Part shown: in pieces, positions 1-64,000 of the stretch | How positions within the stretch are numbered: the stretch's first letter is position 1 | How the letters are laid out: every line of letters begins with the position of its first letter | Source of the DNA: Raillietiella orientalis | Taxonomy: Eukaryota | Reading direction: 5' to 3' | Assembly (NCBI GenBank): GCA_036172245.1 | Contig: JAYWIR010000005.1 | Coordinates: forward strand, 3,534,001 to 3,598,000 | Length of the DNA stretch: 64,000 bases | Position numbers and translations under genes: made by a program | The notes under the pieces: model-generated | The model's input: only the letters and a program-made list of their open reading frames with translations | Told to the model about the DNA's origin: nothing | Databases searched by the model: none

Positions 1-747
1 TCCATCAAAGGGACTCGAGGATTCCCCTTGCCTCAAAGGGCGATGAGCAGGAGGTCCTTGATCCTCTTTTTTATTTCTCTGGGGACGGGGCAAACAAAAA
101 GTAGGGGGCGAAGGATGAGAGCCGCAAAAGCGTTCCATACTGCGGCCCGTTCCGGCAAGCGGAACTTCCCGTACAGGAAAAAGCGGATCGCCAAATCCAC
201 TTTTTGGAGACGGCCTAACCATGCTTCTGAAGAGGATAAGTCCCCCAGCGAAACGCCAAGGTACTTCAGATGCGTGCTCGTTGGGATCCCCAGGCGAATC
301 CAGTCTGGCCGTCCCACTCACGTCGCTCCAACTGCCGCCATCGACGATTTTGCCCTGTTGACCCGTAGCCCTGTCCCACGGCTTAGCAGGTCGAAGAAAT
401 ATTCGACTGCTGTTGCCGGGGCGAACATTGGCAGCAGTAGCAGGAGATCGTCGGCATATGCGGACACGGCAGGCGTGCCATGGCACGAGCTTGGCAAGGC
501 AGCCAAAGTCATCCTGTATGCTCTAAGCAACAACTCGAAATAGGTGCTAAAGTGCAGGGGACTGATGCTATCGCCCTGCCGAATCCCGCGGGGCACCGGC
601 ACGCCGTACACGTTCTGCGCTCTGAAAGAGATGTTTGTTAACGCGGCTCGCCAGCAGGAGAGCAGGTACGCCGTTAATGTAAGAGTGAAGCCCATGTAAT
701 GCAGAAGCTCTAGGAGGAGCTCCTGGTCCACACAGTTGAACGCCTTG
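1..747 (-). mobile_element. Non-LTR retrotransposon RT fragment (family N), host of element A1
   Basis: Minus-strand KAFNCVDQELLLELL...GIRQGDSISP...YADDLLL...KYLGV with a stop at ~318; it ends at the A1 5' junction. Confidence 0.9.
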
Positions 748-760
748 TGCGCTCCAGGGT

Positions 761-769
761 GGACGTGTT
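761..769 (+). promoter_or_regulatory. Conserved 5' GGACGTG(T/C)T motif, putative internal promoter element (representative copy)
   Basis: Lies within ~15 nt of all ten intact 5' ends (families A, B, D, F, G, H). Confidence 0.6.
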
Positions 770-843
770 TTCTCGGTGCTCCTCGTGCCAGGAAGTCTCC
801 CCCAGTGCAGGCGTCGTGTGGTTCGGTGGTCGATCAGGCAGCG

Positions 844-2520
844 ATGCCTGACACGACCACCAGGGATGGCCAGGGGGCAGCGGCAACGCCGCCCCCAGAG
901 GCGATGGAGAGCCAGGGGGCCACGGCAACGTCGCCCCTAGAGGCGATGGAGGTGGGGACATCCGTCCCCACAGAATCGGTCAGCGCTGCAGCGCAAACGT
1001 GGAGCGCCCTTGTGTCGGCGCCATCGCCTGCAGCCGCGGCGGAATTGTCGGCCTATGTAGAGGAGGGGTACAACCCCTCATTGTTCTACAAGGTAGGCAA
1101 TTTATATTCTTTAGAGAGCGCGCGCGCCTTATCGAAGGGCATGCGCGCTCTCGATGTGAAAGAGGAGGAGCTCAGCGCTATGACCATCCGCAGCGGGGGT
1201 CAGAACGTTGAGGTCATCCGCAAACATGCAGAGCTAGCCCAACGACTGCTTAAAACCCCCGTTGTGATGGGGACGCGCAGGCTCCTCCCCACTACGGCGG
1301 ACCGCAGCATGGTGGTCCACCTGTTAGGCGTCACCGCGCGAATGCGCAAAGAACAGGTTCGCGCCGCTTTGGAACAGTTCGGAACGGTCCACGCGCAGTG
1401 GACGAAAGTAAGTCCTTTCGAGGACTACACATGACTGCAACACGGCCTCACTGCTGCGCGCTTGACCGTTCGGGAAGGCTGCACTCTTCCCCACAAACAG
1501 GTGGTCGAAGACGAAACCGTCGTCCTCTGGTATGTGGGGAAGCCGAAATACTGCGGCTTCTGCAATACGTCGGGCCACCTCAAAAAGAGGTGTCCCAACG
1601 TGCAGTGTCAAGTATGCGGCACAATGGGTCACACCAGGGAGGTGTGCCCAAAAGCAGCAGTGCGGGTGGTTTCCAAGAGAAACCTTAAAAAACGCGCCCG
1701 GCTTTTGCAGAAGAGGCTGGCGGCGAAAGCTGCCGCGAAGGCTGTGCAACCCGCGAACAAGACCCAGGCCGCAACCGAGACCCCGGCGACCAACGCCGAA
1801 AAAGTTGAGGGAGCCGGCCAGGAGACTGGGTGCCAAGTGGCAACGGCCAAAAAATCAAAGAAGGAGAGGAGGATGGAAAAGAAAATCGCCTACCAACAGA
1901 AGAAGAAAGAGCAGGGTAGCGCGATAATTAAAGAGTGCAGCGTCGTTGTCGAACGCGTTCTCGATGTTGCCGAACGCTGCCGGAAAGAACTCGCCGCTAC
2001 CGACGACCTCCCCTCTGTTGACACAGTCAACAGCGAAGGGAGCGAGCCGGCGGCAACGACCGTCATCGAGACCACCATCGATGACGTAGCCTTCGCGCGA
2101 GCCGCGGAGGAGCTGGCAGCCTCGTTGCAGCCAGAACCATTCAAGGCTGGCAGGAAGGCCGTAAGGCGTCCGGACTCCCCTCAGGAGTTCCCCACTTCCG
2201 ACCCCGAGGTGGAGGCCGGAAGCGCAGCCTCCGTTTCCACGGCACCGCGCAAGAAGTTTGGACGTAAGTACACAAAGCCAAGGAAGCTCGTCTCCCCCGT
2301 CGAAGGGGAAGAGATGGCTTCCGCAAGCGAGGGTGCCATGAGCGTGGGAAACTCTCGGGATCCGTCGCCCGAGAGACTCCCACGCGCGAACACGAAGGGG
2401 ATGGAGGGGGTGGAGGCCGAACAGGTGCCTCTGGTGCCTAAGAAGGCCGAAACTCCCATGGATATCCCGCCCGCCTCGCAAGAAGAGGGCTCCCCCACAC
2501 CTCAATCTTCCCAGCAGTAA
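844..2520 (+). pseudogene. A1 ORF1, gag-like nucleic-acid-binding protein with two CCHC knuckles; one in-frame stop at 1432-1434
   Basis: CGFCNTSGHLKKRC and CQVCGTMGHTREVC; ORFs 736..1434 and 1462..2520 are in the same frame. Confidence 0.9.
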
Positions 2521-3963
2521 TGCCGGGAATCTCCTCCCGCCGTCGTCTGCGCATCGCCGTTTGGAACGTGAACGGCATGACAGACGCCGGCAGGAGACGA
2601 GACATGGCCGCCCTTCTCGAGTCCTACGACCTTGCGCTGCTGCAGGAGATCCACGTGATCTCTGCAGAACACGCGCAAGAGATCGAACGGATCTCCGGAG
2701 GGCGGCTATGGTACAGGTGTGGGAGAGCGAAAAGTTGCGGTGTCGCCTACCTGCTTCGTCCAGCCGCCGAGGCCGAGGCTCGGGGCGTGCGGTTGTACGA
2801 TCACGGTCGTGTCGGCCAGCTGACTCAGGTGGTCCGACTCGATCGATCTGATCGTCACGAACGTGTACGCACCGAGCGGCAAGTACCTGATGAACAGGAG
2901 GGCGAGGAAAGCGTTTTTCCTTGCACTGCGGCAAAACTGGCTGACCAAAGCAGGCGTGCGGAATGCCCATCTGGTTGCAGGCGATTTCAACGTTCGCCTG
3001 AAACCAGATGGGCAGAATCCCGAGCGTGACCTGGTCAACGAGGTGTGCATGGCGGTGCACACCTGTAATTTGTTGGCCAGTGCACCGGGGATGGAAGACA
3101 GCATTGACCACGTGTTTCTTGACGAGCACCTGTGCCCTCGCTTGGGCAGGCGCGGCAAGTTACCGTGAGAGCTGTCCGACCATCGCCCGCTAGTCCTCGA
3201 GATCCATCCGCGCGACAGGGGCCCTCTCTCGTCAGCGTGGCGTCTCCCAGGGGACTGGCTGAAGCTCCCGGACGCGGCGGAACATCTTCGCACGTTCATA
3301 CGGAGCTTCAGGCTGCGGACACTCCAGGATTGGGACCGCTTCAAGCGGTCGGTCCAGTAGTTCTGCGTCCAGTTCCCTCTGCACCGCCTACCTACGGATT
3401 TTGGAACGCGGTCCGTAACGAACGAGCCTACCTGCAGGCCCGTCGGTACGCCAGGACCCCCGACATCCACAGACTGGCGGAATACAAAGCGGGAGCCGAG
3501 AGGCAAGCTTGGCAGTCCGGATCGGCCAGCTTTCTGGACGATCAGGGAAAGGAGCACTTGGCACCTGCCCAAATCCGCGGCCTGCTGCGGAGTTACTACT
3601 CCTCCCTGTATGGCAGGGCTCCTCCGGAGAGGAACGTCTCATGACTCCTGCTTCCGGAAGGCGCTCCAGCGATCGGGGAGGAGCAAAGAAAGACCCTCGA
3701 GGAGCCTTTCACGATGGACGAGATTTTCTCGGCCATCGGATAGCTCAATGGGCGAAAGGCTCCAGGGGAGGACGGCCTGCCCGCGGAGTTTTATCAAACT
3801 TTCGCGGCTCAGCTTACCTCCCTGGTACAGCAACTCACCTTGCTGATACGCGAAACAGGTGTCGTTCCCGCCTCGTTCTGTTCGGCAAGGGAGCGGCTCC
3901 TCCCTAAGGGAGGAGATCTGAGGAGCATGAACAACTGGCATTTCATCACAATAGTGAATGCGG

Positions 3964-3978
3964 ACGCCAAGTTGATAG
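3964..3978. repeat. 15-bp target-site duplication of B1 (ACGCCAAGTTGATAG; partner 11810-11824)
   Basis: Perfect direct repeat flanking B1. Confidence 0.95.
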
Positions 3979-4184
3979 TTGCCACCCGGACACGCCGGGG
4001 CGTTTATTTCAAATTCTCTTTGGTTCGTGGTACGAGGCCCTACTACGGCCAACTCAACTGGACCTGCCGGGTCGCCGGTACGCAGACCGGCGCGACTCTC
4101 CTCGGCAGCGGAAGGGGGTGGGGGAAAAAACAAAAAGAAAAATAAAACATAAAAACAAAAAGATTTGGGAGGGTTGGGGAGGGA

Positions 4185-7100
4185 TCACTGACCACTGGGA
4201 GGAGGGTCCATCCTTCGCAGGATGCCCTCGAGGTCCGTCCGTATAATCCCCAGGTGGGGCCATCTGGTCACAATCCGCAGGTAGCGGACTGCAAGTACGA
4301 CGGCATCCCTGTCGTGATTCAGTCTTCCGACGTTGCCTCAGCACGTCACAATCCCGCGTACGCACCGAAGTGGGCCAGGGCAGCGGCTGGACGCAGGGCA
4401 GCATGCACGAACAGAAGCCGAAAAACGTCTCTGGGCTGGCTGCCCTCCTGGATCCGTAGGGAAGCACGAAGACGTTCCCACAGGGGTCGGAGGGCAGCAC
4501 AATCAACAAGGAGATGGAGGAGAGTTTGCCGTTCCCCACACCTGATGCAAGTAGGATCTACTCGACCCCTGGTCCAGTGGTGGCGGCGTGCGTTGCAGGG
4601 TAGACCCCAATGCAACAACAGAAGCGCCGACTCCTGCCACTTCAGGGGGAGGATCCTAGTTTCAATTAATACCGGGGGCCACTTCAGGTCATCCGGCTGG
4701 ATGCCGAGTAGCTCGCTCCATCTCTGCAATCCTCTCGGCTGGACACTAGGGGTACTGGCGTCCGCCAGTTTACCCGTGGACCAGCCGCTGATCAACTTCT
4801 CCTTGCCTGCGATGCGGCAGGAGACTTGCCACCTAGGCTTGCGGCTGCTAAAGAGCGCCCTTCTCAACAAGGGCATCGCCGTAGCTAGGGGGGTTGTCTC
4901 TGCCCACGTGCTTCTCGCGGGACACTGGAGTATCTTCCGCAGAGTGCAGCGGGAATAGGCGCCGCGTCGCAGGCAGTTCCACATCTCTTCATTCTTCTCA
5001 TTGATCTTCGCCCACGTGCCAGCTGTCTCCTCCAGCCATGCGGAGGAGTTGGCGGGGCTGCATACCATCCAGCCGTTTTCCTTCGCCAGAGTTGCCATGC
5101 ATCCCAGGAGAAGTCCGCATCTCTTGATCTTCTTGCCACGGCAGAGAAGATAGGACGCGAGACCCTCCGTCCCGGATACACGGCTGGCAAGGAGTCGGGC
5201 CGGAACGCACGAAGAAGTGCTCCATAACTTCGCTGCGATGGCGAGGGTTCGCCATCGCAGCTGAATCTCTACTCACTCCATCGTCAAGAGGCCGAGACCG
5301 CCATCCCGACGTGGAGCACACAAGTCCTTCAACGGGACTCGGGCCTCCTTCTTCCCCAAAGGGCAATTCTCAGGCGGTCCTTTGTCCGTTTTTTCAACTC
5401 TCTGGGGACGGGGCAAACAAAAAGCAGGGGGCGGAGGATGGGAGCCGCGAACGCGTTTCATACCGCGGCCCGTTCCGGAAGGAGAAACTTGTCTTCCAGG
5501 AACGGGCCGATCGCCGTTTCCACTTTTTGGAGGCAGCCGGACCACGCTTCCGCAGGGGAGTAGTCCCCCAACGGCACACCAAGGTACTTTAAGCACCTCG
5601 CCGTGGGGATCCCCAAGCTGACCCAGTCCTGCTGCCCAGCCCACGCCGCACCGACTGGAACCACCGTCGACTTCGCCCTGTTCACCGTAAGTCCGGTCCC
5701 GCGGCTAAGCAGATCGAAGAAATCCCCGACCGCCTTCGCCGGGGTGGACATCGGCAACAGGAGCAGAAGATCGTCGGTATACGCTGCTACGGCGGGCGTG
5801 CGATGGCACGAGCTCGGCAAGGGGCCAAAGTCACCCTGTACGCTCTCAGCACCAACTCAAAGTAGGTGCTAAAGAGCAGAGGACTGAGGCTGTCGCCCTG
5901 CCGTATGCCCCGCCGTACTGGCACACCGTACGCCATTTGACCTCTGAAAGAGATATTGATCAGCGCGCTGCGCCAGCAAGAGCGCAGGTAGGTCAGTAGG
6001 GAGGGAGGGAAGCCCATGCGTCCCAGGAGCTCCAGCAGGAGATCCTGGTCCACGCAGTCAAACGCTTTATGCAGATCGACTGCGATCGCTAGGGCTCCCT
6101 TCCCCACCTGGGAGTCCTGTCCCTGCCCGGCTGACGCCCCCAAAGCGGGGCTCCCAATCCTTCTCTCTTCCTTTTCTTTCCTACTCTGCACATGAAACCA
6201 TGTGCTCGCGAAGAAGAGGTTGGCCTCCATACTTCGCCCGGGAACAGCGTAAGTCTGCTCCGGGCTAATTATGGAATTGGCCACCTGCCCCAGACGCGAA
6301 GCCCACAGTCCGGCGATCAGCTTGGCGTCCGTGTTCACAATTGTGATCGGACGCCAGTTGCTGAGTTTCCTGAGGTCTCCTCCTTTCGGAAGGAGCCTCA
6401 CTCTGGCTGACCGAAAGGAGGCGGTTACATCGCCTTCATCTCGGATCAGCCTTGTCAACTCAAGCACCAGGGGTGCCAGCTGTGCCGCGAAGCATTGAAA
6501 AAACTCCGCAGGCAGGCCGTCCTCCCCTGGTGCTTTCCGCCTCTTGAGCCTTTTGATACTGGCGAGAATTTCGCCGGTGGTGAAAGGCTCGTCGAGGTTT
6601 TCCTTCTCCTCCTCCCCTATTGCCGGGGCACCGTTCGGAAGCAAGAGCCGAGAGGCATCTTGGTCCGGGGGCGCCCTGGCGTAAAGGGAGGAATAAAAAC
6701 GCCGCACGAGGTGCCGTATTCTAGCCGGAGCCTAGTGCTTCCGGCCCTGGTCGTCCAGCAAGCTGGCCGATCCGGATTGCCAGGCTTGACGTTCGGCCCC
6801 GGCTCGGTACTCTGCCAGGCGACGGACATTGGGGGTCCTCGCGTAACCACGGGCATACAAGTACGCTCGTTCGTTACGGATGCCCTCCTCAAATCCCCGG
6901 GGCAGGAGGTGCAAGGGGAACTCCTCGCAAAACTCGCGGACCGAGGCCTTAAAAAGGTCCCAATCATTGAGATTGCGGAGGGTGACGCCTCTCAGGAATT
7001 CGCGAAGGTGTTCTTTCGCACCTGAGAGTCGCGTCCAGTCCCCAGGCAGACGCCACGCCCTGGATGGGGGGCCCTTGTCGCGCGGGCACACCTCGAATAT

Positions 7101-9700
7101 CAACCGGAAATGGTCAGACAGCTCCGACGCAACTTTCCCCCGTTTGCCGACCCGTGAATACAGATCGACATCCAGAAAGACGTGGTCGATGCTGCTGACC
7201 ATTTCCGAAAGATCCCCTAACAAGTTGCGCGTGCGCATGGCGGCGCACAACTCGTTAGCCGTCCGTTCCTGTGCGTGTGGCTCAGCTGACAGTAGGCGGA
7301 GATTAAAGTCTCCCGCTATCAGGTGAGCCACGCGCACGTTCGCTTCCGCCAGCCAGTCGCGCTTCAGGGTTTCCAGGAACGCCTTACGTTCCTGGTACCT
7401 GGTAGGACCGCTCGGAGCGTACACATTTGTTACGACGAGGTCGATCGTGTCGGACCACCTGAGAATCAGCTGGCCGACACGACCGGCTTCGTCAAAGCGC
7501 ACGCCCTTCACGGCTGCGTCGACTGCCGGCGTCATAAAAAACGCGACGCCGCAGGTGTATCGGGTGCCGCATTGCCACATCAGGCATCAGGCAGGGCGAC
7601 AGCTTAAGCCCCTTGCTCTTCAGCATCTTCTTTGAGTTGGTGCTGAGGGCAAACAGGCTGACGCTGGCCAACCTGCCGAGCTCTTGTCCAGGAACGCCGT
7701 CCGTGGCGGCCTATGCTGACGACCTGCTTCTCCTCTTACCCATGACCACCCCGGCATCCAGTCTCGAGGATTTCTTCGAGCTGATTCGCCGGGGAGCGGG
7801 CATGAGCGTAAACCGGAGCAAGAGCGTGGTCGTACCTATTGGTGCGGCGTGGGAGGGGCAGTCCGACTGGATCCGCCTGGGGATCCCGACCGCTTCCTCC
7901 GTGCAATATCTGGGCGTTCCGCTGGGGAACATCAGCCCAATGGAAGTGTGGTCGGACTGCCTTCGGAAGGCTTCGAATGCCCTGAGCCCGTTCCACCATG
8001 GCAGGTTCGTCCTGCCGGAGCGCGCCACGATATGGAAAACCTTCGTTGCCCCTCTCTTGCGCCCCCTGCTTTTTGTTTGCCCTCCCCCCTACTCGGCCAA
8101 GCTCCAGGCGCACAGCCTGTTGAGGAACGCTCTGTGGGGACCTGCGAGGTCCAGGATCCGCCTCAAAGACTTGGCGGCTCCGCGTCGGGATGCTGGCTTA
8201 GGCATCCTGACGCTGGAGAGAATCGAGCTGCAGGTGCAGCTTCGGATGTTGGCCCTGTGCGCCAACCTTTGGTCCACTCCGTGGTGCGCTCCCGCGCGCC
8301 TGCTTCTGCAGCGCTGCACAGGCAGCGATGGACTTCTGTCGCTGCGGCCGCACACGGAGCGCGCCACGAGAAGCTTCGGTTTCCCCTTGAAACCGCTGTA
8401 TCGGCTCCTGGAAGCCCAGGGATGGATCTCCTGCCGCCCAACGAACTTTAAAGCCTGGCGGCAGGAACCGTTGCATGGCTGGGCAAAGCACCAGGATGTT
8501 TCCCTCCTGGAACTCCGTTGCGCTCACCTCTCCCCGTACTGCACGGTGGATGAGGTGTGCAACAGCCAGGAGAAGTGGACCCGCCTGGCCGTCACCCCCC
8601 TCGAAGACGCACTGTCAGCCCTCAGGGCAAGAGATGACAGTTGCGAACCGGCGAGATGGGAGGTCGCCTGCACCATCGCAGGAACAACGCGACCTATTGG
8701 CGGCTGGAAGACTTGCGAGCTGGCGGACGCCGCCACGCCTCGCCACGTTCCGAAGGGACTCCTTCGGTGGAGCGAACACTTGAGTGTGCCCCTTGAAGAA
8801 CTTGTGGTTCCTCCCTCGTGTCTGAACACTTCTGTGTTCCCCCTTTCGTGGAAGCAGGACGTGATTATGCTGGTGCATTGGGGTTTTCACTCCAACCAGC
8901 GCACGGACCTTGTTTCCGGGGGAGTCGTCTCCCCAAACTGTAAGCGGTGCGGGGAAGTGGAAACGCTCCCGCACCTGCTCCTGGACTGCGGTGCCCTTCT
9001 AGGACTCTGGCGGAGGCTGGCCTCAGCTCTCCTGCACCAGGGGGACACCGCGAGGGATTTGATGCTCCGCTTCTTCACGCCAGGCGGCCTGTCATTGGGT
9101 GCTGTTGTTGCAACCGTGTGTTGCACCCGCGCCATCGACAAGGCCCACCGAGAGTTGGAGAAGCTGGCCATCCTTCGTCAGCCCACCGGATTAGCCAGCG
9201 CAAACATGTCGTCGGCTGCCCAGTGGGCCCATCTGCCACAGGGCGTGAGGAGAGAGATCGCCGGCATCCATCGCCGGTTCTGAAAGGAAGGAACGGCTGA
9301 ACCAAAGACCCCTGTCCCCTGCCCTCCATATCTTTATTTTTATTTTTTCTATACGGTGTATTTGTGGTCCCCTCCCTCCCGTTCCGGACTTTCGGCATAC
9401 CGACCTGCGTGTCGGGGATCCCACCCCCTTCGTCTCTTGTTTTCCCCTTTGTCCGGGAACCCTGTTCCCGGATAGTTTATAATAAACGCCCCGGCGCACC
9501 CGGGTGACAATCAACCGTCCCCCTGCGATCCTTTCGATCTCCTGGGCGTTCTCCGCGGTGATCACGTGGATCTCCTGCAGGAGTGCCAGGTCGGAGTCAC
9601 GCAGGGTGGCGGCCGTGTCCCGTCTGTTGCCGTCGTCGCGCAGCCCGTTCACGTTCCAACAGGCCACGCGTAATCGACGGCGACAGGCGAGCCCAGGTGT
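4185..9700 (-). pseudogene. B1 ORF2 (APE + RT + Cys/His finger), interrupted by C1 and frameshifted
   Basis: CWNVNG...LQEIH...GGRL|MWQCG...GDFN...SDH; KAPGEDG, WRPITIVNTDAK, DLHKAFD, QGDSLSP, YTDD; CIRCGE. Confidence 0.9.
7583..9510 (+). mobile_element. 5'-truncated element C1 (RT 3' half, open to 9283), antisense inside the B1 endonuclease
   Basis: Starts at GIRQGDSL; YADD; CKRCGEVETLPH; terminus AATAAACGCCCCGGCGCACCCGGGTGACAA; B1 sequence joins across it with only 3-4 bp duplicated. Confidence 0.92.
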
Positions 9701-11721
9701 TACTCCTGGGAAAGTGGCAATGGGGCTCCCGCCACCTGGTCGGGCGGGACGGATGGAGGAACGGGATCACCGCGCACCGGTTCTCCCTCCTCCATGGGGG
9801 CCGATTCCTCGGCGGACCGCAACGGTTGAAGGAAGCGGGTTCCACTCACCTGCTCCCCCTCTTCCATGGGGGCCGATTCGTCGGCTGCGTTGGACGGCAG
9901 GTGGGAGCGGTTGTCAGCTGTCTGCTCTCCCTCCTCCATGGCTATCTCCTGGACAGGTTCCACCGATGGGAGGGGGCGGCAATCACTCACCTTATCCCCC
10001 TCCTCCATGGGGGTCTCCAGTTGCTCGGTAGCGGAGGGTGGGAAAATCCCTCCCTCCGTTCCCACGCTGCCGGCTTCCCCCTCGGATGCCGGTGCGTCCC
10101 CCTCTTTCTTTGTCGGGATGCGCCTCTTGGGATTCTTGGACTTCCGTCCAGTCTTCTTCGGATGCGCCTCCGCGGAGGAGGACGCACTTCCAGCATCCGG
10201 TTCGTGGTCACCTGTCCGAGGTGCCTTGCTCGCGGCCGGCCTTCGCAAGGCCTTTCGCGCGCCGTTCTCACGCTCCGCGAGTTCGGCCGCGAGCTCTTCC
10301 GCCGCCTGCTGGAAGGCGGCGTCCTCGATTGCGGCGATCGCGTCGCTCGGCTCCCCCTCTGTTTGCACAGAGGGTTCGCCTTTTTCGATCGCGGCTTCGG
10401 CGTCAACGAGGCGGGAGATATCTCCCCCGGTGGAGGTCTCGGGGATCTCCACTCGCTCCAAAGCGACCGAACATTCGCGGAGCAACGCGCGGCGTTGTCT
10501 CGTATTTAAAGAAGATGTCGCGGGTTCCGCTGTCGGTTCTTCGGTTTTCTTTAATTTTTTACTTTTAGGCTTCGCCTTATGCCAGCCCTCGCTCTCTCCA
10601 GCGTCGTCGGGAGTACCCTCGACCGGCGCTTGCTGCACGGGTTCGGGCTCTGGCTGTGGGTTCCGCCTCTCGGGTGCCTCCTTAGGCTTGTCCGATCGCC
10701 CCGCGCGTTTCCCTTTGGCTTTTTTCAAAGCAGGGGGAGCCGGGGTTTCGCGTTTAGTACACACCCTCCGCAGGTGGCCCTTTTCGCCGCAGTGGAAGCA
10801 CTGGATGTGGGGGCATCGTTTTTTCAGGTGCCCTGTTGCATCACAGTGCCCACAGTACTTGGGCTTGCCCACGTACCAGACGTCGACGACCTCGTTGCCG
10901 ACGTTGAGTTTGTAGGGCAGCCCACCGTTTTCGTGGACCGTCACACGCGCTGCAGCCATGCCACTGAACAGTCTTCCGTATGTTTGGAAGACGTTGGGCT
11001 TGGTCCAGAGCGCGTGCACCGTACCATGTTTTTGTAACTCTTCCTGCACGCCAGCTTTGGTCATGCGCAGAGTTACACCCGTAAGGTGGGCAACAATGGA
11101 GCGGTCCTCCGTTACAGGGAAGACCTTTCGGCCTTCCAGAGTGATGGGAGTGTTCAGCAGGCGTTGAGCCAGACTTGCATTTTTGCACGTCAGCTCCACC
11201 CGCTGGCCCCCACTCATCACGGAGAGACCTTCCAGGTCTTCCTCTTTAACATCCAATCGCTGTAACTCCCTTTCAAAGTTACGAGCGGTGTTCCCAACAA
11301 ACAGATTGCCTACCTTGTATATCAAGGACGGCTTGTATCCCTGCTCCAGGTAGGCTTTCTGCAAGGCGAATGCTGCAGGAGATGGGGCTGCAGCCACTGA
11401 ACTCCAGGTCTTCGGCGATGCCGAAGACGCATTCGAGGGTGCAGGTGCCCCCTTTTTCAAGGAGGCGGTTGCGCCCTTTTCCAGGGTTGCGGTTGTCCCC
11501 TTTTTCAAGGGGGCGGTTGCACCCTGTTCCAGAGGGGCTTTTGTTCCCTTTTTCAAGGGGGTCTTTGCCCTCGCTTCCGAGGCGGCGGTTGCCCCCTTTT
11601 TCAGGGGTGCGGCGGCCATCGCCTCCGTGGGGGCGGTTGCCCCCACCTCCGTGGGTTGGGGAGAGGAGCGAGCCTCTCCTTCTCCTATATCCATCGCGGT
11701 CTCCTCAGGCATTTCTGCCAT
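9700..11721 (-). CDS. B1 ORF1, intact gag-like protein (~673 aa) with two CCHC knuckles
   Basis: Open frame MAEMPEET...LSQE*; CGHCDATGHLKKRC and CFHCGEKGHLRRVC. Confidence 0.9.
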   Translation of the reverse strand: MAEMPEETAMDIGEGEARSSPQPTEVGATAPTEAMAAAPLKKGATAASEARAKTPLKKGTKAPLEQGATAPLKKGTTATLEKGATASLKKGAPAPSNASSASPKTWSSVAAAPSPAAFALQKAYLEQGYKPSLIYKVGNLFVGNTARNFERELQRLDVKEEDLEGLSVMSGGQRVELTCKNASLAQRLLNTPITLEGRKVFPVTEDRSIVAHLTGVTLRMTKAGVQEELQKHGTVHALWTKPNVFQTYGRLFSGMAAARVTVHENGGLPYKLNVGNEVVDVWYVGKPKYCGHCDATGHLKKRCPHIQCFHCGEKGHLRRVCTKRETPAPPALKKAKGKRAGRSDKPKEAPERRNPQPEPEPVQQAPVEGTPDDAGESEGWHKAKPKSKKLKKTEEPTAEPATSSLNTRQRRALLRECSVALERVEIPETSTGGDISRLVDAEAAIEKGEPSVQTEGEPSDAIAAIEDAAFQQAAEELAAELAERENGARKALRRPAASKAPRTGDHEPDAGSASSSAEAHPKKTGRKSKNPKRRIPTKKEGDAPASEGEAGSVGTEGGIFPPSATEQLETPMEEGDKVSDCRPLPSVEPVQEIAMEEGEQTADNRSHLPSNAADESAPMEEGEQVSGTRFLQPLRSAEESAPMEEGEPVRGDPVPPSVPPDQVAGAPLPLSQE
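11445..11645 (-). repeat. 33-bp coding tandem repeat in B1 ORF1 (PLKKGATAx, ~5-6 units)
   Basis: Repeated GCCCCTTTTTTCAAGGG-like units. Confidence 0.85.
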
Positions 11722-14174
11722 TGGACACCGCAGATGCTCCACACACAAACACAAAAGAAACCAAACGCTTTAAACCAGGCGCGGAGGAGCGCTACAAAAA
11801 CACGTCCGCACGCCAAGTTGATAGCCAAGATGTGAGCAGAGCGTCTGGGACGGGTTGCCAACATCTTCATCCGCCCGAAACAGACATATGCTGTTCCCGG
11901 GCGAAGCATGGAGACGAACCTGTTGTACGCTTCCACCTGGCTAGAGCTCCAACATGAAAGGAGCTTGCTGCGCAGCCGGAATTCTGGTGCGTGCGCCGGC
12001 AAGGGGTTGGACGGTCGGGTGGGGGAGGGAGCTTTTGTGGTCGCAATCGACTTGCGAAAAGCATTCGATTGCGTCGACCAGAATTTCCTTCTGGAGCTTC
12101 TGGAACGCTTGGGCTTCCCGACCTCATTAGTAACCTATCTGCGCTCCTGCTGGCGCGACGCGCTCATGCATGTTACTTTCAGCGGGCAGACCGTGCACAA
12201 CGTGCCGGTGCGGCGTGGGAACCGGCAGGGAGACAGCCTGAGCCCCTTGCTCTTCAGTACCTACTTTGAGTTGGTACTGAGAGCGTATAGGGGAATTATG
12301 GCGCACCTGCCGCACGACTGTGCCGGTACGCCGGCCGTTTCAGCATACGCGGACGACCTTCTGCTGCTGCTCCCTATGTCCACCTTGGCTGCGGCGGTCG
12401 AGTAGTTCATTGACCTGCTGCATTGGGGAACCGGACTTACGGTGAACAGGGCGAAGCCGTCCGTGATGCCAGTTGGTACGGCGTGGGCAGGGCAGCTGGA
12501 CTGGGTCCGTTTGGGGATCCCCACGGTAAGGTACCTCAAGTACCTTGATGTACCGTTGGGGGACTACTCCCCTGCGGAAGCGTGGTCCGGCTGCCTTCAA
12601 AAAGTAGAGACGGCGATCGGCCCGTTCCGAGGCGGCAGGTTTTTCCTGCCTGAACGGGCCACGGTTTGGAACACTTTCGCGGCTTCTCTTCTCCGCTTCC
12701 TGCTTTTTACTTGCCTTCCCACAGAGAGAATTAAAAAGCGGACAAAGGACGACCTCCGTATCGGCCTTTGGGGCAACGGGAGGGCCCGATTCCGCTTAAA
12801 GGACTTGTGCGCTCCTCGTCGGGATTGTGGTCTGTGCCTCCTGACGCTGGAGCGGCTGGAGCTTCAGCTCCAGTTCCGCTTGTCGGCACTCGTTCCAGAG
12901 TTGTGGTGCACCTGTTGGTGCGTCCCTGCACGTCTCCTCCTTCAGCAAACCACCGGCAACACGGGACTGACGTCGTTTCTTTCACTCCGTCGCCGCGTCA
13001 ACCGAAGCGGACTCCAGCTACGGAGGGAGGCTGCGCTGTATCGCAAAAACCCAGGATTGCTCACCAGTCGGCCTTTGAACGGTGGTGCCTGGTGGCAGAA
13101 AACCGTTCGAAAGTGGAAACAGTTCGGCATGCAACGCTCCCAACAGGAACGAAGGTTCCTGTTTGGTAGTTACAGAAGTTGCACGCTCCGCGTGATCCTT
13201 AAGGATCCAAAGAAGAGAGCGTGGGCAGGAAGAACCCCCCTTGCTGCTGCGCTGCTCTCCCTGAGGAAGATCTGGACAGCGACGTTGCGGCGAAGTGGGA
13301 GGTTTGAGTTACAATCTCTGGAAAGGAGAAGAAGATAGGAAAGTGGAAGACGGGCCAGTTAACTGACGCTGGGTCCCCGAGTACGCCTCCCAATGGACTT
13401 CTGCGCTGGGGCGCGCTGCTCGATGTTCCTATTGAAGATCTGAAGTGGCCCCCGGTGCTCATTAAAACTTCCGCCCTTATCTTAAAATGGCAGGAGTCGG
13501 CTCTCCTGTTGCAGCACTGAAGACTCCCTTGCAACATTCGCCGACACCACTGGACCTGGGGAGCGGTGGACCCCAATTGCGTCAGGTGTGGGGAACGGGA
13601 GTCCCACCCCTAGTTTCTAGTGGATTGTGTTGTCCTTCGGTCCTTTTGGTTTCGCTTTGCCGCCGCCATCGGAATCCCCTGCGGCAACCCCAGGGACGCA
13701 CTGAAATCCCTCTTCGTTGCCGACGCCCTTCGGCCAGCGGCCTCGTTAGCAGCTTTGTGCTGCCTACGCGGGATCTTCACCGCTTGGAGCAAGGCTACGG
13801 GCGGACCACACGAACAGGGTGCCACTCAGCCTGCTTCCCAGTTCCTCAGGAGGGCGTCGCGATGGCCCCACCCTGATCCAAGCATGCAGCAAGAGCTTGC
13901 CGTCATCCTGCAAAGGATGGAACGGCCCCACCAGCAACTGTGATACCTTCCCTTACCATCCCAACTTTTCTTTTCTTTTTTGTTTTGTTTTTTGTTTTTT
14001 CCCCCTTTCCCCTGCTGCCGTGGTGGAGCGCACCGGTCTGCGAATCGGTGACCCGGCAGGCTCTGTGTTAGTTCGTGCGTGGCTGGAGCAATGGTCCAGA
14101 AACTCCACGTCTTTGTAAATGTTTTTTTTACGATAGACGCTTCGACGAAATCCGGGTAAAAATCAAACGCCTAG

Positions 14175-17100
14175 CGTGCTCCAGGGTGGACGCGTTTTCT
14201 CGGTGCTCCTCGTGCCAGGAAGTCTCCCCCAGTGCAAGCGTAGTGTGGTTCGGTGGTCGATCAGGCAGCGATGCCTGACGCGACCACCAGGGATGGCCAG
14301 GGGGCAGCGGAAACGCCGCCCCCAGAGGCGATGGAGAGCCAGGGGGCGGCGGCAACGTCACCCTTAGAAGCGATGGAGGTGGGGGCATCCGCCTTCACGG
14401 AATCGGTCCCCGCTGCAGCGCGGGCGTGGAGCGCCGTTGTGTCGGCGCCATCGCCTGCAGCCGCGGCGGAATTGTCGGCCTATGTGGAGGAGGGGTACAA
14501 CCCCTCATTGTTCTACAAGGTAGGCAATTTATATTCTTTAGAGAGCGCGCGCGCCTTCTCGAAGGACATGCGCGCTCTCGATGTGAAAGAGCAGGAGCTC
14601 AGCGCTATGACCATCCGCAGCGGGGTCTGTACGTTGAGGTCATCTGCAAACAAGCAGAGCTGGCCCAACGACTGCTTAAAACCCCCGTGGTGATGGGGAC
14701 GCGCAGGCTCCTCCCTACTACGGCGGACCGCAGCATGGTGGTCCACCTGTTAAGTGTTACCGTGCGGATGCGCAAGGAACAGGTTCGCGCCGGGTTGGAA
14801 GAATACGGAACGGTCCATGAGCACTGGACAACAGTTAGTCCTTTCGAGGACTACACGAGGCTGCAACACGGCCTCACTGCTGCGCGCGTGACCGTTCGGG
14901 AGGGCTGCACTCTTCCCCACAAACTGGTGGTCGAAGGCGAAACCGTCGACCTGTGGTATGTGGGGAAGCCGAAAGACTGTTTCTTCTGCAATACGTCGGG
15001 CTACCTCAAAAAGAGATGTCCTAATGTGCAGTGCCAAGTATGCGGAACCATGGGTCACACGAGGGAGGTGTGCCGTAAAGCAGCAGTGCGGCTGGTTCCC
15101 AAGAGAAACCTTAAAAACCGTGCCGGCTTCTGCAGAAAAGGCTGACTGCGAAAGCTGCCGCGAAGGCTGTGCCACCCGCGCCCAAGGCCCAGGCCGCACC
15201 CGAGACCCCGGCGAACAACGCCGAAAAAGTCAAGGGAACAAGCCAGGAGCCTGGGTGGCAGGTGGCTACTGCCAAAAAATGAAAGAAGAGGAGGATGGAG
15301 AAAAACCTCGCGTACCGCCAGAAATACAGCAGGCAAGCGAGCAAATTAAACAATGCAGCGTTGTTGTCGAGCGTATTCCCGACCGCTGCGTAAAAGAACT
15401 CGCCGCTACCGACGACAATCCCTCTGTTGACTCAGTCAACAGCGAGGGGAGCGAGCCGGCGGCGGCGTCCGTCATCGACACCAGCATCGATGACGTAGCC
15501 TTCGCGCGAGCCGCGGAGGAGCTGGCAGCCTCGTTGCAGCCAGAACCCTCCAAGGCTGGCAAAAAGGCCGTAAGGCGTCCGGACTCCCCTCAGGAGTCCC
15601 TCAATTCCGACCCCGAGGTGGAGGCCGGAAGCGCAGCCTCAGTTTCCACGGCACCGCGCAAGAAGGCTGGACGTAAGTCCACAAAGCCAAGGAAGCTCGT
15701 CTCCCCCGTCGAAGGGGAAGAGATGGCTTCCGCAAGCGAGGGTGCCATGAGCGTGGGAAACTCTCGGGACCCGTCGCCCGAGAAACTCCCACGCGCAGAC
15801 ACGGAGGGGATGGAGGGGGTGGAGGCCGAACAGGTGCCTCAGGTGCCTGAGAAGGCCGAAACCCCCATGGACATCCCGCCTGCCTCGCAAGAGGAGGGCT
15901 CCCCCACACCTTAATCTTCCCAGCAGTAATGCCGGGAATCTCCTCCCGCCGTCGTCTGCGCATCGCCGTTTGGAACGTGAACGGCATGACAGACGCCGGC
16001 AGGAGACGAGACATGGCCGCCCTTCTGGAGTCCAAGGACCTTACGCTGCTGCAGGAGATCCACGTGATCTCAGCAAAACAAGCGCAAGAGATTTCTTACC
16101 CGGTCACGCCGGGGCGTTTCTTCCATATAACGTAACCAAAAAATGCAATTATACAAAATAAACCAGTTGTGTACCAAACTCCCAACTGACGACTGAACAA
16201 GAATGAAGAGAATATTGCTGGCACGCAGGCCAAAGTAGCAGTTTTGTGAACGGTGTGGGGGTGGCGGGGAACACAAAGAAACCAAATTAAAATAAAAACA
16301 ATGAATAAGGGCGACGGGGTAAAGGTCTTTGGGATCGCTCTGGAAGAAACGGGGATAAAAGCATGGGCACGGGAAATTTTACCGAGCGAACGGGGACGGG
16401 GTATGGGTGGGCGAGAGGTCGCAGGGGTCACCGGATTGTGCCGGTCTCAAAGGTGTGTAAACCGGCGATGTATGCCGGTGATGTCCTCATTCACCTTGTC
16501 ACAAACATGAGACCACCTTGAAGCCTTCTCCATGAATTGAGCTGCAAGCAGGTGAGCCTATGTTCGCTGCGCTGACAACTCCTGGGCGTAGCGGGCCTTC
16601 ACGATGGCGCGAACGCAACACATGGTTGCGGCAATCGCGCCAACCGAAAGTCCATTTCTGCTGAAGAAGCGTTGCAGCACATCAATGGCAGTGCCTTCTT
16701 GTGGCATGATGGCCTAAGTGAGCTTTCGCCACAGTTCCCGGAGGTCACCGCAGTCCAGCAAAAGGTGCGGAAAAGACTCCATCTCTCCGCACCTTAAACA
16801 GTTTGGCAAAGCGGCTGCCCCGGAAACGATTCTTCGCTGCCTATTACAGTGTAATGTACGATGTAAAAAGAGCAGCACATCTTGTTTCCACTTAAGGGGG
16901 AACACGGAGCTGTCCAAACTAACGGGGGGAACCACTATGTCTCCAAGGGGCACACTTAAATGTTCGCTTCACCGAAGCAGGCCCTTCGCCCGATTCCGAG
17001 GTAAGGCGGCTTGCACCAGCTCCTTTGTCGTCCAGTTGCCGAGGAGCTTACTGACTCCCGGTATTTTGCAGGAGAACTCCCATTCCGCCGGTAGGAAACC

Positions 17101-19675
17101 GTCGTTGCTTGCCCTGAGGGCAGACAGCGCTGCGGCGAGTGGTGTGGCGGCCAGACGATCCGACAACTTCTTGTCCTGCATGACTTCGTCCATTTGATGA
17201 CTGAGGAGAAGTCGCAGTCGTCGAAGATCTTCCGGGCGCGTTCCTTCGGAAGCTTCCCACGATGGAAAAGATTCCTGCCGCCATAGATTAATGTTGATGG
17301 GGCGGCAGGAGATCCAGCTTTGGGCTTCCAGCAGTGAGGACAGCTGCCTCAGCGGGAAGCCAAACCCTATTCTGGTGTGCCGAATGTGGGGTAGCAACGA
17401 AATCAGTCCCTCGCTTTCCGTGCAGCGCCTCAGTATAAGGCGTGCGGGTAAGCACCACGGCGTACACCACAGCTTGGCACAGAGCCGCAGCATGCGAAAC
17501 TGCACCTGCAGTTCGATGCTGTTTAAGTCGAGGATGCCCAAACCTGCATCCTGACGCGGCGCCACCAAGTCTTGAAGTCTAACACGGGATCTTGCAGCGC
17601 CCCACAACGCTTTGCGTAGAAGGCGCTGCGCCCAGACTTTGACTTCCTGGGGGGGTGGACAAACAAAAAACAGGGGGCGGAGGAGGGGGGCAACGAAGGT
17701 GTTCCAGATGCAGGCCCGTTCCGGCAAGACGAACTCGCCTCCTGAAAACGGGCCAAGTACACGCTCTGCCTTCCGAAGGCAGTCCGACCACGCTTCTGAG
17801 ATGCAGAAGTCGCCCAACGGCACTGCAAGGTACCTGAGGTACCTGCCCGTGGGGATCCCCAGGTCGATCCAGTCGGACTGCCCCTCCCACGTCGCACCCA
17901 CCGGAACAACCATACACTTACTCCTGTTAACGCTCACGCCCGCACCGCGACGAATCAACTCAAAGAAGTCTTCAAGCGATGTCGCCGGGATAGACATGGG
18001 TAACAGGAGAAGCAGGTCGTCGGCATAGGCTGCCACGGCCGGCATACCTAAACAGGAGCTCGGCAGGCTGGCTAGCGTCAGCCTGTATGCCTCCAGCACC
18101 AATTCAAAATAGATGCTGAAGAGCAGCGTGCTTAAGCTATCACCCTGCCTAATTCCTCGTCGTTCCGGTACGCCGTACACGCGACAGCCACTGAAAACAA
18201 TATATGTAATCGCGTGGCGCCAGCAGGAGGGCAAGTACGCCAACAGGGATGCCGGAAGACCCAGACATTCCAAAAGCGCAAGAAGAAGCTTTTGGTTCAC
18301 GCAATCGAAAGCTTTGTGCAAATCGACTGCAACCGCCAAGGCTCTTGGTGTCTCTTCTTTGCGTCCCGCGCCTCCGTCGGTGAGAGATCGAAGGCGTCGA
18401 TTCCGCACGACGATCCACCGCCACACGATGCTGCTATTGCAGCTATGTGCGGATGAACAAGAAATTCGCGTCCATGGACCGCCCAGGAATAGCGTACGTC
18501 TGCTTCAAGCTTACCAAGGATTCCTTGATTCTACCCATCCGCGCCACCCAAAGTTTCGATAACAACTTGACGTCCGAATTCACTAATGTGATCGAACGCC
18601 AGTTGTTCAGTTGGCGGAAATCTCCGATTTTCGGCAGTAGACGCAACTGCGCTTATCGAAACGAGGCGGGGACATCGCCCGAGTCTCCCATCAGCGACGA
18701 GATTTAAAGCATCAGGGGGATGAGCTCCACCGCAAAACACTGGAAGAATTGCGCGGGGAGCCCATCTTCGCCTGGCGCTTTTCGTCTATTGAGCCCCGAG
18801 ATGGAAGAGGAAATTTCCTCTGCCGTGAAGGGCTCATCAAGACGCGCGCGTTCCTCCTCGTGCACAACAGGTGCATCAATCGGCAACAACAACCGAAAGA
18901 GGCTGCGTTCCGTCGGTGCCTCTGCATACAGAGAAGAGTAATATCGCCTGACTATCCGTCGCACGTCGGCTGCAAATGCAGCTATGTGCGGATGAAGGAA
19001 CGCAGGAGATCGAACGGATCTCCGGAGGGCGGCTATCTTACAGGTGTGGGAGAGCGAAAAGTTGCGGTGTCGCCTACCTGCTTCGGCCAGCCGTCGAGGC
19101 CACGGCTCGGGGCGTGCGGTTCGACGATCACGTTCGTGCCGGCCAGCTGACTCTCAGTTGGTCCGACTCGATCGTTCTGATCGTCACGAACGTGTACGCA
19201 CCGAGCGGCGAAAACCTGAAGACCAGGAGAGCGAGGAAAGAGTTTTTCCTTGCCCTCCGGCGAGACTGGCTGACCAAAGCAGGCGTGCGGAATGCCCATC
19301 TGGTAGCAGGCGATTTCAACGTTCGCCTGAAACCAGATGGGCAGAATCCCGAGCGTGACCTGGTAAACGAGGTGCGCATGGCAGTGCACACCTGTAATCT
19401 GTTGGCCAGTGCACCGAGGATGGAAGACAGCATTGACCACGTGTTTCTTGACGAGAATCTGTGCCCTCGCGTGGGCAGGCGCGGCAAGTTACCGTGCGAT
19501 CTGTCCGACCATCGCCCGCTAGTCCTCGAGATCCATCCGCGCGACAGGGGCCCCCCCTCGTCAGCGTGCCGTCTCCCAGGGGACTGGAGCGGTGGCTGGA
19601 GCAATGGTCCAGCCACCGCACGTCTTTGTAAATGTTTATTATACAATAAACGCCCCGGCGGAATCCGGGTGAAAA
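14175..19675 (+). mobile_element. Element A2, head-to-tail with A1; interrupted by E; lacks the whole RT (deleted from the EN end to the 3'UTR)
   Basis: 5' GGACGCG at 14188; disrupted ORF1 14271-15929; EN at 15929-16092 and 19011-19587; terminus CCGGGTGAAAA; downstream flank TCGAACACCTTG at 19676-19687. Confidence 0.88.
16093..19000 (-). mobile_element. 5'-truncated element E (RT + C-terminal region), antisense inside the A2 endonuclease
   Basis: KAPGEDG, DLHKAFD, QGDSLS, YADD, CLRCGE, stop at 16447-16449; terminus CCGGGTAAGAA; TSD CGCAAGAGAT (16083-16092) / CGCAGGAGAT (19001-19010). Confidence 0.9.
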
Positions 19676-22600
19676 TCGAACACCTTGAGGAGATCGACCG
19701 CGACCGCCAAGTCACCTGGCGTTCCCTCCTGCCGTCGGCGCCTGTTTTTCTTGCTCGCGGCAGTGACTTTCGCAGCAGCCTGGCTTTGCTGCGCCACAAC
19801 TTGCTGCAGCTGCATCCATGTACGCGCGAAAAGGATGTTCGCCTCCATGGATCGTCCCAGAACCGCGTAGGTTTGTTCCGGGCTCACCACAGATTCCGCG
19901 ATACTTCCTAACCGCGCGACCCACAGCTTGGAAAACAACTTGACGTCCGAGTTCACCAAGGTGATCGGACGCCAGTTGTTAAGTTGACGCAAGTCTCCGC
20001 CTTTCGGCAGGAGACGCACCTTCGCTGAGCGGAAGGAATCAGGGACATTCCCGGATTCACTCATCAGCGTCGCGAGTTTCTGCATCAAGGGAATGAGCTC
20101 CACTTCAAAGCACTGATAAAACTCTGCAGGGAGCCCATCCTCGCCTGGCGCCTTTCGTCTCTTCAGCCCAGCGATGGCGGACGAAAATTCATCCGCCGTG
20201 AAGTGCTCATTGAGACGTTCGCGTTCCTCCTCGCCGACAACACGATCATCCTCAGACAGGAGTATCTCAGAAAGAATATCCTCCGTCGGGGATTCCGGTA
20301 GAGCGAGGAGTAGTAGCGTCTCACAATGCGGCGTACTTCGGCTGGAGCCCTACATTCCTGGCCCTTGTCGTCAAACTGGCATGCTGCTCCGGACTGCCAG
20401 ACTTGGCGCTCGGCCCTCGCCTTGTACTCTGCGAGACGCCCGACATCCGCGCGTCTCGAAAACGTGCGGGCCTGCAGAAAGTCTCTACTGTTGGCCACGC
20501 CCTCTCCGAAACCGCGTGGAAGCCGCTGCAAGGGGAATTGGCAGCAGAACTCGCGGACAGATCTTTTGAGATCGTCCCAGTCCGCAAGTTCTTGAATGGC
20601 AAAGCCTCGGAGGTATCCACCTAGATGCTCCGCAGACTCCGGTTGGCTAGGTTAATCCGCCTGCATCCTCCAGTTTTGCAACCGAGGCCCCCTGCCAGGC
20701 GGAAGGATCTCAAACTCCAACCTCTGGTGGTTAGAAAGCCTAGTCAACAATCTTCCTCTCCTACCCACACGCGAATGCAGGTTTTTATCGAGGAAAACGT
20801 GATCGATCGATCTTTCCATTCCAGGTTCGCTGGCCATCAAGTTAGCGGCGTGCACGGACGCGCCCATCTCGATGGGCAGCGCGCGCTCCCTCGGGCGGCT
20901 CCAATCGTCGGAGAGCAGGCGGACGTTGAAGTCCCCAGCGACGAGCTGCGCCACTTGGAAGCCGGAGTTGTTGAGCCAGTGGCTCTGCACCTCACCAAAG
21001 AAAGCTACTCTTTCTTCGAGGTAGCAAGAGTCACTCGGCGCGTAGACGTTCGTAACGACGAGATCGATGGACTCGGACCACTTGATGACAAGCTGTCCTA
21101 TCCGTTCGTCGTCATCGAAACGAACACTACGCACCGCTTCCGCCATTTTTCCTCTTACGAGGAACGCGACGCCGCACGTGAGTGCGCCGCCGCACCGCCA
21201 ATGTAGCGTTCCGCCTGCGCGCTCCTCGATTTCGGCTGCCTGCTCGTCGGAGATTACGTGAATCTCCTGCAGGAGCGCGAGGTCGCAGGGACGCAGGGCG
21301 TTGGCTACTAATCGCCTCTTTTCGTCGTTCTGTAGTCCGTTTGCGTTCCAACACGTTACGGACAGACGACGAGAAGACGCGATTCCCCGCATTACTGCTG
21401 GGAAGGTGGCGGCTTTTTGCTCGCTTTATCCGGCAAGCAGACGGCGAGCAGCACGACTGGCTGGAAGGAACGGTCGCCACCGTCCTCCGTCGTGCTGCAT
21501 GCATGTAATGCCTCCACGCCAGGCTTAACCCCGTCGGGTTTCGTGGAGACTTCGCGTTGCTTCGCGGCGAGCGTTGCCTGGCTACCTACTTTTAATCGGC
21601 GCGCACACGCTTTTGAACAAGTTGTCCTCGTCTCGGTGATCGGAACGGCATCTATTTCGGAGTCCGACCGGCGCATGTTCGATCGGGTTTCGGCCTTCCA
21701 CGAAGTAGTGACAGGTTCTGCTGGATTGACAGCTGTCCTGTTTTCGTTTTTTGTCACCAGAGCATCGCTTTTGGTGACGGCTGCTTTCCCGGCGCGCGCG
21801 TTTTCAGCGTGCTCACGCGCAGTTGCACGAGGGACCTTTGCTGAAGTCTTCTTTACTTCATTACGGTTCCTCACTTCGCCTGGCGCCGTAAATGGAGATC
21901 GTGCTCCATTGCCATCTTTGAAGCCATCCGCGTCTTTAAACGGGAGCAGTTTCGATGGCTCCGACACGCTCGTCATGGACGCTGCCTTCGGAAGGGCTTT
22001 TATTCCCTTCGTTGGCATGGCATCCGTGCCAGTCGAGAGCTTGCTCTTCGACTGCGACGGCGTGAGATTTTTCTCCGCTTTCGCGGTGTTGGATCGCGAC
22101 GCGGATTTTTTTTTGCCGACTTTGGAAGTCGACACGGCACAACCCTTCTTACCCGATTTGGGCTTCTCAGCCACTGCAGGAGGTGAAGGAATGGATCCGA
22201 CGGTACTGGAAGTGTCCTTACCGCCGTTGTCCATTGGCGTCCCCGCCAGTTGCTCGAACTCCGAAGGAGCCGGGCGTGCTTGGGAAGGACAGCTATTGCG
22301 CCTAGGGGGACCTACCATTGCCTCGCATTCTCCGCACCCTTTCTTTTGCGACTTCCCTGCCGCGAGTGGGGGCGCGCAGGGCTTCGCGTGCTAGTTTTCC
22401 TGCTGCTTTGGGGCGACATTCCGCTTCGCGTTTTTACGGAATTTCTGCCGTGGGGTCTCCAGGTTTTATCGCATATTTTTTCTTTTTATCCGCGCTTTGT
22501 TTTTTAAGATGGAGCTCCGCGGCTACCTTTTTTCGCAAAAGATCCGGGCAATATTTCAATTGGTGCCCGGATAGTCTGCAATAACGGCATTTTCCAGAGG

Positions 22601-23393
22601 GGCATTTATCCAAACAATGCCCCTCCTTCTTGCATTGCTCGCACGTTCTTACTTTGCCCACGAACCACAGGTGAACGACCGTGTCTTTCACCTGTAGTTT
22701 GGTGGGCAGCAGACGGCGGTCCGGCATTGTAAGCCGGACTCCAGCGACTCCGCTTTGTGTGGACGGGAAGTCCTTGATGTTTCTATGCACCCTCCACAGC
22801 GCATCGACCGTGGCGAATTTCGCCAACGTGTTCCGAATATCAATATACAAGATTTCCGACTCGATGTGGAAAATCTCCGCCACAAATGAGTCGTCCATGG
22901 CGGCCGGGAAGACCTTCTGGCCACGGATCGACAACCGGGTGCGCAGCAAGCGTTGCCCAAGTGCAGCGTTTTTGCAAAGCACCTTGAAATAGCCCATATC
23001 CTTTACGGGCATAATGGCGAGGAGGTCCTCCTCCCGCACGCCAACACGGGTCAGTTCATCGTTGAACTGATTCCCGTCGCGCGCGAAAAGAAAACCACTC
23101 ACCTTATATCGGAGAGCAGGTATATTGCCTTGGGCTACGTATGCCCGCAACTCCGACTCGTCGAGTGGTTTACCTTTCACGGCTGCTGTGGCGGCAACGT
23201 CAGCAAAACTTCTCTCCATTGGCGAGAAAGACGAAGTGAAGGCGGCCGCCGGTTCCGCGATAGCAGATCCGGATGCTGTTCCTCCAGCTTCAGTAGCTTC
23301 GGGTTGAGTCGACATCGCCGTAAAAATGTACGACGCCAAGATGGAGCGGATGAAAGCACGGAGAGGAGAGTGAAGAAAAACACGTCCGCACTC
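19676..23393 (-). mobile_element. Element D1 5' half (ORF1 23315-21392; ORF2 from 21392 to the RT DxxKxFD motif, where A2 interrupts it)
   Basis: 5' GAGTGCGGACGTG; CEQCKKEGHCLDKC and CRYCRLSGHQLKYC; TAATG junction; APE motifs; AVDLLKVFD. Confidence 0.92.
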
Positions 23394-25693
23394 GATTGAA
23401 ATCTCCCACAATCAGGTGAGCCTTCCGCACGTTCGTGTTCGCCAGCCAGTCGCGCTTCAGGGATTCAAGCAGCCTGGTGCCTTCGCTGTATCCCTGTTTA
23501 CCGCTGGGGGCGTACACATTCGTGACGATCAGATCGATCGAGTCGGACCAGCCGAGAGTCAGCTGACCGACCCGACCGTCGTCATCGAAGCGCACGCCCT
23601 TCACGGCAGCGTCGATAGCCGGCTTCACGAAGAACGCGACCCCGCAGGTGTTGCGGAGGCCGCATTGCCAGTACAGCCGACCCCCCGCGATCGTGTCGAT
23701 CTCCTGGACGTCTGCCGCGGTGATCACGTGGATCTCCTGCAACAGGGCCAGGTCGAACTCCCGCAGGGTGTCGGCTGTATCTCGCCTGTTACCGTCGTCG
23801 CGCAGCCCGTTGACATTGCAACAGGCCGCGCGAGTCCGACGGCGACTGGCGAGTTCAGAAGTTTCTCCTAGGAAGATGGCAATGCGGCGTCCGCCACCTG
23901 CTGGGGTGGGACGCTAGGTGGAGGAGGAGGGTCAGGTGCTGAAGGCACCTGGTCCCCCTCCTCCATAGGTAGCGGCGCGTCGAGCGGGTCACCCACAGGT
24001 GGGGTCGCGCCTATCTGTTCGCCCTCCTCGATGTGGGCGGGCTGTTCAGAGTCGGCGCCTGCAGGGAGGACTTCACCCTCCTCCATGGGGGTGGCCGGTT
24101 CGACGGCTTCCGGGCGTGAGAATTCCTCCTCCGAACTTCCCACGCTGGTGACGGCTTCCGTCTTCTCCTCCTCGCTGGTGGAGGGGAGGCGCCTCCTGGG
24201 CTTCTGGGAATATCGTTCCGACTTCCTGGGGGGTGCCTCCGAGGAGAAGGATGTACTTCCGGCCCCCGGGTCTAACTCAACTGTGGGGGCCTTCTTCGCA
24301 GGAACCGGCCTTCGCACGTCCTTGCGCGAAGGGTTCTCACGCTCGGCCAGCGTGACCGCGAGCTCCTCCTCCGCCTGCGCGAACGCGGCGTCCGCGGCTT
24401 CGACCGCCGCTATGTCACGCGGCTCACCCTCTGTGTAAACAGAGGGTTCGCCGTCGCGAGCCTCGGCCGCGACGGAAACGGCAAGGAGAGGATCGTTGCT
24501 CCGGGTGGCAACCTCGGGAACGACGATTCGTTCCAGTGCCACCGTGCACTCGCGCAGAGTTTTCGAGCGCGGACCGGGTTTTTTCGGCTTACCGGCCGTC
24601 TTGCGCTCTTTGCTCTCCGCGGGTGGGAGTTTCTTTGGCTTTCTGACCTCTTCATGCTGCCATCCCTCTTCGCCTTCCACCGTTTCAGAAGGTTTATCCT
24701 CCGGCTTACGCGCCAAAGGTTGAGGTGTTGGCAGCTTGTGCTGGCCGTTTACCACTTTAGGTCTAGAGACCTTTGAAGCGCGTTTCCCCTGCGGTTTTTT
24801 CGCGGCAGGGGGAACTGGGGTGGGGCGTTTGGGGCACACGCGCTAAACGTGGCCCCGCTCCCCGCACAAATGGCATTGTATATTGGGACACCTTTTACGT
24901 AGGTGTCCCACGGTATCACAATGCCCGCAATACCGGGGCTTTCCTACATACCACAGGTCGACGTTTTCTTGCGCCACCTGTAGTTTGTGGGGAAGCCCAC
25001 AATTCTCCCTTACGGTGACCCGCGCTGCCGCCTGCCCACCAAAAAGGCTATCGAAGCCGTCGAAAATGGAGGGTTTCGGCCACAGTGCGTGCACCTCACC
25101 GTACTTTCGCTGTTCCTCACCAACCGCTGACCGCGTTATGCGGCTGGTGATGCCAGTCATGTGGACCACCACGGAGCGGTCCATTGATACTGGCAGGATC
25201 TTGCGGCCGTCTACGTTCAGCGGCGCATGGATTAGGCGGTGAGCCAAGGTGACATCTTTGCAGACCACCTCGACCCGCTGCCCGCCGCTGAGGACGGAGA
25301 GGCCGTCCAGATCCTTCTCAGTGACATTCGCGTCCTTCAACGCTTTGCTGAAGGCGCGCGCTGTCCGTCCGTCGAACAAGTTGCCTACCTGGTAGACAAG
25401 CGATGGCTTGTACCCGGAGGCCTTGTATGCGGCCATCTCCGTCATGGCTTCTGCGCTGGGCGCGGCCACCATTGCGCTCCATGTCTTCGGCGTGGCCGGG
25501 GATGATTCCGGGGCGGCTGCCCCTGCTCCAGTAGGCTGTGGGGGCGTAATAGCCTCCCCCACTCCCACCTCCATCGCGGTGTCCTCTGGCGTCGTGGCCA
25601 TTGGACACCGACGATGTACACAAAACACCACACACAAGAAAGCGCTTTCCTACTACTCTTTGAGGAGTGAAGGAAAAACACGTCCTCCAACTA
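23394..25693 (-). mobile_element. Element F1 5' part (ORF1 25601-~23865; EN up to GDFN, where D1 interrupts it)
   Basis: 5' GGAGGACGTGTTTTT; CGHCDTVGHLRKRC; LQEIH...NVYAP...AHLIVGDFN. Confidence 0.9.
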
Positions 25694-25891
25694 GCCTAGG
25701 AAGGGGCTGGCTGCAACGAAACTGCCAGCTTCTCCGCTGCTCGCGCGAAGGCTACGTCATCGATGGTGGTGTCGATGACGGACGCCGCCGCCGGCTCGCT
25801 CCCCTCGCTGTTGACAGAGTCAGCAGAGAAGAGGTCGTCGGTAGCAACGAGTTCTTTTTCGCAGCTGTCGGGAATACACTCGACGACAACG
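25694..25891 (-). mobile_element. Family A ORF1 fragment (A2-like subtype), bounded by the F1 and G insertions
   Basis: VVVECIPDSCEKELVATDD...SEGSEPAAASVIDTTIDDVAFARAAE matches A ORF1. Confidence 0.85.
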
Positions 25892-27660
25892 GCCGCACGG
25901 ACGTGTTCTGTGTTGCCCCACGAGCGTGATTCCTTGCCGTATTTATGTGTGTGGTGTGCCCGAGTGCGTCCACTGGGATGTCCACGGAGCCCCTGCAGCA
26001 AACGATGAATGTGGAGGCCGCTACTGGCAGTAAAGACTCTACTCCAGATGTCCGGTCCGCCTCTGATTCTTGTGTCTCGCCACCGGCGAGAAGCTTCGCC
26101 ACCGTCGTCAAGGCGGCGGCAGCCAACGGAGCACCGCCCGACGAAGCGGAGCTGCAGGCATATGCAGCTTATGGCTACAAGCCTGCGCTGTGCTATCCGA
26201 TGAGTGCTGCGAAATCCGACGGGGTCGGAGAAAACCTTTGGGATGAGCTTTTGCTCGTCCGGGTCCGACAGGACGACCTGCTGGCCGTCATGCCGGTTAA
26301 CGCGCTCGGACACTGGGAGGTGCACTGCAAAGAAGCATCCCTAGTCCAGCGCCTTCTCCGATCCCCGCTAAATGTCCACGGGAAGGAGGTCGTCCCGTCG
26401 GCCATGGACCAGTCGTTCGTGGTCCGATTGTCCGCCGTCCAGGTGAACACGCCCGATCGCGTGCTCGTCGCTGCACTTACTGCAATCGCCACGGTGCACG
26501 CGCTGTGGAGAGCAGACAATCCGATCAAAAGGATTGCATCTCTCCACAGCGGACTTTCCATGGCGCGTGTCACCATAGCGGATAGGAGGCAAATGCCTCC
26601 GCACTTGCAGGTGGGCGATGCGATCGTCCACCTTAAATTTGCCGTTCAGCGACCGGCTTGCGGCATTTGCGGTGCAGAGGGCCACCGTCCGTGTACGTGC
26701 CCTTCACGCAACTGCCGCTATTGTAAACAGCTCGGCCACTCCATCAAAGAGTGCGCCAAGCTGAAGAGAAAGCGGCAGGCGAAAAGCCGTCAACAATCGA
26801 CCCCGTCCGCGCCGAAAAGATCTTCCGTTGTGCCACAGATGAAATCGGGCGCGAAGATGGGGCATCTTCGAGTGGCGGTCCCGCGAAAAAGGGCACGGTT
26901 GCTTCAGGGAAGCCACCATCCCAGACAGCCGCGCAGACGGGAAAGATGCCACGTCGCCCTGGGGGCAAATCTCCCCCTCCGAAGCAGCCTATGAGTGCGG
27001 GTACGCACTCAATCAAGGTTGCTGAACCGTCGGCGTCCATTTCCGCGTGCAGCGGAACACACGGGAAACGTGCGCGGGCACTCTCGTAGCTGCTTGTGAA
27101 CGGCAGTCTCCTCCTACGGCGGTGGAGATCACGTCTTCCACGCCGAAGGCACGAGCAGCGAAGGCTGCAATAGCGCCTCGCGGGACGACGGCAATGACCG
27201 CCGTTTCGCCCGCATCGGCTAAGGAGCAGGTGCAGTGCGTAACGGGGACGGAGCCGTCTCCCGGCGCGAGCGCGAAACGTGAGCCGGCATCTCCGGTCAA
27301 ACAATTGAGGGAGGCGTCGGCCTCCCAGGAGGGCGTCCCCGACGCGGGCTGGACTCGCGTCTCCAGGACGCCCACATAGGGGAAGAAGAAGGTTCACCCT
27401 TGAATATTCCCCATCCTTAAGGTGGGTGGGAGGCAAAAGAGAAGCACGCCGAAGAAGGTGCGTACCGAGGTACGCACTACGGCGGCGTGCTCTGTCGCCG
27501 TCGCTCCGCGCGAGAGGGCGGCTGCGGAAGCCAAAGCTCCGGAAGCTGCGTTGGCGAATGCGACGATCCCCGCGCGGGCAGGGCAAGCCTCCACCTGCCG
27601 AAACAAAAAGAGACTCGCAAAACGCCAGTCTCGCGCCAGGAACGCAGTCCGGGCACACTG
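25892..27660 (+). mobile_element. Element G 5' end and ORF1 (ATG 25978), 3'-truncated and frameshifted
   Basis: 5' GGACGTGTT at 25899; CGICGAEGHRPCTC and CRYCKQLGHSIKEC; homologous to D and H ORF1. Confidence 0.85.
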
Positions 27661-28895
27661 AGATTTCGGAACGGGAGGGGCAGGGACAATAAATAAATAA
27701 ATTGGGTGGAAGGGCGGAGATAGGGGTATACAGTCTGACCGTAGCTATTCTCAGAACCGGAAGTAGATGCCGCGGATCTTCGTCCTCACTTCTGCTCCCA
27801 GGTGTGGCCACCCGGCAGCCATTTGCAGGTTGCAGGCTGCGGTGTCGGGGAGCGAGTAGGGAGGGGGACAAACAAAAAAGAGGGGACGGAGGAGGGGGCA
27901 ACGAAAATGTTCCACACGAAGGCTCGTTCCGACAGGAGAAACCTGCCGCCTTGGAACGGGCCCAGAGCAGTCTCGGCCTTGTGAAGGCAGTCCGACCACG
28001 CTTCTGCTGGACAGAAGGCGCCCAAGGGAACGCCGAGGTACTTCAAGCACCTGCCCGTGGAGATCCCCAGGCGGATCCAGTCGGACTGTTCCTCCCACGT
28101 AAAGCCAATCGGTGCAACGGTTGATTCCGTCCTGTTGACGCTCAGGCTCGCTCCCCGACGAATGAGTTCGAAGTCCTCGAGCCTGGACGCAGGGGTGGAC
28201 ATGGGCAGCAGCAGGAGAAGGTCGTCAGCATAGGTGGCCACGGCTGGTGATCCCAGGCAGGACCTCGGCAGGTTGGCCAGCGTCAGCGTGTACGCGCTCA
28301 GCACCAACTCAAAGAAGACGCTGAAGAGCAGGGGGCTTAAGCTGTCTCCCTGCCTGATATTCCGCCGTATGGGAATGCCGTACACGTGGCGCCCGCTAAA
28401 AGAGATACAGCATAACGCGTGGCGCCAGCAGGAGCGCAAGTAGGCGATGAGGTGCGTCGGGAGGCCTAGGCGTCCCAGAAGCTCCAGAAGGAGGTGCTGG
28501 TTTACGCTGTCGAACGCTTTGCAGAGATCGACGGCGACCGCTAAGGCTCCCGGCGTTTTATCCTGCCTTGAACACCGCGGCTTACCTTTGGCAGCGGCGA
28601 TTTCGGCTGCCTGGTTCTGCTGCGCCACGCGCTGCTGCAACTCGAACCATGTTCGCGCGAAGAAGAGATTCGCGTCCATGGACCACCCCGGAACAGCATA
28701 CGTCTGCTCCGGACTTACCAAGGATTCCGCGATTCTCCCCAGGCGCGCGCCCCTTAGCCTGGAGAACAACTTGACGTTTGAATTCACCAAGGTGATAGGA
28801 CGCCAGTTGCTGAGGTGGCGCAAAACACCGCCTTTCGGCAGGAGCCGCATTTTTGCTGAGCGGAAAGAAGCGGGAACCCGTATCACGCATCAGCG
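27661..28895 (-). mobile_element. Element M, RT fragment with an internal deletion and partial 3'UTR
   Basis: WRPITLVNS, DLCKAFD, QGDSLSP, YADD, KYLGV; jumps from VCPPPYS straight to the last ~30 codons (WPHL...FRF*). Confidence 0.88.
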
Positions 28896-30398
28896 AAGGT
28901 CACGTACGGACGTGCTTCTGCGTCGCTTCGCGGTAGATTGGCCCTTGTGTGTTTTTGTTCTGCTGTGCTTCTGTGCTGCAATGGGAGCAAAGAAGAACAT
29001 CAGCCGCAAGAAGGGAACGCCACCTGCTCCTCAAATGGCTGCTTCGGCTGCCAGCAAGGAGCCTCTGTCCTCGCCGACGGCGAAGACATTCGCCCAGGTC
29101 GCTGCCCTCGCGGCTACGATGGGACCTTCGCCCGACAGCTCTGAGCTTCAGGCGTATGTAGCAAATGGCTACACGTCTGCACTCAGGTATAAGGTAAGTG
29201 TCCTTATGCCTGAGCGGGTTGGGCGCGAGTATGGCCAGGAACTCCAACGGATTGGAGTTCAAAAAGGCCAACTGGAGTCCATCATGCCAATGAGTGGGTG
29301 CAGCTACTGGGAGGTGTCCAGTAAGGACGCTCTCCTTACGCAGCGTTTGCTGCACACGCCGCTGCTCATTCGTGGGCAGGAGATACTCCCTGTCACAACG
29401 GACCAGTCGTTCGTTGTCCGGCTCAGTGGAGTGTGTAAGGGCCATTCGGACCGTCAGGTCGTGGAGGCCCTTGAAAAATTCGCTACCGTCCACGCGCTTT
29501 GGAGACTGCCAAACCCTGCTGAAGGGTTCGAAGACCACCACAGCGGGCTCGCGCAAGTGCGAGTGACGATGACGGATCGCCGTGCAATGCCCACGCGACT
29601 GCAGGTGGATGGAATGACCGTCCGCCTGTGGTAGGTAGGGCCCGTGTGTAGGGCAAACGCGTGTATGCGCGGAATGCGGGCAGGAGGGTCACCGCATTAC
29701 GAAGTGTCCCTCGGCCGCTTGCCGTTACTGCCACGAGCACGGGCACACTAAAGGAACGTGCCCGGAGCTCCTTTTAAAAAACGAAAAGCGCAGGAACGAA
29801 TCGCGTTCCGCATTGCGGAATAATCGCCGCGAATCGAGAGAAAGAAACATCAAAGCTCCAAAAAGCGTTGCGAAAACCGCGACCACGCACGTGCAGAAAA
29901 CTGTTTCTCGCCCCCACAAAGAAGGGGTGAAAAACAAAAAAACTCGTCGCGGCAAAGCCTCCGGCTATAGACCCGAAGGAAGCTCGCGAAGAATGCGACC
30001 TTTCTACGAGACCTCGCAGCCAATTGTTGAATGCAAGAGACATTGTGCCGAAGGTCAAAGAGCCTCGTACTGTCGGCATCACGACCGCGAAGCCTCGTAC
30101 CAAGGCCTCGACGAGCGGCGCGGAATGCGGTTGTTCGCCCGATACGGGAAAAACGCGCCCGCGGTCAAAGAACACCGCGCCGTGTGAAGCTACCGCGGCC
30201 AAGGTGCCCCAGGCCAGGAGTGCCGCGAAGAAACAGCCGGCAAACCCGCAGTCCTCGCGTGCGGACGCAGCGCCTACTGCGGCCAAGGAAGAAACTGCTA
30301 GGGCGAGCACAACCACTACAGCAGTGCCCCCAACGGTCGCAAAGGCAACGCGCGAACCCTCCGATCTGGAGGAGGCAGCGCCTCTCGCGATCGCTAGG
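28896..30398 (+). mobile_element. Element H 5' end and ORF1 (ATG 28981), disrupted and truncated by J
   Basis: 5' GGACGTGCTT at 28908; ELQAYVANGY..LRYKVS; knuckles CAECGQEGHRITKC and CRYCHEHGH. Confidence 0.85.
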
Positions 30399-30534
30399 TT
30401 TCCCCAAGTCCCACAAGGGGTGGGTTAAGTTTATTTTTTTCTATAAAAATACAATATTTACATTCGCACTCCCATTCACTCAATACAAACATTTTGCACT
30501 TGGGGGTTCTTGGGTTGCACTAGAGTTCTGCTTT

Positions 30535-33500
30535 TCAGGGGGGAATTCCAGCTGGATGGTCCCGGGCGTTCTCCTGGATCCTCTTCAGGATGAATCGGTA
30601 CATCCAGGCGTGGATCTTCCCGCAGTTCCTGATGCCGATTTCCCTCTTCAAGAGCCCTTGTAGGATCTCCATCGGTGGTGCGGCTCTCCTGGCTTTCCTC
30701 ATTTTCCACCACCGCACAAGTATGGCGGTGATGAAGAGGGCTATGGTCGTCCTCACCATGGGATTGTAACAGGGAACATTACCATCCCCATGAAACATCC
30801 CGGCGAGGATCTCCATAACGGACTCGTTGGTAAGTCCTATGCTCCTTTTCAGGATCAGCCATTCATGCAGCAGTGTGGGACACGTCAAGACGTGAAGTCT
30901 CGTGTCGTCGTCTCCACATGCTGCGCAGTCTCGATCTTCCCGTCTTCCTGTAAAGTACTGCAATCAGGACCCACTCTGGATTTCTCCGTGATAAAACATC
31001 AGGAGGTCATCCTGGGTGTCCGGCGGAAGGTCACTCCTCCAGAGCGTCGTGCCGATCGCTAACAGGTTGAACCGTTCACTCCCGTAGCGTTCGGTGGCCT
31101 CCTGGAGGGCACTGGTGTCACGGTCGTTTCCTTGGATAAGCCTTCGGAGGTTTGTTCTGGTTACCCTCGACCATGCGAAGTCGTTGTGGTTGAACCACAC
31201 TTCGCGGGTCCTGTGGGTAAACCTTTCTAACATCATCTCTGTATACCGAAGTATACGAGTTTGATGTAGGTAGCCTCCTCGCCTCCACTCCTGGATTTGC
31301 AGTAGGGTAACTCTGGACCGCTGGTAGAATCAGCTTTTCGTGTCCGGCGGGACAGGAAGCATCCAAGGGATCACCAGGATGGACTCGTCCTGCCAGAGTT
31401 CCCTGCTTCGCGGCACGATCTTGATTTGGTGCTTCCGCACCAGCCGTTGCTTCCTCCTCCAGGTCGGGTCGATTGTTATCCATTCCCCTACTTCGCCTAG
31501 CAGCGCAGTCATCAGGCCTTTCGAGTTGTTAAGCAACAACGCGTAGGCCCTGTGCGCCGCATACGGCCAGTCATCCCAGTGAGTGGCAATGTCCAGGATG
31601 TGTCGCGTATCCATGATTTCCATGGAATGTGCAAGCGACTTCATCCCGGAACCGCCTTCTTCCCTGGGACGACACAGGGATTTCAGTCTTACTCTTGGGC
31701 GATAGTGGCCCCAGAGTGTTTTTCTTTGCAGCTTGTCGAACTCCCTAGTAGTGTCCTTGTTCATCCTCGCGAAGGCCGCCCCGAAGAGCACTTTCGGAAG
31801 GAGTACTCCGTTTCATATGTTGGCCTTTCGCTTCATCCCAAGGTCGGTTCGGGTGTACTTGGCTGCTTCCTTGGCCGTTTTCCCCAGGATTTCCTTCCAC
31901 AGCAGCTTCGACGCAGAGTCGTCGCCGATGTAGACTCCCAGGTACTTGGCCGTGTCCACCGTACGGAATCCACTACCCGTTAGAGCGGAGAGGTTCAGGA
32001 TTCCGACGGGCAAAAGCTGGCTCTTCTGGGAATTGATTTTTAAGCCCAAGCCCTGTTCCATCAGGTCCACCACATCCAGAAACGCACGCTGATTTTTCTC
32101 TCCTTTGATGAAGAAGAGTAGATCATCGGCGTATGCCAGATGGGTAAGACGCTGGCCATCGATGGTAATCCTGCTCAGTCGTCCGCTCTTCTCGATAAAG
32201 GACAACAACGCCTCCATATAGATGACGAACAGCATCGGACTTAGCGAGTCGCCCTGTCGGACTCCTCGTTTCATCCTGATTGCTGCCGTCTCCTGGTCGT
32301 TGATCTTGATCCGGCAGTACTGGTTCTGGAGTACCGCCCTCACGAAGTTGCTGAAGTGTTCCGGAAGCCCTAGCTTCTCCAGAACCTTCAGCAGCATCCC
32401 GTGGTCGATGGAGTCGAAAGCCTTCTCCATGTCAGTGAACACCAGCACCAGGTTCTCGCCGACGTATCGACTGAGTCCAACAGTGGCCTGGGCACACTTG
32501 ACATTGTCCGACATGTGTCGTCCTGGGACTGCACATGTCTGGACCGGAAAGATCAGCCTCCACATGACCTTGCCTAAGCGGTTGGACCAGATCTTCGCCA
32601 ACCACTTGGCATCGGAGTTTAGGATCGAGATTGGCCTCCATTGGGCGATCTGGGTAGAGTCGCCTCCTTTCGGCAGCAATCTCATCCGACTCTCGTAGAA
32701 GGACTGAGGTAGTCTGCCTTCTTTCCGGATGCAGAGGGTCAACTGGTGGAACAAGCGCAGGTAGGCGTGCAGGTACCGCTGATAGTGCGTGATGGGTACA
32801 CTGTCAGGGCCCGCTACCACGTCCTTGCGAAGTTGCACAAACGCAGTCTTCACCTCTTCTTCGGAGAACTCCTCCTCCAGTCTGTTCCGCTGGAGGTCGT
32901 AGGTCCTCTTCTCGAGATAGCTCAGGAAGGCCTGTTGACTAGAGCGACACAGATGTTGTCGCCTGAAGTGTTTCGTGTAATGCCTGTGAAAGGCATCCAC
33001 GATGTCCTCAGACGACTGTCGCTTTTGGCCGTCGTACTGGATGCAGAAGATATCTGTTGCCAGATTTCTCTTCTCCAGCATGCCGACTTCCCCTTTTATG
33101 TTATTGAGGACATACCGACTCTCGTACTGATCGAAGTACTTTGAGAGGGAGCGATCTTGGATGTTCAGCTCCCGGTACGCCTCTTGCCTCAAGCGCCTAT
33201 CCCCGAACTGCATGTTCGCAAACAGGTGTATCCTGTGTTTCAGGCTGTCCCAGTCGGCGACTCTTCGGATTGTTGTTGCCCTCAGAATTGCCTCCAGGAC
33301 AGCCTGAAGTCCGGGATGGGTTTCGAACCAGGCGGGCATGCTGATGAGCGCCGCCCTGGTGCCTTGCCTTCGCCGAGGATTCTCCGTTCTTAGGGAAAAC
33401 CGCACCAGGGGTGATCGGACGCCGTAGTCATAGTGTCGCGAAACCCCTGGATGCGGTTCCCAAGTTCGGTGCTGTGCAGGACGTGATCGATCGGCTTGTG

Positions 33501-34052
33501 GCTTGCTGTTCGCCAGACCAGTCCGAACTCGTCGGATAGCCGTCGATACGCCGTCCTTCCTCTGGCGTCTTCTGAATGTATGATCTCATCCAAGATGTTG
33601 AGATCGCCAGCAACAATCACGACGTCCTTAGGGGTGACCTTTTGCCGGAGTGCTGCATGCAGCGCCTCCGCACAACGATGTTTTAGCCTGTGCGGCTCGT
33701 ACACGTTCACCAGGATAAGGTGAACAGTTGCGGACCAGGCCAGTCGCACGCCGATGATTCGTCCGGGTTGGGGACAGAACACTTCCAGAATAGTGGGGGC
33801 TAAGTGGTTCTTTATTAGCACCGCCACACCCTTCGTGTTCCGTTCTCCTTCGTTGACGAACATCTGCCCGTTGAATCGCCGTTCTATTCGCTGGCTTATC
33901 TCGAGACCCATCCTGGGGGTCTCCTGCAGGCACACGATGTCTTGTTGTGCGATGGTCCGCACAATCCTTCTTCTTTTTCCCTGGTCGACCACAGTGTTTA
34001 CGTTCCAGGAGGCGATGTTCAGCCTCCTGGCGGTCGATAGGGAAGAGGTCAT
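30535..34052 (-). pseudogene. J ORF2 (APE + RT + Cys/His finger), with frameshifts near 33400 and 31810 and further stops
   Basis: Consecutive ORF-track segments 33390..34157, 31813..33405, 31330..31791, 30964..31236 and 30535..30963. Confidence 0.88.
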
Positions 34053-34065
34053 AAAAGGGGAAGAC

Positions 34066-35826
34066 CTATTTCTTGGCCTTCCTGAGCTTCTTCTGTCTGG
34101 GAGAGCGTGCTCTTCCAGACGTCGAAGAAGCAGCGGGCTTCTCGCTGCCGGCGTCACTCTCCGTACCTGTGAGGTCGGTAATTTCTGCCTCCTCCGTAGA
34201 GTGTTCCGCCCGCGCGATCAATTTTCGAGATAGCGCCTCTATCTCGACCTTTGCGCAGAAGTTCGCCTTCACGTCGAGAAGCTGTTCCTCTAACTTCTCG
34301 CGTTCAGCGACCTCCACAACCTGGTTGATGTTCTCTTGTGCAGTGCAGATCTTCTGCAAGATTTTCTCTTGCTGAGGACCGCTCTCCACCTCCATGATCT
34401 CCTTCGCCAGTGTTGCAAACTCCTCCGTGGTCTGCAGAGCCTCCTGCGACACTTTAGTGGCTTCCTGTCTCTCTTCCTTCGCGCCTTCCTGCGCTGCTGC
34501 TTCCAGAATTTGAGGAGTTCCTTGCTCCTTGACGAGCATCCTCCTCTTTCCCTTCTTTCCCACTTCTATGAAGCCGTCCGCCGACACCGGGACGGCTTCT
34601 TTCACCTTTTTCGGCCTTCCTGCCTTCTGAGGCTGTTCGGCCTCCTTGATGTTTCTTTCTCTCACGGGAGAGAGACCTCGAATCCTTCTGCAGTTTTCAA
34701 ACTCCGGACAGCTCCATTTCGCATGTCCGTGTTTCTTGCAGAAGGAGCACACCTCTGGCTGCGGGCAGTTTCGGACTTGATGTCCTACTTTGCCGCAGCG
34801 AAAGCAGCGGCAAGTTAGGCAAGCGCCGGCCCTGTGGCCGAACTGCTTGCACCCGGTGCAGAATACCGGTTGTTGCCGGTAACGCACATTCACTCCCTGG
34901 GATTGTTCGTCAATAACGGCCAATCCAGGGATCACCGCTCCCTCCCTCAACTTCATCTTGGCGATCATGTCGCCAGAAAATATGTTTCCAGAGAAGTTCT
35001 GGAAATCAAGGTCCAGAACTTCCCCAAACTGCTTAAAGTAATTCCACACCGCTAGTTGCGGTGTGAGGATGGAGATGCCGTTTAAAAAGACGGTTGTGTA
35101 TGGCATCTCGCCAATACCACAAACCATCCGTCCTTGTATATTGATCCCCTTCTGGATCAATCGCTCTCTAATGTTTTCACAGTCTGTAAAGACTGTGAAC
35201 CCGTTGTTCGATGGAATGATCGCCTGAATGCGATCAAAGTCTATGTCCGTCTTGTCGAATGACAAATAGACCTCCCTGATGTTATTAAATTTTATTAGCC
35301 CGGTCTTGAAGATAATGGGCTTCACGTTATGGCCTATTTCGACTATTGGTCGGTCCACTTTTAGAACTTTTCCGCTAAGCGGCTTACCAAATTTCCTAGG
35401 TGGGTGGACACTCGCCTGTGCAGCCGCCACCGACGCATAAGAAAAGGGCTGCGACGCCGCAGCCGAACAAGATGGCGTCGCTTCCTGCTCCGCGTGGACG
35501 CCCGCGGGTCCCGCCTGGGACGCCGCCGCCGCGGGCGCAAACCTCGACGTTGCCGCCGTTACCGCCGCGGGCGGCACCCTCGGCATCGCCGCCGCAGGCG
35601 CGACCTTCCCCGCCGCGGGCACGATCCTCGGCGTCGCCGCCGCGGGCACGACCTCCGCCGTCGTCGCCGCGGGCACGACCCTTGGCATCGCCGCCGCCGG
35701 CGCAGCAAAGCCCGCCGCGGGCGCGATCCTTGGCATGCCTGCCACCGCCTCGCCGTTGCCGCACGTTACCTCCATGGCTTCCATGGGGGACGACGGTCTC
35801 TCCACTCCTCCTCCATGTGCCTGCAT
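34066..35826 (-). CDS. J ORF1, intact gag-like protein with three CCHC knuckles
   Basis: CTGCKQFGHRAGAC, CFRCGKVGHQVRNC, CSFCKKHGHAKWSC; first ATG inside the element is at 35826. Confidence 0.85.
   Translation of the reverse strand: MQAHGGGVERPSSPMEAMEVTCGNGEAVAGMPRIAPAAGFAAPAAAMPRVVPAATTAEVVPAAATPRIVPAAGKVAPAAAMPRVPPAAVTAATSRFAPAAAASQAGPAGVHAEQEATPSCSAAASQPFSYASVAAAQASVHPPRKFGKPLSGKVLKVDRPIVEIGHNVKPIIFKTGLIKFNNIREVYLSFDKTDIDFDRIQAIIPSNNGFTVFTDCENIRERLIQKGINIQGRMVCGIGEMPYTTVFLNGISILTPQLAVWNYFKQFGEVLDLDFQNFSGNIFSGDMIAKMKLREGAVIPGLAVIDEQSQGVNVRYRQQPVFCTGCKQFGHRAGACLTCRCFRCGKVGHQVRNCPQPEVCSFCKKHGHAKWSCPEFENCRRIRGLSPVRERNIKEAEQPQKAGRPKKVKEAVPVSADGFIEVGKKGKRRMLVKEQGTPQILEAAAQEGAKEERQEATKVSQEALQTTEEFATLAKEIMEVESGPQQEKILQKICTAQENINQVVEVAEREKLEEQLLDVKANFCAKVEIEALSRKLIARAEHSTEEAEITDLTGTESDAGSEKPAASSTSGRARSPRQKKLRKAKK
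35500..35745 (-). repeat. GC-rich coding minisatellite in J ORF1 (PAAA/PRxxPAA units)
   Basis: Repeated CGCCGCGGGC(A/G)CGA units. Confidence 0.85.
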
Positions 35827-35895
35827 CCTGGCAGCCGCTTCTTTGAGGCCCTCTTCGCGGAAGGCGAGGAGCAGGAGCAGCGTGGTTTGAATAAT

Positions 35896-37030
35896 ATCCG
35901 AGGAAGCTCTAGGGGAATCAGCCACCTATCAGGAACAGGTCTATAAGCCGAGCCTCAAATATGAGGTAAGCTGCGTATTGCAAGGGAATATCTCGCGTGC
36001 GATCGCGAGGGAATTCCGGAGACTTTACGTGAAGGAGGAAGACCTTGAAGAAATGGCATTTCTGAGTGAGAGTCGCCGCATCGAGCTGATCTGTCAAGAA
36101 GCAAGCCTGGTCTGGCTCGGAGCTTGTTAAGGACCCGATCGTGATCAACAGTCGCAAGGTCTTACCCTCTTTACAAGATCAGTCAATGGTGTTGCACGTA
36201 AAGGGATTCACCCTTCAAATGAAAATAGAGACAGTGCACGAGAAATCGCAGGAATTGGGCACCCTATACGCGTTATTAACCAAGCCGAACGCACTGGAAC
36301 AGTTCGGTTGGCTCTTCAGCGAGCTGGCAACCGCGCGCATCACGGGTGGGGAAAATAAATAGCTTCCCCACAAAATCAAGTTCGAAAGCGAGTCGGTGGA
36401 TGTCTGGTGCATGGGAAGCCCAAATACTGCGGGCATTGCGAAACTCCGGGACATCTGGTGATACGGAGCGGGGAAAGCGAATGCTGCGTTTGCAGAGAAA
36501 ACGGTCCCATGCAAATTGCATGTTCCACGAGGAAAACACCAGTACCCGCATCTGCTCGAGAAGCACAAGGCGAAACACGCCTGAAAACTGAAAAACAAAC
36601 CCAGTATGAAAAAAGTATAAAGGCGAATGCCGGATCCTCAAACCAGCAGGCAAACGCTTCCAAAGGGAGAGACGTACCGACGGAACTGGTGCGAGTGAGC
36701 GACGGCAATTGGTGAGGACTATAGAAATTCCAAAAAAGGCTCCGAGAAAGGGCAAAAAGGCGTCGCGTCAAAGAAAGGCTCCGCGAAAATCTCCATCAAC
36801 GATTGGTGGCCTTAGTGTGTAGAGACAACCGATGTACCACCGAGGCAGAGATTGCCCACTTCTATCCGACGATGCCGCGACGATCGCACGCAAATCTTCT
36901 GAGGAAACAGAGGGAGCCGCGAGATGCGCTGGATGAGATGGAGGAGGCCACATTCCAGCAGTCGTCGGAAGAACTCAAGGCCGAACTGCACGGCCAAGAG
37001 AGCGACATACGAAAGGTTTTGCAAATATCC
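35896..37030 (+). mobile_element. Old degenerate ORF1 remnant (K)
   Basis: YKPSLKYEV...GKPKYCGHCETPGH...EATFQQSSEELKAEL, with many frameshifts. Confidence 0.75.
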
Positions 37031-37039
37031 CTCCCCTTT

Positions 37040-38530
37040 CGATGGAGGAAATAATTTTCCGGGTAGTCTTGGTCATGCGGTAGGGCTTCAGGAAGGAGAC
37101 TGGGATCCCGCAGACTTTATATTCCACCTCCGCGTCGGAGTCGGAAACTTCCGACTTCTTTAACGAGGTCGGACGCCTTGAGGCTTTTTCGCGGCCAAGG
37201 GGGATCGTTGCAATGACGCAGCGTGCTCATTTGCCGCTCGCTTAAAATAGACTTCATAAAGTATGTGCGCGATGACGGACGCTACCGCCGGGTTTATACC
37301 TCCGTGATCATACAACCCGAGGGCTGAGAGTGGGCAGCGAAGAGTTTATCTTTGACGCTCTGTTCGACCGCAGAAATTCGTTCGATGACCACGGAGCATG
37401 GTTTGGTTTTTCGCGTTGCAGCAAATCCTCGCTGTCTCGCGATATGCTTTTACTTTCTTTCCTTTCAGTTTTTTAGCCACTTGTACTGAACTACCTATCT
37501 CCCAGGCTCCTCTTCCTTCTCTTCAACCTCATCACTGTTTAACTATATGGTCTCAGAGCTGACCTCTACACTGAGAGTGGAATTTTCGTTTTAAGCGGAA
37601 TCTCGTGCTGCTACAATTCTTAATCTCTTTGCCTCGTGCTTCTTCCCATGCCGTGCGGATGCGACGAGAACTAGATTTTGCGTGCACATCGGACGAGTGT
37701 GCCCGGGGTGATAGCAATGCTTGCAATGCACGTGGGTACACCTTCTTTCAGGTGTTCCGAAGTGCTGCAATTCCCGCAGTAATGTGGCTTGCCAACATAC
37801 CAAATGTCAAAGGACTCGCCGTAGACCTCATGCTTCTTACTTATGGAACAGCGATCGCAGGCCGTTATCGGGGTGGCAGCCAGTCCGCATAAGAACCGGC
37901 TGTATTCCAAAAATGGAGTGGGCTTTTGCACAACGCGTGGATGGTGCCAAATTTTAAAATTGTTTTCGGACAATCTCTTTCACCATCCGAAAGTTTATAC
38001 GTATGAGGTAGATCACGACGGAACTATCCTTCGTAATAAGGCGAAACCGGCGATTTCCGAATAGAACTGGTATCCGAAACAGACGCTGGGCAAGAATTCC
38101 TTCCTTGCAAATCACTCCACGTACGGTTCAGAGTTCCTGATGGACATTGCAAGCAGCAGCTTCTCTGGAACTTTCAGAAAGTGCATCGTTTTGGAGAAAA
38201 TGCGCGCAATCTACGGGGTATATAGATTGCCTACCTTGTAGACCAGCAAGGGAATGTATTCTTCCAGGTGGACGCTCAAATCAGCCACAGCCGCTAGCGA
38301 TGACGACGCAGCCACGGAACTCCAGCTTTTCGCTAAAGCGAGTGAAGCTTCTGTGGGGCAGTTGCCCCACATCCATTTATTCTGAGGGAGACTTAGGCGT
38401 CACACGCATGGTGTAACTAGTGGTGACCTCAGGCATTGCTGCCAAGCCACCACCGAATCCATAGGGGCACCAGAAAAGGAAAAAAAGCATAACAAGCGCA
38501 CGAACAAAGTAAACACACGCGCGCTCACGT
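37040..38530 (-). mobile_element. Old degenerate ORF1 remnant (L)
   Basis: DIWYVGKPHYCGNCSTSEHL and CKHCYHPGHTRPMC. Confidence 0.7.
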
Positions 38531-38534
38531 TCGC

Positions 38535-41240
38535 TTCTCATTCGGTTTCGCGGGTTATTCTTTTGAATAAAAGGAGAACCAGTGGCTTTACTGGTGGTCC
38601 ATCCACGCACAAGTAAACAGCACTAAGCCTACCGCGTCACCGGTTCGCACTCCAGTAGGTTCCACCACGGTAAAAGAGAGGGCTGGCAAAAACAAAATGA
38701 TATAAGAAAACATAAAAAAAAACATGAAACCTACTTCTGGAGGACACGGGAACGGATTACAGTCTCTGTGGGGCCTTTACATCCCCTCTAGAATGACAGC
38801 AAGCTGCTCTTTGATTAGGCTAACCAAATGTGTCCATCTTGTCGCCGTGCTCATGAATTCGGCTCTGCATTGGACGACAAGGTTATCGCGTTGTTCTGCC
38901 GTTGCCTTGCTCCAAGCAGCGACGATACCTCGAAAGCAGCACATAGCTGCTAACAAGGTCGCAGGCCGAAGGGCGTTGCAAATGAAGAGGAACCTAACTG
39001 CGTCTCTGGGATTGCCACAGTGGATTGCGATTGACGCGGAGGAGCGGTTCCAAAGGGGCCGAAGCGCAACGCAATCCATAAGGAGGGAAACCCGTTCTCC
39101 ACACCTCACACAATAAGAGTTCACCGCTCCCCAGATTCAGTGGTGCCAGCAGGAGATGCAAGGGAGTCCCCAAAGCAGCAACAGTAATGCCGACCCCTGC
39201 TATTCTAATGGGAGGGTGGGAGTGGTTCATCAGCACAAGGGACCACTTCAGTTGCTCCGGCGAAACTTCCAGCAGCTCGCTGCAGCTCAAAAGTCCAATA
39301 GTAGTGGTAATCCGGGCCTCAGTATCACATAGAAAACCCGTTTTCCTTTTCTTGATCTGTTTCTCCGTGCCGAAGACTTGAGCGACCACTTTCCATCACG
39401 CCGTAGTGTTGCTGTAAAGATGATGCAAGTGGGAAGACAATATTGCAGCGAGGAGGGTTTTCCTTGCCCATGCTTGTTTTTTGGGGATCTCCAGGTTCTC
39501 CCGTAACGTTAAGTGGTCGTTACGTGCAAACAATTGCCTGCGATCTATTTATGTGCGTTGTTCGTTGCTCTTCGCCCAAATGTAAACAGTTTTCTGCAGT
39601 CATGCAGATCCATTAACGGGGCGAGAGAAGAGCCATCCCGCGATCATTCTCATCAATTCGGCCATTCTCCAAAGCTGCAAAGCGCAGTGGGCGACTTGGC
39701 AGCGACGATAGAGCCTAAGGTAGGATGACAGTTCCACCTTGCCGGTGGCCTGTTTGACGAGGAGACGTGCCAGCTCGCAAGAGATGTTGCTATAATACTT
39801 CGTCACTAGTGCGAGTAATGGGAACTGTAGCTGGCTCTCCAGCCGCTTCATCGTCCGGAGGCCGAGAACGCCCTCTCTATGCGGAGCACTCAAGTGTACA
39901 ATCTGAACTCGGACCATACTCCTACCCCACTGGGCAATTTAGAGGAAGTCCTTCGTCCGCATTTTTCTCTCTGTAGTGGAAGAACAAAGAAAAGGTAGGC
40001 AACTCAAAAGAAGGACCGCCAACGCGTTCAACACCGCGGCCCTTTCCGGCAGGAAAAACCTGCGGCCTTGGAACGGGTCGATTGCCTTCTCTACCTCCTG
40101 AAGGTATCTGGAAAACGCATCCGAAGAGAGATAATTCCCCATCGGTACAACAAAGTACTTGAAGATCCGAACAGTGGTGATCCCCAAACGGACCCAGTCC
40201 TGTTGCAATGCCACGTCACACCAACTGGCATCAAGGATAACTTTGCCCGTTCAACATAAGCCCAGTTCCCAGACTCAGAAGGTCGAAGCAATCCTCGATC
40301 GCTGATGCTAAGTTGAACATAGGGATCAGTAACAGTAGGTAGTCCGCGAATGCTGACATCGCAGGCGAACCGCCATAGTTGAGGAAGGTACCCCAAAGTT
40401 TCTCTGTTCGCTCACCGTACCAATTCAATGTAGGTTCTGAACAGCAAGGGGCTTAGGCTGTCTCACTGCCGTATCCCACGCCGCACCGGCACGCCGTGCG
40501 CAGTCTGCCCGCTGAAAGAAAGGTTCATCAACGCGTCGCGCCAGCTGGAGCGCAGATAGGCCACTAACGAAGACGGGAAGCCCAAGCGTTCCAGGAGTTC
40601 CAGCAAGAGATTCTGGTCGACGCTGTCTAATGCTTTGCGCAAGTCGAGAGGGACCGCAGAAGATCCTTCCCCCACCCGACCATCATAACTCCAAGCGACG
40701 GACGCACCGGAATACCGGTTACTCAATAAGCCCATTCCTTGTTGGAGCTCTAACCAGGTGGAAGCGTGGATCAGGTTCGCCTTCCATGCTTAGCTAGGGA
40801 AGAGCATATGTCTGTTCCGAGCTGATGAAGGCGTTTGCAACGCGTAACAAGCGTTCAGCTTAAACCTTAGCTCTCACCTTAGCATCCGGATTCACTATTG
40901 TGATGGGATGCCAGTTTCACATGCTCCTCTGATCTCGTTCCTTCGGGAGCCGCAACTTAGCCAAGAAAAACGAAGCGGGAACGTCACCTGTCTCGCGTAT
41001 CAGGAAGGTGAGATGATGTACCAGGGGTGTAAGCTCAGTAACGAAAGTTTGATAAAACTCCTCGGACAGGCCGTCCTCTTATGGAGCCTTGCTCCTGTTG
41101 AGCTTCCCAATGGCCGAGATGATCCCGCCCATCGTGAAAGGCTCGTCGAAGGACTTCTTGTCCTCCTCCATGATAGCTGGAGCGCATTTCAAAATAAGAG
41201 TTGTGAGATATCCCTCTAGGGAGATGCTGCCGCGTGCGGG
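38535..41240 (-). mobile_element. Old degenerate A-like ORF2 3' half with a decayed 3'UTR (O)
   Basis: DLRKALDSVDQNLLLELL, VRRGIRQ, FADYLLL, CVRCGER; decayed terminus ...CCGAATGAGAA. Confidence 0.8.
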
Positions 41241-41242
41241 AG

Positions 41243-41465
41243 GCGTGCAAACGTGTTGTCTTTGCGCTTTTGCCGCACCAGTTTGCGAAGCTTTTCTTTA
41301 GTGTTCTTTTGAGTGGTGAATCGCCGTTATTTCATGGCAGGACTGCCTGAGGACGCCACGGTGGATATTGGAGGAGAAGAGGATTGTTGCGCTCCTTAAT
41401 ACACGCAGGTAGGGGAAACTGCACCAAGAAGGAGAGAACAAACGCTCCCTTTTCCAAGGACACTA
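41243..41465 (+). mobile_element. Degenerate 5' end and ORF1 start of a B-like element (P)
   Basis: TGCAAACGTGTT (decayed 5' motif); MAGLPEDATVDIG resembles B1 MAEMPEETAMDIG. Confidence 0.55.
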
Positions 41466-41536
41466 ATGAAGACGGGAAGCCCAAGCGTTCAGGAAGCTCC
41501 AGCACGAGATTTTTGTTGACGCTGTCGAACGCCTTG
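41466..41536 (-). mobile_element. Short O-like RT fragment that is the A3 target
   Basis: KAFDSVNKNLVLELPERLGFPSS; similar to 40565-40640. Confidence 0.75.
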
Positions 41537-44500
41537 CGTGCCCCAGGGTGGACGTGTTTTCTCGGTGCTCCTCGTGCCAGGAAGTCTCCCCTAGTGCTAG
41601 CGTCGTGTGATTCGGTGGTCGATCAGGCAGCGATGCTTGACGCGACCACCAGGGATGGCCAGGGGGCAGCGGCAACGTCGTCCCCAGAGGCGATGGAGGT
41701 GGAAGCATCCGCCCCCACAGAATCGGTCCCCGCTGCAGCGAGGGCGTGCAGCGCCGTTGTGTCGGCGCCATCGCCTGCAGCCGCGGCGGAATTGTCTATC
41801 TATGTAGAGGAGGGGTACAAACCCTCATTGTTCTACAAGGTAGGCAATTTATATTCTTTAGAGAGCGCGTGCGCCTTCTCGAAGGGCATGCGAGCGCTCG
41901 ATGTGAAAGACAAGGAGCTCAGCGCTATGACCACCCACAGAGGGGGTCAGTACGTTGAGGTCATCTGCAAACAAGCAGAGCTGGCCCAACGACTGCTTAA
42001 AACCCCCGTGGTGATGGAAAAGCGCAGGCTCCTCCCTATTACGGCGGACCGCAGCATGATGGTCCACCTGTTAGGTGTCACCGCGCGGATGCGCAAGGAA
42101 CAGCTTCGCGCCTCGCTAGAACAATTTGGAACGGTCCACGCGCAGTGGACGAAAGTTAGTCCTTTCGAGGACTACACGGGGCTGCAACACAGCCTCACGG
42201 CTGCGCGCTTGACCGTTCGGGAGGGCTGCACTCTTCCCCACAAACAGGTGGTCGAAGACGAAACCGTCGACCTCTGGTATGTGGGGAAGCCGAAATACTG
42301 CGGCTTCTGCAATACGTCGGGCCACCTCAAAAAGAGGTGTCCCAACGTGCAGTGTCAAGTATGCGGCACAATGGGTCACACCAGGGAGGTGTGCCCAAAA
42401 GCAGCAGTGCGGGTGGTTTCCAAGAGAAACCTTAAAAAACGCGCCCGGCTTCTGCAGAAAAGGCTGGCGGCGAAAGCTGCCGCGAAGGCTGTGCCACCCG
42501 CGCCCAAGACCCAGGCCGCACCCGAGACCCCGGCGACCAACGCCAAAAAAGTTGAGGGAGCCGGCCAGGAGACTGGGTGGCAAGTGGCAACGGCCAAAAA
42601 ATCAAAGAACGAGAGGAGGATGGAAAAGAAAATCGCCTACCAACAGAAGAAGAAAGAGCAGGGTAGCGCGATAATTAAAGAGTGGAGCGTCGTTGTCGAA
42701 CGCGTTCTCGATGTTGCCGAACGCTGCCGGAAAGAACTCGCTGCTACCGACGACCTCCCCTCTGTTGACACTGTCAGCAGCGAGGGGAGCGAGCCGGCGG
42801 CGGCGTCCGTCATCGACACCACCATCGATGACGTAGCCTTCGCGCGAGCCGCGGAGGAGCTGGCAGCCTCGTTGCAGCCAGAACCCTCCAAGGCCAGTAG
42901 GAGGACGTGTTTTTCCTTCACTCCCCAAAGAGTAGTAGGAAAGCGCTTTTTCTTCTGTGTGGTGTTTTGTGTACATCGTCGGTGTCCAATGGCCACGACG
43001 CCAGAGGACACCGCGATGGAGCTGGGAGTGGGGGAGGCTAGTTCGCCCCCACAGCCTACTGGAGCAGGGGCAGCCGCCCCGGAATCATCCCCGGCCACGC
43101 CGAGGACATGGAGCGCCATGGTGGCCGCGCCCAGCGCAGAAGCCATGACGGAGATGGCCGCATACAAGGCCTACGGGTACAAGCCTTCGCTTGTGTACCA
43201 GGTAGGCAACTTGTTCGACGGCCGGACAGCGCGCGCCTTCAGCAAAGCGTTGAAGGACGCGAATGTCACAGAGAAGGATCTGGACGGCCTCTCCGTCCTC
43301 AGCGGCGGGAAGCGGGTCGAGGTGGTCTGCGAAGATGTCACCTTGGCTCACCGCCTTATCCATGCGCCGCTGAACGTAGACGGCCGCAAGATCCTGCCAG
43401 TATCTATGGACCGCTCCGTGGTGGTCCACATGACTGGCATCACCAGCCGCATGACGCGGTCAGCGGTTGGTGAGGAATTACAAAAATACGGTGAGGTGCA
43501 CGCACTGTGGCCGAAACCCTCCATTTTCGACGGCTTCGATAGCCTTTTTGGTGGGCAGTCTGCAGCGCGGGTCACCGTACGGGAGAATTGTGGGCTTCCC
43601 CACAAACTACAGGTGGCGCAAGAAAACGTCGACCTGTGGTATGTAGGGAAGCCCCGGTATTGCGGGCATTGTGATACCGTGGGACACCTACGTAAAAGGT
43701 GTCCCAAAATACAATGCCATTTGTGCGGGGAGCGGGGCCACGTTCGGCGCGTGTGTCCCAAACGCCCCACCCCGGTTCCCCCTGCCGCGAAAAAAGCGCA
43801 GGGGAAACGTGCTTCAAAGGTCTCTAGACCTAAAGTAGAAAAGGGCCAGCACAAGCTGCCAACACCTCAACCTCCGGCGCGTAAGCCGGAGGATAAACCT
43901 TCTGAAACAGTGGAAGGCGAAGAGGGATGGCAGCTTGTAGAGGCCAGAAAACCGAGGAAACTCCCACCCGCGGAGAGCAAAGAGCGCAAGACGGCCGGTA
44001 AGCCGAAAAAACCCGGTCCGCGCTCGAAAACTTTGCGCGAGTGCACGGTGGCACTGGAACGAATCGTCGTTCCCGAGATTGCCACCCGGAGCGTCGATCA
44101 TCCCCTTGCCGTTTCCGCTGCGCCCGAGGCTCGCGACGGCGAACCCTCTGTTTACACAGAGGGTGAGCCGCGCGACATAGCGGCGGTCGAAGCCGCGGAC
44201 GCCGCGTTCGCGCAGGCGGAGGAGGAGCTCGCGGTCACGCTGGCCGAGCGTGAGAACCCCTCGCGCAAGGCCGTGCGAAGGCCGGCTCCGGCGAGGAAGG
44301 CCCCCAAAGGTGAGTTAGACCTGGGGGCCGGAAGCACATCCTCCTCCTCGGAGGCACCCCCAGGAAGTCGGGACGCAAGTCCCAGAAGCCCAGGAGGCGC
44401 CTCCCCTCCACCAGCGAGGAGGAGAAGACGGAAGCCGTCGCCAGCGTGGGAAATTCGGAGGAGGAATTCCCACGCTCGGAAGCCGTCGATGCGGCCACCC

Positions 44501-45206
44501 CCATGGAGGAGGGTGAACAGGGGGTGAAGTCCCCCCTGCAGGCGCCGACCCTGAACAGCCCGCCCCCATGGAGGAGGGCGAACAGGTAGGCGCGACTCCA
44601 CCTGCGGGTGATCCGGCCGACGCGCCGGCACCGATGGAGGAGGGGGACCAGGTGCCTTCAGCACCTGACCCCCCTGCTCCACCTAGCGTCCCGCCCCAGC
44701 AGGTGGCGGACGCCACACTGCCATCTTCCCAGGAGTAACACCTGGGCTCGCCAGTCGCCGTCGGATTCGCGCGGCCTGTTGGAATGTCAACGGGCTGCGC
44801 GACGACGGTAACAGGCGAGATACAGCCGACACCCTGCGGGAGTTCGACCTGGCCCTATTGCAGGAGATCCACGTGATCACCGCGGCAGACGTCCAGGAGA
44901 TCGACACGATCGCGGGGGGTCGGCTGTACTGGCAATGCGGCATCCGCAACACCTGCGGGGTCGCGTTCTTCGTGAAGCCGGCCATCGACGCTGCCGTGAA
45001 GGGCGTGCGCTTCGATGACGACGGTCGGGTCGGTCAGCTTACTCTCGGCTGGTCGGACTCGATCGATCTGATCGTCACGAATGTGTACGCCCCAACCGGT
45101 CAAAAGGGATACAGCAACCGTACCAGGCTGCTTGAATCCTTGAAGCGCGACTGGCTGGCGAACACGAGCGTGCGGAAGGCTCACCTGATAGCGGGAGATT
45201 TCAATC

Positions 45207-48200
45207 GAGTGCGGACGTGTTTTTCTTCGCTCTCGTCTCCGTGCTTTCATCCGCTCCATCTTGGCGTCGTACATTTTGACGACGATGTCGACCCAACTTG
45301 AAGCTACTGAAGTTGGAGGAACAGCATCCGGATCTGCAATCGCGGAACCGACGGCCGCCTCCACTTCGTCTTTCTCGCCAATGGAGAGCAGTTTTGCTGA
45401 CGTTGCTGCCACAGCAGCCGTCAAAGGGAAACCACTCGACGAGTCGGAGTTGCGGGCATACGTAGCCCAAGGCTATAGACCTGCTCTCCGATATAAGGTG
45501 AGTGGTTTTCTTTTTGCGCGCGACGGCAATCAGTTCAACGATGAACTGACCCGTGTTGGCGTGCGGGAGGAGGACCTTCTCGCCATTATGCCCGTAAAAG
45601 ACATGGGCTATTTCAAGGTGCGTTGCAAAGACGCTGCACTTGTGCAACGCTTGCTGCGCACCCCGTTGTCGATCCGTGGCCAGAAGGTCTTCCCGGCCGC
45701 CATGGACGACTCATTTGTGGTGGAGATTTTCGACATCGAGTTGGAAATCTCCGATACTGATATTCGGAACGCGTTGGCGAAATTCGCCACGGTCCATGCG
45801 CTGTGGAGGGTGCGTAGCAACCTCAAGGACTTCCCGTCCATACACAGCGGAGTCGCTGGAGTCCGGCTTACAATGCCGGACCGCCGTCTGCTGCCCACCA
45901 AACTACAGGTGAAAGACACGGTCGTTCACCTGTAGTTCGTGGGCAAAGTAAGAACGTGCGAGCAATGCGGGAAGGAGAGGCATTGTTTGGATAAATGCCC
46001 TTCTGGAAAATGCCGTTATTGCAAACTATCCGGGCACCAATTGAAAAATTGCCCGGATCTTTTGCGGAAAAAGGCAGCCGCGGAGCTCAATCTCAAAAAA
46101 CAAATCGCGGAAAAAAAGAAAAAATCCGCGTAAAACCCGGATACCCCACGGCAGAAATTCCGTAAAAACGCGAGGCGGAATGTCGCATCAAAGCAGCCGG
46201 AAACCTCGCACGCGAAGCCCTGCGCACCCCCTCTCGCGGCAGGGGAGCCGCAAAAGAAAGGGTGCGGGGAATCCGGGGCAATGGTAAGTCCCCCTAGGAG
46301 CAATAGCTGTCCTTCCCAAGCACGCCCGGCTATCTCGGAGTTCGAGCAACCGGCGGGGACGCCAATGGACAACGGCGGTAAGGACACTTCCAGTACCGTC
46401 AGATCCATTCCTTTACCTCCTGCAGTGGCTGAGAAGCCCAAATCGGGTAAGAAGGGTTGTGCCGTGTCGACTTCGAAAGTCGGCAAAAAAAAATCCGCGT
46501 CGCGATCCAACACCGCGAAAGCGGAGAAAAATCTCACGGCCTCGCAGTCGGAGAGCAAGCTCTCGACTGGCGCGGATGCCATGCCAACGAAGGGATTAAA
46601 AGCCCTACCGAAGGCAGCGTCCATGATGAGCGTGTCGGAGCCATCGAAAGTGCTCCCGTCCAAAGACGCGGATGGCTTCAAAGATGGCCATGGAGCACAA
46701 TCTCCATTTACGGCGCCACGCGAAGTGAGGAACCGTAATGAAGTAAAGAAGACTTCAGCAAAGGTCCCTCGTGCAACTGCGCGTGAGCACGCTGAAAACG
46801 CGCGCGCCGGGAAAGCAGCCGTCACCAAAAGCGATGCTCTGGTGACGGAAAACGAAAACAGGACAGCTGTCAATTCAGCAGAACCTGTCACTGCTTCGCG
46901 GAAGGCCGAAACCCGATCGAACATGCGCCGGTCGGACTCCGAAATGGATGCCGTTCCGATCACCGAGACGAGGACAACTCGTTCGAAAGCGTGTGCGCGC
47001 CGATCAAAAGTAGGCAGCCAGGTAACGCTCGCCGCGAAGCAACGCGAAGTCTCCACGAAACCCAACGGGGTTAAGCCTGGCGTGGAGGCATTACATGCAT
47101 GCAGCACGACAGAGGACGGTGGCGACCGTCCCCTCCAGCCAGTCGTGCTGCTCGCCGTCTGCTCGCCGGATAAAGCGAGCAAAAAGCCGCCACCTTCCCA
47201 GCAGTAATGCGGGGAATCGCGTCTTTTCGTCGTCTGTCCGTAACGTGTTGGAACGTGAACGGACTGCAGAACTACGAGAAGAGGCGATTAGTAGCCAACG
47301 CCCTGCGCCCCTTCGACCTCGCGCTGCTGCAGGAGATTCACGTAATCTCCGACGAGCAGGCAGCCGAAATCGAGGAGCGCGCAGGCGGAACGCTACATTG
47401 GAGGTGCGGCGGCGCACACACGTGCGGCGTCGCGTTCCTCGTAAGAGCAAAAATGGCGGAAGCGGTGCGTAGTGTTCGTTTCGATGACAACGGACGGATA
47501 GGCCAGCTTGTCATCAAGTGGTCCGAGTCCATCGATCTCGTCGTTACGAACGTCTACGCGCCGAGTGGCTCTCGCTACCTCGAAGAAAGAGTAGCTTTCT
47601 TTGGTGAGGTGCAGAGCCAGTGGCTCAACAACTCCGGCTTCCCAGTGGCGCACCTCGTCGCTGGGGACTTCAACGTCCGCCTGCTCTCCGACGATTGGAG
47701 CCGCCCGAGGGAGCGCGCGCTGCCCATCGAGATGTGCGCGTCCGTGCACGCCGCCAACTTGATGGTCAGCGAACCTGGAATGGAAAGATCGCTTGATCAC
47801 GTTTTCCTCGATGAAAACCTGCATTCGCGTGTGCATAGGAGAGGAAGATTGTTGACTGAGCTTTCTGACCACCACAGGTTGGAGTTTGAGATCCTTCCGC
47901 CAGGCAGGGGGCCTCCGTTGCAAAGCTGGAGGATGCAGGCGGATTGGCTTAGCCAACCGGAGGCTGCGGAGCATCTACGTGGATACCTCCGGGGCTTTGC
48001 CATTCAAGAACTTGCGGACTGGGACGATCTCAAAAGATCTGTCCGCGAGTTCTGTTGCCAATTCCCCTTGCACCGGCTTCCATGCGGTTTCGGAGAGGGC
48101 GTGCATAACAGTAGAGACTTTCTGCAGGCCCGAACGTTTTCGAGACGCGCGGATGTCGGGCGTCTCGCAGAGTACAAGGCGAGGGCCGAGCGCCAGGTCT

Positions 48201-51113
48201 GGCAGTCCGGAGCAGCATGCCTGTTGGACGACAAGGGCCAGGAATGTTCGGCCCCAGCCGAAGTACGCCGCATTGTGAGACGCTACTACTCCTCGCTCTA
48301 CGCGGAATCCCCGACGGAGGATATGCTTTCTGAGATACTCCTGTCTCAGGATGCTCGTGTTGTCGGCGAGGAGGAACGCGAACGTCTCGACGAGCCCTTC
48401 ACGGCGGATGAATTTTCGTCCGCCATCGCTGGGCTGAAGAGACGAAAGCCGCCAGGCGAGGATGGGCTGCCTGCAGAGTTTTATCAGTGCTTTGCAGTGG
48501 AGCTCATTCCCTTGATGCTTAAACTCGCGACGCTGATGAGTGAATCCGGGAATGTCCCTGATTCCTTCCGCTCAGCGAAGGTGCGTCTCCTGCCGAAAGG
48601 CGGAGACTTGCGCCAACTTAACAACTGGCGTCCGATCACCTTGGTGAACTCGGACGTCAAGTTGTTTTCCAAGCTGTGGGTCGCGCGTTCAGGAAGAATC
48701 GCGGAATCTGTGGTGAGCCCGGAACAATCCTACGCGGTTCCGGGACGATCCATGGAGGCGAACATCCTTTTCGCGCGTACATGGATGCAGCTGCAGGAAG
48801 TTGTGGCGCAGCAAAGCCAGGCTGCTGCGAAAGTCACTGCCGCAGGCAAAAAGAACAGGCGCCGACGGCAGGAGGGAACGCCAGGTGCCTTGGCGGTCGC
48901 GGTCGATCTCCACAAGGCGTTCGACTGCGTAAACCATAAGCTGCTTTTGGAGCTTATGGAACGCCTTGGGTTCCCGGCGCAACTCCTGCTGTATTTGCGC
49001 GCGTGCTGGCGCCACGCGCTAACCTGCATCACTTTTAGCGGCTGCCGCGTGTATGGTATTCCCGTTCGTAGGGGCATCCGACAGGGCGACAGCTTAAGCC
49101 CGTTGCTCGTCAGCATCTTCTTTGAGTTGGTGCTAAGAGCATACAGGCTGACGCTGTCTCACTTGCCAAGCTCCTGCCCGGGAACGCCTGCCGTGGCCGC
49201 CTACGCTGATGACCTGCTTCTTCTGCTCCCCATGTCCACCCCGGCGTCCAGTGTCGAGGATTTCTTCGACCTGATTCGTCGGGGAGCGGGCGTGAGCGTG
49301 AACAGAGAGAAGAGCGCGGTCGTTCCTGTGGGTACGTCGTGGGAGGGGCAGTCCGACTGGATCCGCCTGGGGATCCCCACGGGCGGGTACTTTAAGTACC
49401 TTGGCGTTCCGTTGGGCGCTTTCGGCGCAGCCGAAGCGTGGGCGGACTGTCTTCAGAAAGCAGAGTTGGCCATCAGCCCGTTCTTTAACGGCAAGTTTAC
49501 CTTGCAGGAACAGGCGACTATTTGGAACACCTTTGTGGCCCCCCTCCTCCGTCCCCTGTTTTTTGTTTTGGACCCCCCCTATGCGGCAAAACAGCGGGCT
49601 AAGCGCCTGCTCAGGAACGCTCTCTGGGGTCCGGCGAGATCCAGGATCCGCCTTAAAGATTTGTCAGCTCCGCGTCGGGATGCTGGTTTGGGTATCCTGA
49701 CAATGGAGCGAATCGGACTGCAGGTGCAGTTCCGACTGCTGGCACTGTGTGCCCAGCTATGGACATCCCCCCCGTGTGTGCCAGCTCGCATTCTCCTGCG
49801 AAGATGCGCCGGCAGCGGAGGATTTCTCTCGCTTTTGCCGGGCACTCAATACAGGAAGCGGGGTTTCGGTTTTCCATTGCGGCAGTTGACCGCACTTCTG
49901 TAAGCACACTCTTGGATCTCCTGCCGCCCAATGAACTTTGAAGCTTGGCGGCAGGAGTCTGTTGAATCCTGGGCGGCGTTCCAAGGAATACGCCCTGAAG
50001 ATCTTCGCCCCCTGCGCCAATTTTTTCTACGATCCTTGGAAGAAGTACTGCAGGACGAGGTGAAGTTTTCTACCCTGGCTGGCACGCCTCTTGCCGCAGC
50101 GCTGTCTGCCCTCAGGGCAAGAAACGACAGTTACTAACCGGCGAGGTGGGTGGTTTCCTGCACGATAGCGGGAAGAACCAAACTCCTTGGCACCTGGAAG
50201 ACAAGTGAGTTGGCGGACGCCGCCACTCCTCGTGTTACTGCAAAGGGACTCCTCCGGTGGGCAGAAGAACTTGCTGTCACCCCCGAAGAACTTGTAGTCC
50301 CTCCACAGTTTATGGACAGTTCGCTGCTCCCCCTTGCTTGGAAACAAGCCGTGCTGCTTTTCGTTCACTGGGGTTTTCAGTGCAACGAGCGTTGGCATCG
50401 TGACTCCGGGGGACTTGCGTCTGCGAACTGCGTTCGGTGCGGATCGACGGAGTCGATTCCGCACCTACTTCTGGACTGCGGTGTCCTACAAGGACTGTGG
50501 CGTAGGCTGGCAACAGCACTATTGCATCCCGTGGACACCGCAAGAGACTTTCTGCGACGATTCTTCACGCCGAGCGGGCTTTCACTAAGCGCAAGGATTG
50601 CAACCATCGGTTGCATACGCGCGATTGTTTCCGTCCGCCAGGCGTTGGTAGTCAACGGACAGCACCAAGAGTTAATCAGCAAATTATCCTTCTACATGAG
50701 AGCATCCGCTAGATGGCCTCATTTGACAGAGGAGACAAAGAGGAATCTCGCCGCAATACACCGCCGGTTTACACACGCTGAGCAGCGGCCAACACGGTGA
50801 TCATTGCCCTACCCTCCATAAACTAAATTTGTATTTTCTTTTTACACCCGCGTCCCCATAGGCTCCGGAACATTTTAGGTGCTCATCGTATAAATCCCCG
50901 TGAGTACGGAGCCTAACCAAAAACCCGTTACCCTTCCCTCCAGTTTTTGATTTTTGTTTGTTTCCCCTCATTCTGCCCACGCTGCGAGCGGTTTGTTTAC
51001 CAGGCCTGCGTGCCGGTAATTTTTCTATGTTCTCTGTCGTTCTCTTGGTTGGGGACATTGTCCCTGACCAGTTTATTATTATTAATAAACGCCATGGCGT
51101 GACCGGGTGATAA
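45207..51113 (+). mobile_element. Full-length uninterrupted element D2, sense inside the F2 GDFN motif
   Basis: TSD ATTTCAATC (45198-45206 / 51114-51122); ORF1 45285-47207 with two in-frame stops; terminus CCGGGTGATAA. Confidence 0.95.
47207..50800 (+). pseudogene. D2 ORF2 (~1197 codons; APE + RT + Cys/His finger), with only two in-frame stops (49901, 50135)
   Basis: ORFs 47207..49903, 49931..50137 and 50150..50800 share one frame. Confidence 0.93.
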
Positions 51114-54100
51114 ATTTCAATCTCCGCCTGCTAACAGGTGAGCCGGAAACACAGGTAAACGCGATGAACGAGTTGTGCGCCGCCATGCGTGCGCGCAACT
51201 TGTTCGCGGGTGAGAGAAGAATGGTCCGCAGCATCGACCACGTCTTCCTCGACGCTGACCTGTGTTCACGGGTCGGCAAACGGGGGAGGGTTGCGTCAAC
51301 GTTGTCGGACCATTCCCGGTTAATTTTCGAGATGCGGCCTCGCGACAAAGGACCGCCATCCAGGGACTGGCGTCTGCCGGGGGACTGGACGCGACTCTCA
51401 GGTGCGAAGGAACACCTTCGCGAATACCTGAGAGGCGTCACGCTCCGGAATCTCCAAGACTGGGACCTTTTTAAGGAATCGGTCCGGGAATTCTGCGAGC
51501 AGTTCCCCCTGGATCGCCTGCCCTCCGGATTCGGCGAGGGTCCTCGCAACCATCGGGCCTATTTACAGGCCCGTAGGTACGAGCGAACCCCTAATGTCCG
51601 TCGCCTGGCCGAGTACCGCGCCGGGGCCGAACGCCAAGCCTGGCAATCCCGGTCGGCCAGCTTGCTGGACGACCAGGGCCGGGAATGTTCGTCCCCGGCG
51701 TCGGTACGGCATCTCGTGCGGAGTTATTATTCCTCCCTTTACGCCAGGGCGCCCCCGGATCAAGATGCCTCTCGGCTCTTGCTTCCGGATGGTGCCCCGG
51801 CAATAGGGGAGGAGGAGTCGTTAAGCCTCGATGAGCCTTTTACCACCGGCGAAATTCTCGCCGGTATCAAAAGGCTCAAGAGGCGGAAAGCTCCAGGGGA
51901 AGACGGCCTGCCCGCGGAGTTCTATCAGAGCTTCGCGGAAGAGCTGGCACCCCTGCTGCTTCAGCTGACAAGGCTGATCCGAGACGAAGGCGATGTTCCC
52001 GCCTCGTTTCGGTCAGCCAGAGTGAGGCTCCTTCCGAAAGGGGGAGACCTTAGGAATTTAAACAACTGGCGTCCGATCACGATTGTGAATACGGACGCCA
52101 AGTTGGTTGCCGGGCTATGGGCTTCGCGTCTGGGGCAGGTGGCAGAATCCATTATTAGCCCAGAGCAGACATATGCTGTTCCCGGGCGAAGTATGGATGC
52201 CAACCTCTTCTTCGCGAGCACGTGGATGCACGCACAGAGGTGTCAAAAGGAAGGGAAAGGAAAAATCGGCAACCCCACTTTGGTGGCCGCCAGCAGGACA
52301 GGGAATGGACTCCCAGGCGGGGAAGGGGGCCTTAGCGCTCGCAGTCGATCTCCATAAACCGTTCGACTGTGTTGACCAGGGGCTTTTGTTGGAGCTCCTG
52401 GGTCGCATGGGCTTCCCACCCTCCTTGATCAACTACCTGCGCTCCTGCTGGCGCCATGCGATAATTTCCGTCTCTTTCAGCGGTCAGAAGGTGCATGGCG
52501 TGCCGGTGCGGCGGGGCATCAGGCAGGGAGATAGCCTGAGTCCCCTGCTCTTCAGCTCCTAGTTTGAGTTGGTGCTGAGAGCCTACATTGTGACTTTGGC
52601 CTCCTTGCCTAGCTCGTGTCCCGGCACGCCCGCCGTAGCAGCCTATGCCGACGACCTTCTGCTCCTGTTACCTATGTCCACCGCGGCGAAGGCGGTCGGA
52701 GACTTCTTCGATCAGCTCAGCCGTGGGACCGGACTGCAGGTCAACAGGGCGAAGTCGTCGGTGGTGCCAGTAGGTGCGGCGTGGGCAGGGCAGCAGGACT
52801 GGGTCCGTCTGGGGATCCCCACGGCGAGGTGCTTCAAGTACCTTGGTGTGCCGTTGGGTGACTACTCCCCTGCGGAAGCGTGGTCCAGCTGTCTTCAAAA
52901 AGTCGAGACGGCGATCGGCCCGTTCCTGGAAGGCAAGTTTCACTTGCCGGAACGGGCCGCGGTTTGGAACGCCTTCGCGGCCCCCATCCTCCGCCCCCTG
53001 CTTTTTGTTTGCCCCGCCCCAAGATTAGTTAAAAAGAGGACGAAGGACCTCCTCCGCATCGCCCTTTGGGGCAAGGGGAGGCCCCGAGTCCCTCTGCAGG
53101 ACTTGTGCGCTCCGCGTCGGGACGGCGGCCTTGGCCTCCTGACGCTGGAGCGCGTGGAAATCCAGCTGCGGTGGCGAACCCTCGCCATCGCAGCGAAGAT
53201 GTGGAGCACCCCTGGGTGCGTTCCGGCCCGCCACCTCGCCAGGCGTGTGTCCCGATGCGAAGGACTCGCGTCGTTTCTTCTGTGCCCTGGCCGGAAGATC
53301 CGAAGATGCGGCCTTATGCTCGGACGCATAGCAACCTTGGCGAAGACGAACGGTTGGATGGTTTGTGGCCCCGCCAACTCCTCCGCCTGGTTAGAGGAGT
53401 CTGCTGGCACATGGGCTAAACTGAACCGGAGGAGCGAAAACCACATGAACTGCCTGCGAATCGGCCCATACGCCAACCGCACCCTGCGGGAAATACTGGA
53501 ATTTCCTCGGAGTCGCAGGTGGGCGTTGACGACCCCCCTTGCTATGGCGATGCCCTACCTCCTGAGGGCGCTTCAGGATTGCCAGAAGCCGAGGTGGCAA
53601 GTCACCTGCCAGATCGCAGGCAGGAAGAAGATGTTAAGCGGCTGGACCACAGGAGAACTGGCGGACGCCACGACCCCGAGCGTCCAGCCGCGTGGACTAA
53701 TGAGATGGGGCGAGCTGCTCGCCATCCCTACGGATGTGCTGAAGTGGCCCCCGGTATTAAAGGAATCCAGGATCCTGCCCCTTAAGTGGCAAGAGTCGGC
53801 GTTGCTTTTGTTGCACTGGGGTCTACCCTGCAACGCGCGCCGCTTCCACTGCACGAGGGGAGCTGTGGATCCTGCGTGTGCCAGGTGCGGGGAGCGGGAG
53901 TCGCTTCCCCACCTTATTGTGGATTGTGCTGCCCTCCGATACCTTTGGGAACGGTTCGGGACGACCCTCGGGCTCCCTACGGGCAGCACCCCCAGAGACG
54001 TTCTTCGGCCCCTCTTCGTGAAGGACGCACTGCAGCCAGCCGCAGCCATCGCAGCCTTGTGCTGTGTCCGTGGCATCGTGGCGGCATGGAGCGACGCCAA

Positions 54101-56314
54101 TAACGAAGGAGTGGGTCCACACGCGAGGGATGTCGTCCCATACGCCCAACGCTTCATGCGGAGAGCTGCCGGATGGCCCCAACTGGGGAATATACGGACG
54201 GACCTCAAGGGCTTCCTTCAACGGATGGGCCCTCCTCACAGCGTTCAGTGATCCCTTCCCTGCCCTCCAACTTCTTTTCGTCTGTTTATGTTTTTTATTT
54301 TTCTTTTTGTTTTATCCCCATCCCCCTTCGCTGCTGAGGAACGCTACGCTGGGCTGCGTCCCGGCGTCCCGGCAGGTCCAGTGCATATGACCGTGAGCGG
54401 GGCCTTGTACCGCGGATGTAGAGTTGTTTTTTTTTAAAAAATAAACGCCCCGGGCGTACCCGGGTGTAAACCTCCAAGGCTGGCAAGAAGGCCGTAAGGC
54501 GTCCGGCCTTTCCTCAGGAGTCCCCCACTTCCGACCCCGAGGTGGAGGCCGGAAGCGCAGCCTCCGTTTCCACGGCACCGCGCAAGAAGGCTGGACGTAA
54601 GTCCACAAAGCCAAGGAAGCTCGTCTCCCCCGTCGAAGGGGAAGAGAAGGCTTCCGCAAGCGAGGGTGCCATGAGCGTGGGAAACTCTCGGGACCCGTCG
54701 CCCGAGAGACTCCCACCCGCGGACACGGAGGGGATGGAGGGGGTGGAGGCCAAACAGGTGCCTCAGGTGCCTGAGAAGGCCGAAACTCCCATGGACATCC
54801 CGCCCGCCTCGCAAGAGGAGGGCTCCCCCACACCTCAATCTTCCCAGCAGTAATGCCGGGAATCTCCTCCCGCCGTCGTCTGCGCATCGCCGTTTGGAAC
54901 GTGAACGGCATGACAGACGCCGGCAGGAGACGAGACATATCCGCCCTTCTGGAGTCCTACGACCTTGCGCTGCTGCAGGAGATCCACGTGATCTCTGCAG
55001 AACAAGCGCAAGAGATCGAACGGATCTGCAGAAAGCAGCTATGGTACAGGTGTGGGAGAACGAAAAGTTGCGGTGTCGCCTACCTGCTTCGGCCAGCCGT
55101 CGAGGCCGCGGCTCGGGGCGTGCGGTTCGACGATCACGGTCGTGTCGGCCAGCTGACTCTCAGGTGGTCCGACTCGATCGATCTGATCGTCACGAACGTG
55201 TACGCTCCGAGCGGCAAGGACCTGATGAACAGGAGGGCGAGGAAAGAGTTTTTCCTTGCCCTCCGGCGAGACTGGCTGACCGGAGCAGGCGTGCGGAATG
55301 CCCATCTGGTTGCAGGCGATTTCAACGTTCGCCTGAAACCAGATGGGCAGAATCCCGAGCGAGACCTGGTCAACGAGGTGTGCATGGCCGTGCACACCTG
55401 TAATTTGTTGGCCAGTGCACCGGGGATGGAAGACAGCATTGACCACGTGTTTCTTGACGAGCACCTGTGCCCTCGCGTGGGCAGGCGCGGCAAGTTACCG
55501 TGCGAGCTGTCCGACCATCGCCCGCTAGTCCTCGAGATCCATCCGCGCGACAGTGGCCCCCCCTCGTCAGCGTGGCGTCTCCCAGGGGACTGGCTGAAGC
55601 TCCCGGACGCGGCGGAACATCTTCGCACGTTCATACGGAGCTTCAGGCTGCGGACACTCCAGGATTGGGACCGCTTCAAGCGGTCAGTCCTGGAGTTTTG
55701 CGACCAGTTCCCTCTGCACCGCCTACCTACGGGTTTTGGGACCGGGGTCCGTAACGAACGAGCCTACCTGTAGGCCCGTCGTTACGCCAGGACCCCCGAC
55801 ATCCGCAGGCTGGCGGAATATAAAGCGGGAGCCGAGAGGCAATCCTGGCAGTCCCGATCGGCCAGCTTACTGGACGATCAGGGCCAGGAGCACTCGGCAC
55901 CTGCCCAAATCCGCGGCCTGCTGCGGAGTTACTACTCCTCCCTGTATGCCAGGGCACCTCCGGAGAGGAACGTCTCATGACTCCTGCTTCCGGAAGGCGC
56001 TTCAGCGATCGGGGAGGAGCAGAGAAAGACCCTCGACGAGCCTTTCACGATGGACGAGATCCTCTCGGCCATCGGAAAGCTCAAGAGGCCAAAAGCTCCA
56101 GGGGAGGACGGCCTGCCCGCGGAGTTTTATCAAACTTTCGCGACTGAGCTTACTTCCCTGGTACAGCAACTCACCTTGCTGATACGCGAAACAGGTGACG
56201 TTCCCGCCTCGTTTCCTTCGGCAAATGTGCGGCTCCTCCCTAAGGGAGGAGATCTGAGGAGCATGAACAACTGGCGTCCCTTCACAATAGTGAATGCGGA
56301 CGCCAAGTTGCTGG

Positions 56315-58919
56315 TTGCCACCCGGTCACGCCGGGGCGTTTATTAAAAATTCTCTCTGATTCGTGGTACGAGGCCCCACTACGGCCAACTCAGCTGGACC
56401 TGCCGGGTCGCCGGTACGCAGACCGGCGCGACTCTCCTCGGCAGCGGAAGGGGGTGGGGGAAAAAACAAAAAGAAAAATAAAACATAAAAACAAAAAGAT
56501 TTGGGAGGGTTGGCTAGGGATCACTGACCACTGGGAGGAGGGTTTATCCTTCGCAGGATGCCCTCGAGGTCCGTCCGTAAAATTCTCAGGTGGGGCCATC
56601 TGGTCACAATCCGCAGGTAGCGGACTGCAAGTACGACGGCATCCCTGTCGTGACTCGGTCATCCGACGTCGCTCCAGCACGTCACAATCCCGCGTACGCA
56701 GCAAAGTGCAGCCAGGGCAGCGGCTGGACGGAGGATATCATGCACGAACAGAAGCCGAAAAACGTCTCAGGGCTGGCTGCCCTCCTGGATCCGTAGGGAG
56801 GCACGAAGACGTTCGCACAGGGGTCGGAGGGCAGCACAATCAACAAGGAGGTGGGGGAGGGTTTCCCGTTCCCCACACCTGATGCAGGTAGGATCTACTC
56901 GACCCCTCGTCCAGTGGTGGCGGCGTGCGTTGCAGGGTAGACCCCAATGCAACAACAGAAGCGCCGACTCCTGCCACTTTACGGGGAGGATCCTAGAACC
57001 AATTAATACCAGGGGCCACTTCAGGTCATCCGGCTGGATGCCGAGTAGCTCACCCCATCTCTGGAGTCCTCTTGGCTGGACACTAGGGGTACTGGCGTCC
57101 GCCAGATCACCCGTGGACCAGCCGCTGATCAACTTCTCCTTGCCTGCGATGCGGCAGAAGACTTGCCACCTAGGCTTGCGGCTGCTGGAGAGCGCCCTCC
57201 TCAGGAAGGACATCGCCGTAGCTAGGGGGGTTGTCTCTGCCCACGTGCTTCTCGCGGGACACTGGAGTATCTTCCGCAGAGTGCAGCGGAAATAGGCGCC
57301 GCGTCGCAGGCAGTTCCACATCTCTCCGTTCTTCTGGTTTATCTTCGCCCACGTGCCAGCTGTCTCCTCCAGCCATGCGGAGGAGTTGGCGGGGCTGCAT
57401 ACCATCCAGCCGTTTTCCTTAGCCAGAGTTGCCATGCGTCCCAGGAGAAGTCCGCATCTCTTGATCTTCTTGCCACGGCACAGAAGATAAGACGCGAGAC
57501 CCTCCGTCCCGGATACACGGCTGGCAAGGAGTCAGGCCGGAACGCACCAAGGGGTGCTCCATAACTTCGCTGCGATGGCGAGGGTTCGCCACCGCAGCTG
57601 CTTGTCCACGCGCTCCAGCGTCAGGAGGCCAAGACCGCCGTCCCGACGCGGAGCGCACAAGTCCTTCAGTGGGACTCGGGGCCTCCATTTGCCCCAAAGG
57701 GCGATAAGGAGGAGGTCCTTCGTCCTCTTCTTGGATTCCACGGTGGGGGGCAAACAAAAAGCAAGGGGCGGAGGATGGGGGCCGCGAAGGCGTTCCAAAC
57801 CGCGGCCCGTTCCGGCAAGTGAAACTTGCCTTCCAGGAACGGGCCGATCGCCGTCTCGACTTTTTGGAGGCAGCTGGACCACGCTTCAGCAGGGGAGTAG
57901 TCCCCCAACGGCACACCAAGGTACTTGAAGCACCTCGCCGTGGGGATCCCCAGACGGACCCAGTCCTGCTGCCCTGCCCACGCCGCACCCATTGGCACAA
58001 CCGACGACTTCGCCCTGTTAACCTGCAGTCCGGTCCCGCGGCTGAGCAGATCGAAGAAGTCTCCGACCACCTTTGCCGGGGTGGACATTGGCAACAAGAG
58101 CAGAAGATCGTCGGCGTACGCTGCAACGGCGGGCGTGCCGGGGCACGAGCTCGGCAATGGGGCCAGAGTCACCCTGTACGCTCTCAGCACCAACTCAAAG
58201 TAGATGCTGAAGAGCAGGGGGCTGAGGCTATCTCCCTGCCTTATGCCCCGCCGCACCGCGACGCCATGCACCTTGTGACCGCTGAAAGAGACGGTAATTA
58301 TCGCATTCCGCCAGCAAGAGCGCAGGTAGGAAATCAGGGAGGGTGGAAAGCCCATGCGACCCAGGAGCTCCAAGAGGAGTTCCTGGTCTACACAGTCGAA
58401 CGCCTTGTGGAGATCGACTGCGAGCGCTAGAGCCCCCTTCCCCGCCCGGGGGTCCCTTCCCAGCCCGGCTGGCGGCCCCAATGTGGGGTTGCCGACTTTC
58501 CCTATCCCTTTCTTTTCTCTTCTCTGCAGGTGCACTCATGTGCTTGCGAAGAAGAGGTTGGCATCCATACTTCGCCCGGGAACAGCATAAGTCTGCTCCG
58601 GGCTAATTACGGATTCTGCCACCTGCCCCAGACGCGAAGCCCATAGCCCTGCGATCAACTTGGCGTCCGTATTCACGATCGTGATCGGACGCCAGTTCTT
58701 GAAATCCCTGAGGTCTCCCCCTTTCGGAAGGAGCCTCACTCTGGCTAACCGAAACGAGGCGGGAACATCGCCTTCGTCTCGGATCAGCCTGATCAACTTA
58801 AGCAGCAGGGGTGCCAGCTCTTCCGCGAAGCTCTGAAAGAACTCCGCGGGCAAGCCGTCTTCCCCTGGAGCTTTACGCCTCTTGAGCCTTTTGATACCTG
58901 CGAGAATTTCGCCGGTGGT
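56315..58919 (-). mobile_element. 5'-truncated element B2 (B-type 3' end, F-like RT), antisense inside the A3 RT
   Basis: Terminus CCGGGTGGCAA at the same NADAKL position as B1; RT motifs present. Confidence 0.88.
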
Positions 58920-58940
58920 CCAGCTAAGGTTCATCAGCTC

Positions 58941-61752
58941 AATCCTGGCAGTCCGGATCGGCCAGCTTGCTGGAAGATCAGGGCCAGGAGTACACGGCAC
59001 CTGCCCAAATCCGCGGCCTGCTGCGGAGTTACTACTCCTCCCTGTATGCCAGGGCACCTCCGGAGAGGAACGTCTCATGACTCCTGCTTCCGGAAGGCGC
59101 TCCAGCGATCGGGGAGGAGCAGAGAAAGACCCTCGACGAGCCTTTCACGATGGACGAGATCCTCTCGGCCATCGGAAAGCTCAAGAGGCGGAAGGCTCCA
59201 GGGGAGGACGGCCTGCCCGCGGAGTTTTATCAAACTTTCGCGGCTGAGCTTACCCCCCTGGTGCACCAACTCACCTTGCTTATTCGCGAAACAGGTGACG
59301 TTCCCGCCTCGTTTCGTTCGGCAAATGTGCGGCTCCTCCTTAAGGGAGGAGATCTGAGGAGCATGAACAACTGGCGTCCCATCACAATAGTGAATGCGGA
59401 TGCCAGGTTGCTAGCAAAGGTTTGGGCAGAGAGGTTGAGACGGGTTGCCAACATCTTCATCAGCCCGGAACAGACATATGCTGTTCCCGGGCGAAGCATG
59501 TAGGCGAACCTGTTCCACGCTTCCACCTGGCTAGAGCTCCAACATGAAAGGAGCTTGGTGCGCAGCCGGAATTCCGGTGCGTGCGCCGGCAAGGGGTTGG
59601 ATGGTCGGGTGGGGGAGGGAGCCCTTGCGGTCGCAATCGACTTGCGGAAAGCATTCGATTGCGTCGACCAGAATCTCCTTCTGGAGCTTCTGGAACGCTT
59701 AGGCTTCTTGGCCTCATTAGTGGCCTATCTGCGCTCCTGCTGGCGCGACGCGCTCATCAACGTTACTTTCAGCGGGCAGAACGTGCACGGCGTGCCGGTG
59801 CGGCGTGGGATCCGGCAGGGAGACAGCCTGAGCCCCTTGCTCTTCAGTACCTACTTTGAGTTGGTACTGAGAGCGTACAGGGGAACTCTGGCGCACCTGC
59901 CGCACGATTGTGCCGGTACGCCGGCCGTTTCAGCATACGCGGACGACCTTCTGCTGCTGCTCCCTATGTCCACCCCGGCTACGGCGGTCGAGGAGTTCTT
60001 CGACCTGCTGCATCGAGGAACCGGACTTGCGGTGAACAGGGCGAAGTCGTCCGTGATGCCAGTTGGTGCGGCGTGGGCAGGGCAGCAGGACTGGGTCCGT
60101 TTGGGGATCCCCACGGTGAGGTACTTCAAGTACCTTGGTGTGCCGTTGGGGGACTACTCCTCTGCGGAAGCGTGGTCCGGCTGCCTCCAAAAAGTAGAGA
60201 CGGCGATCGGCCCGTTCCGAGGTGGCAGGTTTTTCCTTCCTGAACGGGCCGCGGTTTGGAACACGTTCGCGGCTCCTCTTCTCCGCCCCCTGCTTTTTGT
60301 TTGTTCCCCCACAGAGAGAATTAAAAAGCGGACAAAGGACCTCCTCCGTATCGCCGTTTGGGGCAACGCGAGGGCCCGAGTCTGCTTAGAGGACTTGTGC
60401 GCTCCTCGTCGGGACGTTGGTCTGGGCCTCCTGACGCTGGAGCGGCTGGAGCTTCAGCTCCAGTTCCGATTGTCGGCACTCGTTCCAGAGTTCTGGTGCA
60501 CCTGTTGATGCGTCCCTGCACGTCTCCTTCTCCAGCAAGTCACTGGCGAGACGGGACTGACGTCGTTTCTTGCACTCCGTCGCCGCGTCAACCGATGCGG
60601 ACTCCAGCTACGGAGGGTGGCTGCGCTGTATCGGAAAAACCCAGGATTGCTCACCTGTCGCCCTTTGAACGGTAGTGCCTGGTTGTAGGAAACCGTTCAA
60701 ACGTGGGGACAGTTCGGCATGCAACGCTCCCAACAGGAACGGAGGTTTCTGTTTGGGGGTTACAGAAGTTGCACGCTTTTCGAGATCCTGGAGGATCCAA
60801 AGAAGAGAGCGTGGGCAGGAAGAACCCCCCTCGACGCTGCGCTGCCCTCCCTGATGGAAGATCTGGACAGCGATGTTGCGGCGAAGTGGGAGGTTTCAGT
60901 TACAATCTCCGGAAAGGAGAAGGAGATAGGAGAGTGGGAGACGGGCCAGTTAACAGACGCTGCGTCCCCGAGTACGCCTCCCAATGGACTTCTGCGCTGG
61001 GGCGCTCTGCTCGTTGTTCCTATTGAACATCTGAAGTGGCCCCCGATTCTTATGAACACTTCCATCTTTCCCCTAAAATGGCAAGAGTCGGCATTCCTGT
61101 TGCAGCACTGGGGACTCCACTGCAACGCCCGCTGTCACCACTGGACCTGGGGAGCGGTGGACCCCAATTGCGTCAGGTGTGGGGAACGGGAGTCCCTCCC
61201 CCACCTGCTAGTGGATTGTGTTGCCCTTCGGCCACTTTGGTTTCGCTTTGCCGCGGCCATCGGAATCCCCTGCGGCAACCCCAGGGACGCACTGAAAGCC
61301 CTCTTCGTTGCCGACGCCCTTCGGCCAGCGGCCTCGTTAGCAGCTCTGTGCTGCTTACGCGGGATCGTCACCGCTTGGAGCAAGGCTACGGGAGGACAAC
61401 GCGACCAGGGTGCCATCCAGCCAGCCTCCCAGTTCCTGAGGAGGGCGTCCCTATGGCCCCACCTGGATCCAGGAATACAGAAGGAGCTTTCCGGCATCCT
61501 GCAAAGGATGCAACGGCCCCACCAGCAACTGTGATCCCTTCCCTTACCCTCCCAACTTTTCTTTTCTTTTTTGTTTTGTTTTTTGTTTTTCGCCCTTCCC
61601 CCTTCTGCCGTGATGGACCGTACCGGTCTGCGTACCGGTGTCCCGGCAGGCTCTGTGTTTCTTCGTGCGTGGCTGGAGCAATGGTCCAGCCACTGCACGT
61701 CTTTGTAAATGTTGGTTTTATAATAAACGCTTCGGCGAAATCCGGGTGAAAA
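58941..61752 (+). mobile_element. Family A 3' half (A4): RT + C-terminal region + 3'UTR
   Basis: ORF2 ends at 61534; terminus AATAAACGCTTCGGCGAAATCCGGGTGAAAA, followed by TCGAACGCCTTA. Confidence 0.9.
61722..61752 (+). terminator. Conserved 3' terminus AATAAA-CGC-N4-GCG-N4-CCGGGT-N3-AA (representative copy)
   Basis: Found at nine 3' ends from six families. Confidence 0.75.
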
Positions 61753-62091
61753 TCGAACGCCTTATGGAGATCGACCGCGATCGCTAGGGCCCCCTTCCCA
61801 GCCCCGGTGTCCATTCCCAGCCCAGCTGGCGGCCCCAAAGTGAGGTTGCCAATCTTTCCGCCAGTGTCATTTAGGCAGCGCTGCACATGGAACCACGTGC
61901 TCGCGAAGAACAGGTTGGCATCCATACTTCGCCCGGGAACAGCGTATGTCTGCTCCGGGCTAATTATGGAGTCTGCCACCTGTCCTAGACGCGAAGCTTA
62001 CAGTCCAGCGACCAGCTTGGCGTCCGTTTTCACAATTGTGATCGGACGCCAGTTTCCTAGGGATCTCAGGTCTCCTCCCTTCGGGAGCAGA
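61753..62091 (-). mobile_element. B/F-like RT fragment (Q), host of A4
   Basis: LLPKGGDL...WRPITIV...AIAVDLHKAFD, cut at the A target site. Confidence 0.88.
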
Positions 62092-62094
62092 CCG

Positions 62095-64000
62095 AAGAAG
62101 AAGAAGCGCAAGGCGCCAGGTGAGGATGGTCTGCCTGCGGAGTTCTTCCAGTGCTTCGCGGCGGAACTCATCCCCCTGGTGCTGAGGCTTTCTGCGCTGA
62201 TGCGAGAGACGGGCAATGTCCCGGCCTCGTTTTGCTCAGCAAGGGTGCGTCTGTTGCCGACAGGCGGAGACATGCGCCATTTAAGCAACTGGCGTCCCAT
62301 CACCTTGGTGAATGCGGACGTCAAGTTGTTCTCCAGGCTGTGGGTCGCGCGCCTGGGCAGGATCGCTGGATCCGTGGTAAGTCCGGAGCAGTCTTACGCT
62401 GTTCCCGGGCGGTCCATGGAGGCGAACCTGTTCTTCGCGCGCACGTGGCTCGAGCTGCAACGCTGCGTGGCGCACGACAGCCAGGCAACCGCGTCTGCGG
62501 CTGCCGAGGCTAGGCGTCACTGCATTCGGCCTGAAGAAGCGCCGGGTGCCTTGGCGGTCGCGGTCGATCTCCGCAAGGCGTTCGATTGCGTAAATCAGGA
62601 TCTCCTGCTGGAGCTCCTGGAACGCCTCGGTCTCCCGGTGCACCTCGTGGCGTATTTGCGCGCTTGCTGGCGCCACGCGCTCATTTCCATCTCTTTTAGC
62701 GGCTGCCACGTGTACGGCGTGCCGGTGCGGCGAGGCATCAGGCAGGGCGACAGCTTAAGCCCGTTGCTCTTCAGCATCTTCTTTGAGTTGGTGCTGAGGG
62801 CAAACAGGCTGACGCTGGCCAATCTGCCGAGCTCTTGTCCAGGAACGCCGTCCGTGGCGGCCTATGCTGACGACCTGCTTCTCCTCTTACCCATGACCAC
62901 CCCGGCGTCCAGTCTCGAGGATTTCTTCGAGCTGATTCGCTGGGGAGCGGGCATGAGCGTCAACCGGAGCAAGAGCGTGGTCGTACCTATTGGTGCGGCG
63001 TGGGAGGGGCAGTCCGACTGGATCCGCCTGGGGATCCCGACCGCTTCCTCCGTGAAATATCTGGGCGTTCCGCTGGGGAACATCAGCCCAATGGAAGTGT
63101 GGTCGGACTGCCTTCGGAAGGCTTCGAATGCCCTGAGCCCGTTCCACCATGGCAGGTTCGTCCTGCCGGAGCGCGCCACGATATGGAAAACCTTCGTTGC
63201 CCCTCTCTTGCGCCCCCTGCTTTTTGTTTGCCCTCCCCCCTACTCGGCCAAGCTCCAGGCGCACAGCCTGTTGAGGAACGCTCTGTGGGGACCTGCGAGG
63301 TCCAGGATCCGCCTCAAAGACTTGGCGGCTCCGCGTCGGGATGCTGGCTTAGGCATCCTGACGCTGGAGAGAATCGAGCTGCAGGTGCAGCTTCGGATGT
63401 TGGCCCTGTGCGCCAACCTTTGGTCCACTCCGTGGTGCGCTCCCGCGCGCCTGCTTCTGCAGCGCTGCACAGGCAGCGATGGACTTCTGTCGCTGCGGCC
63501 GCACACGGAGCGCGCCACGAGAAGCTTCGGTTTCCCCTTGAAACCGCTGTATCGGCTCCTGGAAGCCCAGGGATGGATCTCCTGCCGCCCAACGAACTTT
63601 AAAGCCTGGCGGCAGGAACCGTTGCATGGCTGGGCAAAGCACCAGGATGTTTCCCTCCTGGAACTCCGTTGCGCTCACCTCTCCCCGTACTGCACGGTGG
63701 ATGAGGTGTGCAACAGCCAGGAGAAGTGGACCCGCCTGGCCGTCACCCCCCTCGAAGACGCACTGTCAGCCCTCAGGGCAAGAGATGACAGTTGCGAACC
63801 GGCGAGATGGGAGGTCGCCTGCACCATCGCAGGAACAACGCGACCTATTGGCGGCTGGAAGACTTGCGAGCTGGCGGACGCCGCCACACCTCGCCACGTT
63901 CCGAAGGGACTCCTTCGGTGGAGCGAACACTTGAGTGTGCCCCTTGAAGAACTTGTGGTTCCTCCCTCGTGTCTGAACACTTCTGTGTTCCCCCTTTCGT
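62095..64000 (+). mobile_element. 5'-truncated element C2, running off the window end
   Basis: KAPGEDG...DLRKAFD...YADD; from ~62735 nearly identical to C1; TGA at 62587-62589 region not seen, frame appears largely open. Confidence 0.9.

Follow-up and report, generated by a model that had tools for sequence, protein, structure and literature searches.

Host multicopy genes and telomeres are known targets of site-specific LINEs, as is, in a single instance, a DNA transposon. In algae, nested clusters of LINEs have been recognised as centromere material. In insects, R1 and R2 (in rDNA) and TRAS and SART (in telomeric repeats) occupy one nucleotide position of a conserved multicopy target and occur as tandem and 5'-truncated copies. 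Excerpts of two papers place the specificity of R1, TRAS, and SART in the APE endonuclease (PMC1919474, PMC7265360). The Tx group is described as target-specific in an excerpt of a further paper (PMC3747384), and Tx1L is cited in part of another as a transposable element that prefers other transposable elements as targets (PMC6719617).

Here we describe a 64-kb window (the whole stretch of DNA analysed) that consists only of related L1-like retrotransposons, nested at exact recurring positions in one another's genes. A preliminary description had read it as a guild of LINE families, each with a fixed target site in the coding sequence of its sisters. That interpretation as a whole is partly supported: repeated independent insertion stands for family A, family F, and the site of family C, while for families B and D copying fits equally well and families E, G, and H are represented by one case each. 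Our evidence base is this one window and a few short contig joints with short sides of 21-31 letters.

Composition of the window and kinship of its elements

Neither an Rfam family nor satellite DNA apart from ORF-internal repeats was found in the 64-kb window, the GC content of which is 51-62%. Among 21 long frames, RVT_1 exceeded the Pfam cut-off in six, Exo_endo_phos in one, and zf-CCHC in two, with a third zf-CCHC marginally below it. ORF2 of family D carries PF03372 at residues 26-233 (50.4 bits) and PF00078 at 474-745 (72.1 bits), that is, the N-terminal apurinic-like endonuclease and the reverse transcriptase (RT) that define APE-type LINEs of the L1 superfamily. Human LINE-1 ORF2p is its best solved relative in the PDB (E 2e-43), with L1-EN chains matched by the APE part. 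The elements are about 5.6-5.9 kb long, with a CCHC knuckle in ORF1 and APE endonuclease plus RT in ORF2. Hallmarks of target-primed reverse transcription are present, namely target-site duplications (TSDs) of 8-13 nt in families A, B, D, E, and F, and 5' truncation, which in C1, C2, and E occurs each time at another point.

The termini are shared throughout the guild. The 5' end is GTGCGGACGTGTTTTT-like and the 3' end is AATAAACGCCCCGGCG-N3-CCGGGTG-NNAA, without poly(A). With at most one mismatch, the 5' motif GGACGTGTTTT was found at nine places in the window, every one an element start; the start of H, read by eye, has a two-mismatch form. A scan with the 3' motif returned 12 matches. Eight of them are element ends of families A-F, of which there are nine; the ninth, that of A1, is degenerate and was identified by eye. 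The other four matches fall on 5' ends of A (three) and within C2 (one). All nine 3' ends could be aligned, the final 25 nt being conserved: CCGGGTG or CCGGGTA is followed by 2-5 nt ending in A, A runs are at most five long, and a poly(A) tail of the mammalian or plant L1 type is absent from all nine. Such ends fit the "stringent" 3' recognition type as portrayed in an excerpt of PMC3747384. The 4-nt tail differs family by family.

In the RT tree, ten window copies and one metagenome protein formed a single clade with support 1.000. Identity to the nearest named proteins is no more than 27-35%; these come from fishes, a turtle, a pseudoscorpion, and a charophyte alga. FastTree placed a Closterium protein as the nearest named outgroup to the guild plus the following divergent element (support 0.896), which falls outside the tight clade and lacks the guild termini.

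31330-36000 (approximate), minus strand: J, a divergent near full-length LINE, about 27% amino acid identical to D ORF2

By RT clade and common termini, the elements are one tight radiation of L1-type LINEs, as the preliminary description had proposed.

Recurrent insertion points

All junctions of the preliminary description were recovered within 1-2 nt of where it placed them, and each has the element ends and TSDs of an insertion. Family A inserts at the antisense of the RT motif KAFD. Its TSD is the 11-nt word TCGAACGCCTT, and the same 11-nt word is present at all five junction places that had been proposed:

736-746: TTGAACGCCTT, then the A1 5' end
14163-14173: A1 3' end on one side, A2 5' end on the other
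19676-19686: follows the A2 3' end
41525-41535: precedes the A3 5' end
61753-61763: follows the A4 3' end

The A copies and the sequences beside them are as follows.

1-746, minus strand: H1, an RT fragment of a B/F-like host from the part downstream of KAFD (tblastn, reference residues 565-827), ending in the target/TSD copy TTGAACGCCTT at 736-746
747-14162, plus strand: A1, full-length A in pieces 747-3978 and 11812-14162, split at DAKL by B1; 5' motif at 761-771; ORF1 and ORF2 pieces recovered
14163-14173, plus strand: one copy of the target, TCAAACGCCTA, flanked by the A1 3' end and the A2 5' end in a head-to-tail tandem
14174-19675, plus strand: A2, in three pieces (14174-16092, 19000-19587, 19588-19675) with an internal deletion joint at 19587/19588; holds E at AQEI
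37184-38393: ORF1 of N, an A-like element whose 5' end abuts the 3' end of A'
38400-41297 (approximate), minus strand: A', an older A-lineage copy, 77-80% nucleotide identical to A, with the DAKL site uninterrupted
41457-41535, minus strand: H2, a 79-nt host fragment of the A lineage, from the part downstream of KAFD, ending in a perfect target copy TCGAACGCCTT at 41525-41535
41536-56314, plus strand: A3, in pieces 41536-42894 and 54469-56314; holds F at QPEPSKA, then meets the B2 3' end at DAKL
58940-61752, plus strand: A4, the 3' part of family A from A coordinate 3504, uninterrupted through DAKL; repeats 473 nt of A3 with 4.4% divergence
61753-62100, minus strand: H4, an RT fragment of a B/F-like host from the part upstream of KAFD, opening with a perfect copy of the target (61753-61763)

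The four flanks of the A arrays come from three host lineages: H1 and H4 are B/F-like, H2 belongs to the A lineage, and D' to family D. H1 is 76% nucleotide identical to B1, B2, and F versus 67-73% to the other families, and H2 matches A' at 66 of 79 nt versus 50-58 of 79 for B1, B2, and F. Because these lineages, only 67-76% alike, are too distant for gene conversion, family A has, as judged from its flanks, inserted independently at least three times at one nucleotide position in unrelated hosts. In both arrays the left and right flanks (H1 and D'; H2 and H4) come from different hosts and the nest must therefore have been rearranged; a complete A insertion within one single host was not seen in the window. 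D, C2, and B2 contain a total of three perfect A targets that are unoccupied, and the KAFD codons of family A itself read TCGAATGCTTT rather than TCGAACGCCTT.

Family F inserts in sense orientation at QPEPSKA of the A ORF1. The two proposed junctions were found at 42883-42894/54469-54480, where the 12-nt TSD lies, and at 25693/25694, and the same 12-nt word is present at both places.

42895-54468, plus strand: F, full-length in pieces 42895-45205 and 51114-54468; sense in A3 ORF1; holds D at GDFN
23395-25693, minus strand: F', the 5' part (5'UTR, ORF1, and APE up to GDFN); sense inside A5
25694-25891, minus strand: A5, an A ORF1 fragment from SVVVE to QPEPSKA, of the A2 subtype (9-nt deletion in common); host of F' and G

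F' and F differ at 120 of 2298 positions (5.2%). Between their flanks, A5 and A3, there are 24 differences in 186 positions (12.9%) as well as a 9-nt indel, at which A5 shares the state of A2. Since the hosts are further apart than the inserts, family F, on this comparison, struck the same ORF1 site independently in two different A copies.

For families B and D the second cases are of another kind. B was said to insert at the antisense of RT DAKL and D in sense orientation at APE GDFN, and both hold: the B junctions lie at 3966-3978/11812-11824, where the TSD GCCAAGTTGATAG is identical in 13 of 13 nt, and, for a second 3' junction, at 56302-56314; the D junctions lie at 45198-45205/51114-51121 (TSD ATTTCAAT, 8 of 8) and 23394/23395.

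3979-11811, minus strand: B1, full-length in pieces 3979-7582 and 9511-11811; antisense in A1; split at GGRL by C1; 3' motif 3983-4005, 5' motif 11797-11807, ORF1 9703-11769, ORF2 over reference residues 6-888
56315-58939, minus strand: B2, the 3' part of a family B element, lying antisense in A3 at DAKL
45206-51113, plus strand: D, full-length, 5908 nt; sense in F; TSD ATTTCAAT; tail ATAA; ORF1 split and the C-terminal zinc-finger part of ORF2 in another frame
19676-23394, minus strand: D', a copy of family D that the A2 3' junction cuts at KAFD, with the TSD copy at 19676-19686 and a full-length 5' end at GDFN of F'

D and D' are 5.02% divergent and the flanking F and F' 5.22%; the B1 and B2 3' modules are 6.05% divergent and the flanking A1 and A3 5.71%. 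Because insert and flank divergence are equal within error, these second cases are indistinguishable from copying, and each pair may derive from one event by gene conversion or duplication. B2 is a mosaic. It has the target and the GCAA tail of B1 and diverges from B1 by 6.05% over its 3' 1.3 kb, yet the RT of B2 is nearer to F (9.2%) than to B1 (15.1%). The only hint of independent B insertions is one TSD position, with C in A3 and A4 versus A in both A1 copies. A contig joint, 45197>51114, skips D; its short side is only 21 letters long.

The remaining junctions had been given as single cases, and we located C at GGRL (9510/9511), E at AQEI, G at SVVVE (25891/25892), and H at (S)LMRDTG (28898/28899).

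7583-9510, plus strand: C1, 5'-truncated; antisense in B1 at APE GGRL; tail ACAA; TSD TCA; 3' motif 9484-9506
62101-64000, plus strand: C2, a 5'-truncated family C copy that continues beyond the window end
16093-18999, minus strand: E, 5'-truncated; antisense in A2 at AQEI; tail AGAA; 3' motif 16097-16119; RT pieces
25892-27000 (5' end and ORF1), plus strand: G, another guild member, antisense at SVVVE of A5; 5' motif 25899-25909; ORF1 matches
27853-28898 (left limit uncertain), minus strand: K, an RT fragment of the D clade that the H 5' end cuts at (S)LMRDTG
28899-29800 (5' end and ORF1), plus strand: H, another guild member, antisense in K; 5' end GTCACGTACGGACGTGCTTCTG

C1 and C2 are 99.4% identical. 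A short-read contig from a public run joins 44927 to 56319 with "TTAT" between, which places a guild 3' end in an F-like host; the nucleotide at this GGRL joint is homologous to the C1 junction, and the F-like host lies outside the window. On the strength of this joint, site C has taken a second insertion in another host. The 11-nt TSD of E (16082-16092 and 19000-19010) has two mismatches, with GCGCAAGAGAT on one side and ACGCAGGAGAT on the other. E, G, and H occur once each in the window.

Uninterrupted paralogous sites are present in the window for F (A1, A2), D (B1), B (A4, A'), E (A1, A3), and C (F, F'). With 0-1 mismatch, the 11-13-nt target words occur almost solely at homologous codons, and the junction coincidences are therefore not due to chance. 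No motif common to the target words of different families was found. Two stray contig joints place guild 3' ends elsewhere, one an E-like 3' end near GDFN of an A-like copy and the other a C-tailed 3' end 16 nt from a D-like 5' end; they reflect either more families or a specificity looser than one site per family.

Proposed mechanism and its alternatives

We consider the window to be a transposon-only nest of sequence-specific, target-primed LINEs whose targets lie in conserved coding motifs of sister LINEs, and give this reading a probability of about 0.68. At least families A and F are sequence-specific, each for one nucleotide position and one orientation in a sister-family motif, and families B and C are probably so too. 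Insertion is antisense for A (RT KAFD), B (RT DAKL), C (APE GGRL), E (AQEI), and G (A ORF1), and sense for D (APE GDFN) and F (A ORF1). Integration proceeds by target-primed reverse transcription, with TSDs of 8-13 nt. The APE endonuclease of each family would read its own 10-13-nt word, possibly assisted by the ORF2 C-terminal region, and would nick at the left edge of the future TSD, and the common 25-nt 3' element would be the recognition signal for the RT. Head-to-tail A-A tandems could arise by re-insertion into the duplicated target, and later recombination or conversion among copies would reshuffle the nest.

That shared junctions might reflect segmental duplication was a caveat of the preliminary description itself, and it holds: 19676-25857 is the reverse complement of 42731-48924, with 94.6% identity over 6.2 kb, and this inverted duplicate includes the D/F junction as well as the F/A junction. 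If a small number of nested insertions had arisen at random and had then been multiplied as DNA, through gene conversion, unequal recombination, and segmental duplication in a domain rich in repeats and possibly centromeric, this would also account for the matched divergences of D-D' with F-F' and of the B1-B2 3' module with A1-A3, for the F-like sequence in B2, and for the mismatched flanks of the A arrays. However, A ends at the same nucleotide and in the same orientation beside three host lineages 67-76% alike, the high-identity F'/D' block ends exactly at the F 5' end beside an A copy of another subtype, and the GGRL insertion of the contig lies in a different host. Mere duplication does not explain these three observations, and as an account of the whole nest we regard copying as unlikely. 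Assembly error, in which collapsed or chimeric repeats would mimic a nest, might be suspected in so repetitive a region: only 47% of the words sampled from one 10-kb stretch are in the best public run, and among the contigs listed none spans a junction by 31 letters on both sides. Yet every junction has precise TSDs, complete element ends, and matching empty sites, unlike misjoins, and contigs of run X1 extend 29 letters across the 5' junction of D and 19 across its 3' junction, so that an artefact is hardly credible.

Targeting at the level of the region, through chromatin or a tethering factor for instance, together with a short loose nick preference would turn the coincidences into hot spots in a small target space. 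The LINE-only content of the window agrees with this, G is the base before the first nick in five of six families (read from the junctions), and Zepp and ZeppL cluster by aiming at existing copies, according to an excerpt of PMC8226300. A loose preference, however, would make thousands of sites available across the roughly 60 kb that LINEs occupy, whereas one 11-nt word recurs at five of five A places and one 12-nt word at two of two F places, and different families share no motif; we therefore find regional targeting improbable. The specificity might instead reside in a 3' module (the ORF2 C-terminal region plus 3'UTR, or read-through target pairing with the nicked target) and not in the endonuclease. 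B2, which combines the target, tail, and 3' 1.3 kb of B1 with an RT nearer to F, would suit such a module, as would the family-specific 4-nt tails. In B1 and F, sisters with different targets, the C-terminal region is as diverged as the APE (71% and 73% amino acid identity), and both are more diverged than the linker (84%) and the RT (86%), a pattern that speaks for the endonuclease reading as well. But B2, cut off on its 5' side, lacks the APE that would tell the endonuclease type of its source, its mosaic equally fits post-insertion gene conversion by the inverted F copy 2-7 kb away, and the tails do not pair with the target words. Little weight accordingly falls on the 3' module.

Beyond the nest of sequence-specific LINEs itself, we tentatively entertain, at somewhat less than even odds, a closed community of at least eight L1-like lineages that live solely in one another's genes, each with an endonuclease for its own 10-13-nt word. 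The words sit in catalytic or conserved motifs (KAFD, DAKL, GDFN, GGRL, and others), where loss at the protein level would be barred and escape could only be synonymous; TCGAATGCTTT in place of TCGAACGCCTT in the KAFD codons of family A would be such a dodge. The network would renew its own landing sites and build a gene-free, possibly centromeric domain. The "self-renewing safe harbour" of the preliminary description is conceivable, and so is a strict partitioning of one site to one family, although the two stray joints place guild 3' ends at other sites.

Comparison with known systems

No multi-family network of mutually targeting LINEs was found in the literature searched, the nearest descriptions being Zepp/ZeppL nesting and Tx1-into-Tx1d targeting; as far as our searches reach, the aiming of LINE nesting is without prior description. 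If sister families do read different words in each other's motifs, this would provide a concrete mechanism for self-building transposon-only domains. The guild would then also be a natural set of close-kin APE endonucleases with different 10-13-nt specificities, useful for learning how L1-type endonucleases read DNA, and a manageable example of genomic parasites that partition niches and engage in an arms race (synonymous escape).

R1/R2 and TRAS/SART resemble the guild in one-position integration and in tandem and 5'-truncated copies; their targets, however, are host multicopy genes or repeats and not other retrotransposons, and they belong to other clades, whereas the best solved relative of the guild is L1 ORF2p. 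HeT-A, TART, and TAHRE of Drosophila, as described in parts of PMC5537684 and PMC6581046, are likewise several LINE lineages that build one chromosomal niche, but they attach head to tail at chromosome ends and, unlike the guild, make no use of defined target words within the ORFs of one another.

Zepp of Chlorella and Coccomyxa, like ZeppL of Chlamydomonas, forms nested L1 LINE clusters by insertion into existing copies, as the guild does, and the GC content of Zepp is about 61% against 51-62% in the window. Description and termini set them apart. In excerpts of the respective papers, Zepp and L1-1_CR end in poly(A) (PMC3747384) whereas the guild ends in CCGGGTG-NNAA, CCHC domains are reported to be absent from Coccomyxa Zepp ORF1 (PMC5203782) whereas guild ORF1 has a CCHC knuckle, and C. 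reinhardtii has a single ZeppL family (PMC9940879) whereas the window has at least eight lineages with distinct sites. The excerpts consulted yielded no description of a defined target nucleotide for Zepp or ZeppL.

Sequence-specific integration, the Tx1-group trait, is seen in A (at least three independent hosts) and F (two hosts). Tx1L of Xenopus, in the L1/Tx1 group, resembles the guild in its description: it too is an APE-type LINE, and it integrates sequence-specifically into a transposable element of another kind. The target of Tx1L is the Tx1d DNA transposon, whereas that of the guild is the coding sequence of sister LINEs, with several families targeting one another.

Composition of the window and ends of the elements

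LINE coding pieces cover the whole length of the window and lie on both strands, as judged by tblastn with its own ORF2 (47174-49900) and ORF1 frames, and its GC content is 51-62% throughout. In a Pfam scan of 21 long stop-to-stop frames, 11 gave a match and 10 matched no family; RVT_1 scored above the cut-off in six frames and below it in two, Exo_endo_phos was detected in one, and zf-CCHC in two, a third frame, at 20.6 bits, falling just short of the cut-off (20.8). No Rfam family was found in the window. The copies of the L1-like families A to H (the guild) are arranged as listed below, where A1[B1] denotes B1 nested in A1, and D', F' and A5 are further copies of D, F and A. In the region 25.9-41.5 kb, which is parsed only in part, no 3' end could be located for G, H or K.

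Order of copies in the window
First nest: H1 (host RT fragment, -), A1[B1[C1]], A2[E], D' (-) in F' (-) in A5 (-), G ...
Middle: K (D-clade RT fragment, -), H ... J (divergent LINE) ... A' (older A-lineage copy, -) ...
Second nest: H2 (host RT fragment, -), A3[F[D]], B2 (-), A4, H4 (host RT fragment, -), C2

Full-length copies open with a GTGCGGACGTGTTTTT-like 5' motif, which occurs with at most one mismatch at nine places, every one of them an element start; H starts with a version carrying two mismatches. Copies of families A to F end in AATAAACGCCCCGGCG-N3-CCGGGTG plus a few nucleotides of tail that are specific to the family, and poly(A) is absent from the element 3' ends. Nine 3' ends could be aligned and their sequence is conserved. 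A hairpin is predicted in this segment, but none of its seven pairs showed a compensatory change, so that the claim is confined to sequence conservation.

Family-specific tails, target words and target-site duplications (TSDs)
Family A: tail AAAA; target word TCGAACGCCTT; TSD TCGAACGCCTT, 11 nt
Family B: tail GCAA; target word CTATCAACTTGGC; TSD of B1 GCCAAGTTGATAG, 13/13 identical
Family C: tail ACAA; TSD of the 5'-truncated copy C1 TCA, 3 nt
Family D: tail ATAA; target word GAGATTTCAATCTC; TSD ATTTCAAT, 8/8 identical
Family E: tail AGAA; TSD GCGCAAGAGAT / ACGCAGGAGAT, 11 nt, 2 mismatches
Family F: tail TA; target word AACCTCCAAGGC; TSD A(A)CC(C)TCCAAGGC, 12 nt

The window thus shows LINE structure, TSDs and 5' truncation, and fixed sites for families A and F. 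Every junction coordinate of the preliminary description was borne out, and so were its orientations: A, B, C, E, G and H lie antisense to the host, D and F in sense. For B, C, D, E and F, the window also contains paralogous copies of the site that are empty (uninterrupted).

Tandem repeats are confined to ORF1 and 5' regions. Short tandem duplications lie in the 5' region or toward the N-terminus of ORF1 at 869-951, 14296-14378, 11432-11612 and 35526-35736, with units of 42 nt (twice) in A1 and A2, 24/48 nt in B1 and 27-48 nt in J, which suggests that variation at the start of ORF1 is driven by repeats. The D copy is not intact: its ORF1 (45285-47207) is split into frames of 216 aa and 308 aa, and the cysteine-rich C-terminal part of ORF2 (CVRCG...HLLLDC; 49903-50800) is out of frame after the 898-aa ORF. 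The following joints were also observed.

19587/19588: internal deletion in A2, joining A coordinate ~3258 to the last ~88 nt of the element
41300-41456 (-): 5' end (GGAGCGTTTGTTCTCTCC...) that matches the B1 5'UTR/ORF1 start along 92 nt at 75% identity, adjoining host H2 directly after '...SLVSLEK' and cut at ~41,300 by A'; absent from the preliminary description
62088-62107: strongest alignment-end cluster in the window (17 ends), where H4 (-, reference residue ~462) meets 5'-truncated C2 (+, ~427), so that RT sequence forms a short inverted repeat

Over the 1268 nt compared (7582-8849 and 62733-64000), C1 and C2 share 99.4% identity, and their 5' truncation points differ; C is the youngest family in the window by far and the one most recently active. 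The 5' flank of C2 lies away from the GGRL insertion site, so that host sequence was lost at insertion or another site was used.

Independent insertion versus copying at the repeated junctions

It had been proposed that each family possesses its own fixed target site within the coding sequence of sister LINEs; recurrent junctions could also arise by duplication of one ancestral nest. The ends of family A adjoin four flanks drawn from three lineages. Two of the flanks, H1 and H4, are B/F-like (76% and ~81% identity to B1, B2 and F versus at most 73% to others), H2 is of the A lineage (66/79 nt identical to A' versus 50-58/79 to B1, B2 and F), and the D' flank of the A array belongs to family D. 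From host to host, the position of the junction within the KAFD codons agrees to the nucleotide, and the orientation does not vary. The hosts are too dissimilar to have acquired such a common junction through gene conversion, and the comparison argues firmly that the family A junctions represent independent events. Pairing H2 with H4, or H1 with D', as halves of one host was rejected, since the members of each pair come from different lineages; H1 and H4 possibly derive from one host. The fifth A place is the A1-A2 head-to-tail joint with a single target copy between the elements, and the older joint between A' and the adjacent A-like element N is alike. At 38400-38480 (-), the A' 3' end is degenerate (...AATAACCCGCGAAACCGAATGAGAA); beyond it come GCGAACG and a 5'UTR with homology to that of family A (common GATTCGGTGGT), an arrangement which looks like an older head-to-tail tandem resembling A1-A2.

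For family F, the F'[D'] and F[D] blocks differ by ~5%, and this high-identity block ends exactly at the F 5' end; the A flank beside F' differs from that beside F by 12.9% (24/186) and carries a 9-nt deletion common to A2. The flank difference and the deletion place F' and F in hosts of different A subtypes, and the F junctions, too, represent independent events.

The same argument does not extend to D and B, for which insert and flank divergences are equal. The D-D' divergence (5.02 +- 0.36%) equals that of F-F' (5.22 +- 0.46%), as expected under gene conversion between the two F copies or co-duplication. For B, independence had been sought in the 10.3% divergence of B1 and B2 versus 5.4% for A1-A3; this was rejected, because the excess stems from the F-like RT part of B2. 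In a sliding comparison, that part differs by 9.2% from F versus 15.1% from B1, and the 3' 1.3 kb is B1-like; the divergence of the B1-B2 3' module (6.05 +- 0.66%) is the same as that of A1-A3 (5.71 +- 0.41%). A single TSD position is the only hint that the B insertions had different pre-insertion hosts.

B2 is a mosaic. When 56315-58939 was compared with B1 3979-6620 and F 51830-54468, the segment from the 5' truncation point to ~57,650 (the RT part) showed 84-97% identity to F and 75-91% to B1, and that from ~57,650 to the 3' end showed 91-97% to B1 and 66-80% to F. B2 may stem from a source element that was itself recombinant, or the F copy lying nearby in inverted orientation may have converted it. 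It is flanked on both sides by the same 473-nt stretch of family A (3504-3978 in A coordinates; 55840-56312 and 58940-59412, 4.4% different), which would reflect a target duplication of unusual length or else a deletion fusing a B-bearing A copy to the next tandem A.

Taken together, site-specific integration into coding motifs of sister LINEs appears well founded for A and F and likely for C and B, and possible for D; E, G and H are single cases each. A guild with partitioned target sites is the best, though provisional, reading.

Proposed source of target specificity

In the mechanism we propose, the APE endonuclease of each family would recognize its own 10-13-nt word, nicking first at the left TSD edge and then 8-13 nt further to the right. 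The common 3' element would serve as the RT entry signal, and re-use of the duplicated target would yield head-to-tail tandems. Between B1 and F, sister families with different targets, amino acid identity is 73% in the APE domain, 71% in the C-terminal region, 84% in the linker and 86% in the RT domain. The greater divergence of the APE and C-terminal regions favors APE, and perhaps the C-terminal region, as the source of specificity; the mosaic structure of B2 leaves room for a role of the 3' module.

The KAFD codons of family A itself (12058-12069 and 59648-59659) read in antisense as TCGAATGCTTT, two synonymous changes from the target TCGAACGCCTT, and these changes would guard A against self-insertion. 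A target sites with at most one mismatch are occupied in 4/9 cases versus 0/5 for those with two mismatches, numbers too small to serve as evidence. Two-mismatch variants of the A target also occur in E, B1 and F, and all such sites are unoccupied.

Relatives, public sequencing runs and known systems

A FastTree tree was built on RT columns 486-802 with 24 rows, comprising 11 of the 17 extracted window copies and 13 database proteins; copies with fewer than 200 columns were excluded (A3, F', D', C1, H1 and H4). A1, A4, A', B1, B2, F, D, E, K and C2 formed a clade with the database protein P0046 (support 1.000) on a long stem, with J as its sister (0.993) and a Closterium protein as the next named branch (0.896). 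The closest solved protein was human L1 ORF2p. A word-index protein search with D ORF2 gave 45 matches, the best at 20-30% identity, and a full HMMER search gave one 59%-identical metagenome protein (P0046) and one 106-aa fragment, all else, including the relatives outside the guild clade, being at most 38% identical. P0046, encoded on a JGI metagenome contig of 2870 nt, shares 56-73% identity with guild copies (71-73% with A4, B1 and B2) and 30% with J; its position inside the clade places the radiation in at least one metagenome sample. The turtle protein P0047 scored highly but was rejected as a close relative, being a gene model with repeated RT pieces and only 31-43% identity. A metagenome scan for the guild 3' motif returned 120 loci, of which 0/120 had a tblastn match to the window ORF1/ORF2 or the extended motif, and all are chance matches in other DNA. 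A viral_contigs scan with P0046 returned 0 loci.

Among public sequencing runs, the DNA run X1 matched 47% of the words sampled from a 10-kb stretch, and X2 and X3 contained next to nothing of it besides low-complexity pieces. Logan contigs of X1 were aligned to 42300-62299 at >=88% likeness, and 12 joints were listed, with 162 further loose ends beyond them. Among the joints listed, X1 adds one supporting insertion, one empty site and two unexplained joints. The joint 45197>51114 passes over D precisely; 9 letters are shared, the short side has only 21 letters, and the joint would correspond to an F copy without D. The joint 44927>56319, with TTAT between, carries an antisense guild 3' end in an F-like host at the nucleotide homologous, by alignment, to the C1 junction in B1; its flank and tail are unlike those of C1/B1, which makes it a separate locus. 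At 55320>56320, 16 letters intervene, and an antisense E-like 3' end (...CCGGGTAAGAA) with 11 letters lies near the GDFN codons of an A-like copy, a different place from the AQEI site of E. The joint 54466>45205 (20 letters between, depth 2), recorded solely through its intervening letters, has a C-tailed 3' end (ACAA) and 16 letters beside a D-like 5' end. The joint 55016>56319 with TTCT was rejected as an independent E insertion, being most likely the window's own A2/E junction placed on A3.

In the full-text literature, in which most subscription journals and the Repbase reports are not covered, we found no description of several LINE families each with a fixed site in the ORFs of the others. 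Preference of transposable elements for other transposable elements is documented for Tx1 into Tx1d and Tourist into Tourist (PMC6719617). A parallel to the nests is offered by Zepp/ZeppL, whose L1 clusters are described as nested, linked to centromeres and made by elements that 'target existing copies' (PMC8226300; PMC3446292; PMC9940879; PMC11005252; 2025 CENH3 preprint). The accessible parts of these five sources describe no defined target nucleotide for Zepp/ZeppL, and ZeppL in C. reinhardtii, as presented there, is one family only, whereas the window holds several related families.

Follow-up and report, generated by a model that had tools for sequence, protein, structure and literature searches.

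The window analysed here (the whole 64-kb stretch of DNA) opens with part of a reverse transcriptase (RT) gene that breaks off at its conserved K-A-F-D codons, where a second retrotransposon begins in the opposite orientation. This raises the question of whether that second element, here called family A, uses the RT motif of other LINEs as a fixed integration site. The first-pass annotation had proposed that family A targets this motif in antisense in at least four host families, that the insertions cannot be copies of one event, that they disrupt the host RT, and that empty matching sites lie elsewhere in the window. Each of these points was borne out: six of six A termini lie on one 12-base word antisense to host K-A-F-D codons, A splits the host RT within motif A, the flanks belong to four lineages, and three perfect sites stand empty (Table 1).

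A nest of L1-like non-LTR retrotransposons fills nearly the whole window, which has a G+C content of ~59%. Pfam returned many pieces of Exo_endo_phos (APE) and RVT_1, which lie on both strands, together with CCHC zinc knuckles in frames resembling ORF1 and a single weak zf-RVT; an Rfam screen of the window gave no matches. At least six LINE families are present, A, X, Q, R, Y and Z among them, and their nesting was resolved up to three levels (A containing X containing Y, and A containing R containing Q). The sole intact ORF2 in the window, of 909 aa, belongs to Q (47174-49900); a protein search with it returned 45 matches, all APE and RT proteins of 20-30% identity, the closest at 24-30%.

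Table 1. Positions in the window of the family A copies, their hosts, target words and nested elements
Feature	Position	Strand	Description
Host N, RT fragment	1-747	-	K-A-F-N codons onward, ~residues 581-827 of the ORF2 at 47174-49900; 56.7% aa identity (tblastn); Pfam RVT_1 at 321-833(-); ends at window edge
Target 12-mer TTGAACGCCTTG	736-747	+	5' junction of A1; antisense of host K-A-F-(N) codons
A1, 5' segment	748-3978	+	5' end, ORF1 (CCHC, one in-frame stop), APE, ORF2 to RT motif 1 (VNADAKL)
X1, full-length sister LINE	3979-11809	-	Antisense in A1 RT motif 1; 15-bp TSD
X1 TSD copies, ACGCCAAGTTGATAG	3964-3978 and 11810-11824		Perfect
Y1, 5'-truncated LINE	7584-9510	+	Nested in X1
A1, 3' segment	11825-14162	+	RT, C-terminal region, 3' UTR ending ...AATCCGGGTAAAAA
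A1 own K-A-F-D site	12057-12068		3 mismatches to target; empty
Single 12-mer TCAAACGCCTAG	14163-14174	+	Between A1 3' end and A2 5' end; head-to-tail tandem
A2	14175-19675	+	Pieces 14175-16092, 19001-19587 and last 88 bp 19588-19675; internal deletion of ~2.3 kb at CTGG microhomology
Z1, 5'-truncated LINE	16093-19000	-	Nested in A2
Host D1, Q-type ORF2	19676-21425	-	Residues 1-584; end falls exactly on the K-V-F-D codons
12-mer TCGAACACCTTG	19676-19687		A2 3' junction
Host fragment left of A3	41462-41536	-	W/A-like RT, KAFDSVNKNLVLELPERLGFPSS
Perfect 12-mer TCGAACGCCTTG	41525-41536		Left of A3
A3, 5' segment	41537-42902	+	Followed by nested R
R, full length	42903-45205 and 51114-54470		Nested in A3; ~18-bp TSD
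Q	45206-51113		Nested in R
A3, middle segment	54471-56314	+	ORF1 second half, APE with intact motifs, to RT motif 1
X2, 5'-truncated	56315-58939	-	Nested at RT motif-1 site identical to that of X1
A, 3' segment	58940-61752	+	RT (RVT_1), weak zf-RVT, 3' UTR ending ...AATCCGGGTGAAAA
A own K-A-F-D site in 3' segment	59647-59658		3 mismatches; empty
Host fragment right of A	61753-62120	-	X-like RT, residues ~462-584 (...AIAVDLHKAFD)
12-mer TCGAACGCCTTA	61753-61764		A 3' junction
Empty perfect site in Q ORF2	48913-48924	-	In the 909-aa open frame; paralogous counterpart of occupied D1 site
Empty perfect site in X2	58396-58407	+	
Empty perfect site in Y2	62574-62585	-	

Family A is an L1-like non-LTR retrotransposon of ~5.6 kb (about 5.57 kb as reconstructed). 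Its ORF1 is of the CCHC type, its ORF2 combines an APE endonuclease and an RT with a zinc-finger-like region at the C-terminus, and its 3' stem-loop precedes a closing GAAAA. The APE lies N-terminal to the RT and ORF1 is separate, which is not the single-ORF layout of elements with a restriction-like endonuclease. The element is without terminal repeats, and its defined 3' end is joined to the target, with the 12-mer present at both junction classes. Pfam recognised Exo_endo_phos at 54775-55770 (E = 2.5e-14) and RVT_1 at 59504-60505 (E = 5.4e-16), and the WNVNG, LQE, NVYAP, GDFN, DH and SDH motifs, which we take to be the usual APE catalytic motifs, are intact. Every A copy in the window contains stop codons. 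The copies are 87-95% identical to one another; segments compared between A1 and A3 gave 90.9%, 94.7% and 90.8%, the last over 2362 bp of the A1 3' segment against 59402-61762. When the nested elements are excised at their own target-site duplications (TSDs), a colinear A results. It was noted that a 473-bp direct repeat of A flanks X2 (55840-56312 vs 58940-59412, 95.6% identity), which reflects either an unusually long duplication at the X2 insertion or a join of two A copies, and the A3 unit may thus be two joined copies. An A-like element, W, lies at 38580-41227 with 72.7% identity to A; its 3' flank, checked as a further A-type insertion, was degenerate and held no recognisable RT.

The ends of the elements are as well defined as their coding regions. 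The three A 3' ends are identical (...CCGGGTGAAAA), and the 5' terminus is recognised by …CCAGGGTGGACGYGTTTTCTCGG. The last ~25-30 bases form a stem-loop of 7 pairs that is conserved across the sister families, without covariation; this 3' terminal motif, AAACGCCCCGGCG..CCGGGTG, with its predicted 7-bp stem-loop, closes elements that end at 61752, 19675, 3979(-), 56315(-), 51113, 54470, 9510 and 16093(-). After it comes a tail of 4 bases, NNAA in form, that differs between families (AAAA, GCAA, ATAA, TAAA, ACAA or AGAA); A has AAAA, and no poly(A) tail was found at the 3' ends of the LINE families of the window. At the opposite end, the motif GGACG(T/C)GTTTT occurs at or near the 5' end of full-length A, X, R and Q copies (761, 14188, 41550, 42903, 45213, 11807(-), 23387(-) and 25685(-)), preceded by 0-13 family-specific bases, and it may be a common initiator or internal promoter.

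We located the A 5' terminus as a 30-mer with up to 3 mismatches and found three matches in the window, at 748, 14175 and 41537; the 3' terminus (...CACGTCTTTGTAAATGTT...AATCCGGGTGAAAA) likewise gave three, ending at 14162, 19675 and 61752. The 12-mer TCGAACGCCTTG, with up to 2 mismatches, directly adjoins all three 5' ends and all three 3' ends, and the words at the six termini read TTGAACGCCTTG, TCAAACGCCTAG (common to the two tandem copies), TCGAACGCCTTG, TCGAACACCTTG and TCGAACGCCTTA. The word at 736-747 is one mismatch from the consensus given in the first-pass annotation. Its reverse complement, CAAGGCGTTCAA, encodes K-A-F-N in frame with the minus-strand RT fragment KAFNCVDQELLLELL..., and the word itself shows a CpG transition, TCG to TTG; TCGAAC has two CpG-transition products, TTGAAC and TCAAAC, and both are seen. 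With up to 1 mismatch the 12-mer occurs 10 times in the window, compared to 0.69 expected from shuffles, an excess that arises mostly because RT genes are abundant there. The informative signal is the placement of the A termini on the 12-mer, rather than that excess. The termini of X, Q, R, Y and Z adjoin other sequences, so the association is specific to A. Outside the window, a scan of genome contigs with a 29-mer of the A 5' end gave no matches, and all 10 loci found with a 20-mer of the 3' end in a metagenome scan were chance matches with unrelated upstream sequence.

The reading frame of the hosts ties both classes of junction to the same codons. On the 5' side of A the host resumes downstream of K-A-F-D (...KAF(D/N)CVDQ...), and on the 3' side it reaches through the motif (...VAVDL(H/L)K(A/V)FD, as ...VAVDLLKVFD and ...AIAVDLHKAFD). 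Because the whole 12-mer is in frame with host codons at both junction classes, a 12-bp target-site duplication is implied. At all junctions in the window A is oriented opposite to the host gene, and all A copies in the window, representing 3-4 insertions, reside in the target.

The lineages of the interrupted hosts were then compared. Host N is at most 76.5% identical at the nucleotide level to any other RT copy in the window, D1 is Q-type at 96%, and the fragment right of 61752 is X-like at 81.5%. The 75 bases left of 41525 match W at 58/75 positions, A at 53-54/75, and X, R, Q and N at 41-49/75. The RT flanks of A in the window thus represent four lineages (N, Q-type, W/A-like and X-like), and these are far more diverged than the A copies themselves, which means that the junctions are not one duplicated junction. 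The best control is the D1/Q paralogue pair, which offers the same site filled and empty. The two belong to an inverted duplication (42714-48924 vs 25874-19676, 94.5% over 6213 bp) that takes in the end of an A ORF1, then the 5' portion of R, then Q as far as K-A-F-D. Its alignment stops on the last base of the 12-mer, where the D1 copy passes into the A2 3' end and the Q copy continues uninterrupted. A public sequencing run held 26% of sampled words and gave 37 contigs over 13300-15200, only 2 of them at least 99% alike and most below 95%, with zero depth in two bins around the junction. Among the loose ends listed for these 37 contigs one was informative: in it the A 5' end continues into ...CTGGTCAACACAGTCG, and 30 of 30 bases of this flank are identical to the stretch that directly follows K-P-F-D in the R element of the window. 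On this single contig, R-type elements may constitute a fifth host lineage for A, a support that is thin but independent.

Taken with the arrangement of the flanks, these comparisons also bear on how the region was later remodelled. In none of the A units of the window do the two flanks derive from a single host: N and a Q-type element border the A1-A2 tandem, and W/A-like and X-like fragments border A3. Attempts to match the left flank of an A unit with its right flank were unsuccessful, as the lineages differ, and later rearrangement must be assumed. The window thus offers no intact example of a host divided into two halves by A, and a clean pre-insertion host is not rebuildable. The flanks could have been exchanged by ectopic recombination between 5.6-kb A copies or by the joining of several cut target sites.

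We consider it likely that A inserts by site-specific target-primed reverse transcription into the K-A-F-D word of RT genes, with a 12-bp TSD. Under this model, A would integrate sequence-specifically into 5'-CAAGGCGTTCGA-3', the K-A-F-D word of RT motif A in other LINE families, and its endonuclease would nick the host coding strand after ...GCGTTCGA. In its standard form, target-primed reverse transcription has its first nick at the 3' junction; that nick would accordingly lie in the host coding strand after ...AAGGCGTTCGA. The 3' OH released there would prime reverse transcription at the GAAAA tail of the A RNA, and the other strand would be cut 12 bases off, after ...CGCCTTG, leaving the 12-mer duplicated on both sides. 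As this duplication regenerates the word, a second copy could land beside the first and give the tandem at 14163-14174. That only one 12-mer separates A1 from A2 agrees with insertion into a regenerated target and also with recombination within the word. The exact nick positions would follow from the junctions, and the mismatched flanks would be due to later recombination.

RNA-DNA pairing has been proposed to guide site choice in some rDNA-specific elements, and the same could be asked of A: a read-through A RNA carrying the 12-mer would anneal to a nicked or broken word and prime reverse transcription there, with a nuclease of relaxed specificity. The word lies downstream of every A copy and would be carried by such an RNA; the tail is a fixed GAAAA and not a variable poly(A), as expected from precisely templated initiation; and sister families with a nearly identical 3' stem-loop (7 pairs) sit at other sites. 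The constant 12-bp stagger and constant orientation are nevertheless most simply set by a nuclease, and we regard homology guidance as the source of specificity as unlikely. Pairing is compatible with a specific endonuclease, and the two may act together or the one as a helper of the other. Since examples of specific APE-type nucleases exist in both the R1 and the Tx1 clade (PMC4640811), the most economical view is that the endonuclease of A sets its specificity.

Could the junctions instead descend from a single A-in-RT junction, spread by segmental duplication, ectopic recombination or gene conversion? The window is heavily rearranged, as seen in the 6.2-kb inverted duplication, the 473-bp repeat in A, the deletion inside A2 and the unlike left and right hosts, and this lends such a history some weight. 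Beyond the 12-mer, however, the flanks are 55-77% identical over 75 bases and at most 81.5% over 340-700 bases, compared to 87-95% for A; duplication would have had to break exactly at both A termini each time; and an independent sequencing run holds another host context. A single ancestral junction is thus highly improbable. An assembly artefact, in which chimeric joins in collapsed repeats mimic junctions, is hardly credible: the region is repeat-dense and the public-run contigs over it are short and mostly diverged, but at each level of the nest the elements prove colinear and bear TSDs of their own, and misassembly would not set six termini on one 12-mer in the RT frame.

If site-specific insertion by A is accepted, an intriguing question is what distinguishes the sites that it occupies from those that it leaves empty. 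We counted 15 RT K-A-F-D sites in the window. Of the sites with 0-1 mismatch, four are occupied (N, D1 and both A3 flanks) and four are empty (Q, X2, Y2 and S), whereas none of the seven with 2-4 mismatches is occupied (X1, Z1, P, R, W and both A-family RT genes). The contrast of 4/8 (0-1 mismatch) with 0/7 (at least 2) gave p = 0.051 (one-sided Fisher exact test), and several of the differences at the seven empty sites are synonymous. The own site of A reads AAA GCA TTC GAT, with 3 differences from the target, and its relative W has AAA GCA too. The first-pass annotation had argued that a near-invariant RT motif leaves the host little room for escape by mutation. This argument did not stand up well, as the target is a nucleotide word and not a peptide, and 7 of the 15 sites differ from it at 2-4 positions, all of them empty; the peptide is constrained while the word is free, and the argument is weakened accordingly. 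Escape or self-protection by codon choice is possible from the pattern of these sites, which is suggestive only and not significant. The mismatches at occupied sites may have arisen after insertion.

The sister families were characterized in the same manner. X lies antisense in RT motif 1 of A (the VNADAKL codons) twice, at an identical position (3979 and 56315), and the X1 and X2 insertions are likely, if not certain, to be independent. Q is inserted in sense in the GD/FN codons of R, R in sense in ORF1 of A, and both Y1 and Z1 in antisense, the former where the APE of X1 encodes GGRL and the latter where the APE of A2 encodes AQEI. For Q, R, Y and Z this amounts to one independent event each (n = 1), since the second copies of Q and R lie inside the inverted duplication. 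The two Y copies are 99.4% identical over 1268 bp (7582-8849 vs 62733-64000), and no stop interrupts the Y2 frame before the window ends. Of the families in the window Y is the youngest and is possibly still active; the 5' junction of Y2 lies at a host position unlike that of Y1.

Site specificity is seen for A and probably holds for X, and a site-specific guild of such families is possible. On a reading that we hold with less than even confidence, the nest would be a self-building LINE island, in which sister families divide LINE coding sequence into family-specific sites and inactivate their relatives, and in which A recodes its own site. A would take RT motif A (K-A-F-D), X would take RT motif 1 (N-A-D-A-K-L), and the others would take the APE (GD/FN, GGRL, AQEI) and ORF1, with a synonymous AAA GCA in place of AAG GCG serving as the shield of the A RT. 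If this guild were real, the repeated cutting of many identical sites would explain the unlike flanks and the rearrangements.

We compared family A with known mobile elements of similar habit, by features rather than by clade placement. Sequence-specific APE-type LINEs are known from the R1 clade (R1, TRAS, SART) and the Tx1 clade (Tx1L in the Tx1D DNA transposon, Keno in U2 snRNA genes). Like A, they combine an APE and an RT with one precise site, a fixed orientation, a short TSD and a multicopy target; unlike them, A targets, in antisense, the codons for the catalytic RT motif in other LINEs of its own broad kind. Transposons are already among the targets of sequence-specific APE-type LINEs (PMC4640811). 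The class is known, here within a Zepp-like nest. In the full texts searched, no LINE was described as targeting RT-motif codons.

The nest itself resembles the Zepp and ZeppL clusters of green algae, which in the available excerpts are L1-type LINEs in GC-rich clusters of nested copies and are described as targeting existing copies. Those excerpts give no nucleotide-level site and no RT-motif target, in contrast to the 12-mer of A. In a table of PMC3747384, the tails of Zepp and L1-1_CR are listed as (A)n, which differs from the GAAAA end of A. The excerpts also assign Chlamydomonas a single ZeppL family, compared to at least six LINE families in the window.

R2, Utopia and other elements with a restriction-like endonuclease share with A a life in conserved multicopy sequence. 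They target host rRNA and snRNA genes with that endonuclease, whereas A uses an APE and targets transposons. Tandem insertion at a regenerated site is reported for Utopia-1_NVit (PMC4640811). Celine, a centromeric LINE of poplar, is like A in landing mostly in other transposons, as 52 of its 58 full-length copies do; every Celine copy has a TSD of its own, which indicates that a region and no sequence is targeted, whereas A returns to a single 12-mer. Homing endonuclease genes, inteins and group II introns park in the active-site codons of conserved genes, where change is constrained by the product. Their mechanism of mobility is wholly unlike that of A, and synonymous variation at the A site is common in the window.

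The known targets of site-specific LINEs are rRNA, snRNA, tRNA and spliced-leader genes, telomeres, microsatellites and a DNA transposon. If our reading is correct, the catalytic-motif codons of the RT of other LINEs would form a new target class, representing direct transposon-on-transposon parasitism and a case for the study of competition and immunity between mobile elements. It would also supply a nucleotide-level mechanism for the growth of LINE-only nested islands, for which a centromeric role has been proposed in some green algae. The case would further indicate an APE-type nuclease that recognises a GC-rich word of 12 bases, of practical interest for targeted integration; for annotation, the 12-mer and the other TSDs allow nests to be dissected layer by layer.

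Several further features of the window were recorded. A distant L1-like family lies at 31495-35925 (-) with 27% aa identity to Q and long open frames (an ORF1 of 619 aa, an APE, and an RT of 590 aa); at K-A-F-D it differs from the A target at 2 positions, and the site is empty. The interval 36000-38500, which adjoins the degenerate 3' end of W, has a lower GC content (~51%) and neither LINE similarity nor a Pfam match, and it may be the nest edge or non-LINE DNA. A 1058-codon open frame at 41351-44524 (+) spans the host fragment, the A3 5' segment and nested R, and is probably a chance in-frame fusion and no gene. The differences between paired TSD copies (736/14163, 42885/54471 and 16082/19001) are nearly all transitions, several of them at CpG, which suggests cytosine methylation and deamination in the repeat island.

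Follow-up and report, generated by a model that had tools for sequence, protein, structure and literature searches.

Possible AUG-less restart of ORF2 translation at the ORF1 stop codon in two related L1-like LINE lineages of Raillietiella orientalis

Introduction

In SART1, a telomeric LINE of Bombyx mori, coupling of the two reading frames through UAAUG requires a downstream structure (Kojima et al. 2005; excerpts of PMC5972666 and PMC3894237). Translation of human L1 ORF2p is AUG-independent and needs completion of the upstream ORF (Alisch 2006; excerpts of PMC4091050, PMC1965478 and PMC5972666). Not every L1-like element is AUG-independent, judging from the L1-like Zorro3 of Candida albicans, which has two non-overlapping ORFs and in which changing the ORF2 ATG to ACG cut retrotransposition to less than 5% (excerpt of PMC1965478). 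In Dictyostelium TRE5-A and TRE3-A, ORF1 is overlapped by an ORF2 in a different frame that lacks a usable start and whose expression is attributed to -1 frameshifting; in NLTR-B, a relative of these elements, the RT ORF has no start codon either (excerpt of PMC5911963). Downstream structure also promotes non-AUG initiation in START (structure-assisted RNA translation), with an optimum at +23 to +26 for CUG (excerpt of PMC11165317).

The window considered here is a stretch of 64,000 nucleotides of Raillietiella orientalis DNA that contains several LINE families, among them A, D, B and F. Families A and D resemble SART1, as described in the cited excerpts, in their TAATG overlap without spacer and in a predicted downstream hairpin. 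B and F differ from it in that their overlap reads TAACA and contains no start codon; they belong to another, L1-like group, and the role of structure in them is a predicted one. Of the SART1-type features, B/F lack the TAATG overlap and have, in silico, the downstream secondary structure. For a bicistronic LINE RNA with an ORF2 that lacks its AUG, human L1 provides an experimental precedent. However, in the excerpts cited, its ORFs are separated by a 63-nt spacer, its AUG is naturally kept and the independence was seen with engineered mutants, whereas B and F naturally lack the AUG and have ORFs that adjoin directly.

LINE elements in the window

Both B and F belong to the L1-like LINEs and are related lineages; their ORF1 bears CCHC and their ORF2 encodes APE and RT. 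The copies concerned (B1, F2 and F1) and the comparison loci of families A and D are laid out as follows.

9700..11721, minus strand: intact ORF1 of B1 (ATG at 11721, TAA at 9702-9700), encoding a CCHC zinc knuckle and an acidic tail of repetitive sequence
9692..9710, minus strand: junction hairpin of B1, stem arms CCCAGG and CCTGGG around the loop AGTAACA, which holds TAA (9702-9700) and, in the place of ATG, ACA (9700-9698)
9629..9681, minus strand: downstream hairpin of B1, 53 nt, enclosing the WNVNG-coding stretch
9512..9700, minus strand: codons 1-63 of B1 ORF2 (TPGLACRRRLRVACWNVNG...), interrupted thereafter by an insertion
7581..9511, no strand assigned: 1.9-kb insertion foreign to B1 that splits its ORF2 and carries, on the plus strand, the 3' portion of a different LINE
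5147..7580, minus strand: continuation of B1 ORF2 (remaining APE followed by RT), disrupted by one or more in-frame stops (6732-6734) and one or more frameshifts (near 5820)
42989..44738, plus strand: ORF1 of F2 (ATG at 42989, TAA at 44736-44738), frameshifted within the acidic repeats of its tail; the frame upstream of the shift stops at 44527
44728..44746, plus strand: junction hairpin of F2, a 19-mer identical to that of B1; ACA codon at 44738-44740
44757..44809, plus strand: downstream hairpin of F2 (predicted fold)
44738..45208, plus strand: codons 1-157 of F2 ORF2 (APE domain; Pfam Exo_endo_phos, E 1.9e-10), truncated by insertion of a D element
23303..25688, minus strand: F1, a duplicate of F2 (94.3% identity over 2399 nt) with the same downstream truncation
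54841..54924, plus strand: junction of family A, TTCCCAGCAGTAATG, with a junction hairpin and a downstream hairpin (54872-54924)
47195..47278, plus strand: junction of family D, TAATG at 47205, used as comparison locus

ORF1 of B1 matches Pfam zf-CCHC (E 2e-4; 21.7 bits for a cutoff of 20.8), and two CX2CX4HX4C knuckles are seen in ORF1 of both B1 and F2. In a tblastn search with the D ORF2 as query, residues 74-888 of D are matched by the continuation of B1 ORF2 (7583-5147). F2 and F1, both truncated at codon 157, go back to a single insertion, which an inverted 6.2-kb duplication copied; the independent B/F insertions in the window number only two, and all three copies are broken. Family D has an intact ORF2 of 909 codons (47174-49903, plus strand; Pfam Exo_endo_phos, E 3e-13, and RVT_1, E 7e-20) and a duplicate of its junction at 21390-21404 (minus strand). 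The family A junction is found also at 2508-2522 and 15917-15931.

The ORF1/ORF2 junctions

The motif TTCCCAG[C/G]AGTAA is common to all seven intact ORF1/ORF2 junctions, in the same register (regular expression plus two bases, 64-kb window). These final 13 nt of ORF1 (TTCCCAG.AGTAA) are alike throughout, and farther upstream the ORF1 tails show no alignment between A, D and B/F. Five of the seven junctions, those of families A and D, read TAATG (T of TAA at 2518, 15927, 47205 and 54851 on the plus strand and at 21394 on the minus strand), so that the overlapping stop-start ascribed to these families in the preliminary description is present in every copy. The other two, B1 (T at 9702, minus strand) and F2 (T at 44736, plus strand), read TAACA. 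The 17-mer GAGTAACACCTGGGCTC occurs exactly twice in the window, at 9689-9705 (minus strand) and 44733-44749 (plus strand). The two sites are homologous repeat copies, a chance match being ruled out.

ORF2 begins with MPGISSRRRL in all three A copies, with MRGIAS.RRL in both D copies and with TPGLA.RRR in B1 and F2, and these starts align codon for codon as far as WNVNG. No in-frame Met precedes this endonuclease motif in B1 or F2. The first A of the ACA codon is also the last of TAA, without any inter-ORF spacer, and upstream of it the ORF2 frame (in -1 phase relative to ORF1) is open for 22 codons in B1 and 17 in F2, none of which encodes Met. The earlier claim that ORF2 of B1 and F2 has no AUG, TAATG being replaced by TAACA in register, is therefore borne out. 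No near-cognate start codon is conserved between B1 and F2: the nearest are ATT seven codons upstream and GTG at codon 12 in B1, and ATC five codons upstream and ATT at codon 10 in F2. ACA and the preceding GTA are each two positions off ATG and thus are not near-cognate.

The duplicate F1 carries a third junction of the B/F type, absent from the preliminary description, near position 23864 (minus strand). It has decayed to GAGAAACTTCTGAACTC, with ACT at the ATG position; the C in place of the T of ATG is retained.

ORF2 starts with Met in A, in D, in a distant family at about 34 kb and in P0002, the sole close database relative (MRGIASS). The ancestral state of the junction would accordingly appear to be TAATG, with a loss of ATG to ACA in B/F.

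Predicted RNA structures

Two hairpins, both located within coding sequence, are predicted around the junction. Positions 9692-9710, the interval singled out in the preliminary description, are exactly a 19-nt palindromic hairpin, CCCAGGAGTAACACCTGGG. This small hairpin, whose predicted loop contains TAA in all families, is the minimum-energy fold of a 32-nt piece in the four intact junction types, at -9.7 to -10.8 kcal/mol. The values are -9.7 kcal/mol for B1 (z -2.0, matched by 7 of 200 shuffles) and for F2 (z -1.87, 10 of 200), and -10.8 kcal/mol for A (z -3.06) and D (z -1.89). It is missing from the minimum-energy structure when 120 nt of B1 are folded.

The second hairpin is predicted to begin 21 nt after the T of TAA in all families, that is, 18 nt past the stop codon, at +20 from ACA and at +23 from the preceding GTA. 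Its strength is highest in B/F: the 53-nt hairpin reaches -34.1 kcal/mol in B1 (z -5.97) and -40.1 kcal/mol in F2 (z -7.49), values matched by none of 200 shuffles in either case. It is less stable in A (-27.6 kcal/mol, z -3.39) and weak in D (-18.3 kcal/mol, z -2.02, matched by 8 of 200 shuffles); the distant family at about 34 kb has a z of -4.3. In a consensus fold of the alignment, 9 of 24 pairs keep pairing through two-sided changes, two of them in the inner part of the downstream hairpin. In its fixed distance from the start site, this stable structure is reminiscent of START, since +20 and +23 both fall within about +20 to +26 (excerpt of PMC11165317). However, START as described there involves scanning 43S complexes and AUG-like codons, whereas the B/F ribosome would be post-termination and its candidate codons lie two positions off AUG.

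Origin of the AUG-less state and selection on ORF2

B and F share about 80% DNA identity in this region, against about 70-75% with A, and are mutually closest. Within the 24-nt junction, six differences from A and D are common to B1 and F2, and together they rebuild the hairpin in a new pairing register. Given this kinship, one ancestral change is the economical reading of the six shared changes, which places the loss before the B/F split. The loss of ATG was thus probably a single inherited event rather than two. Over one block of 27 nt, B1 and F2 are identical. Such a length is statistically unremarkable: 4546 of 20000 shuffles contain a run equally long or longer, and a second identical run of 27 nt is present elsewhere. 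A protein tree of a 157-residue piece of ORF2 does not resolve a B1+F clade.

Comparison of B1 with F2 over 157 codons of ORF2 gives dS 0.53, dN 0.15 and dN/dS 0.29 (bootstrap 95% 0.17-0.46), indicating that purifying selection was maintained on ORF2 in the AUG-less lineages. Restricted to the first 63 codons, the ratio is 0.20 (0.07-0.46). The ORF1 core stands at 0.12 (0.07-0.24), and the last 45 codons of ORF1 are near neutral (0.79). The preliminary description had taken the same two-base change in two families as a sign of function. Judged by dN/dS, the AUG-less state does look functional, but in these related lineages the shared change does not count as two independent events.

A related DNA run, X1, may represent another strain or species with orthologous copies. 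Of its contigs, 81 were compared with the region; none reaches 99%, and records 2, 3 and 4 cross the junction. Of the 279 places that differ, 40 are listed, and none of these 40 falls in 9675-9738, which leaves room for a minority of ATG-bearing copies; the single-contig rows listed (depth 7.5 and 10.1) lie outside the junction.

Models for ORF2 translation

We favour, with a probability of about 0.5, termination-coupled and structure-assisted reinitiation of B/F ORF2 without need for an AUG. In the common ancestor of B and F, the ATG of the TAATG overlap would have become ACA, and both lineages would have kept propagating. Their ORF2 would most likely be translated by the same mechanism as in the ATG-bearing sisters A and D: a ribosome that ends ORF1 at TAA and is incompletely released would restart in the -1 frame at or beside the stop. 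Local RNA structure, namely the small hairpin whose loop holds TAA and the long, very stable hairpin downstream, would hold the ribosome in place, and the much stronger downstream hairpin of B/F may compensate for the absent AUG. The sequences themselves show the state of the junctions, its inheritance, the purifying selection on ORF2, the lack of a slippery site and the predicted folds; the restart itself, its exact position and a causal part of the hairpins in it are what we infer.

Alternatively, TAACA may be disabling, B/F being a non-autonomous or dead subfamily mobilized in trans by an A/D-type ORF2 protein or descended from masters that retain ATG. All B/F copies in the window are indeed broken (B1 by an insertion, a stop and a frameshift in ORF2, F1 and F2 by truncation, F2 also by a frameshift in ORF1) and come from only two independent insertions, ATG-bearing A and D elements in the same window could provide the enzyme, and the ATG to ACG change in Zorro3 costs more than 95% of activity (excerpt of PMC1965478). 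Yet an ORF2 mobilized in trans should lose constraint, which is at odds with a dN/dS of 0.29 between B1 and F2 and an upper bootstrap bound of 0.46; the shared six-change remodelling of the junction puts the loss before the B/F split, and no well-supported alternative junction letter is seen in B-like X1 contigs among the 40 of 279 differences listed. We consider a defective lineage unlikely. Splicing appears improbable. It would use the pyrimidine-rich TTCCCAG as 3' splice site and join the N-terminal part of ORF1, from a donor within it, in frame to ORF2, which would then need no start of its own. YYTTCCCAG is alike in all seven intact junctions despite ORF1 tails that are otherwise unalignable, the tail between the donor candidates and the junction is near neutral (dN/dS 0.79, last 45 codons), and a phase-compatible GT[AG]AG lies upstream in every family (A, -254; D, -422; B1, -569; F, -486, at the homologous ERE-coding site). 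This phase match is uninformative because GT[AG]AG within the ORF can never fall in phase 2, while the Arg/Gly plus Glu/Lys codon pairs of this protein favour phase 1; in F2, all seven such sites are in phase 1. Moreover, there is no donor near the ORF1 start, none of the X1 contig joints listed removes the segment (there are two, both in the 11355-11570 repeats), A and D hold an ATG on the stop that splicing would not need, and spliced human L1 RNAs yield dead-end copies (excerpt of PMC5860796).

Sequence alone does not decide between reinitiation and a programmed -1 frameshift in the short overlap, which would produce an ORF1-ORF2 fusion, but frameshifting is unsupported. ORF2 does lie in the -1 frame and is open for 22 (B1) or 17 (F2) codons before the stop, hairpins are predicted near the junction, and TRE5-A and TRE3-A need a -1 frameshift for ORF2 (excerpt of PMC5911963). 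Unlike these elements, as described in that excerpt, B/F have no productive slippery site and their closest sisters carry ATG on the stop. In agreement with the preliminary description, no canonical slippery heptamer is found in the productive overlap of B1 or F2: no X XXY YYZ occurs in the ORF1 frame of the B1 overlap, the sole heptamer of F2 (44669-44675) is unproductive because an ORF2-frame stop follows at 44684-44686, and no slippery motif is common to B1 and F2. The downstream hairpin, 18 nt past the stop codon, lies beyond the spacing usual for frameshift stimulators (5-9 nt). Since A and D keep their ATG exactly on the stop, restart rather than fusion is indicated, and we regard frameshifting as very improbable.

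Implications

A more specific form of the reinitiation model, which we put forward tentatively and consider rather doubtful, is that a natural LINE lineage restarts after the stop at either ACA or the GTA before it, codons that bear no relation to AUG, with the site chosen purely by RNA architecture: a hairpin with the stop in its loop and a hairpin of 20-23 bp one ribosome footprint downstream. If this is true, the start codon would be dispensable, and a codon-independent termination-reinitiation element would have evolved in a cellular genome, where the ATG-bearing sister families would serve as built-in controls.

Composition of the window

The window has a G+C content of about 60% over its 64 kb and consists of non-LTR retrotransposon copies nested one inside another. 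With the intact 909-codon ORF2 of family D as the query, tblastn detected ORF2 fragments on either strand, over 30 in all. Pfam recognizes a CCHC zinc knuckle in ORF1 of B1, the family B copy, and of a distant family at about 34 kb; a 357-residue stretch of the D ORF1 matched no Pfam family. Pfam searches of 12 further ORFs of the window added only one CCHC knuckle and no host-gene domain, and neither Rfam families nor tRNAs turned up when the window was scanned for them. Upstream of F2, a family F copy, a 1058-codon open frame (41351-42900, plus strand) is a read-through of two ORF1 units, not a single gene: an ORF1 fragment of family A, sharing 93.7% identity with 911-2147, continues in frame into the F2 5' UTR and ORF1. 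Tandem coding repeats occur in ORF1 of B and F (9750-10000 and 11350-11620, minus strand, and 44480-44660, plus strand), of an acidic PMEEGE type near the C-terminus and of a KKGAT type near the N-terminus.

The ORF1/ORF2 junction

Seven overlaps of the ORF1 stop with the ORF2 start match TTCCCAG[CG]AGTAA plus two bases (regular-expression search of the 64-kb window). The preliminary description held that TAATG is replaced in register by TAACA in families B and F, leaving ORF2 without an AUG. This is confirmed, five of the seven junctions reading TAATG and two TAACA.

Junctions and intact ORF2 in the window
2518, 15927, 54851: family A junctions, TAATG
47205: family D junction, TAATG
21394 (minus strand): family D junction, TAATG
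9702 (minus strand; T of TAA): B1 junction, TAACA
44736: F2 junction, TAACA
near 23864 (minus strand): junction of F1, third of the B/F type, reads GAGAAACTTCTGAACTC
47174-49903: family D ORF2, intact, 909 codons, APE endonuclease and reverse transcriptase domain

The ORF2 frames begin MPGISSRRRL in A, MRGIAS.RRL in D and TPGLA.RRR in B1 and F2, and they align codon for codon up to WNVNG, a motif of the endonuclease. Before ACA, a Met-free open stretch of the ORF2 frame extends over 22 codons (B1) or 17 codons (F2), and the earlier statement that no Met precedes WNVNG holds for both copies. The last 13 nt of ORF1 including the stop, TTCCCAG.AGTAA, are identical in all seven intact junctions; apart from them, the ORF1 tails of different families do not align.

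F1, a decayed copy, has six changes within 22 nt of its junction (about 23851-23872, minus strand), four of them C-to-T or G-to-A, and retains C as the second base of what was once ATG. These changes sit in the CCCAGG/CCTGGG palindrome, and the overall divergence of F1 from F2 is only about 5.7%. The cluster may represent a methylation-deamination hot spot or a loss of constraint after duplication.

Independence of the copies and origin of the AUG-less state

F2 (42900-45300) and F1 (25688-23303) are 94.3% identical over 2399 nt and have a downstream truncation in common. A 6.2-kb inverted duplication (42731-48924, plus strand, and 25857-19676, minus strand; 94.6% identity) includes both D copies; within the duplicated segment, a D element interrupts the ORF2 of a truncated F element. 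F and D therefore stand for one insertion each. Around the junction, identity among the three A copies is 93.5-95.3%. Nearly all of B1 is present, and its ORF1 is intact (11721-9700, minus strand); its ORF2 covers 9700 to 9512, is interrupted by a 1.9-kb insertion and resumes at 7580 towards lower coordinates, where it carries at least one stop and at least one frameshift. The insertion (7581-9511), which follows ORF2 codon 63, holds the 3' part of an opposite-strand LINE, and a short TTGAT repeat at both its edges resembles a target-site duplication. The window thus contains two independent B/F insertions only, and no intact B/F copy.

From the junction through ORF2 codon 157, B1 and F2 are about 80% identical, and within the 24-nt junction they have six changes in common relative to A and D. 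A single ancestral change is the economical reading of this likeness. The idea that the same two-base change occurred in parallel in two families is not borne out, since the six common changes favour one event. ATG is probably the ancestral state at the ORF2 start, because ORF2 begins with Met in A, in D, in the distant family at about 34 kb and in P0002, a close database protein relative (54% identity, start MRGIASS). In a protein tree of the 157-residue ORF2 piece, the B1+F grouping was not resolved. Exceptional conservation of a 27-nt block identical in B1 and F2 was rejected, as 4546 of 20000 shuffles do at least as well and such a block is ordinary at 80% identity; a second identical run of 27 nt is present elsewhere.

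Selection on ORF2

Over 157 ORF2 codons, B1 and F2 differ with a dS of 0.53 and a dN of 0.15, giving a dN/dS of 0.29 (bootstrap 95% 0.17-0.46); the first 63 codons alone give 0.20 (0.07-0.46). This substitution pattern indicates purifying selection on ORF2 of the B/F lineages since their ATG-less ancestor. In ORF1, the core has a dN/dS of 0.12, with saturated synonymous sites (pS 0.73), and the final 45 codons are near neutral at 0.79 (0.40-1.48). The divergence of B1 (9700-11721, minus strand) from F2 (42989-45208, plus strand) is discordant, pS being 0.73 in the ORF1 core and 0.38 in the 5' part of ORF2. This suggests either a mosaic (recombinant) origin of both families or a much faster turnover of ORF1.

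Predicted RNA hairpins

In all families, TTCCCAG.AGTAA and the next bases are predicted to form a small hairpin with TAA in its loop. The interval 9692-9710, to which the preliminary description assigned the loss of the AUG, is the exact extent of this hairpin in B1. The six B/F-specific changes, ATG to ACA among them, rebuild the hairpin in a new register. Between 2 and 10 of 200 shuffles fold equally well. In F1 the hairpin is lost (-3.1 kcal/mol, z +0.2). A long predicted hairpin, also found in all families, starts 21 nt past the T of TAA (+20 from ACA or ATG, +23 from GTA) and spans the WNVNG-coding stretch.

Predicted hairpins
Junction, A and D: five pairs, mismatch, three pairs, GTAA loop; -10.8 kcal/mol
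Junction, B and F: six perfect pairs CCCAGG/CCTGGG, 7-nt loop; -9.7 kcal/mol
Downstream, B1: -34.1 kcal/mol, z -6.0
Downstream, F2: -40.1 kcal/mol, z -7.5
Downstream, A: -27.6 kcal/mol, z -3.4
Downstream, D: -18.3 kcal/mol, z -2.0
Downstream, distant family, past its own ATG: -26.1 kcal/mol, z -4.3

Pairing is preserved despite changes on both sides in 9 of the 24 consensus-fold pairs of the alignment, two of the nine lying inside the downstream hairpin. Such covariation is suggestive support for the predicted hairpins, drawn from only three or four independent lineages. In the distant LINE family (33985-34070, minus strand; 27% identity to the D ORF2), a pyrimidine-rich spacer of 14 nt separates TAG from a normal ATG; the predicted hairpin of this family starts about 15 nt past the A of that ATG and encloses the WNVN-coding stretch.

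How ORF2 may be translated

The most likely reading, which we hold at a probability of about one half, is that ORF2 of B/F is made by termination-coupled, structure-assisted reinitiation that no longer needs an AUG. No near-cognate start codon is conserved between B1 and F2. ACA and the preceding GTA are each two positions away from ATG. In B1 the nearest near-cognates are GTG at codon 12 and an ATT lying seven codons upstream; in F2 they are ATT at codon 10 and an ATC lying five codons upstream. A -1 frameshift, proposed earlier beside a restart, is the least supported of the readings and very improbable. The B1 overlap contains no X XXY YYZ heptamer, and the only one in F2 (44669-44675) runs into an ORF2-frame stop (44684-44686), in agreement with the earlier remark that no canonical slippery heptamer was seen.

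It is unlikely that TAACA is merely an inherited defect of a dead or trans-mobilised lineage. If the lineage were trans-mobilised, constraint on ORF2 should vanish, yet dN/dS is 0.29. This selection argument is weakened by the unremarkable 27-nt block, by the B1+F grouping that the tree leaves unresolved and by there being two independent insertions only. Splicing onto the conserved TTCCCAG seems improbable: every family does have phase-compatible donors, but a phase match is expected from codon content. A GT[AG]AG phase test was discarded as uninformative, phase 1 being favoured by codon content, and no splice donor adjoins the ORF1 start codon.

Relatives outside the window

X1 is one DNA run of related sequence, searched as contigs (word share 0.17), possibly from another strain or species. 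Its 81 contigs related to B1 include none at 99% identity or more, 8 at 95-99%, 25 at 90-95% and 48 below 90%. Among the pieces listed, records 2, 3 and 4 cross the junction, and none of the 40 listed of 279 differing places falls in 9675-9738. Differences carried by a single contig are listed elsewhere at depths of 10.1, matching record 3, and 7.54, so that a junction difference in record 3 (10.1) or record 4 (7.55) should probably appear in the list; at a depth of 3.9, record 2 does not permit the same judgement. These 40 of 279 places lend weak support to TAACA as the common state, short of a consensus, among B-like copies in X1. X1 contigs also omit 92 and 87 nt inside the N-terminal repeats of the B ORF1. 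These joints, at 11355-11448 and 11482-11570, point to a repeat number that varies from copy to copy.

The F2 N-terminal piece, used as query in a word-index protein search with 381 candidates of 95-305 residues, had no match at E <= 1e-5. An exhaustive search of representative proteins gave 147 hits, two with E <= 1e-10, and its sole close match was P0002 (54% identity), which is D-like and Met-first; neither search returned a B/F-like protein. Metagenome contigs yielded six loci of 23-35% identity, all too distant for a junction to be read. Three viral-contig matches to a degenerate junction pattern were dismissed as chance, none being followed by APE-coding sequence.

Comparison with known systems and significance

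According to excerpts of the literature, ORF1-ORF2 coupling in SART1 uses UAAUG and requires a downstream structure (PMC3894237, PMC5972666). Translation of human L1 ORF2 is described there as AUG-independent, upstream ORF completion being required, and this AUG-independence is engineered (PMC4091050, PMC1965478). In Zorro3, a change of ATG to ACG reduces retrotransposition to <5% (PMC1965478). Dictyostelium TRE5-A and TRE3-A reportedly need a -1 frameshift, and the RT ORF of NLTR-B lacks a start codon (PMC5911963). Initiation at non-AUG codons is promoted by stable structures downstream, best at +23 to +26 in the case of CUG (PMC11165317). By these excerpts, AUG-less ORF2s and AUG-independent restart are both already on record. 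Particular here is a TAATG-type coupling in which one lineage, with ATG-bearing sisters alongside, lost the ATG in place and carries the strongest predicted downstream hairpin.

The data on LINE ORF2 translation from bicistronic RNAs diverge, UAAUG coupling in SART1 and the engineered AUG-independence of human L1 standing against AUG-dependent Zorro3. Here a natural comparison is available inside a single element group of a single genome, with sister families that differ as TAATG versus TAACA. A, D, B and F have the stop context and the distance to the predicted downstream hairpin in common, and the families lacking the AUG have by far the stronger hairpin. Should young B/F copies genome-wide carry ATG, the finding would be an inherited defect only. 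If the AUG-less lineage is active, it would make a compact, roughly 200-nt test system for post-termination ribosome positioning and could show whether structure can replace a start codon.

Follow-up and report, generated by a model that had tools for sequence, protein, structure and literature searches.

The segment at positions 9481-9510 (+) of the window (the whole 64,000-nt stretch of Raillietiella orientalis DNA analysed here) is the 3' end of an L1-clade LINE (APE endonuclease and reverse transcriptase, RT), and it belongs to a large set of termini that stop without a poly(A) tail at one fixed base, the fifth behind a near-invariant CCGGGT. Direct reading gives AATAAA CGC CCCG GCG CAC CCGGGT GACAA, i.e., a poly(A)-signal-like AATAAA (9481-9486), a mini-hairpin CGC-CCCG-GCG (9487-9496), the CCGGGT anchor from which genome-wide and junction counts place the end (9500-9505), and a terminal pentamer of the form G-N-N-A-A (9506-9510), whose bases are, from duplications and empty sites, the last derived from the element (all +). 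The reading that we favour, with moderate confidence, is that ORF2p grips a folded module near the end of a polyadenylated RNA and would copy from the fifth base behind CCGGGU without pairing of the RNA to the primer.

The window is a nest of LINEs. The copy ending at 9510 (7583-9510, +; 1.9 kb) is 5'-truncated, retains ORF2 from the RT to the C-terminus (stop at 9283) and a 227-nt 3' UTR, and lies antisense in a sibling LINE, within the part that encodes the endonuclease; at its truncated 5' junction there is no full duplication, only a shared TCA. ORF2 contains PF03372 (APE endonuclease, N-terminal) and PF00078 (RT), above cut-off in 47174-49900, and ends in a weak zf-RVT (E 0.0005-0.04, below cut-off); ORF1 has zf-CCHC knuckles. 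Endonuclease, RT, duplications and 5' truncation (insert sizes run from about 50 to 5900 bp) identify the elements as APE-type non-LTR retrotransposons. The best solved-structure match of ORF2 is human L1 ORF2p (E 2e-43, 152 bits, versus 57 bits for R2, with only L1 and R2 among the matches), database matches are best at 20-30% identity, with none above 30%, nearly all without a name and no named Tx1 reference among them, and a protein atlas search returned generic APE+RT clusters only. An RT nearer to L1, two ORFs, a CCHC-bearing ORF1 and a Cys-His C-terminus place the elements in the L1 clade in its broad sense, including Tx1. Target-sequence preference, a Tx1-type trait, and a conserved structured 3' tail, a trait of stringent-type LINEs, are both present, and the relaxed (mammalian-type) L1 traits, a variable poly(A) tail and a T-tract primer, are absent. 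Full-length copies begin G(C/A/T)GGACGTGTTTT, a start found seven times in the window in several families (759, 41548, 42901 and 45211, +; 11809, 23389 and 25687, −) and possibly an internal promoter element.

The earlier note had listed nine such termini in six families together with their last pentamers, and all nine are present as listed when re-read from the sequence. The count of six families is supported by ORF2 identities of about 32-77% (between non-trivial overlaps, by segment), and the terminal module is kept between families down to about 32-38% ORF2 C-terminal identity. Besides 9510, the nine comprise GGCAA of the element running to 11809 (3979-4010, −, with an identical 15-bp duplication on both sides), a decayed AAAAA identified by direct reading (14132-14162, +) and, by direct reading and covariance model, AAGAA (16093-16124, −), GAAAA of a copy less than 100 bp long (19643-19675, +), GATAA (51082-51113, +), GTAAA, a 5-nt loop variant (54438-54470, +), GGCAA (56315-56346, −) and GAAAA (61720-61752, +). 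Two features that had been attributed to all nine are slightly less general: the A(A)TAAA-like signal deviates at 14162 (GATAGA) and 16093 (AAGAAA), and the GCG arm of the mini-hairpin is present in eight, 14162 having ACG instead. A covariance model of the termini, trained on 136 of them, missed 14162 (E 2) and recovered the other eight with E values no higher than 2e-4, six of these eight having been in the training set. A probable tenth terminus, strongly decayed and absent from the earlier list, was found by eye at 38535-38562 (−), where the covariance model gives no match; it belongs to an element at about 38535-41227.

Searches of the 210-Mb genome, with reversed patterns as control, extend the fixed end far beyond the window. 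The pattern of the earlier note has 1948 genomic matches (control 133), a strict pattern with TAAA in front has 1439 (control 0) and the relaxed pattern AATAAA N13-14 CCGGGTG has 3411 (control 3), and since genomic matches far exceed the controls these termini are not due to chance. Throughout the genome, AA occupies +4/+5 after CCGGGT in 1337 of the 1439 strict termini, about 7% being without it. The absence of poly(A) likewise holds genome-wide, with at least six A's from +4 in only 2/1439 strict termini; variable A tails, which would speak against a tail-less end, come down to these two and one match of a relaxed seven-A pattern. Five A's from +4 occur in 10 genomic matches, for a pattern whose total was not counted. 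Closer inspection on contigs C1 and C2 covered 80 stretches of 8 kb (the first 80 of the 1439 strict matches) and 60 of 3.8 kb (from the first 100 relaxed ones), which hold 177 termini (reversed control 0). AA stands at +4/+5 in 155 of these and +2 and +3 vary; the A run from +4 is two or three long in 148, four in 4 and six in 1. Endings other than AA are family-bound, e.g., GGCAT in four copies of one subfamily. An ORF2 C-terminus is missing upstream of 49/177 termini, many of them short truncations. Exact patterns of the module gave 0 matches in metagenome contigs and 0 in viral contigs, collections with few eukaryote genomes.

The flanks place the end of the element to the base. An upstream duplicate was found for 61/177 termini, versus 7/177 in a control with another locus, starting at +6 in 27, +5 in 13, +4 in 2, +7 to +9 in 11, +1 in 3 and elsewhere in 5; the 13 starting at +5 are about what a one-base chance match would produce, and the three starting at +1 are tandem copies behind an earlier copy. 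Duplication length is 13-15 bp in 29 of 50. Empty sibling sites, in the window and at sampled loci, resume at +6 without AA, in agreement with the earlier statement that target DNA follows the pentamer. Because duplications start at +6 and empty sites lack AA, the AA belongs to the element, whose end is +5. An origin of AA in the target is ruled out by these empty sites and by the 5' duplication copies, which AA precedes in only one of 65 candidates (156 termini), itself a tandem insertion. A few junctions carry two or three extra bases (L163, L159, L058). The distance from AATAAA to the junction is 24 nt in 156 termini and 25 nt in 21, and AA and the junction stay at +5 in the listed copies with a 14-nt spacer; since the junction keeps its place whether the spacer is 13 or 14 nt long, the end goes with CCGGGT and not with AATAAA. 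Pair counts use a set of 156 termini (164 matches less eight discarded as chance or too decayed) from which an A+T filter excluded several copies of the 9510 family; the 177-terminus set has no such filter.

On the target side, the first base is A in 63/177 and the second in 17/177, so that the primer does not end in a T-tract such as human L1 needs. The first target bases are family-specific (TCGA; ACA(A/G)C; C(C/T)AG; ATCA; CTTC) and differ within several families, and insertion sites recur, often as a fixed site in coding motifs of sibling LINEs. One family ending in GTCAA, outside the nine window termini, has a longer target consensus, CCAGTG..GCACCCGAAGCC (L039, L043, L061, L107, L123, L131, L152, L153, L155). 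Head-to-tail tandems occur at L087, L131 and L133, a new copy sitting at the 3' junction of a same-family copy with the target recreated. Tiny insertions, with little beyond the terminal module between the duplications, were seen at L093 (49 bp), L120 (54 bp), L042 (78 bp), L052 (90 bp) and L031, and represent extreme 5' truncation.

Two copies of one family do carry A tails. At L031 the insertion consists of the module and 11-12 A's between the copies of an 11-bp duplication, and at L032/L179 15 A's directly follow CCGGGTGT, with an 11-bp duplication outside them; in both, the A run (11-15 A's) starts right after CCGGGTGT and inside the duplication. A genome-wide search for CCGGGTGT followed by seven A's found the same two copies and no others, and other copies of the L032 family end in GTAAA and then target (e.g., L089). 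Because these A runs lie inside the duplications directly after CCGGGTGT, we infer that the RNA is polyadenylated at this site and that the tail is normally skipped. The two copies are the best evidence for a poly(A) site that would normally not be copied. Slippage or non-templated addition of A's could instead have made them; no long A run from slippage was found among 32 GAAAA-ending termini.

For the module itself two overlapping helices are candidates. In 128 distinct rows, the outer pair of the CGC/GCG hairpin (stem 1) is CG in 86, UA in 18, UG in 6 and AU in 5 and unpaired in 13, thus covarying C-G, U-A and A-U between families, and its covariation score was reached by 0/500 shuffles, a control that ignores kinship; the underlying alignment, A2, leaves out the 21 termini with 14-nt spacers. 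Kinship alone gives spacer positions 11-13 a mutual information of 0.37-0.42, versus 0.43 for the pair 1-10. On a quick tree of 128 ORF2 ends (the 49/177 termini mentioned above being left out, and a few short copies, L042 6927, L105 5387 and L065/L066, having taken a neighbour's ORF2), U-A forms one well-supported clade of nine U-A rows with three nested A-U rows and also appears on separate branches. Only this outer pair covaries, and the middle pair is broken in 28/128 distinct sequences. The mini-hairpin alone has −2.3 kcal/mol, versus −8.3 to −8.7 for a competing CCCGG/CCGGG hairpin (9490-9504, +); the mini-hairpin first described by the earlier note holds up in its outer pair, is partly broken in its middle pair and is weak alone, forming only part of the structure. 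The CCCGG/CCGGG helix is paired in 93.6% of cells with two-sided change in 3 cells, its arms being partly fixed by the way in which the sequences were picked. The same bases may instead form stem 2 of a pseudoknot (loop CCCG with CGGG); a model with both helices pairs 90.6% of cells, with 23 two-sided changes in one stem 1 pair and 3 in all of stem 2. A pseudoknot with a loop 1 of 0-1 nt over a stem of 3-4 bp would be sterically tight.

Further structure lies upstream. A (G)TTTA(TT) tract lies where it could form a helix with AATAAA, and with TTTATT-like tracts generally a helix of at least 7 bp is possible in 26/177 termini, versus 2.8 in shuffles; covariation of position 1 with this tract was rejected, T at position 1 facing T in 20/27. 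Upstream segments fold at z < −2 in 30% of 156 termini versus 12% of flanks, and many families have their own long hairpin, such as the family-specific 11-bp hairpin predicted by folding at 9450-9474 (+), 5' of AATAAA; for the 9510 copy, the predicted folding of the whole 227-nt 3' UTR does not surpass that of its shuffles (z −0.68). Several families share a conserved 3' UTR core, CTGCCG..CCGGT-CTGCG-ACCGG..CGGCAG (4064-4108, −), with further cores bearing the CTGCG loop at 56400-56444 (−) and 61605-61650 (+), 60-110 nt upstream of AATAAA in several families. Two-sided change affects 6/19 of its predicted pairs (18 sequences, picked by pattern for this motif), and the core is a candidate ORF2p binding site. 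A general long-range pairing of CCGGGT with an upstream ACCCGG was rejected as too sparse (25/141 UTRs and 11/49 clusters versus 7/141 flanks); where present, the upstream ACCCGG is part of the UTR core.

Under the measured start that we favour, the two A-tailed copies suggest that cleavage and poly(A) addition would take place 2-5 nt past CCGGGU, some 21-25 nt downstream of AAUAAA. ORF2p would then bind the terminal module, probably together with the upstream UTR core, to judge from their conservation, and the APE endonuclease would presumably make the nick, at a short family-specific motif, often in sibling-LINE coding sequence, that is observed at the junctions. Extension of the primer would need no pairing with poly(A) and would begin by copying the fifth base past CCGGGU (the position observed at the junctions), so that only the first two or three A's of the tail would be kept. 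A second nick about 13-15 nt away would give the observed duplication. The earlier note had proposed that reverse transcription starts at a position measured from an RNA structure even if the RNA is polyadenylated; the fixed end, the missing tail, polyadenylation and the count from CCGGGT all accord with the present data, and the RT is the putative measurer. For R2Bm, 3' UTR-directed priming without complementarity is established (PMC10499050).

Of other accounts, the one that survives best, though we consider it unlikely, is that the template RNA itself ends at +5, having been cut, or deadenylated and trimmed to a protein footprint, so that RT simply starts at the RNA 3' end, much as histone mRNAs finish just a few bases beyond their stem-loop. 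Such an RNA would leave an identical trace in the genome (fixed end, AA, no tail), AATAAA can be buried in a helix more often than chance, and the two A-tailed copies would be untrimmed escapees. However, Rfam (including the histone stem-loop and ribozymes) has 0 matches at gathering score within the window, and trimming should leave a spread of short A runs, not the two or three A's of 148/177.

Read-through priming, reportedly proposed for R1Bm, is distinctly improbable here. The transcript would enter the flank, and its first 3-5 target-derived bases would pair with the nick, fixing both the start and the target motif. The family-specific first target bases fit this, and downstream homology sharpens R2 initiation (PMC10499050), but target starts vary within several families and the A-tailed copies would have been polyadenylated before the flank. 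A search for the terminus followed by up to six bases and A8 gave five matches (four places), namely the A-tailed copies (two), a target-derived A run (one) and one of ambiguous origin, and among them no clear case of 3' transduction with a downstream tail. RNA-templated bases past AA showed no enrichment, in that mismatches between duplication copies do not cluster next to the junction (in a less constrained test, false duplications predominated), and tail bases match the replaced target bases at a rate near chance (14-22/59 per position). Least probable is an element ending at G-N-N to which RT adds two untemplated A's before engaging the RNA: empty sites lack AA and R2 is described as adding untemplated bases at unpaired primers (PMC2718515), but such additions vary in length and letter, whereas AA is found in 155/177 and its exceptions are family-bound.

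The same layout recurs in a distant LINE lineage with an ORF2 identity of 28-35% to the main families. Its window copy (about 30399-35925, −) has a tail-less end (30399-30435, −) reading AATAAA, 5 nt, CCCAC CCCTT GTGGG, 4 nt, GGGG, AAA, which is followed by unrelated flanks in the window and at L037 (about 5140-5180); no duplication was found around the window copy. Signal, GC stem, C-rich loop, 4-nt linker, G run and short A's are in common with the main module, and the sequence is different. A pattern for this end has 77 genomic matches (control 0), with at most five A's after the G run (mostly 3-4, counted by eye) and none of six to ten, within the range set by its demand for a non-A at the eleventh base, which excludes tails of at least 11 A's. 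Its flanks often begin ATCG or ATTG, and its ORF1 has short imperfect tandem repeats in an Ala/Pro-rich start (window 35502-35734). Tentatively, and as a possibility to which we give less than even weight, a small fold of about 20 nt joined to a poly(A) signal, either a pseudoknot or two-state, might act as a ruler with which L1-clade RTs pass over the tail and initiate at one exact base, with no need to pair with the primer; it might be old or useful enough to exist in different-sequence versions in two lineages 28-35% identical, and, freed from T-tract priming, each family's endonuclease could have evolved a separate target in the catalytic genes of related elements.

The choice of the first copied base by LINE enzymes is still called unclear in PMC7265360, and the thousands of natural insertions, base-exact end, 30-nt signal and one-base spacer variants described here make a small testable substrate. 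They suggest that poly(A)/T-tract priming is dispensable for L1-like elements, a point of relevance to the evolution of target specificity and to clean junctions in retrotransposon-based insertion.

Among known systems, UnaL2 of eel (L2 clade) has a conserved 3' stem-loop tail needed for retrotransposition (PMC1636434), and here too a conserved structured 3' module is common to all families; the UnaL2 terminus consists of TGTAA repeats that serve slippage (PMC3747384), whereas the present elements have no terminal repeat, one fixed end base and an L1-like protein. Maize L1-clade LINEs and Chlamydomonas L1-1_CR share both the clade and a conserved 3' hairpin with compensatory changes, but L1-1_CR, like nearly every plant L1, has a poly(A) end according to the same source (PMC3747384), and a long A run is found here in only 2/1439. 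R2Bm recognises a compact core within the 3' UTR, and its priming needs no complementarity of RNA and primer (PMC10499050), and by analogy a similar priming is proposed here; R2 differs in having one ORF, a restriction-like endonuclease and a 28S rDNA target, as opposed to two ORFs, an APE nuclease and an RT nearer to L1, and Drosophila R2s end in variable poly(A) (PMC2718515). In human L1 priming, poly(A) pairs with a T-tract and the tail left behind is variable (PMC3649969), and human L1 ORF2p positions a stem-loop adjoining the tail (PMC12503042); APE and RT, duplications and 5' truncation are in common, but here there is no tail and ORF1 has CCHC knuckles. Target preference, tandems and similar duplications recall the Tx1 clade, which is described as preferring targets that include other transposons and as inserting in tandem around the duplication (PMC4494074), ancestral R1, with 14-bp duplications (PMC2718515), and SART1, which like R7Ag needs and keeps a poly(A) tail (PMC7265360); here, however, the targets are coding motifs of sibling LINEs and there is no tail. 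Twister ribozymes of Perere-3 lie at its 5' end (PMC8501958). That some non-LTR elements lack a 3' tail is known in general terms (PMC2881922); the literature searched, with most subscription papers and Repbase outside its scope, yielded no text on Tx1L 3' ends and no description of a fixed tail-less end in the L1/Tx1 lineage. The termini described here refine the theme of stringent 3' recognition and do not define a new class of element; the present analysis contributes the genome-wide counts, a second lineage with the same layout, the covarying pair and the two tailed copies from which the poly(A) site is placed.

What the first reader, a model, noticed from the sequence alone, without database searches (positions are those of the whole stretch)
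14015..14059. Covarying 3'UTR stem-loop with a conserved CUGCG(U/A) hexaloop
Stems differ while the loop is kept: A CACCGGT/ATCGGTG (loop 14038) and TACCGGT/ACCGGTG (61628); B GCCGGT/ACCGGC (4080, 56416, minus strand); C CCGAC/GTCGG (9405); D TTACC-A-GGC/GCC-GGTAA (51006); F ACGCTGGG/CCCGGCGT (54354). A, B and F add an outer CTGCYG/CGGCAG stem. Known: stringent LINEs such as L2-clade UnaL2 recognise a 3' stem-loop. Inference: an ORF2p-binding element, and the shared loop may allow cross-mobilisation between families.
Basis: partly seen in the sequence, partly recalled or inferred. Interest (0 to 1): 0.7.

Follow-up and report, generated by a model that had tools for sequence, protein, structure and literature searches.

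The report
Conserved hairpin in LINE 3' tails
A group of L1-like jumping genes keeps a small RNA hairpin in its tail whose stem changes in matched pairs while the first, second and fifth loop letters hardly change, probably a handle used when the element copies itself, a kind of signal already known from other jumping genes.

Summary
The hairpin is real at all seven cited sites, and three more copies lie in the window. It sits in the 3'UTR of a large, tail-less L1/Tx1-like LINE radiation, usually 105-137 nt before a fixed 3' end. Against a tree-aware null, the inner 6-bp helix ranks first of 820 diagonals, and 0 of 82,000 null diagonals reach it. The outer stem shows no covariation. The loop is not uniformly kept. 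C1 and G5 never change on internal branches and U2 changes once, but positions 3, 4 and 6 vary, and one subclade has other loops. This fits a pseudo-triloop with a C1-G5 cross-loop pair, as in HBV epsilon and foamy virus (inferred; no compensatory change seen). Binding by the element's own ORF2p is the likeliest role, but it is untested. Cross-mobilisation is not supported: A-type and C-type ends keep their own target motifs. No SINE was found. Shared loops at this protein distance are known in L2 LINEs. The scan reported this hairpin before on other DNA of this genome. New member of a known kind.

The parts
14015..14059 (+). Hairpin H1 of LINE copy A1: outer arms 14015-14020/14054-14059, asymmetric internal loop, inner helix 14032-14037/14044-14049
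14038..14043 (+). Hexaloop CUGCGA; positions 1 and 5 can form a cross-loop C-G pair (pseudo-triloop, inferred)
13941..14014 (+). ORF2 stop codon (13941-13943), then C-rich, U-rich and C-rich tracts of the 3'UTR
14077..14110 (+). Second 3'UTR hairpin H2 (damaged in A1, intact in A2)
14132..14162 (+). Terminal module (decayed AATAAA, GC hairpin, five further bases): the element's 3' end, without a poly(A) tail
61605..61649 (+). H1 of copy A2 (loop 61628-61633); terminal module 61722-61752
4064..4108 (-). H1 of copy B1 (loop 4085->4080)
56400..56444 (-). H1 of copy B2 (loop 56421->56416)
9400..9415 (+). H1 inner hairpin of copy C (no outer stem; not the minimum-energy fold)
50997..51019 (+). H1 inner hairpin of copy D, one bulged A
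54331..54375 (+). H1 of copy F (G-C closing pair, loop 54354-54359)
16217..16234 (-).
27636..27653 (-).
38629..38673 (-). Decayed H1 of old copy I

Best explanation
H1 is a cis-acting RNA signal in the 3'UTR of a radiation of tail-less L1/Tx1-like LINEs. Shown: a 5-6 bp helix kept by compensatory changes, capped by a hexaloop whose C1, U2 and G5 are under selection, placed about 105-137 nt before a precisely fixed 3' end in a multi-hairpin tail. Inferred: C1 pairs with G5 across the loop (pseudo-triloop). The element's own ORF2p, probably through the basic linker between endonuclease and RT, binds this shared handle to load its RNA for target-primed reverse transcription. The terminal hairpin sets the start point. 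Mobilisation stays mostly family-faithful.
For: Covariation. On a plain MAFFT alignment of 44 lineage representatives the inner helix is 85% paired, the closing pair is UA21/CG11/AU1/GC1/UG1, and 0 of 500 shuffles reach the score. With a tree-aware null the inner helix ranks 1 of 820 diagonals; 0 of 82,000 null diagonals and 0 of 100 null alignments reach it (n=66 ascertained without the hairpin); the closing pair has E=0.03 over 1275 pairs at n=113. Depth. The loop is kept across lineages with 28-38% ORF2 C-terminal identity and 42-55% identity at 4-fold sites, against 29% random. Loop profile. Internal-branch changes are C1 0, U2 1.0, G5 0, against a flank mean of 7.5; the 1:5 pair is kept in 89 of 95 copies and in 17 of 19 copies whose middle triplet differs at 2 or more places. 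Ends are fixed and tail-less. One deletion removing H1 exists in a single copy. [quoted passage not shown]
Against: No binding or activity data. H1 is not adjacent to the 3' end, unlike the terminal hairpin. Single hairpins are not unusually stable (z -0.1 to -2.6), and in C the helix has a pairing probability of about 0.03. One well-supported subclade (0.995) and the k11 and k12 lineages carry other loops, k12 a 5-nt one. No compensatory double change was seen at 1:5, so pairing cannot be told from base-specific reading. By the NMR rules, an A bulge or a C-G closing pair prevents a stable pseudo-triloop in free RNA (PMC3884659), and most copies have U-A or C-G closing pairs.
Confidence: 0.55

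Rival explanations
1. H1 is bound by a host RNA-binding protein (3'-end processing at the nearby AAUAAA, export, stability or translation), which is why diverged families share one loop.
For: One loop is shared across 28-38% identical ORF2 C-termini while target sites stay family-specific. Pseudo-triloops are protein-binding motifs, and a common factor was suggested for the HBV and foamy virus loops (PMC3884659). The loop lies upstream of AAUAAA.
Against: Several lineages in the same genome changed the loop and still amplified. Loop sharing at similar RT distance is explained by ORF2p in L2 LINEs.
Confidence: 0.2
2. The loop is conserved because it docks within the tail's own tertiary fold (for example a pair between the last loop base and the first unpaired base after the outer stem), not because a protein reads it.
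For: That pair is Watson-Crick or wobble in 128 of 169 copies (AU75, UA28, GC15) and ranks second of all pairs on the ORF2 tree (E=1.4).
Against: It is not significant over all pairs and rests on few independent events. The six-pair pseudoknot extending it fails (2698 of 41,000 null diagonals reach it). The 5' side differs in the C/D/G clade.
Confidence: 0.12
3. The loop is a kissing-loop site that dimerises LINE RNAs through self-complementary UGCG.
For: An A-bulge variant of the foamy loop dimerises in vitro, possibly through UGCG/GCGU (PMC3884659). Two lineage loops changed positions 3-4 from GC to UA or AU, which keeps self-complementarity.
Against: A third double change (to UU) and the GA variants break it. 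There are few events, and LINE RNA dimerisation has no precedent that I know of (recalled, not searched).
Confidence: 0.05
4. Passive inheritance of a GC-rich palindrome, or a DNA-level feature, without RNA function.
For: Folding z-scores are modest. The G-U to A-C ratio in the five inner pairs is only 29:16.
Against: Tree-aware covariation; zero internal changes at loop C1 and G5 while neighbours change 7.5 times on average; neutral sites are only about half identical across the deep split.
Confidence: 0.05

Closest known systems
3'-tail stem-loops of stringent L2-clade LINEs (zebrafish ZfL2-1/ZfL2-2, eel UnaL2); Hayashi et al. 2014, PMC4176376 (parts 1-3 of 5 read)
   Same: A 3'UTR hairpin with an exchangeable stem and a constrained loop; almost the same stem-loop shared by LINEs of about 60% RT identity.
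   Different: Different clade. H1 lies about 105-137 nt inside the 3' end, with two further hairpins behind it. No terminal repeats. No partner SINE found. Binding untested.
Conserved 3'-end hairpin of the monocot-1a L1 lineage (LINE1-1_ZM, ZmSINE2/3); Ohshima 2012, PMC3472496 (part 1 of 3 read) and PMC3747384 (passages)
   Same: L1-clade LINEs; compensatory stem changes with conserved loop bases; function inferred, not assayed.
   Different: There the hairpin is within the last 45-50 nt and is shared with SINEs. Here it is internal, has a hexaloop, and the elements lack poly(A). The loop letters differ.
Pseudo-triloop hairpins: HBV epsilon apical loop (PMC1636360, passages) and human foamy virus 5' hairpin (PMC3884659, parts 1-3 of 4 read; figures not seen)
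   Same: Hexaloop with C1 and G5. HBV CUGUGC differs at two places. The foamy loop (C-G cross pair, UGC triloop, U bulge as I read the text) equals the commonest loop here. Epsilon is bound by a reverse transcriptase.
   Different: Those lie at 5' ends of viral RNAs with G-C closing pairs; here only family F has G-C. A six-base match is no evidence of homology. One sentence of the paper gives the bulge letters the other way round.
T-loop motif (YGNRA), bioRxiv 10.1101/2022.12.26.521914 (passages)
   Same: Loop positions 2-6 of the A variant match UGNRA.
   Different: Canonical T-loops start at loop position 1 with two 3' bulged bases. Here the extra base is 5', and position 6 is mostly U and the most variable.

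Membership tests
L1-clade (L1/Tx1) LINE | ORF2 with APE endonuclease, RT and C-terminal zinc domain; ORF1 with CCHC knuckles | tested here: met
   Pfam Exo_endo_phos, RVT_1, weak zf-RVT and zf-CCHC hits; best PDB match human L1 ORF2p, E=1.8e-43, against 7e-15 or weaker for the next RT group, which includes R2
L1-clade (L1/Tx1) LINE | Insertion by TPRT: target-site duplications and 5' truncation | tested here: met
   TSDs of 9-17 bp around 5'-truncated copies
L1-clade (L1/Tx1) LINE | Placement in L1 proper versus Tx1 by RT phylogeny with named references | not tested
   Named relatives were too few and distant (best named: Danio pol-like protein, 31%); no paper holds its accession
Stringent-type 3' stem-loop | Conserved hairpin in the 3'UTR with compensatory changes | tested here: met
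Stringent-type 3' stem-loop | Sequence-constrained loop | tested here: met
   positions 1, 2 and 5 only
Stringent-type 3' stem-loop | Position next to the 3' terminus where reverse transcription starts | tested here: not met
   Loop start lies 97-221 nt (median 118) from the end in 144 of 173 copies with a detectable end; another hairpin holds the terminal position
Stringent-type 3' stem-loop | Partner SINE sharing the tail | tested here: inconclusive
   None among 34 hits without upstream ORF2, from a sample of about 440 kb; not a genome-wide search
Stringent-type 3' stem-loop | Required for retrotransposition and bound by cognate ORF2p | not testable with these tools
   needs assays
Pseudo-triloop | Hexaloop with positions 1 and 5 able to pair | tested here: met
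   89 of 95 copies
Pseudo-triloop | Cross-loop pair shown by covariation or NMR | tested here: inconclusive
Pseudo-triloop | G-C closing pair and pyrimidine bulge (stable in free RNA) | tested here: not met
   G-C closing pair in 3 of 113 copies; family A has an A bulge. The paper notes that functional TAR, BMV and IRE loops also miss some of these criteria
T-loop | YGNRA at loop positions 1-5 with 3' bulged bases | tested here: not met
   Register shifted by one; last base U in 54 of 95
Any Rfam family or tRNA | Covariance-model or ARAGORN match | tested here: not met
   0 hits at gathering threshold in the window, 0 at E<=10 on 61480-61780, 0 tRNA

The most novel reading that the evidence does not exclude
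These LINEs use a pseudo-triloop of the same CUGYGY type as HBV epsilon and foamy viruses as a shared RNA handle, read by a conserved surface of the reverse transcriptase or by one host factor. It would act as a second, internal recognition element in a two-part, poly(A)-free initiation system: H1 loads the RNA and the terminal hairpin sets the start. That would be a convergent RNA motif across LINEs, hepadnaviruses and spumaviruses.
Probability: 0.12. Interest if true: 0.75.

Novelty: new member of a known kind. Interest (0 to 1): 0.42.

Why it matters
L1-clade elements are the textbook 'relaxed', poly(A)-reading LINEs, and stringent L1 relatives are few and known from sequence alone. This radiation has hundreds of copies and dozens of lineages, a tail-less end, and a hairpin whose constrained positions are now mapped base by base. 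It gives a ready set of natural variants for testing how an L1-type ORF2p selects its RNA without a poly(A) tail. The family-specific target motifs give a built-in readout of which ORF2p mobilised which RNA.

Tried and rejected
Outer stem as a covarying helix: pairable (6 of 6 pairs in 50 of 119 large-clade copies) but no signal above the tree null, even within that clade. Six-pair pseudoknot between the loop and the internal-loop strand: rejected. Long-range covariation with H2: no pair significant (best E=0.72). T-loop reading: wrong register. tRNA-like cloverleaf (a recalled resemblance): ARAGORN and Rfam negative. One search scanned a locus that lacks H1 and is uninformative. Amplified H1-less subfamily: the first pattern was mis-specified; the corrected one gave 4 hits, 1 the known copy and 3 unrelated DNA; only one deletion was tested. 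Relatives in other organisms: one unnamed 61-65% protein; 7 distant metagenome loci were not examined for the hairpin. Expression: no RNA holder listed. A tally of the loops listed was not made; loop counts come from stored loci. Literature: a search for pseudotriloop + retrotransposon + LINE listed no paper holding the first term with the others; searches listed nothing on this family. The library lacks most subscription papers and Repbase/Dfam. Supplements (such as Hayashi Fig. S3 and Ohshima Figs S7 and S10) were not read.

Full report
Observation. The window is a nest of LINE retrotransposons with CCHC-type ORF1 and APE-RT ORF2, closest among solved structures to human L1 ORF2p. Of 89 CTGCG[AT] sites on both strands, 7 have at least five contiguous flanking pairs, and all 7 lie behind an ORF2 stop. 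D and H have a bulged stem. A profile search adds copies G, H and I. The distant LINE at 31813-35925 has no such hairpin. In the 210-Mb genome a stem+loop 15-mer occurs 606 times against 1 control, a stem-only pattern 787 against 6, and a second stem variant 829 against 33. For that variant, 29 of 30 fetched loci show the same UTR context. I did not establish the organism.

Anatomy. After the stop codon come C-rich, U-rich and C-rich tracts, then H1, a second hairpin H2 of variable sequence, and a terminal module of AATAAA, a GC hairpin and five more bases, followed directly by the target duplication with no poly(A). The H1 loop starts 105-137 nt (10th-90th percentile) before the end in the 144 of 173 copies with a detectable end. 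In the large clade (A, B, E, F and others) H1 has an outer stem and an asymmetric internal loop. The C/D/G/H clade keeps only the inner hairpin.

Sample. To avoid selecting on the hairpin, I took ends by the terminal motif: 30 loci and 60 of the remaining 70 listed places (ten with the commonest terminal loop, mostly family C, were left out). The profile found no H1 in 7 of these 90 loci. Two of the seven have it on inspection, three are truncated below it, and two have a deletion. A further 80 loci were selected on stem or loop patterns and are used only in the 'all' sets.

Covariation. On a structure-blind alignment of 44 lineage representatives the inner helix is 85% paired, all six pairs show double changes, and 0 of 500 shuffles reach the score; that control ignores relatedness. 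I therefore built a tree from the ORF2 C-terminus and used a null that redistributes the reconstructed substitutions along it. Three rows were dropped (two with another element's ORF upstream, one with a loop deletion). In the 66 copies chosen without the hairpin, the inner helix ranks first of 820 six-pair diagonals; 0 of 82,000 null diagonals and 0 of 100 null alignments reach it. The same holds at n=113 and within the large clade alone. Single pairs are weaker: only the closing pair reaches E=0.03-0.05 over all 1275 pairs, and only at n=113; four of six pairs have p<0.05 as named pairs. With a tree from the UTR itself the helix ranks second of 820, still above all 41,000 null diagonals. The outer stem shows no covariation. 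This is my own implementation, not R-scape.

The loop. Families across the deep split share 28-38% of C-terminal residues, 56-69% in well-aligned RT-centred columns, and 42-55% of 4-fold sites, against 29% at random, so an unchanged loop is unlikely without selection. The constraint is uneven. Mean changes on internal branches (128 copies) are C1 0, U2 1.0, G3 3.6, C4 6.5, G5 0 and position 6 10.4, against 7.5 for the flanking unpaired strands; the stem's GG/CC core has 0-1. Exact CUGCG(U/A) is found in 57 of 95 unbiased copies. One subclade with support 0.995 and the k11 lineage have other middle triplets, and k12 has a 5-nt loop. Positions 1 and 5 remain able to pair in 89 of 95 copies, and in 17 of 19 copies whose triplet differs at two or more places. 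This is the pattern of a pseudo-triloop. In HBV epsilon, CUGUGC forms a C-G cross-loop pair and is proposed as an anchor for the viral RT (PMC1636360, passages). The foamy virus hairpin, with a UGC triloop and U bulge as I read the text, was confirmed by NMR (PMC3884659, parts 1-3 of 4; figures not seen). Against it: no compensatory change at 1:5 exists here, and that paper finds that an A bulge or a C-G closing pair removes the NMR signal. Most copies here have U-A or C-G closing pairs, though the authors note that functional TAR, BMV and IRE loops also miss some of these criteria.

Evidence against a strong standalone structure. Folding z-scores are -0.1 to -2.6. In C the helix has a predicted probability near 0.03, and in F 0.10-0.25. 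Covariation, not energy, carries the case.

Cross-mobilisation and SINEs. All 95 A-type ends begin their target within one mismatch of TCGA, 75 exactly. Of 100 listed ends with the commonest C-type terminal loop, 57 begin with ACA and 1 with TCGA (the pattern also catches minor families); both were counted by eye. These four bases could be set by RNA-DNA annealing rather than by the protein. The flank upstream of the duplication cannot be, and it is G in 6 of 6 fetched A copies with a duplication (one after a one-base shift), GG in 3 of 4 B-type and C in 5 of 7 C copies. So a shared loop has not led to visible exchange between these families. Of 34 hits lacking ORF2 upstream, most are short 5'-truncated LINE tails bounded by duplications, one is a chance hit inside ORF2, and none has a SINE head. 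One H1-removing deletion occurs in a single copy, which is weak evidence.

Mechanism. Most likely H1 is read by the element's own ORF2p when the RNP forms, while the terminal hairpin fixes the start of reverse transcription (inference, 0.55). In ZfL2, stems are exchangeable, loops are essential and the EN-RT linker binds them, and four L2 LINEs of about 60% RT identity share nearly the same stem-loop (PMC4176376, parts 1-3 of 5). The linker here is conserved and basic across A, B, D and F, which is compatible but no test. Rivals are a host factor (0.2), an intramolecular tertiary contact (0.12; one suggestive pair, E=1.4), kissing-loop dimerisation (0.05) and passive inheritance (0.05).

Comparison and verdict. 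Conserved, compensated 3' hairpins are described for L2 LINEs and for a monocot L1 lineage (PMC3472496, part 1 of 3; PMC3747384 and PMC5135761, passages). H1 differs in being internal, in a tail-less multi-hairpin end, with a pseudo-triloop-type loop and no known SINE. Because it fails the 'next to the terminus' feature, I say it works like a stringent-type tail element and do not file it as the UnaL2-type terminal stem-loop. Rfam and ARAGORN find nothing. Earlier notes of this scan report the same hairpin and the terminal module in other windows of this genome; they are not independent support. Added here are the tree-aware test, the per-position profile with its pseudo-triloop reading, and the target-site argument against cross-mobilisation. 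New member of a known kind; interest 0.42.

Noticed in passing
window 14132-14162, 61722-61752, 9481-9510, 51084-51113, 54440-54470; 1272 genome matches: All related LINEs end in AATAAA, a GC hairpin and five bases (mostly GNNAA) with no poly(A); the terminal loop differs between families. Noted before by the scan.
   Followed up: partly
window ~739, 14163, 19676, ~41530, 61753: Family A inserts antisense at the KAFD-coding motif of other LINEs' RT with 11-bp duplications, including a tandem insertion at 14163; more than half of 95 A ends genome-wide continue TCGAAC.
   Followed up: partly
window 55840-56312 and 58940-59412: Copy B2 is flanked by a 473-bp direct duplication (95.6%) of its host, instead of the 15-bp duplication seen for B1.
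   Followed up: no
window B2 57669-58535(-) and F 52563-54248(+): B and F are 96% identical in aligned RT residues but 64-66% in the C-terminus, which may reflect recombination between families.
   Followed up: no
L169:1172 and 1265: Two H1 hairpins from different lineages lie in tandem, one element's UTR joined to another's at the U-rich tract.
   Followed up: no
L017, L021, L100 3'UTRs: Single copies with internal deletions across or within H1; in L017 and L100 they lie between short direct repeats, which could be template jumps over the hairpin.
   Followed up: partly
profile columns 35 and 57 (window 14021 and 14043): The first unpaired base after the outer stem and the last loop base are complementary in 128 of 169 copies, in three Watson-Crick types; not significant (E=1.4).
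   Followed up: yes
window 30300-35925 (-): A distant LINE (about 27-30% identity) lacks H1 and ends in AATAAA plus a different small hairpin.
   Followed up: no
window 19676-25874 and 42714-48924: A 6.2-kb inverted duplicate (94%) holding the same nested F-and-D arrangement.
   Followed up: no

Follow-up and report, generated by a model that had tools for sequence, protein, structure and literature searches.

A nested LINE island in Raillietiella orientalis: the A-in-D-in-F-in-A chain as a probable by-product of kin-targeting

The closest parallel to the locus described here is the Zepp-type nested LINE cluster. Zepp is described as forming clusters of nested Zepp with 61% GC (PMC3446292), and the account of ZeppL in Chlamydomonas is one of a single family (PMC9940879). 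As in these green algal systems, where L1-type LINEs enter existing copies and give rise to GC-rich nested clusters of almost pure LINE, the present locus consists of LINEs within LINEs; it differs in that several families take part, with different base-defined sites in coding motifs, and the parallel is one of organisation. Zepp arrays are moreover described as mostly 3' ends, the result of 5' truncation, with one cluster on each chromosome, whereas many complete 5' ends are present here (ten with the family motif), and a poly(A) tail is absent here, unlike in Zepp/ZeppL.

A second group for comparison is that of the sequence-specific APE-type LINEs, of which R1Bm (R1, in 28S rDNA) is described as one (PMC1919474). 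The likeness lies in an AP-endonuclease-type nick at a defined sequence of a multicopy target, in the fixed TSD and in the possibility of tandems at one site. The targets of the Tx1 group are snRNA, tRNA and 5S genes, and Tx1L is found in the Tx1D transposon. In contrast to R1 and Tx1, the sites entered here code for protein motifs of other LINEs (RT motif A, RT motif 1, the endonuclease GDFN and ORF1), and host and guest are relatives able to swap roles. Nested plant LTR retrotransposons are reported to nest non-randomly, preferring certain regions of other elements (PMC6911290); non-random nesting between families is common to both systems, but theirs is a regional preference of LTR elements, whereas ours involves base-exact sites and TSDs of LINEs. 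In poplar, the LINE Celine is described as concentrated in centromeres that are rich in TEs, where it frequently lies inside other TEs, with unique TSDs and a loose nick preference, AAGA/AATA (PMC11288735); it is alike in being a LINE nested in TEs, whereas the families here each reuse the same 8-15 bp site.

The window, by which we mean the whole 64-kb stretch of DNA that was analysed, contains a LINE-only island made up of several related families of L1-superfamily non-LTR retrotransposons (A, D, F, H, X/J and G; table 1). There are at least 12 nested LINE insertions in the 64 kb, the deepest chain (D2 in F2 in A-II in W) comprising four levels, and the GC content of the LINE part is 0.55-0.62. 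The 909-aa ORF of D2 (47174-49900) carries PF03372 (Exo_endo_phos) at aa 26-233 followed by PF00078 (RVT_1) at aa 474-745, and a zf-CCHC domain is present in the ORF1s. This L1-type domain order, in which the endonuclease precedes the reverse transcriptase within a single ORF2, shows the elements to be APE-type non-LTR retrotransposons of the L1 superfamily; the closest solved relative of the D2 ORF2 is human L1 ORF2p (E = 2e-43), with R2 at ~1e-14. The top database matches are unnamed and 24-25% identical, and no relatives were found in metagenome contigs. The families have both ends in common, the 5' end being ..GGACGTGTTTT.. and the 3' end AATAAACGC-loop-GCG..CCGGGTG..AAA. The 5' motif, with at most two mismatches, is found at ten 5' ends (A-I, A2, A-II, H1, F1, F2, D1, D2, G and G2), and X, J1, J2 and H2 are truncated. 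TSDs measure 8 bp (D2), 10 bp (F2), 12 bp (A-II) and 13 bp (H1), and terminal repeats are absent. None of the eight 3' ends found has a poly(A) or simple-repeat tail; ..CCGGGT(G)N0-3 and 2-4 A follow the conserved CGC-loop-GCG hairpin instead. L1-clade LINEs without long tails exist.

Table 1. Positions of the LINE segments and target copies in the window
Feature	Position	Strand	Evidence and remarks
A-I, 5' part (A1 of the preliminary description)	748..3978	+	TTGAACGCCTTG just before, within minus-strand RT Z (6-747)
H1, full-length H, at RT motif-1 codons of A-I	3979..11811	-	antisense; TSD GCCAAGTTGATAG
A-I, 3' part	11812..14162	+	blastn vs 59402-61762, 90.8%; 3' end sequence
A target copy TCAAACGCCTAG	14163..14174	+	between A-I 3' end (14162) and A2 5' end
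A2, 5' segment (5' leader, ORF1, endonuclease start)	14175..16092	+	blastn vs A1 739-2683, 90.7%; 5' motif GGACGCGTTTT at 14188; tblastn
X, 5'-truncated LINE inside A2 endonuclease (RT and C-terminal part)	16093..19000	-	tblastn ORF2 aa 362-909, 71% aa identity to D2; 3' end motif 16119-16092
A2, endonuclease segment	19001..19587	+	blastn vs A1 2674-3258, 93.2%; internal deletion after it
A2, terminal 84 bp	19592..19675	+	family 3' end ...AATAAACGCCCCGGCGGAATCCGGGTGAAAA
D1, 5' 3.7 kb of D (5' leader, ORF1, endonuclease, RT to K-A-F-D)	19676..23393	-	5.03% from D2; tblastn ORF2 aa 1-584
F1, 5' 2.3 kb of F (5' leader, ORF1, endonuclease to G-D-F-N)	23394..25693	-	5.22% from F2
host1, 198-bp A ORF1 fragment	25694..25891	-	ends at F target; A2-like subtype in first ~45 bp
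G, 5' end of another full-length-type LINE	25892..27857	+	head to head with host1; leader CCGCAC + GGACGTGTTCT; 43% identity of its ORF1 to that of D
A target copy TCGAACGCCTTG, 5' of A-II	41525..41536	+	partner TCGAACGCCTTA at 61753-61764; together 12-bp TSD
A3, A-II 5' part, in which nest 2 lies	41537..42894	+	blastn vs A1 93.7%; 5' motif at 41550
F2, 5' part	42895..45206	+	
D2, full-length D, 909-aa endonuclease+RT ORF	45207..51114	+	TTTCAATC on both sides
F2, 3' part (rest of endonuclease, RT)	51115..54470	+	3' end ...CCCGGGTGTAAA
A4, middle part of A-II	54471..56312	+	begins with TSD copy CCTCCAAGGC; blastn
H2, 5'-truncated H, at RT motif-1 codons of A-II	56315..58919	-	antisense; tblastn, 3' end motif
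A5, 3' part of A-II	58940..61752	+	family 3' end, then A target in minus-strand RT (W)

A preliminary description had proposed that in one nest (nest 1, 14175-25891) A2 interrupts the RT of D1, D1 the GDFN motif of F1, and F1 an A ORF1, and all three junctions hold to the base. The 3' end of A2, ...CCGGGTGAAAA, stops at 19675. The bases that start at 19676, TCGAACACCTTGAGGAGATCGACC, represent the D RT codons V-D-L-H-K-A-F-D in reverse complement, and intact D2 has the same string (48905-48931); D1 is thus interrupted at the A target. In F1 the GDFN codons (23406-23395) adjoin the 5' end of D1, the minus strand reading ...GGAGATTTCAATC and then GAGTGCGGACG over 23406-23393, and the position is identical to that of the F2/D2 junction at 45206/45207. 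Between host1 and F1 the sequence passes from ...CCTAGGC to TAGTTGGAGGACG. A2 itself is split by X and has an internal deletion at 19587/19592. Nest 1 consists of 5' parts only; the 3' halves of D1 and F1 and the 3' part of host1 were not found by blastn in the window at 85% identity or more. To the left the A-I/A2 tandem is bordered by RT Z and not by D1, and therefore at least one rearrangement has taken place in the nest 1 region.

The A>F>D order recurs in nest 2 (41537-54480), as had been noted, and here D2 and F2 are full length, with both flanks and clean TSDs. At 42894/42895 A3 ends with ...CCAAGGC and F2 begins with CAGTAGGAGGACG; A-II is picked up again at 54471 with CCTCCAAGGC repeated as a 10-bp TSD, and F2 at 51115 with TTTCAATC repeated as an 8-bp TSD.

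The specificity of A is apparent from its termini, as all six in the window (three 5' and three 3' ends) lie at a 12-mer with no more than two mismatches to TCGAACGCCTTG, which corresponds to the K-A-F-D codons of RT motif A and is entered in antisense. Z, W and D1, into which A has inserted, are distinct RTs, so that A occupies at least three RT families, in addition to standing in tandem with itself. The flanks of Z and W resemble one another only in the ~75 bp that adjoin the junction, where identity is roughly 70-75%, and identity to D2 is 95% for D1 and 72% (nt) or 57% (aa) for Z. This shows A to be site-specific, with independent copies at one target. Occupancy is far below saturation, given that perfect A targets are vacant in D2 (48913-48924), H2 (58396-58407) and J2 (62574-62585). 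H, a relative of F, is inserted in antisense at the RT motif-1 codons of A, GGACGCCAAGTTGAT. H1 has a 13-bp TSD and is itself split by J1 (+ strand, 7587-9510), H2 has the same 473 bp of A on either side as a repeat (55840-56312 and 58940-59412), and the 3' junction is identical in both. H1 and H2 diverge by 10.3% and their A hosts by 5.3-6.1%; the differences between H1 and H2 show a strong synonymous bias (92, with a null of 48.8; the observed value was reached in 0 of 3000 permutations), which is a signature of selection. H1 and H2 are demonstrably two independent events at one site. The 15-nt core of the H target is present in the RT of H itself, and nearly so in F.

It seems reasonably probable that the island was built by related LINE families with family-specific landing sites within each other's coding regions. 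Their endonucleases would nick family-specific sequences located inside LINE coding regions, and insertion would proceed via target-primed reverse transcription. A would enter antisense at the K-A-F-D codons with a 12-bp TSD, and H antisense at the motif-1 codons with a TSD of 13-17 bp; D would enter in sense at the D-F-N codons of the F endonuclease, duplicating TTTCAATC, and F in sense at CCTCCAAGGC in the ORF1 of A. With all landing sites inside other LINEs, new copies would accumulate in the island, and nesting of the kind that joins A2, D1, F1 and their A host would be routine. The distal halves of nest 1 may have been lost later through rearrangement between A copies.

Whether the two nests represent independent hits or one copied nest deserves particular attention, because hits at the same base, twice, in an element of 5.6-5.9 kb are unlikely by chance, and their cause is either site specificity or copying. 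It is possible, though doubtful, that nest 1 is a copy of a ready-made A>F>D nest, produced when the segment was duplicated in inverted orientation, or when recombination or gene conversion among A copies took the insert along; F and D would then have been inserted once each, and their apparent site specificity would lack proof. The two nests align by blastn as one collinear block (19676-25857 against 48924-42731, 94.56% over 6196 bp) and the divergence of F1/F2 (5.22 ± 0.91%) and D1/D2 (5.03 ± 0.70%) is statistically equal, which is exactly what a duplication predicts. The base-identical junctions, the demonstrable rearrangement of the region and the neutral-looking differences in D (53 synonymous against a null of 50.2, P = 0.35, compatible with neutral decay) agree with copying, as does the mosaic host1, a fragment of 198 bp only that is A2-like in its first ~45 bp and mixed beyond, as a conversion tract ending within A would give. 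However, divergence in the host layer significantly exceeds that of the inserts: host1 differs from A3 at 31 of 198 positions (15.7%; binomial P = 3e-8) and, in the 3' part, at 14 of 164 (8.5%; P = 0.04). Host1 has a 9-bp deletion and nine substitutions in common with A2 only, nearly all in the first ~45 bp, and two sites with A3 only, which bears out the earlier view that the A hosts differ in subtype. The derived load is also unequal, although two dead duplicates should decay alike. Nest 1 has two to three times the derived amino-acid changes of nest 2 (65:21 with nest 2 as query, 53:25 with nest 1 as query); in D the ratio is 42:12 or 36:14 by query, and in F, with nest 1 as query, it is 17:11, where the asymmetry is no longer significant (P = 0.34). 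F1 and F2 show an excess of synonymous differences (36 against a null of 24.8, P = 0.006) despite F being already broken by D in a copied nest; these tests of independence for D and F rest on two copies of each. None of the four stops seen is common to both nests, and each of the three 1-bp indels in coding regions is, by definition, private to one copy. The block is bounded on both sides by ends of LINEs that inserted later, namely the 3' end of A2, which lies at the canonical A target, and the 5' end of G, and not by arbitrary breakpoints. Independent copies such as A-I and A-II are likewise about 5-6% apart, and the structurally independent A-I/H1 and A-II/H2 still give one contiguous alignment through their shared junction. 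On this evidence independent site-specific hits are likely, and are favoured over duplication. The comparison of layers proposed earlier gave a divided answer, F and D being equal in the manner of a duplication and the host layer being unequal. Independent events are the better-supported reading, in view of the host layer, the unequal rates of change and the F synonymous excess, but with two copies each of F and D they are not proven. D and F are probably as site-specific as A and H, and the two nests would then have arisen independently through the same hits, nest 1 being the older.

The chain itself was previously interpreted as a rock-paper-scissors-like dependence, and here the data lead elsewhere. 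The A-in-D-in-F-in-A chain is real, but it is best read as a by-product of kin-targeting, and it does not prove such dependence; every family lands in LINE coding sequence, and therefore a 3-cycle in the nesting graph is expected. A truly closed system, in which D is the sole landing site for A, F for D and A for F and the families persist only together, is very unlikely. The cycle is present in one nest, the GDFN of D and the KAFD codons of A are each three bases off the target of their own family, as if sparing itself, and all three A-type GDFN sites in the window are without D; but A enters the motif-A codons of at least three RT families, not D as such, and stands in tandem with itself, and H has its target core in its own RT. 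Obligate cyclic dependence is not supported, A being a generalist on RT genes. It is scarcely credible that false joins between LINE copies of 90-95% similarity created part of the arrangement, chiefly the A-I/A2 tandem and the absence of the distal halves from nest 1. Those halves are indeed missing from the window, the flanks Z and D1 do not match one another, and among the contigs of run X1 that were listed none on the window exceeds 3.8 kb, which leaves the long-range order without validation; random false joins, however, would not produce the exact ends and target strings of real insertions seen at all junctions examined.

The contemporaneity of the families, also proposed earlier, is supported by the order of nesting, one A copy being older than F1 and D1 and A2 being younger. 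Suggestive evidence for independent insertion comes from a run X1 contig of 3755 bp on 45177-48931, which includes 30 bp of F-type flank and has a depth of 15, the listed contigs of A and F ORF1 having 4-5. Its 64 differences (1.7%) place it nearer to D2 than to the distance seen for D1, but instead of a third copy it could represent an allele of D2.

The elements of this window are best described as site-specific LINEs that target their kin. The 64-kb window, with a GC content of 0.51-0.62, is filled by LINE sequence on both strands except at about 36-39 kb, and the LINE units were resolved by self-comparison, domain mapping and scans for shared termini. In all families (A, D, F, H, X/J and G, related members of the L1 superfamily) the 5′ end is a short family-specific leader followed by GGACGTGTTTT, and the 3′ end is AATAAACGC-(4-5 nt)-GCG..CCGGGT(G).., with a few A and without poly(A). 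The 3′ terminal module is kept at all 3′ ends (for example 51087-51114, 54443-54470 and 61725-61752) and consists of AAACGC, a variable loop of 4-5 nt (CCCG, CATG, TTCG or CCCGG), GCG and then CCGGGT, the stem being invariant across the 3′ ends. Judged from its sequence, this module is probably an RNA element recognised by the reverse transcriptase (RT).

Layers of the two nests and other LINE units of the window (TSD, target-site duplication)
Feature	Coordinates	Strand	Remarks
W, outermost layer of nest 2	41457-41536 + 61753-62120	minus	RT, interrupted at K-A-F-D codons by A-II
A-II	41537-42894, 54471-56312, 58940-61752	plus	TSD TCGAACGCCTTG / TCGAACGCCTTA
F2	42895-45206 + 51115-54470	plus	in A-II ORF1; TSD CCTCCAAGGC
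D2	45207-51114	plus	full length, in F2 endonuclease after G-D-F-N; TSD TTTCAATC
H2	56315-58919	minus	5′-truncated, in A-II RT motif 1
host1 (A ORF1 fragment)	25891 down to 25694	minus	
F1	25693 down to 23394	minus	
D1	23393 down to 19676	minus	terminates at K-A-F-D, adjoining A2 3′ end (19675)
A2	starts 14175	plus	interrupted by X (minus strand, 16093-19000); also internally deleted
A-I	748-3978 + 11812-14162	plus	interrupted by full-length minus-strand H1
Other LINE	31333-35925	minus	long open frames: 619-aa ORF1 with zinc knuckle, 275-aa endonuclease, 590-aa RT

All six A termini of the window lie at a 12-mer with at most two mismatches from TCGAACGCCTTG, which is the reverse complement of AAG GCG TTC GA, by which RT motif A encodes K-A-F-D. 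The flanks provided by the minus-strand RTs Z and W are alike only over about 75 bp beside the junction, and Z is 72% identical to D2 in nucleotides and 57% in amino acids, D1 95%. A-I and A-II, which diverge by 5.3-6.1%, are independent insertions, since their hosts are different RTs. Perfect A 12-mers without an insertion are present in D2, H2 and J2. A near-copy of the target also lies in A ORF1 itself, at the VVVE codons (TCGAACGCGTTC, two mismatches, 1949-1960 and 42696-42707), and coincides with the point where host1 is cut off and G starts.

The H elements, which share 81% identity with F in the 3′ part, have entered A-I and A-II alike at ..GCGGACGCCAAGTTG/ATAG, where RT motif 1 encodes N-A-D-A-K-L-I, and lie there in antisense orientation. 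H1 is complete and has a TSD of 13 bp, whereas H2 is truncated and has a 473-bp direct repeat of A on both sides (55840-56312 and 58940-59412, 4.4% diverged), which is either an unusually long TSD or two joined A copies. H1 and H2 are independent events: their structures and TSDs differ, their divergence is 10.3% and that of the hosts about half as much, and their differences are strongly synonymous (92 against 48.8 expected). For the other two families, D is proposed to land in F-type endonucleases (flanks ..GGAGATTTCAATC / TTTCAATCTCCGC) and F would land in A ORF1 (flank CCTCCAAGGC); the endonucleases of A, H, D and F would nick the bottom strand at A/TCGAAC, A/CTATCAAC, A/TTTCAATC and A/CCTCCAAGG, respectively. 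The F site was also considered as a degenerate H site and this was rejected, as the strings agree at just 4-5 of 14 positions in a by-eye comparison. Two RTs on the minus strand, K (27858-28889) and W, are each interrupted near ORF2 amino acids 461-462 by a plus-strand element, K by the 5′ end of G2 (at 28890-28908) and W by the truncated 5′ end of J2 (at 62100-62120), and this is possibly an additional shared landing site.

Nest 2 is a clean nest on the plus strand, four layers deep, and nest 1 has the same order on the minus strand with 5′ parts only. The junctions confirm the chain in which A2 lies in D1, D1 in F1 and F1 in an A copy, and also the start of A2 at 14175, as the preliminary description had it, and the A>F>D order of nest 1 was indeed found again in A-II, F2 and D2. 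A2 is directly preceded by a target copy of 12 bp, before which A-I has its 3′ end; the left flank of this A-I/A2 tandem is Z, not D1, and the H1 element in A-I is itself interrupted by J1. The 3′ halves of D1, F1 and host1 are absent from the window at ≥85% identity (blastn self-comparison), and host1 ends head to head with the complete 5′ end of G, its remainder being absent. The missing distal halves, the Z flank and the host1/G junction do not fit either a duplication or independent hits; the distal parts of nest 1 were presumably removed by recombination between A copies of the same orientation. In nest 2 a single open frame of 1058 amino acids (41351-44524) joins A-II ORF1 to F2 ORF1 across the F2 5′ leader, so F is in frame with the host ORF1, and the nest-1 sequence has a stop (TAG in CCTAGGC) immediately before the F/host1 junction. 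This continuity may be chance, or a hint of F expression from host transcripts.

The preliminary description had taken the two nests as independent events rather than an inverted duplication, and the comparison of layers supports this in part. The A hosts are of different subtype, as claimed: host1 shares a 9-bp deletion and nine substitutions with A2 only, against two sites common to A3 only (A3 being the 5′ part of A-II, 41537-42894), and has 14 private changes. The equal divergence expected of a duplication was found between the F layer (120/2299 mismatches, 5.22% ± 0.91) and the D layer (187/3717, 5.03% ± 0.70), which fits a copied nest, but the host layer is more diverged, with 31/198 mismatches (15.7%; P = 3e-8 against 5.1%) or, in its 3′ 164 bp, 14/164 (8.5%; P = 0.04). 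One block joining the nests is not in itself evidence of duplication, because the independent H hits also align contiguously (a single blastn alignment, 2135-6581 against 54469-58919, crosses the H junction); moreover, the shared block is bounded on either side by the end of a later LINE insertion and not by an arbitrary breakpoint, which speaks against copying. Synonymous counts were tested against a permutation null preserving mutation spectrum and CpG context. Because D had already broken F, copies of F made by duplication should show neutral differences only, but F1/F2 show a synonymous excess (36 against 24.8, P = 0.006). The D1/D2 differences have no such excess (53 against 50.2, P = 0.35) and their neutral look favours a copied nest, but a neutral look is also found in A-I/A-II, whose independence is demonstrable (synonymous count 22, null 19.6), and dN/dS by itself therefore does not tell the two readings apart.

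Duplicates that are both dead should decay at equal rates, and relative rates were obtained by polarising amino-acid differences with the window's other families as outgroups. The load of derived changes is unequal between nest 1 and nest 2, 65:21 with the nest-2 query (D 42:12, F 23:9; P = 2e-6) and 53:25 with the nest-1 query (D 36:14, F 17:11; P = 0.002), although the asymmetry within F is weak, as copying would have it. None of the four stops seen is shared between the nests, a further point against a copy, and three 1-bp coding indels are differences between copies and private by definition. One public sequencing run, X1, contains the stretch (0.48 of sampled words); runs X2 and X3 contain almost none of its words and match it in low-complexity pieces around 54272-54326 only. 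A 3755-bp contig of X1 aligns without gaps to 45177-48931, 30 bp of F-type flank included, and differs there at 64 positions; at 1.7% from D2 it is nearer than D1, and its depth is 15, where the A and F ORF1 contigs listed have 4-5. This contig could be an allele of D2, which, like the small number of copies (two per family), weakens the case for independence. When the equality of F and D and the two copies per family are set against host divergence, rate asymmetry and the F synonymous excess, nests 1 and 2 fairly probably arose by independent site-specific hits, nest 1 before nest 2; that nest 1 was copied is rather unlikely, and that the nest structure is an assembly artefact is very improbable.

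That nest 1 arose as a retro-copied D which took F and A along by 5′ transduction was rejected, as the flank past host1 is the 5′ end of G and no GDFN site (GDFN being the endonuclease motif), and the host layer is too diverged. The X1 joint 45197>51114 (side 21) was likewise rejected as an empty F site, because it may be the uninterrupted GDFN region of H1 placed on F. The X1 joints at 56319/56320 are most simply read as the window's own A2/X and H1/J1 junctions, but one of them, 55320>56320 (side 21), in which an antisense 3′ end adjoins an A-type GDFN, has no counterpart in the window and is too short to be informative.

In the nesting graph of the window, A is inserted into Z, W and D and stands in tandem with itself; H is in A twice, F in A twice and D in F twice; X is in A, J in H and W, G in A and G2 in K. 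The 3-cycle A>D>F>A is thus present at the family level, and the nesting order host1 < F1 < D1 < A2 means that A activity both preceded and followed that of F and D. A is a generalist on RT genes with its 12-mer, and H can hit itself and its kin, because the 15-nt core of its target recurs unchanged in the RT of H2 itself and with one base different in F2. Cycles are expected, since every family lands in LINE coding sequence, and the closed cycle is a consequence of kin-targeting, not a mechanism. The rock-paper-scissors-like dependence proposed earlier was not borne out: nothing in the window shows any family needing a particular other. A's own K-A-F-D codons (AAA GCA TTC GAT) are three bases off the A target, and D's own D-F-N codons (GAC TTC AAC G) three bases off the 8-bp D site, which on the codons compared hints at self-sparing.

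It is possible, if doubtful, that these are a guild of sister LINEs in which kin coding sequence is parcelled into family-specific sites, with partial self-sparing, as a self-renewing network of mutual parasitism. These sites would lie in two RT motifs (A and 1), in the GDFN motif of the endonuclease and in ORF1, and some families would spare themselves via synonymous changes at the site. Each insertion would then destroy a rival copy and supply fresh targets, and the network could build and sustain a chromosomal domain of LINEs only, which might be a centromere. This would give a concrete molecular rule for the growth of LINE-only islands and natural endonuclease variants with differing 8-15 bp specificities to compare, and it would make transposon-family competition and self-sparing testable.

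Known targets of sequence-specific LINEs are rRNA genes, small-RNA genes, telomeres and microsatellites, and self-nesting LINE clusters are known from green algae. The site precision found here matches that of R1, the Tx1 group and other APE-type LINEs with sequence-specific insertion. The centromeric LINE Celine is without a sequence-specific site, unlike the present families. The Zepp/ZeppL clusters of green algae have the same lifestyle, being nested L1-type LINEs of about 61% GC in which insertion 'targets existing copies' (PMC3446292, PMC8226300, PMC9940879). No set of LINE relatives that each hit a different base-exact target in the catalytic-motif codons of the others was found in the literature searched, subscription journals and Repbase reports being outside its coverage.

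Pfam matches were obtained for 28 of 121 stop-to-stop ORFs of at least 160 amino acids, and the informative ones were limited to RVT_1, Exo_endo_phos, zf-CCHC and a single weak zf-RVT; the one DAO match, likewise weak, sits beneath an Exo_endo_phos match. The best-preserved ORF2, that of D2 (47174-49900, 909 amino acids), has the endonuclease ahead of the RT, and its nearest solved structure is human L1 ORF2p (E = 2e-43; R2 proteins about 1e-14). A collection of 5.8 billion proteins gave 45 matches to it, the best at 24-25% identity, with no useful names and no close relative, and the ESM Atlas only generic RVT_1/Exo_endo_phos clusters. Among metagenome contigs the D 5′ end had no match, and the shared 3′-end pattern occurred at 70 loci, which are chance matches, as none of the 70 has blastn or tblastx similarity to the window. 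Scans for Rfam families and tRNAs found none in the window, which accordingly has no recognisable 5′ ribozyme. The minus-strand LINE at 31333-35925, with just 27% identity to D2 ORF2, is outside the kin-targeting families. The segment at about 36000-39700 is lower in GC (0.51) and almost without LINE homology, and is possibly the sole non-LINE DNA of the window. The J copies at 7582-8849 and 62733-64000 are 99.45% identical over 1268 bp, the second (J2) continuing past the window end; J1 and J2 are much younger than all else in the window, and from their identity the island was probably active recently.
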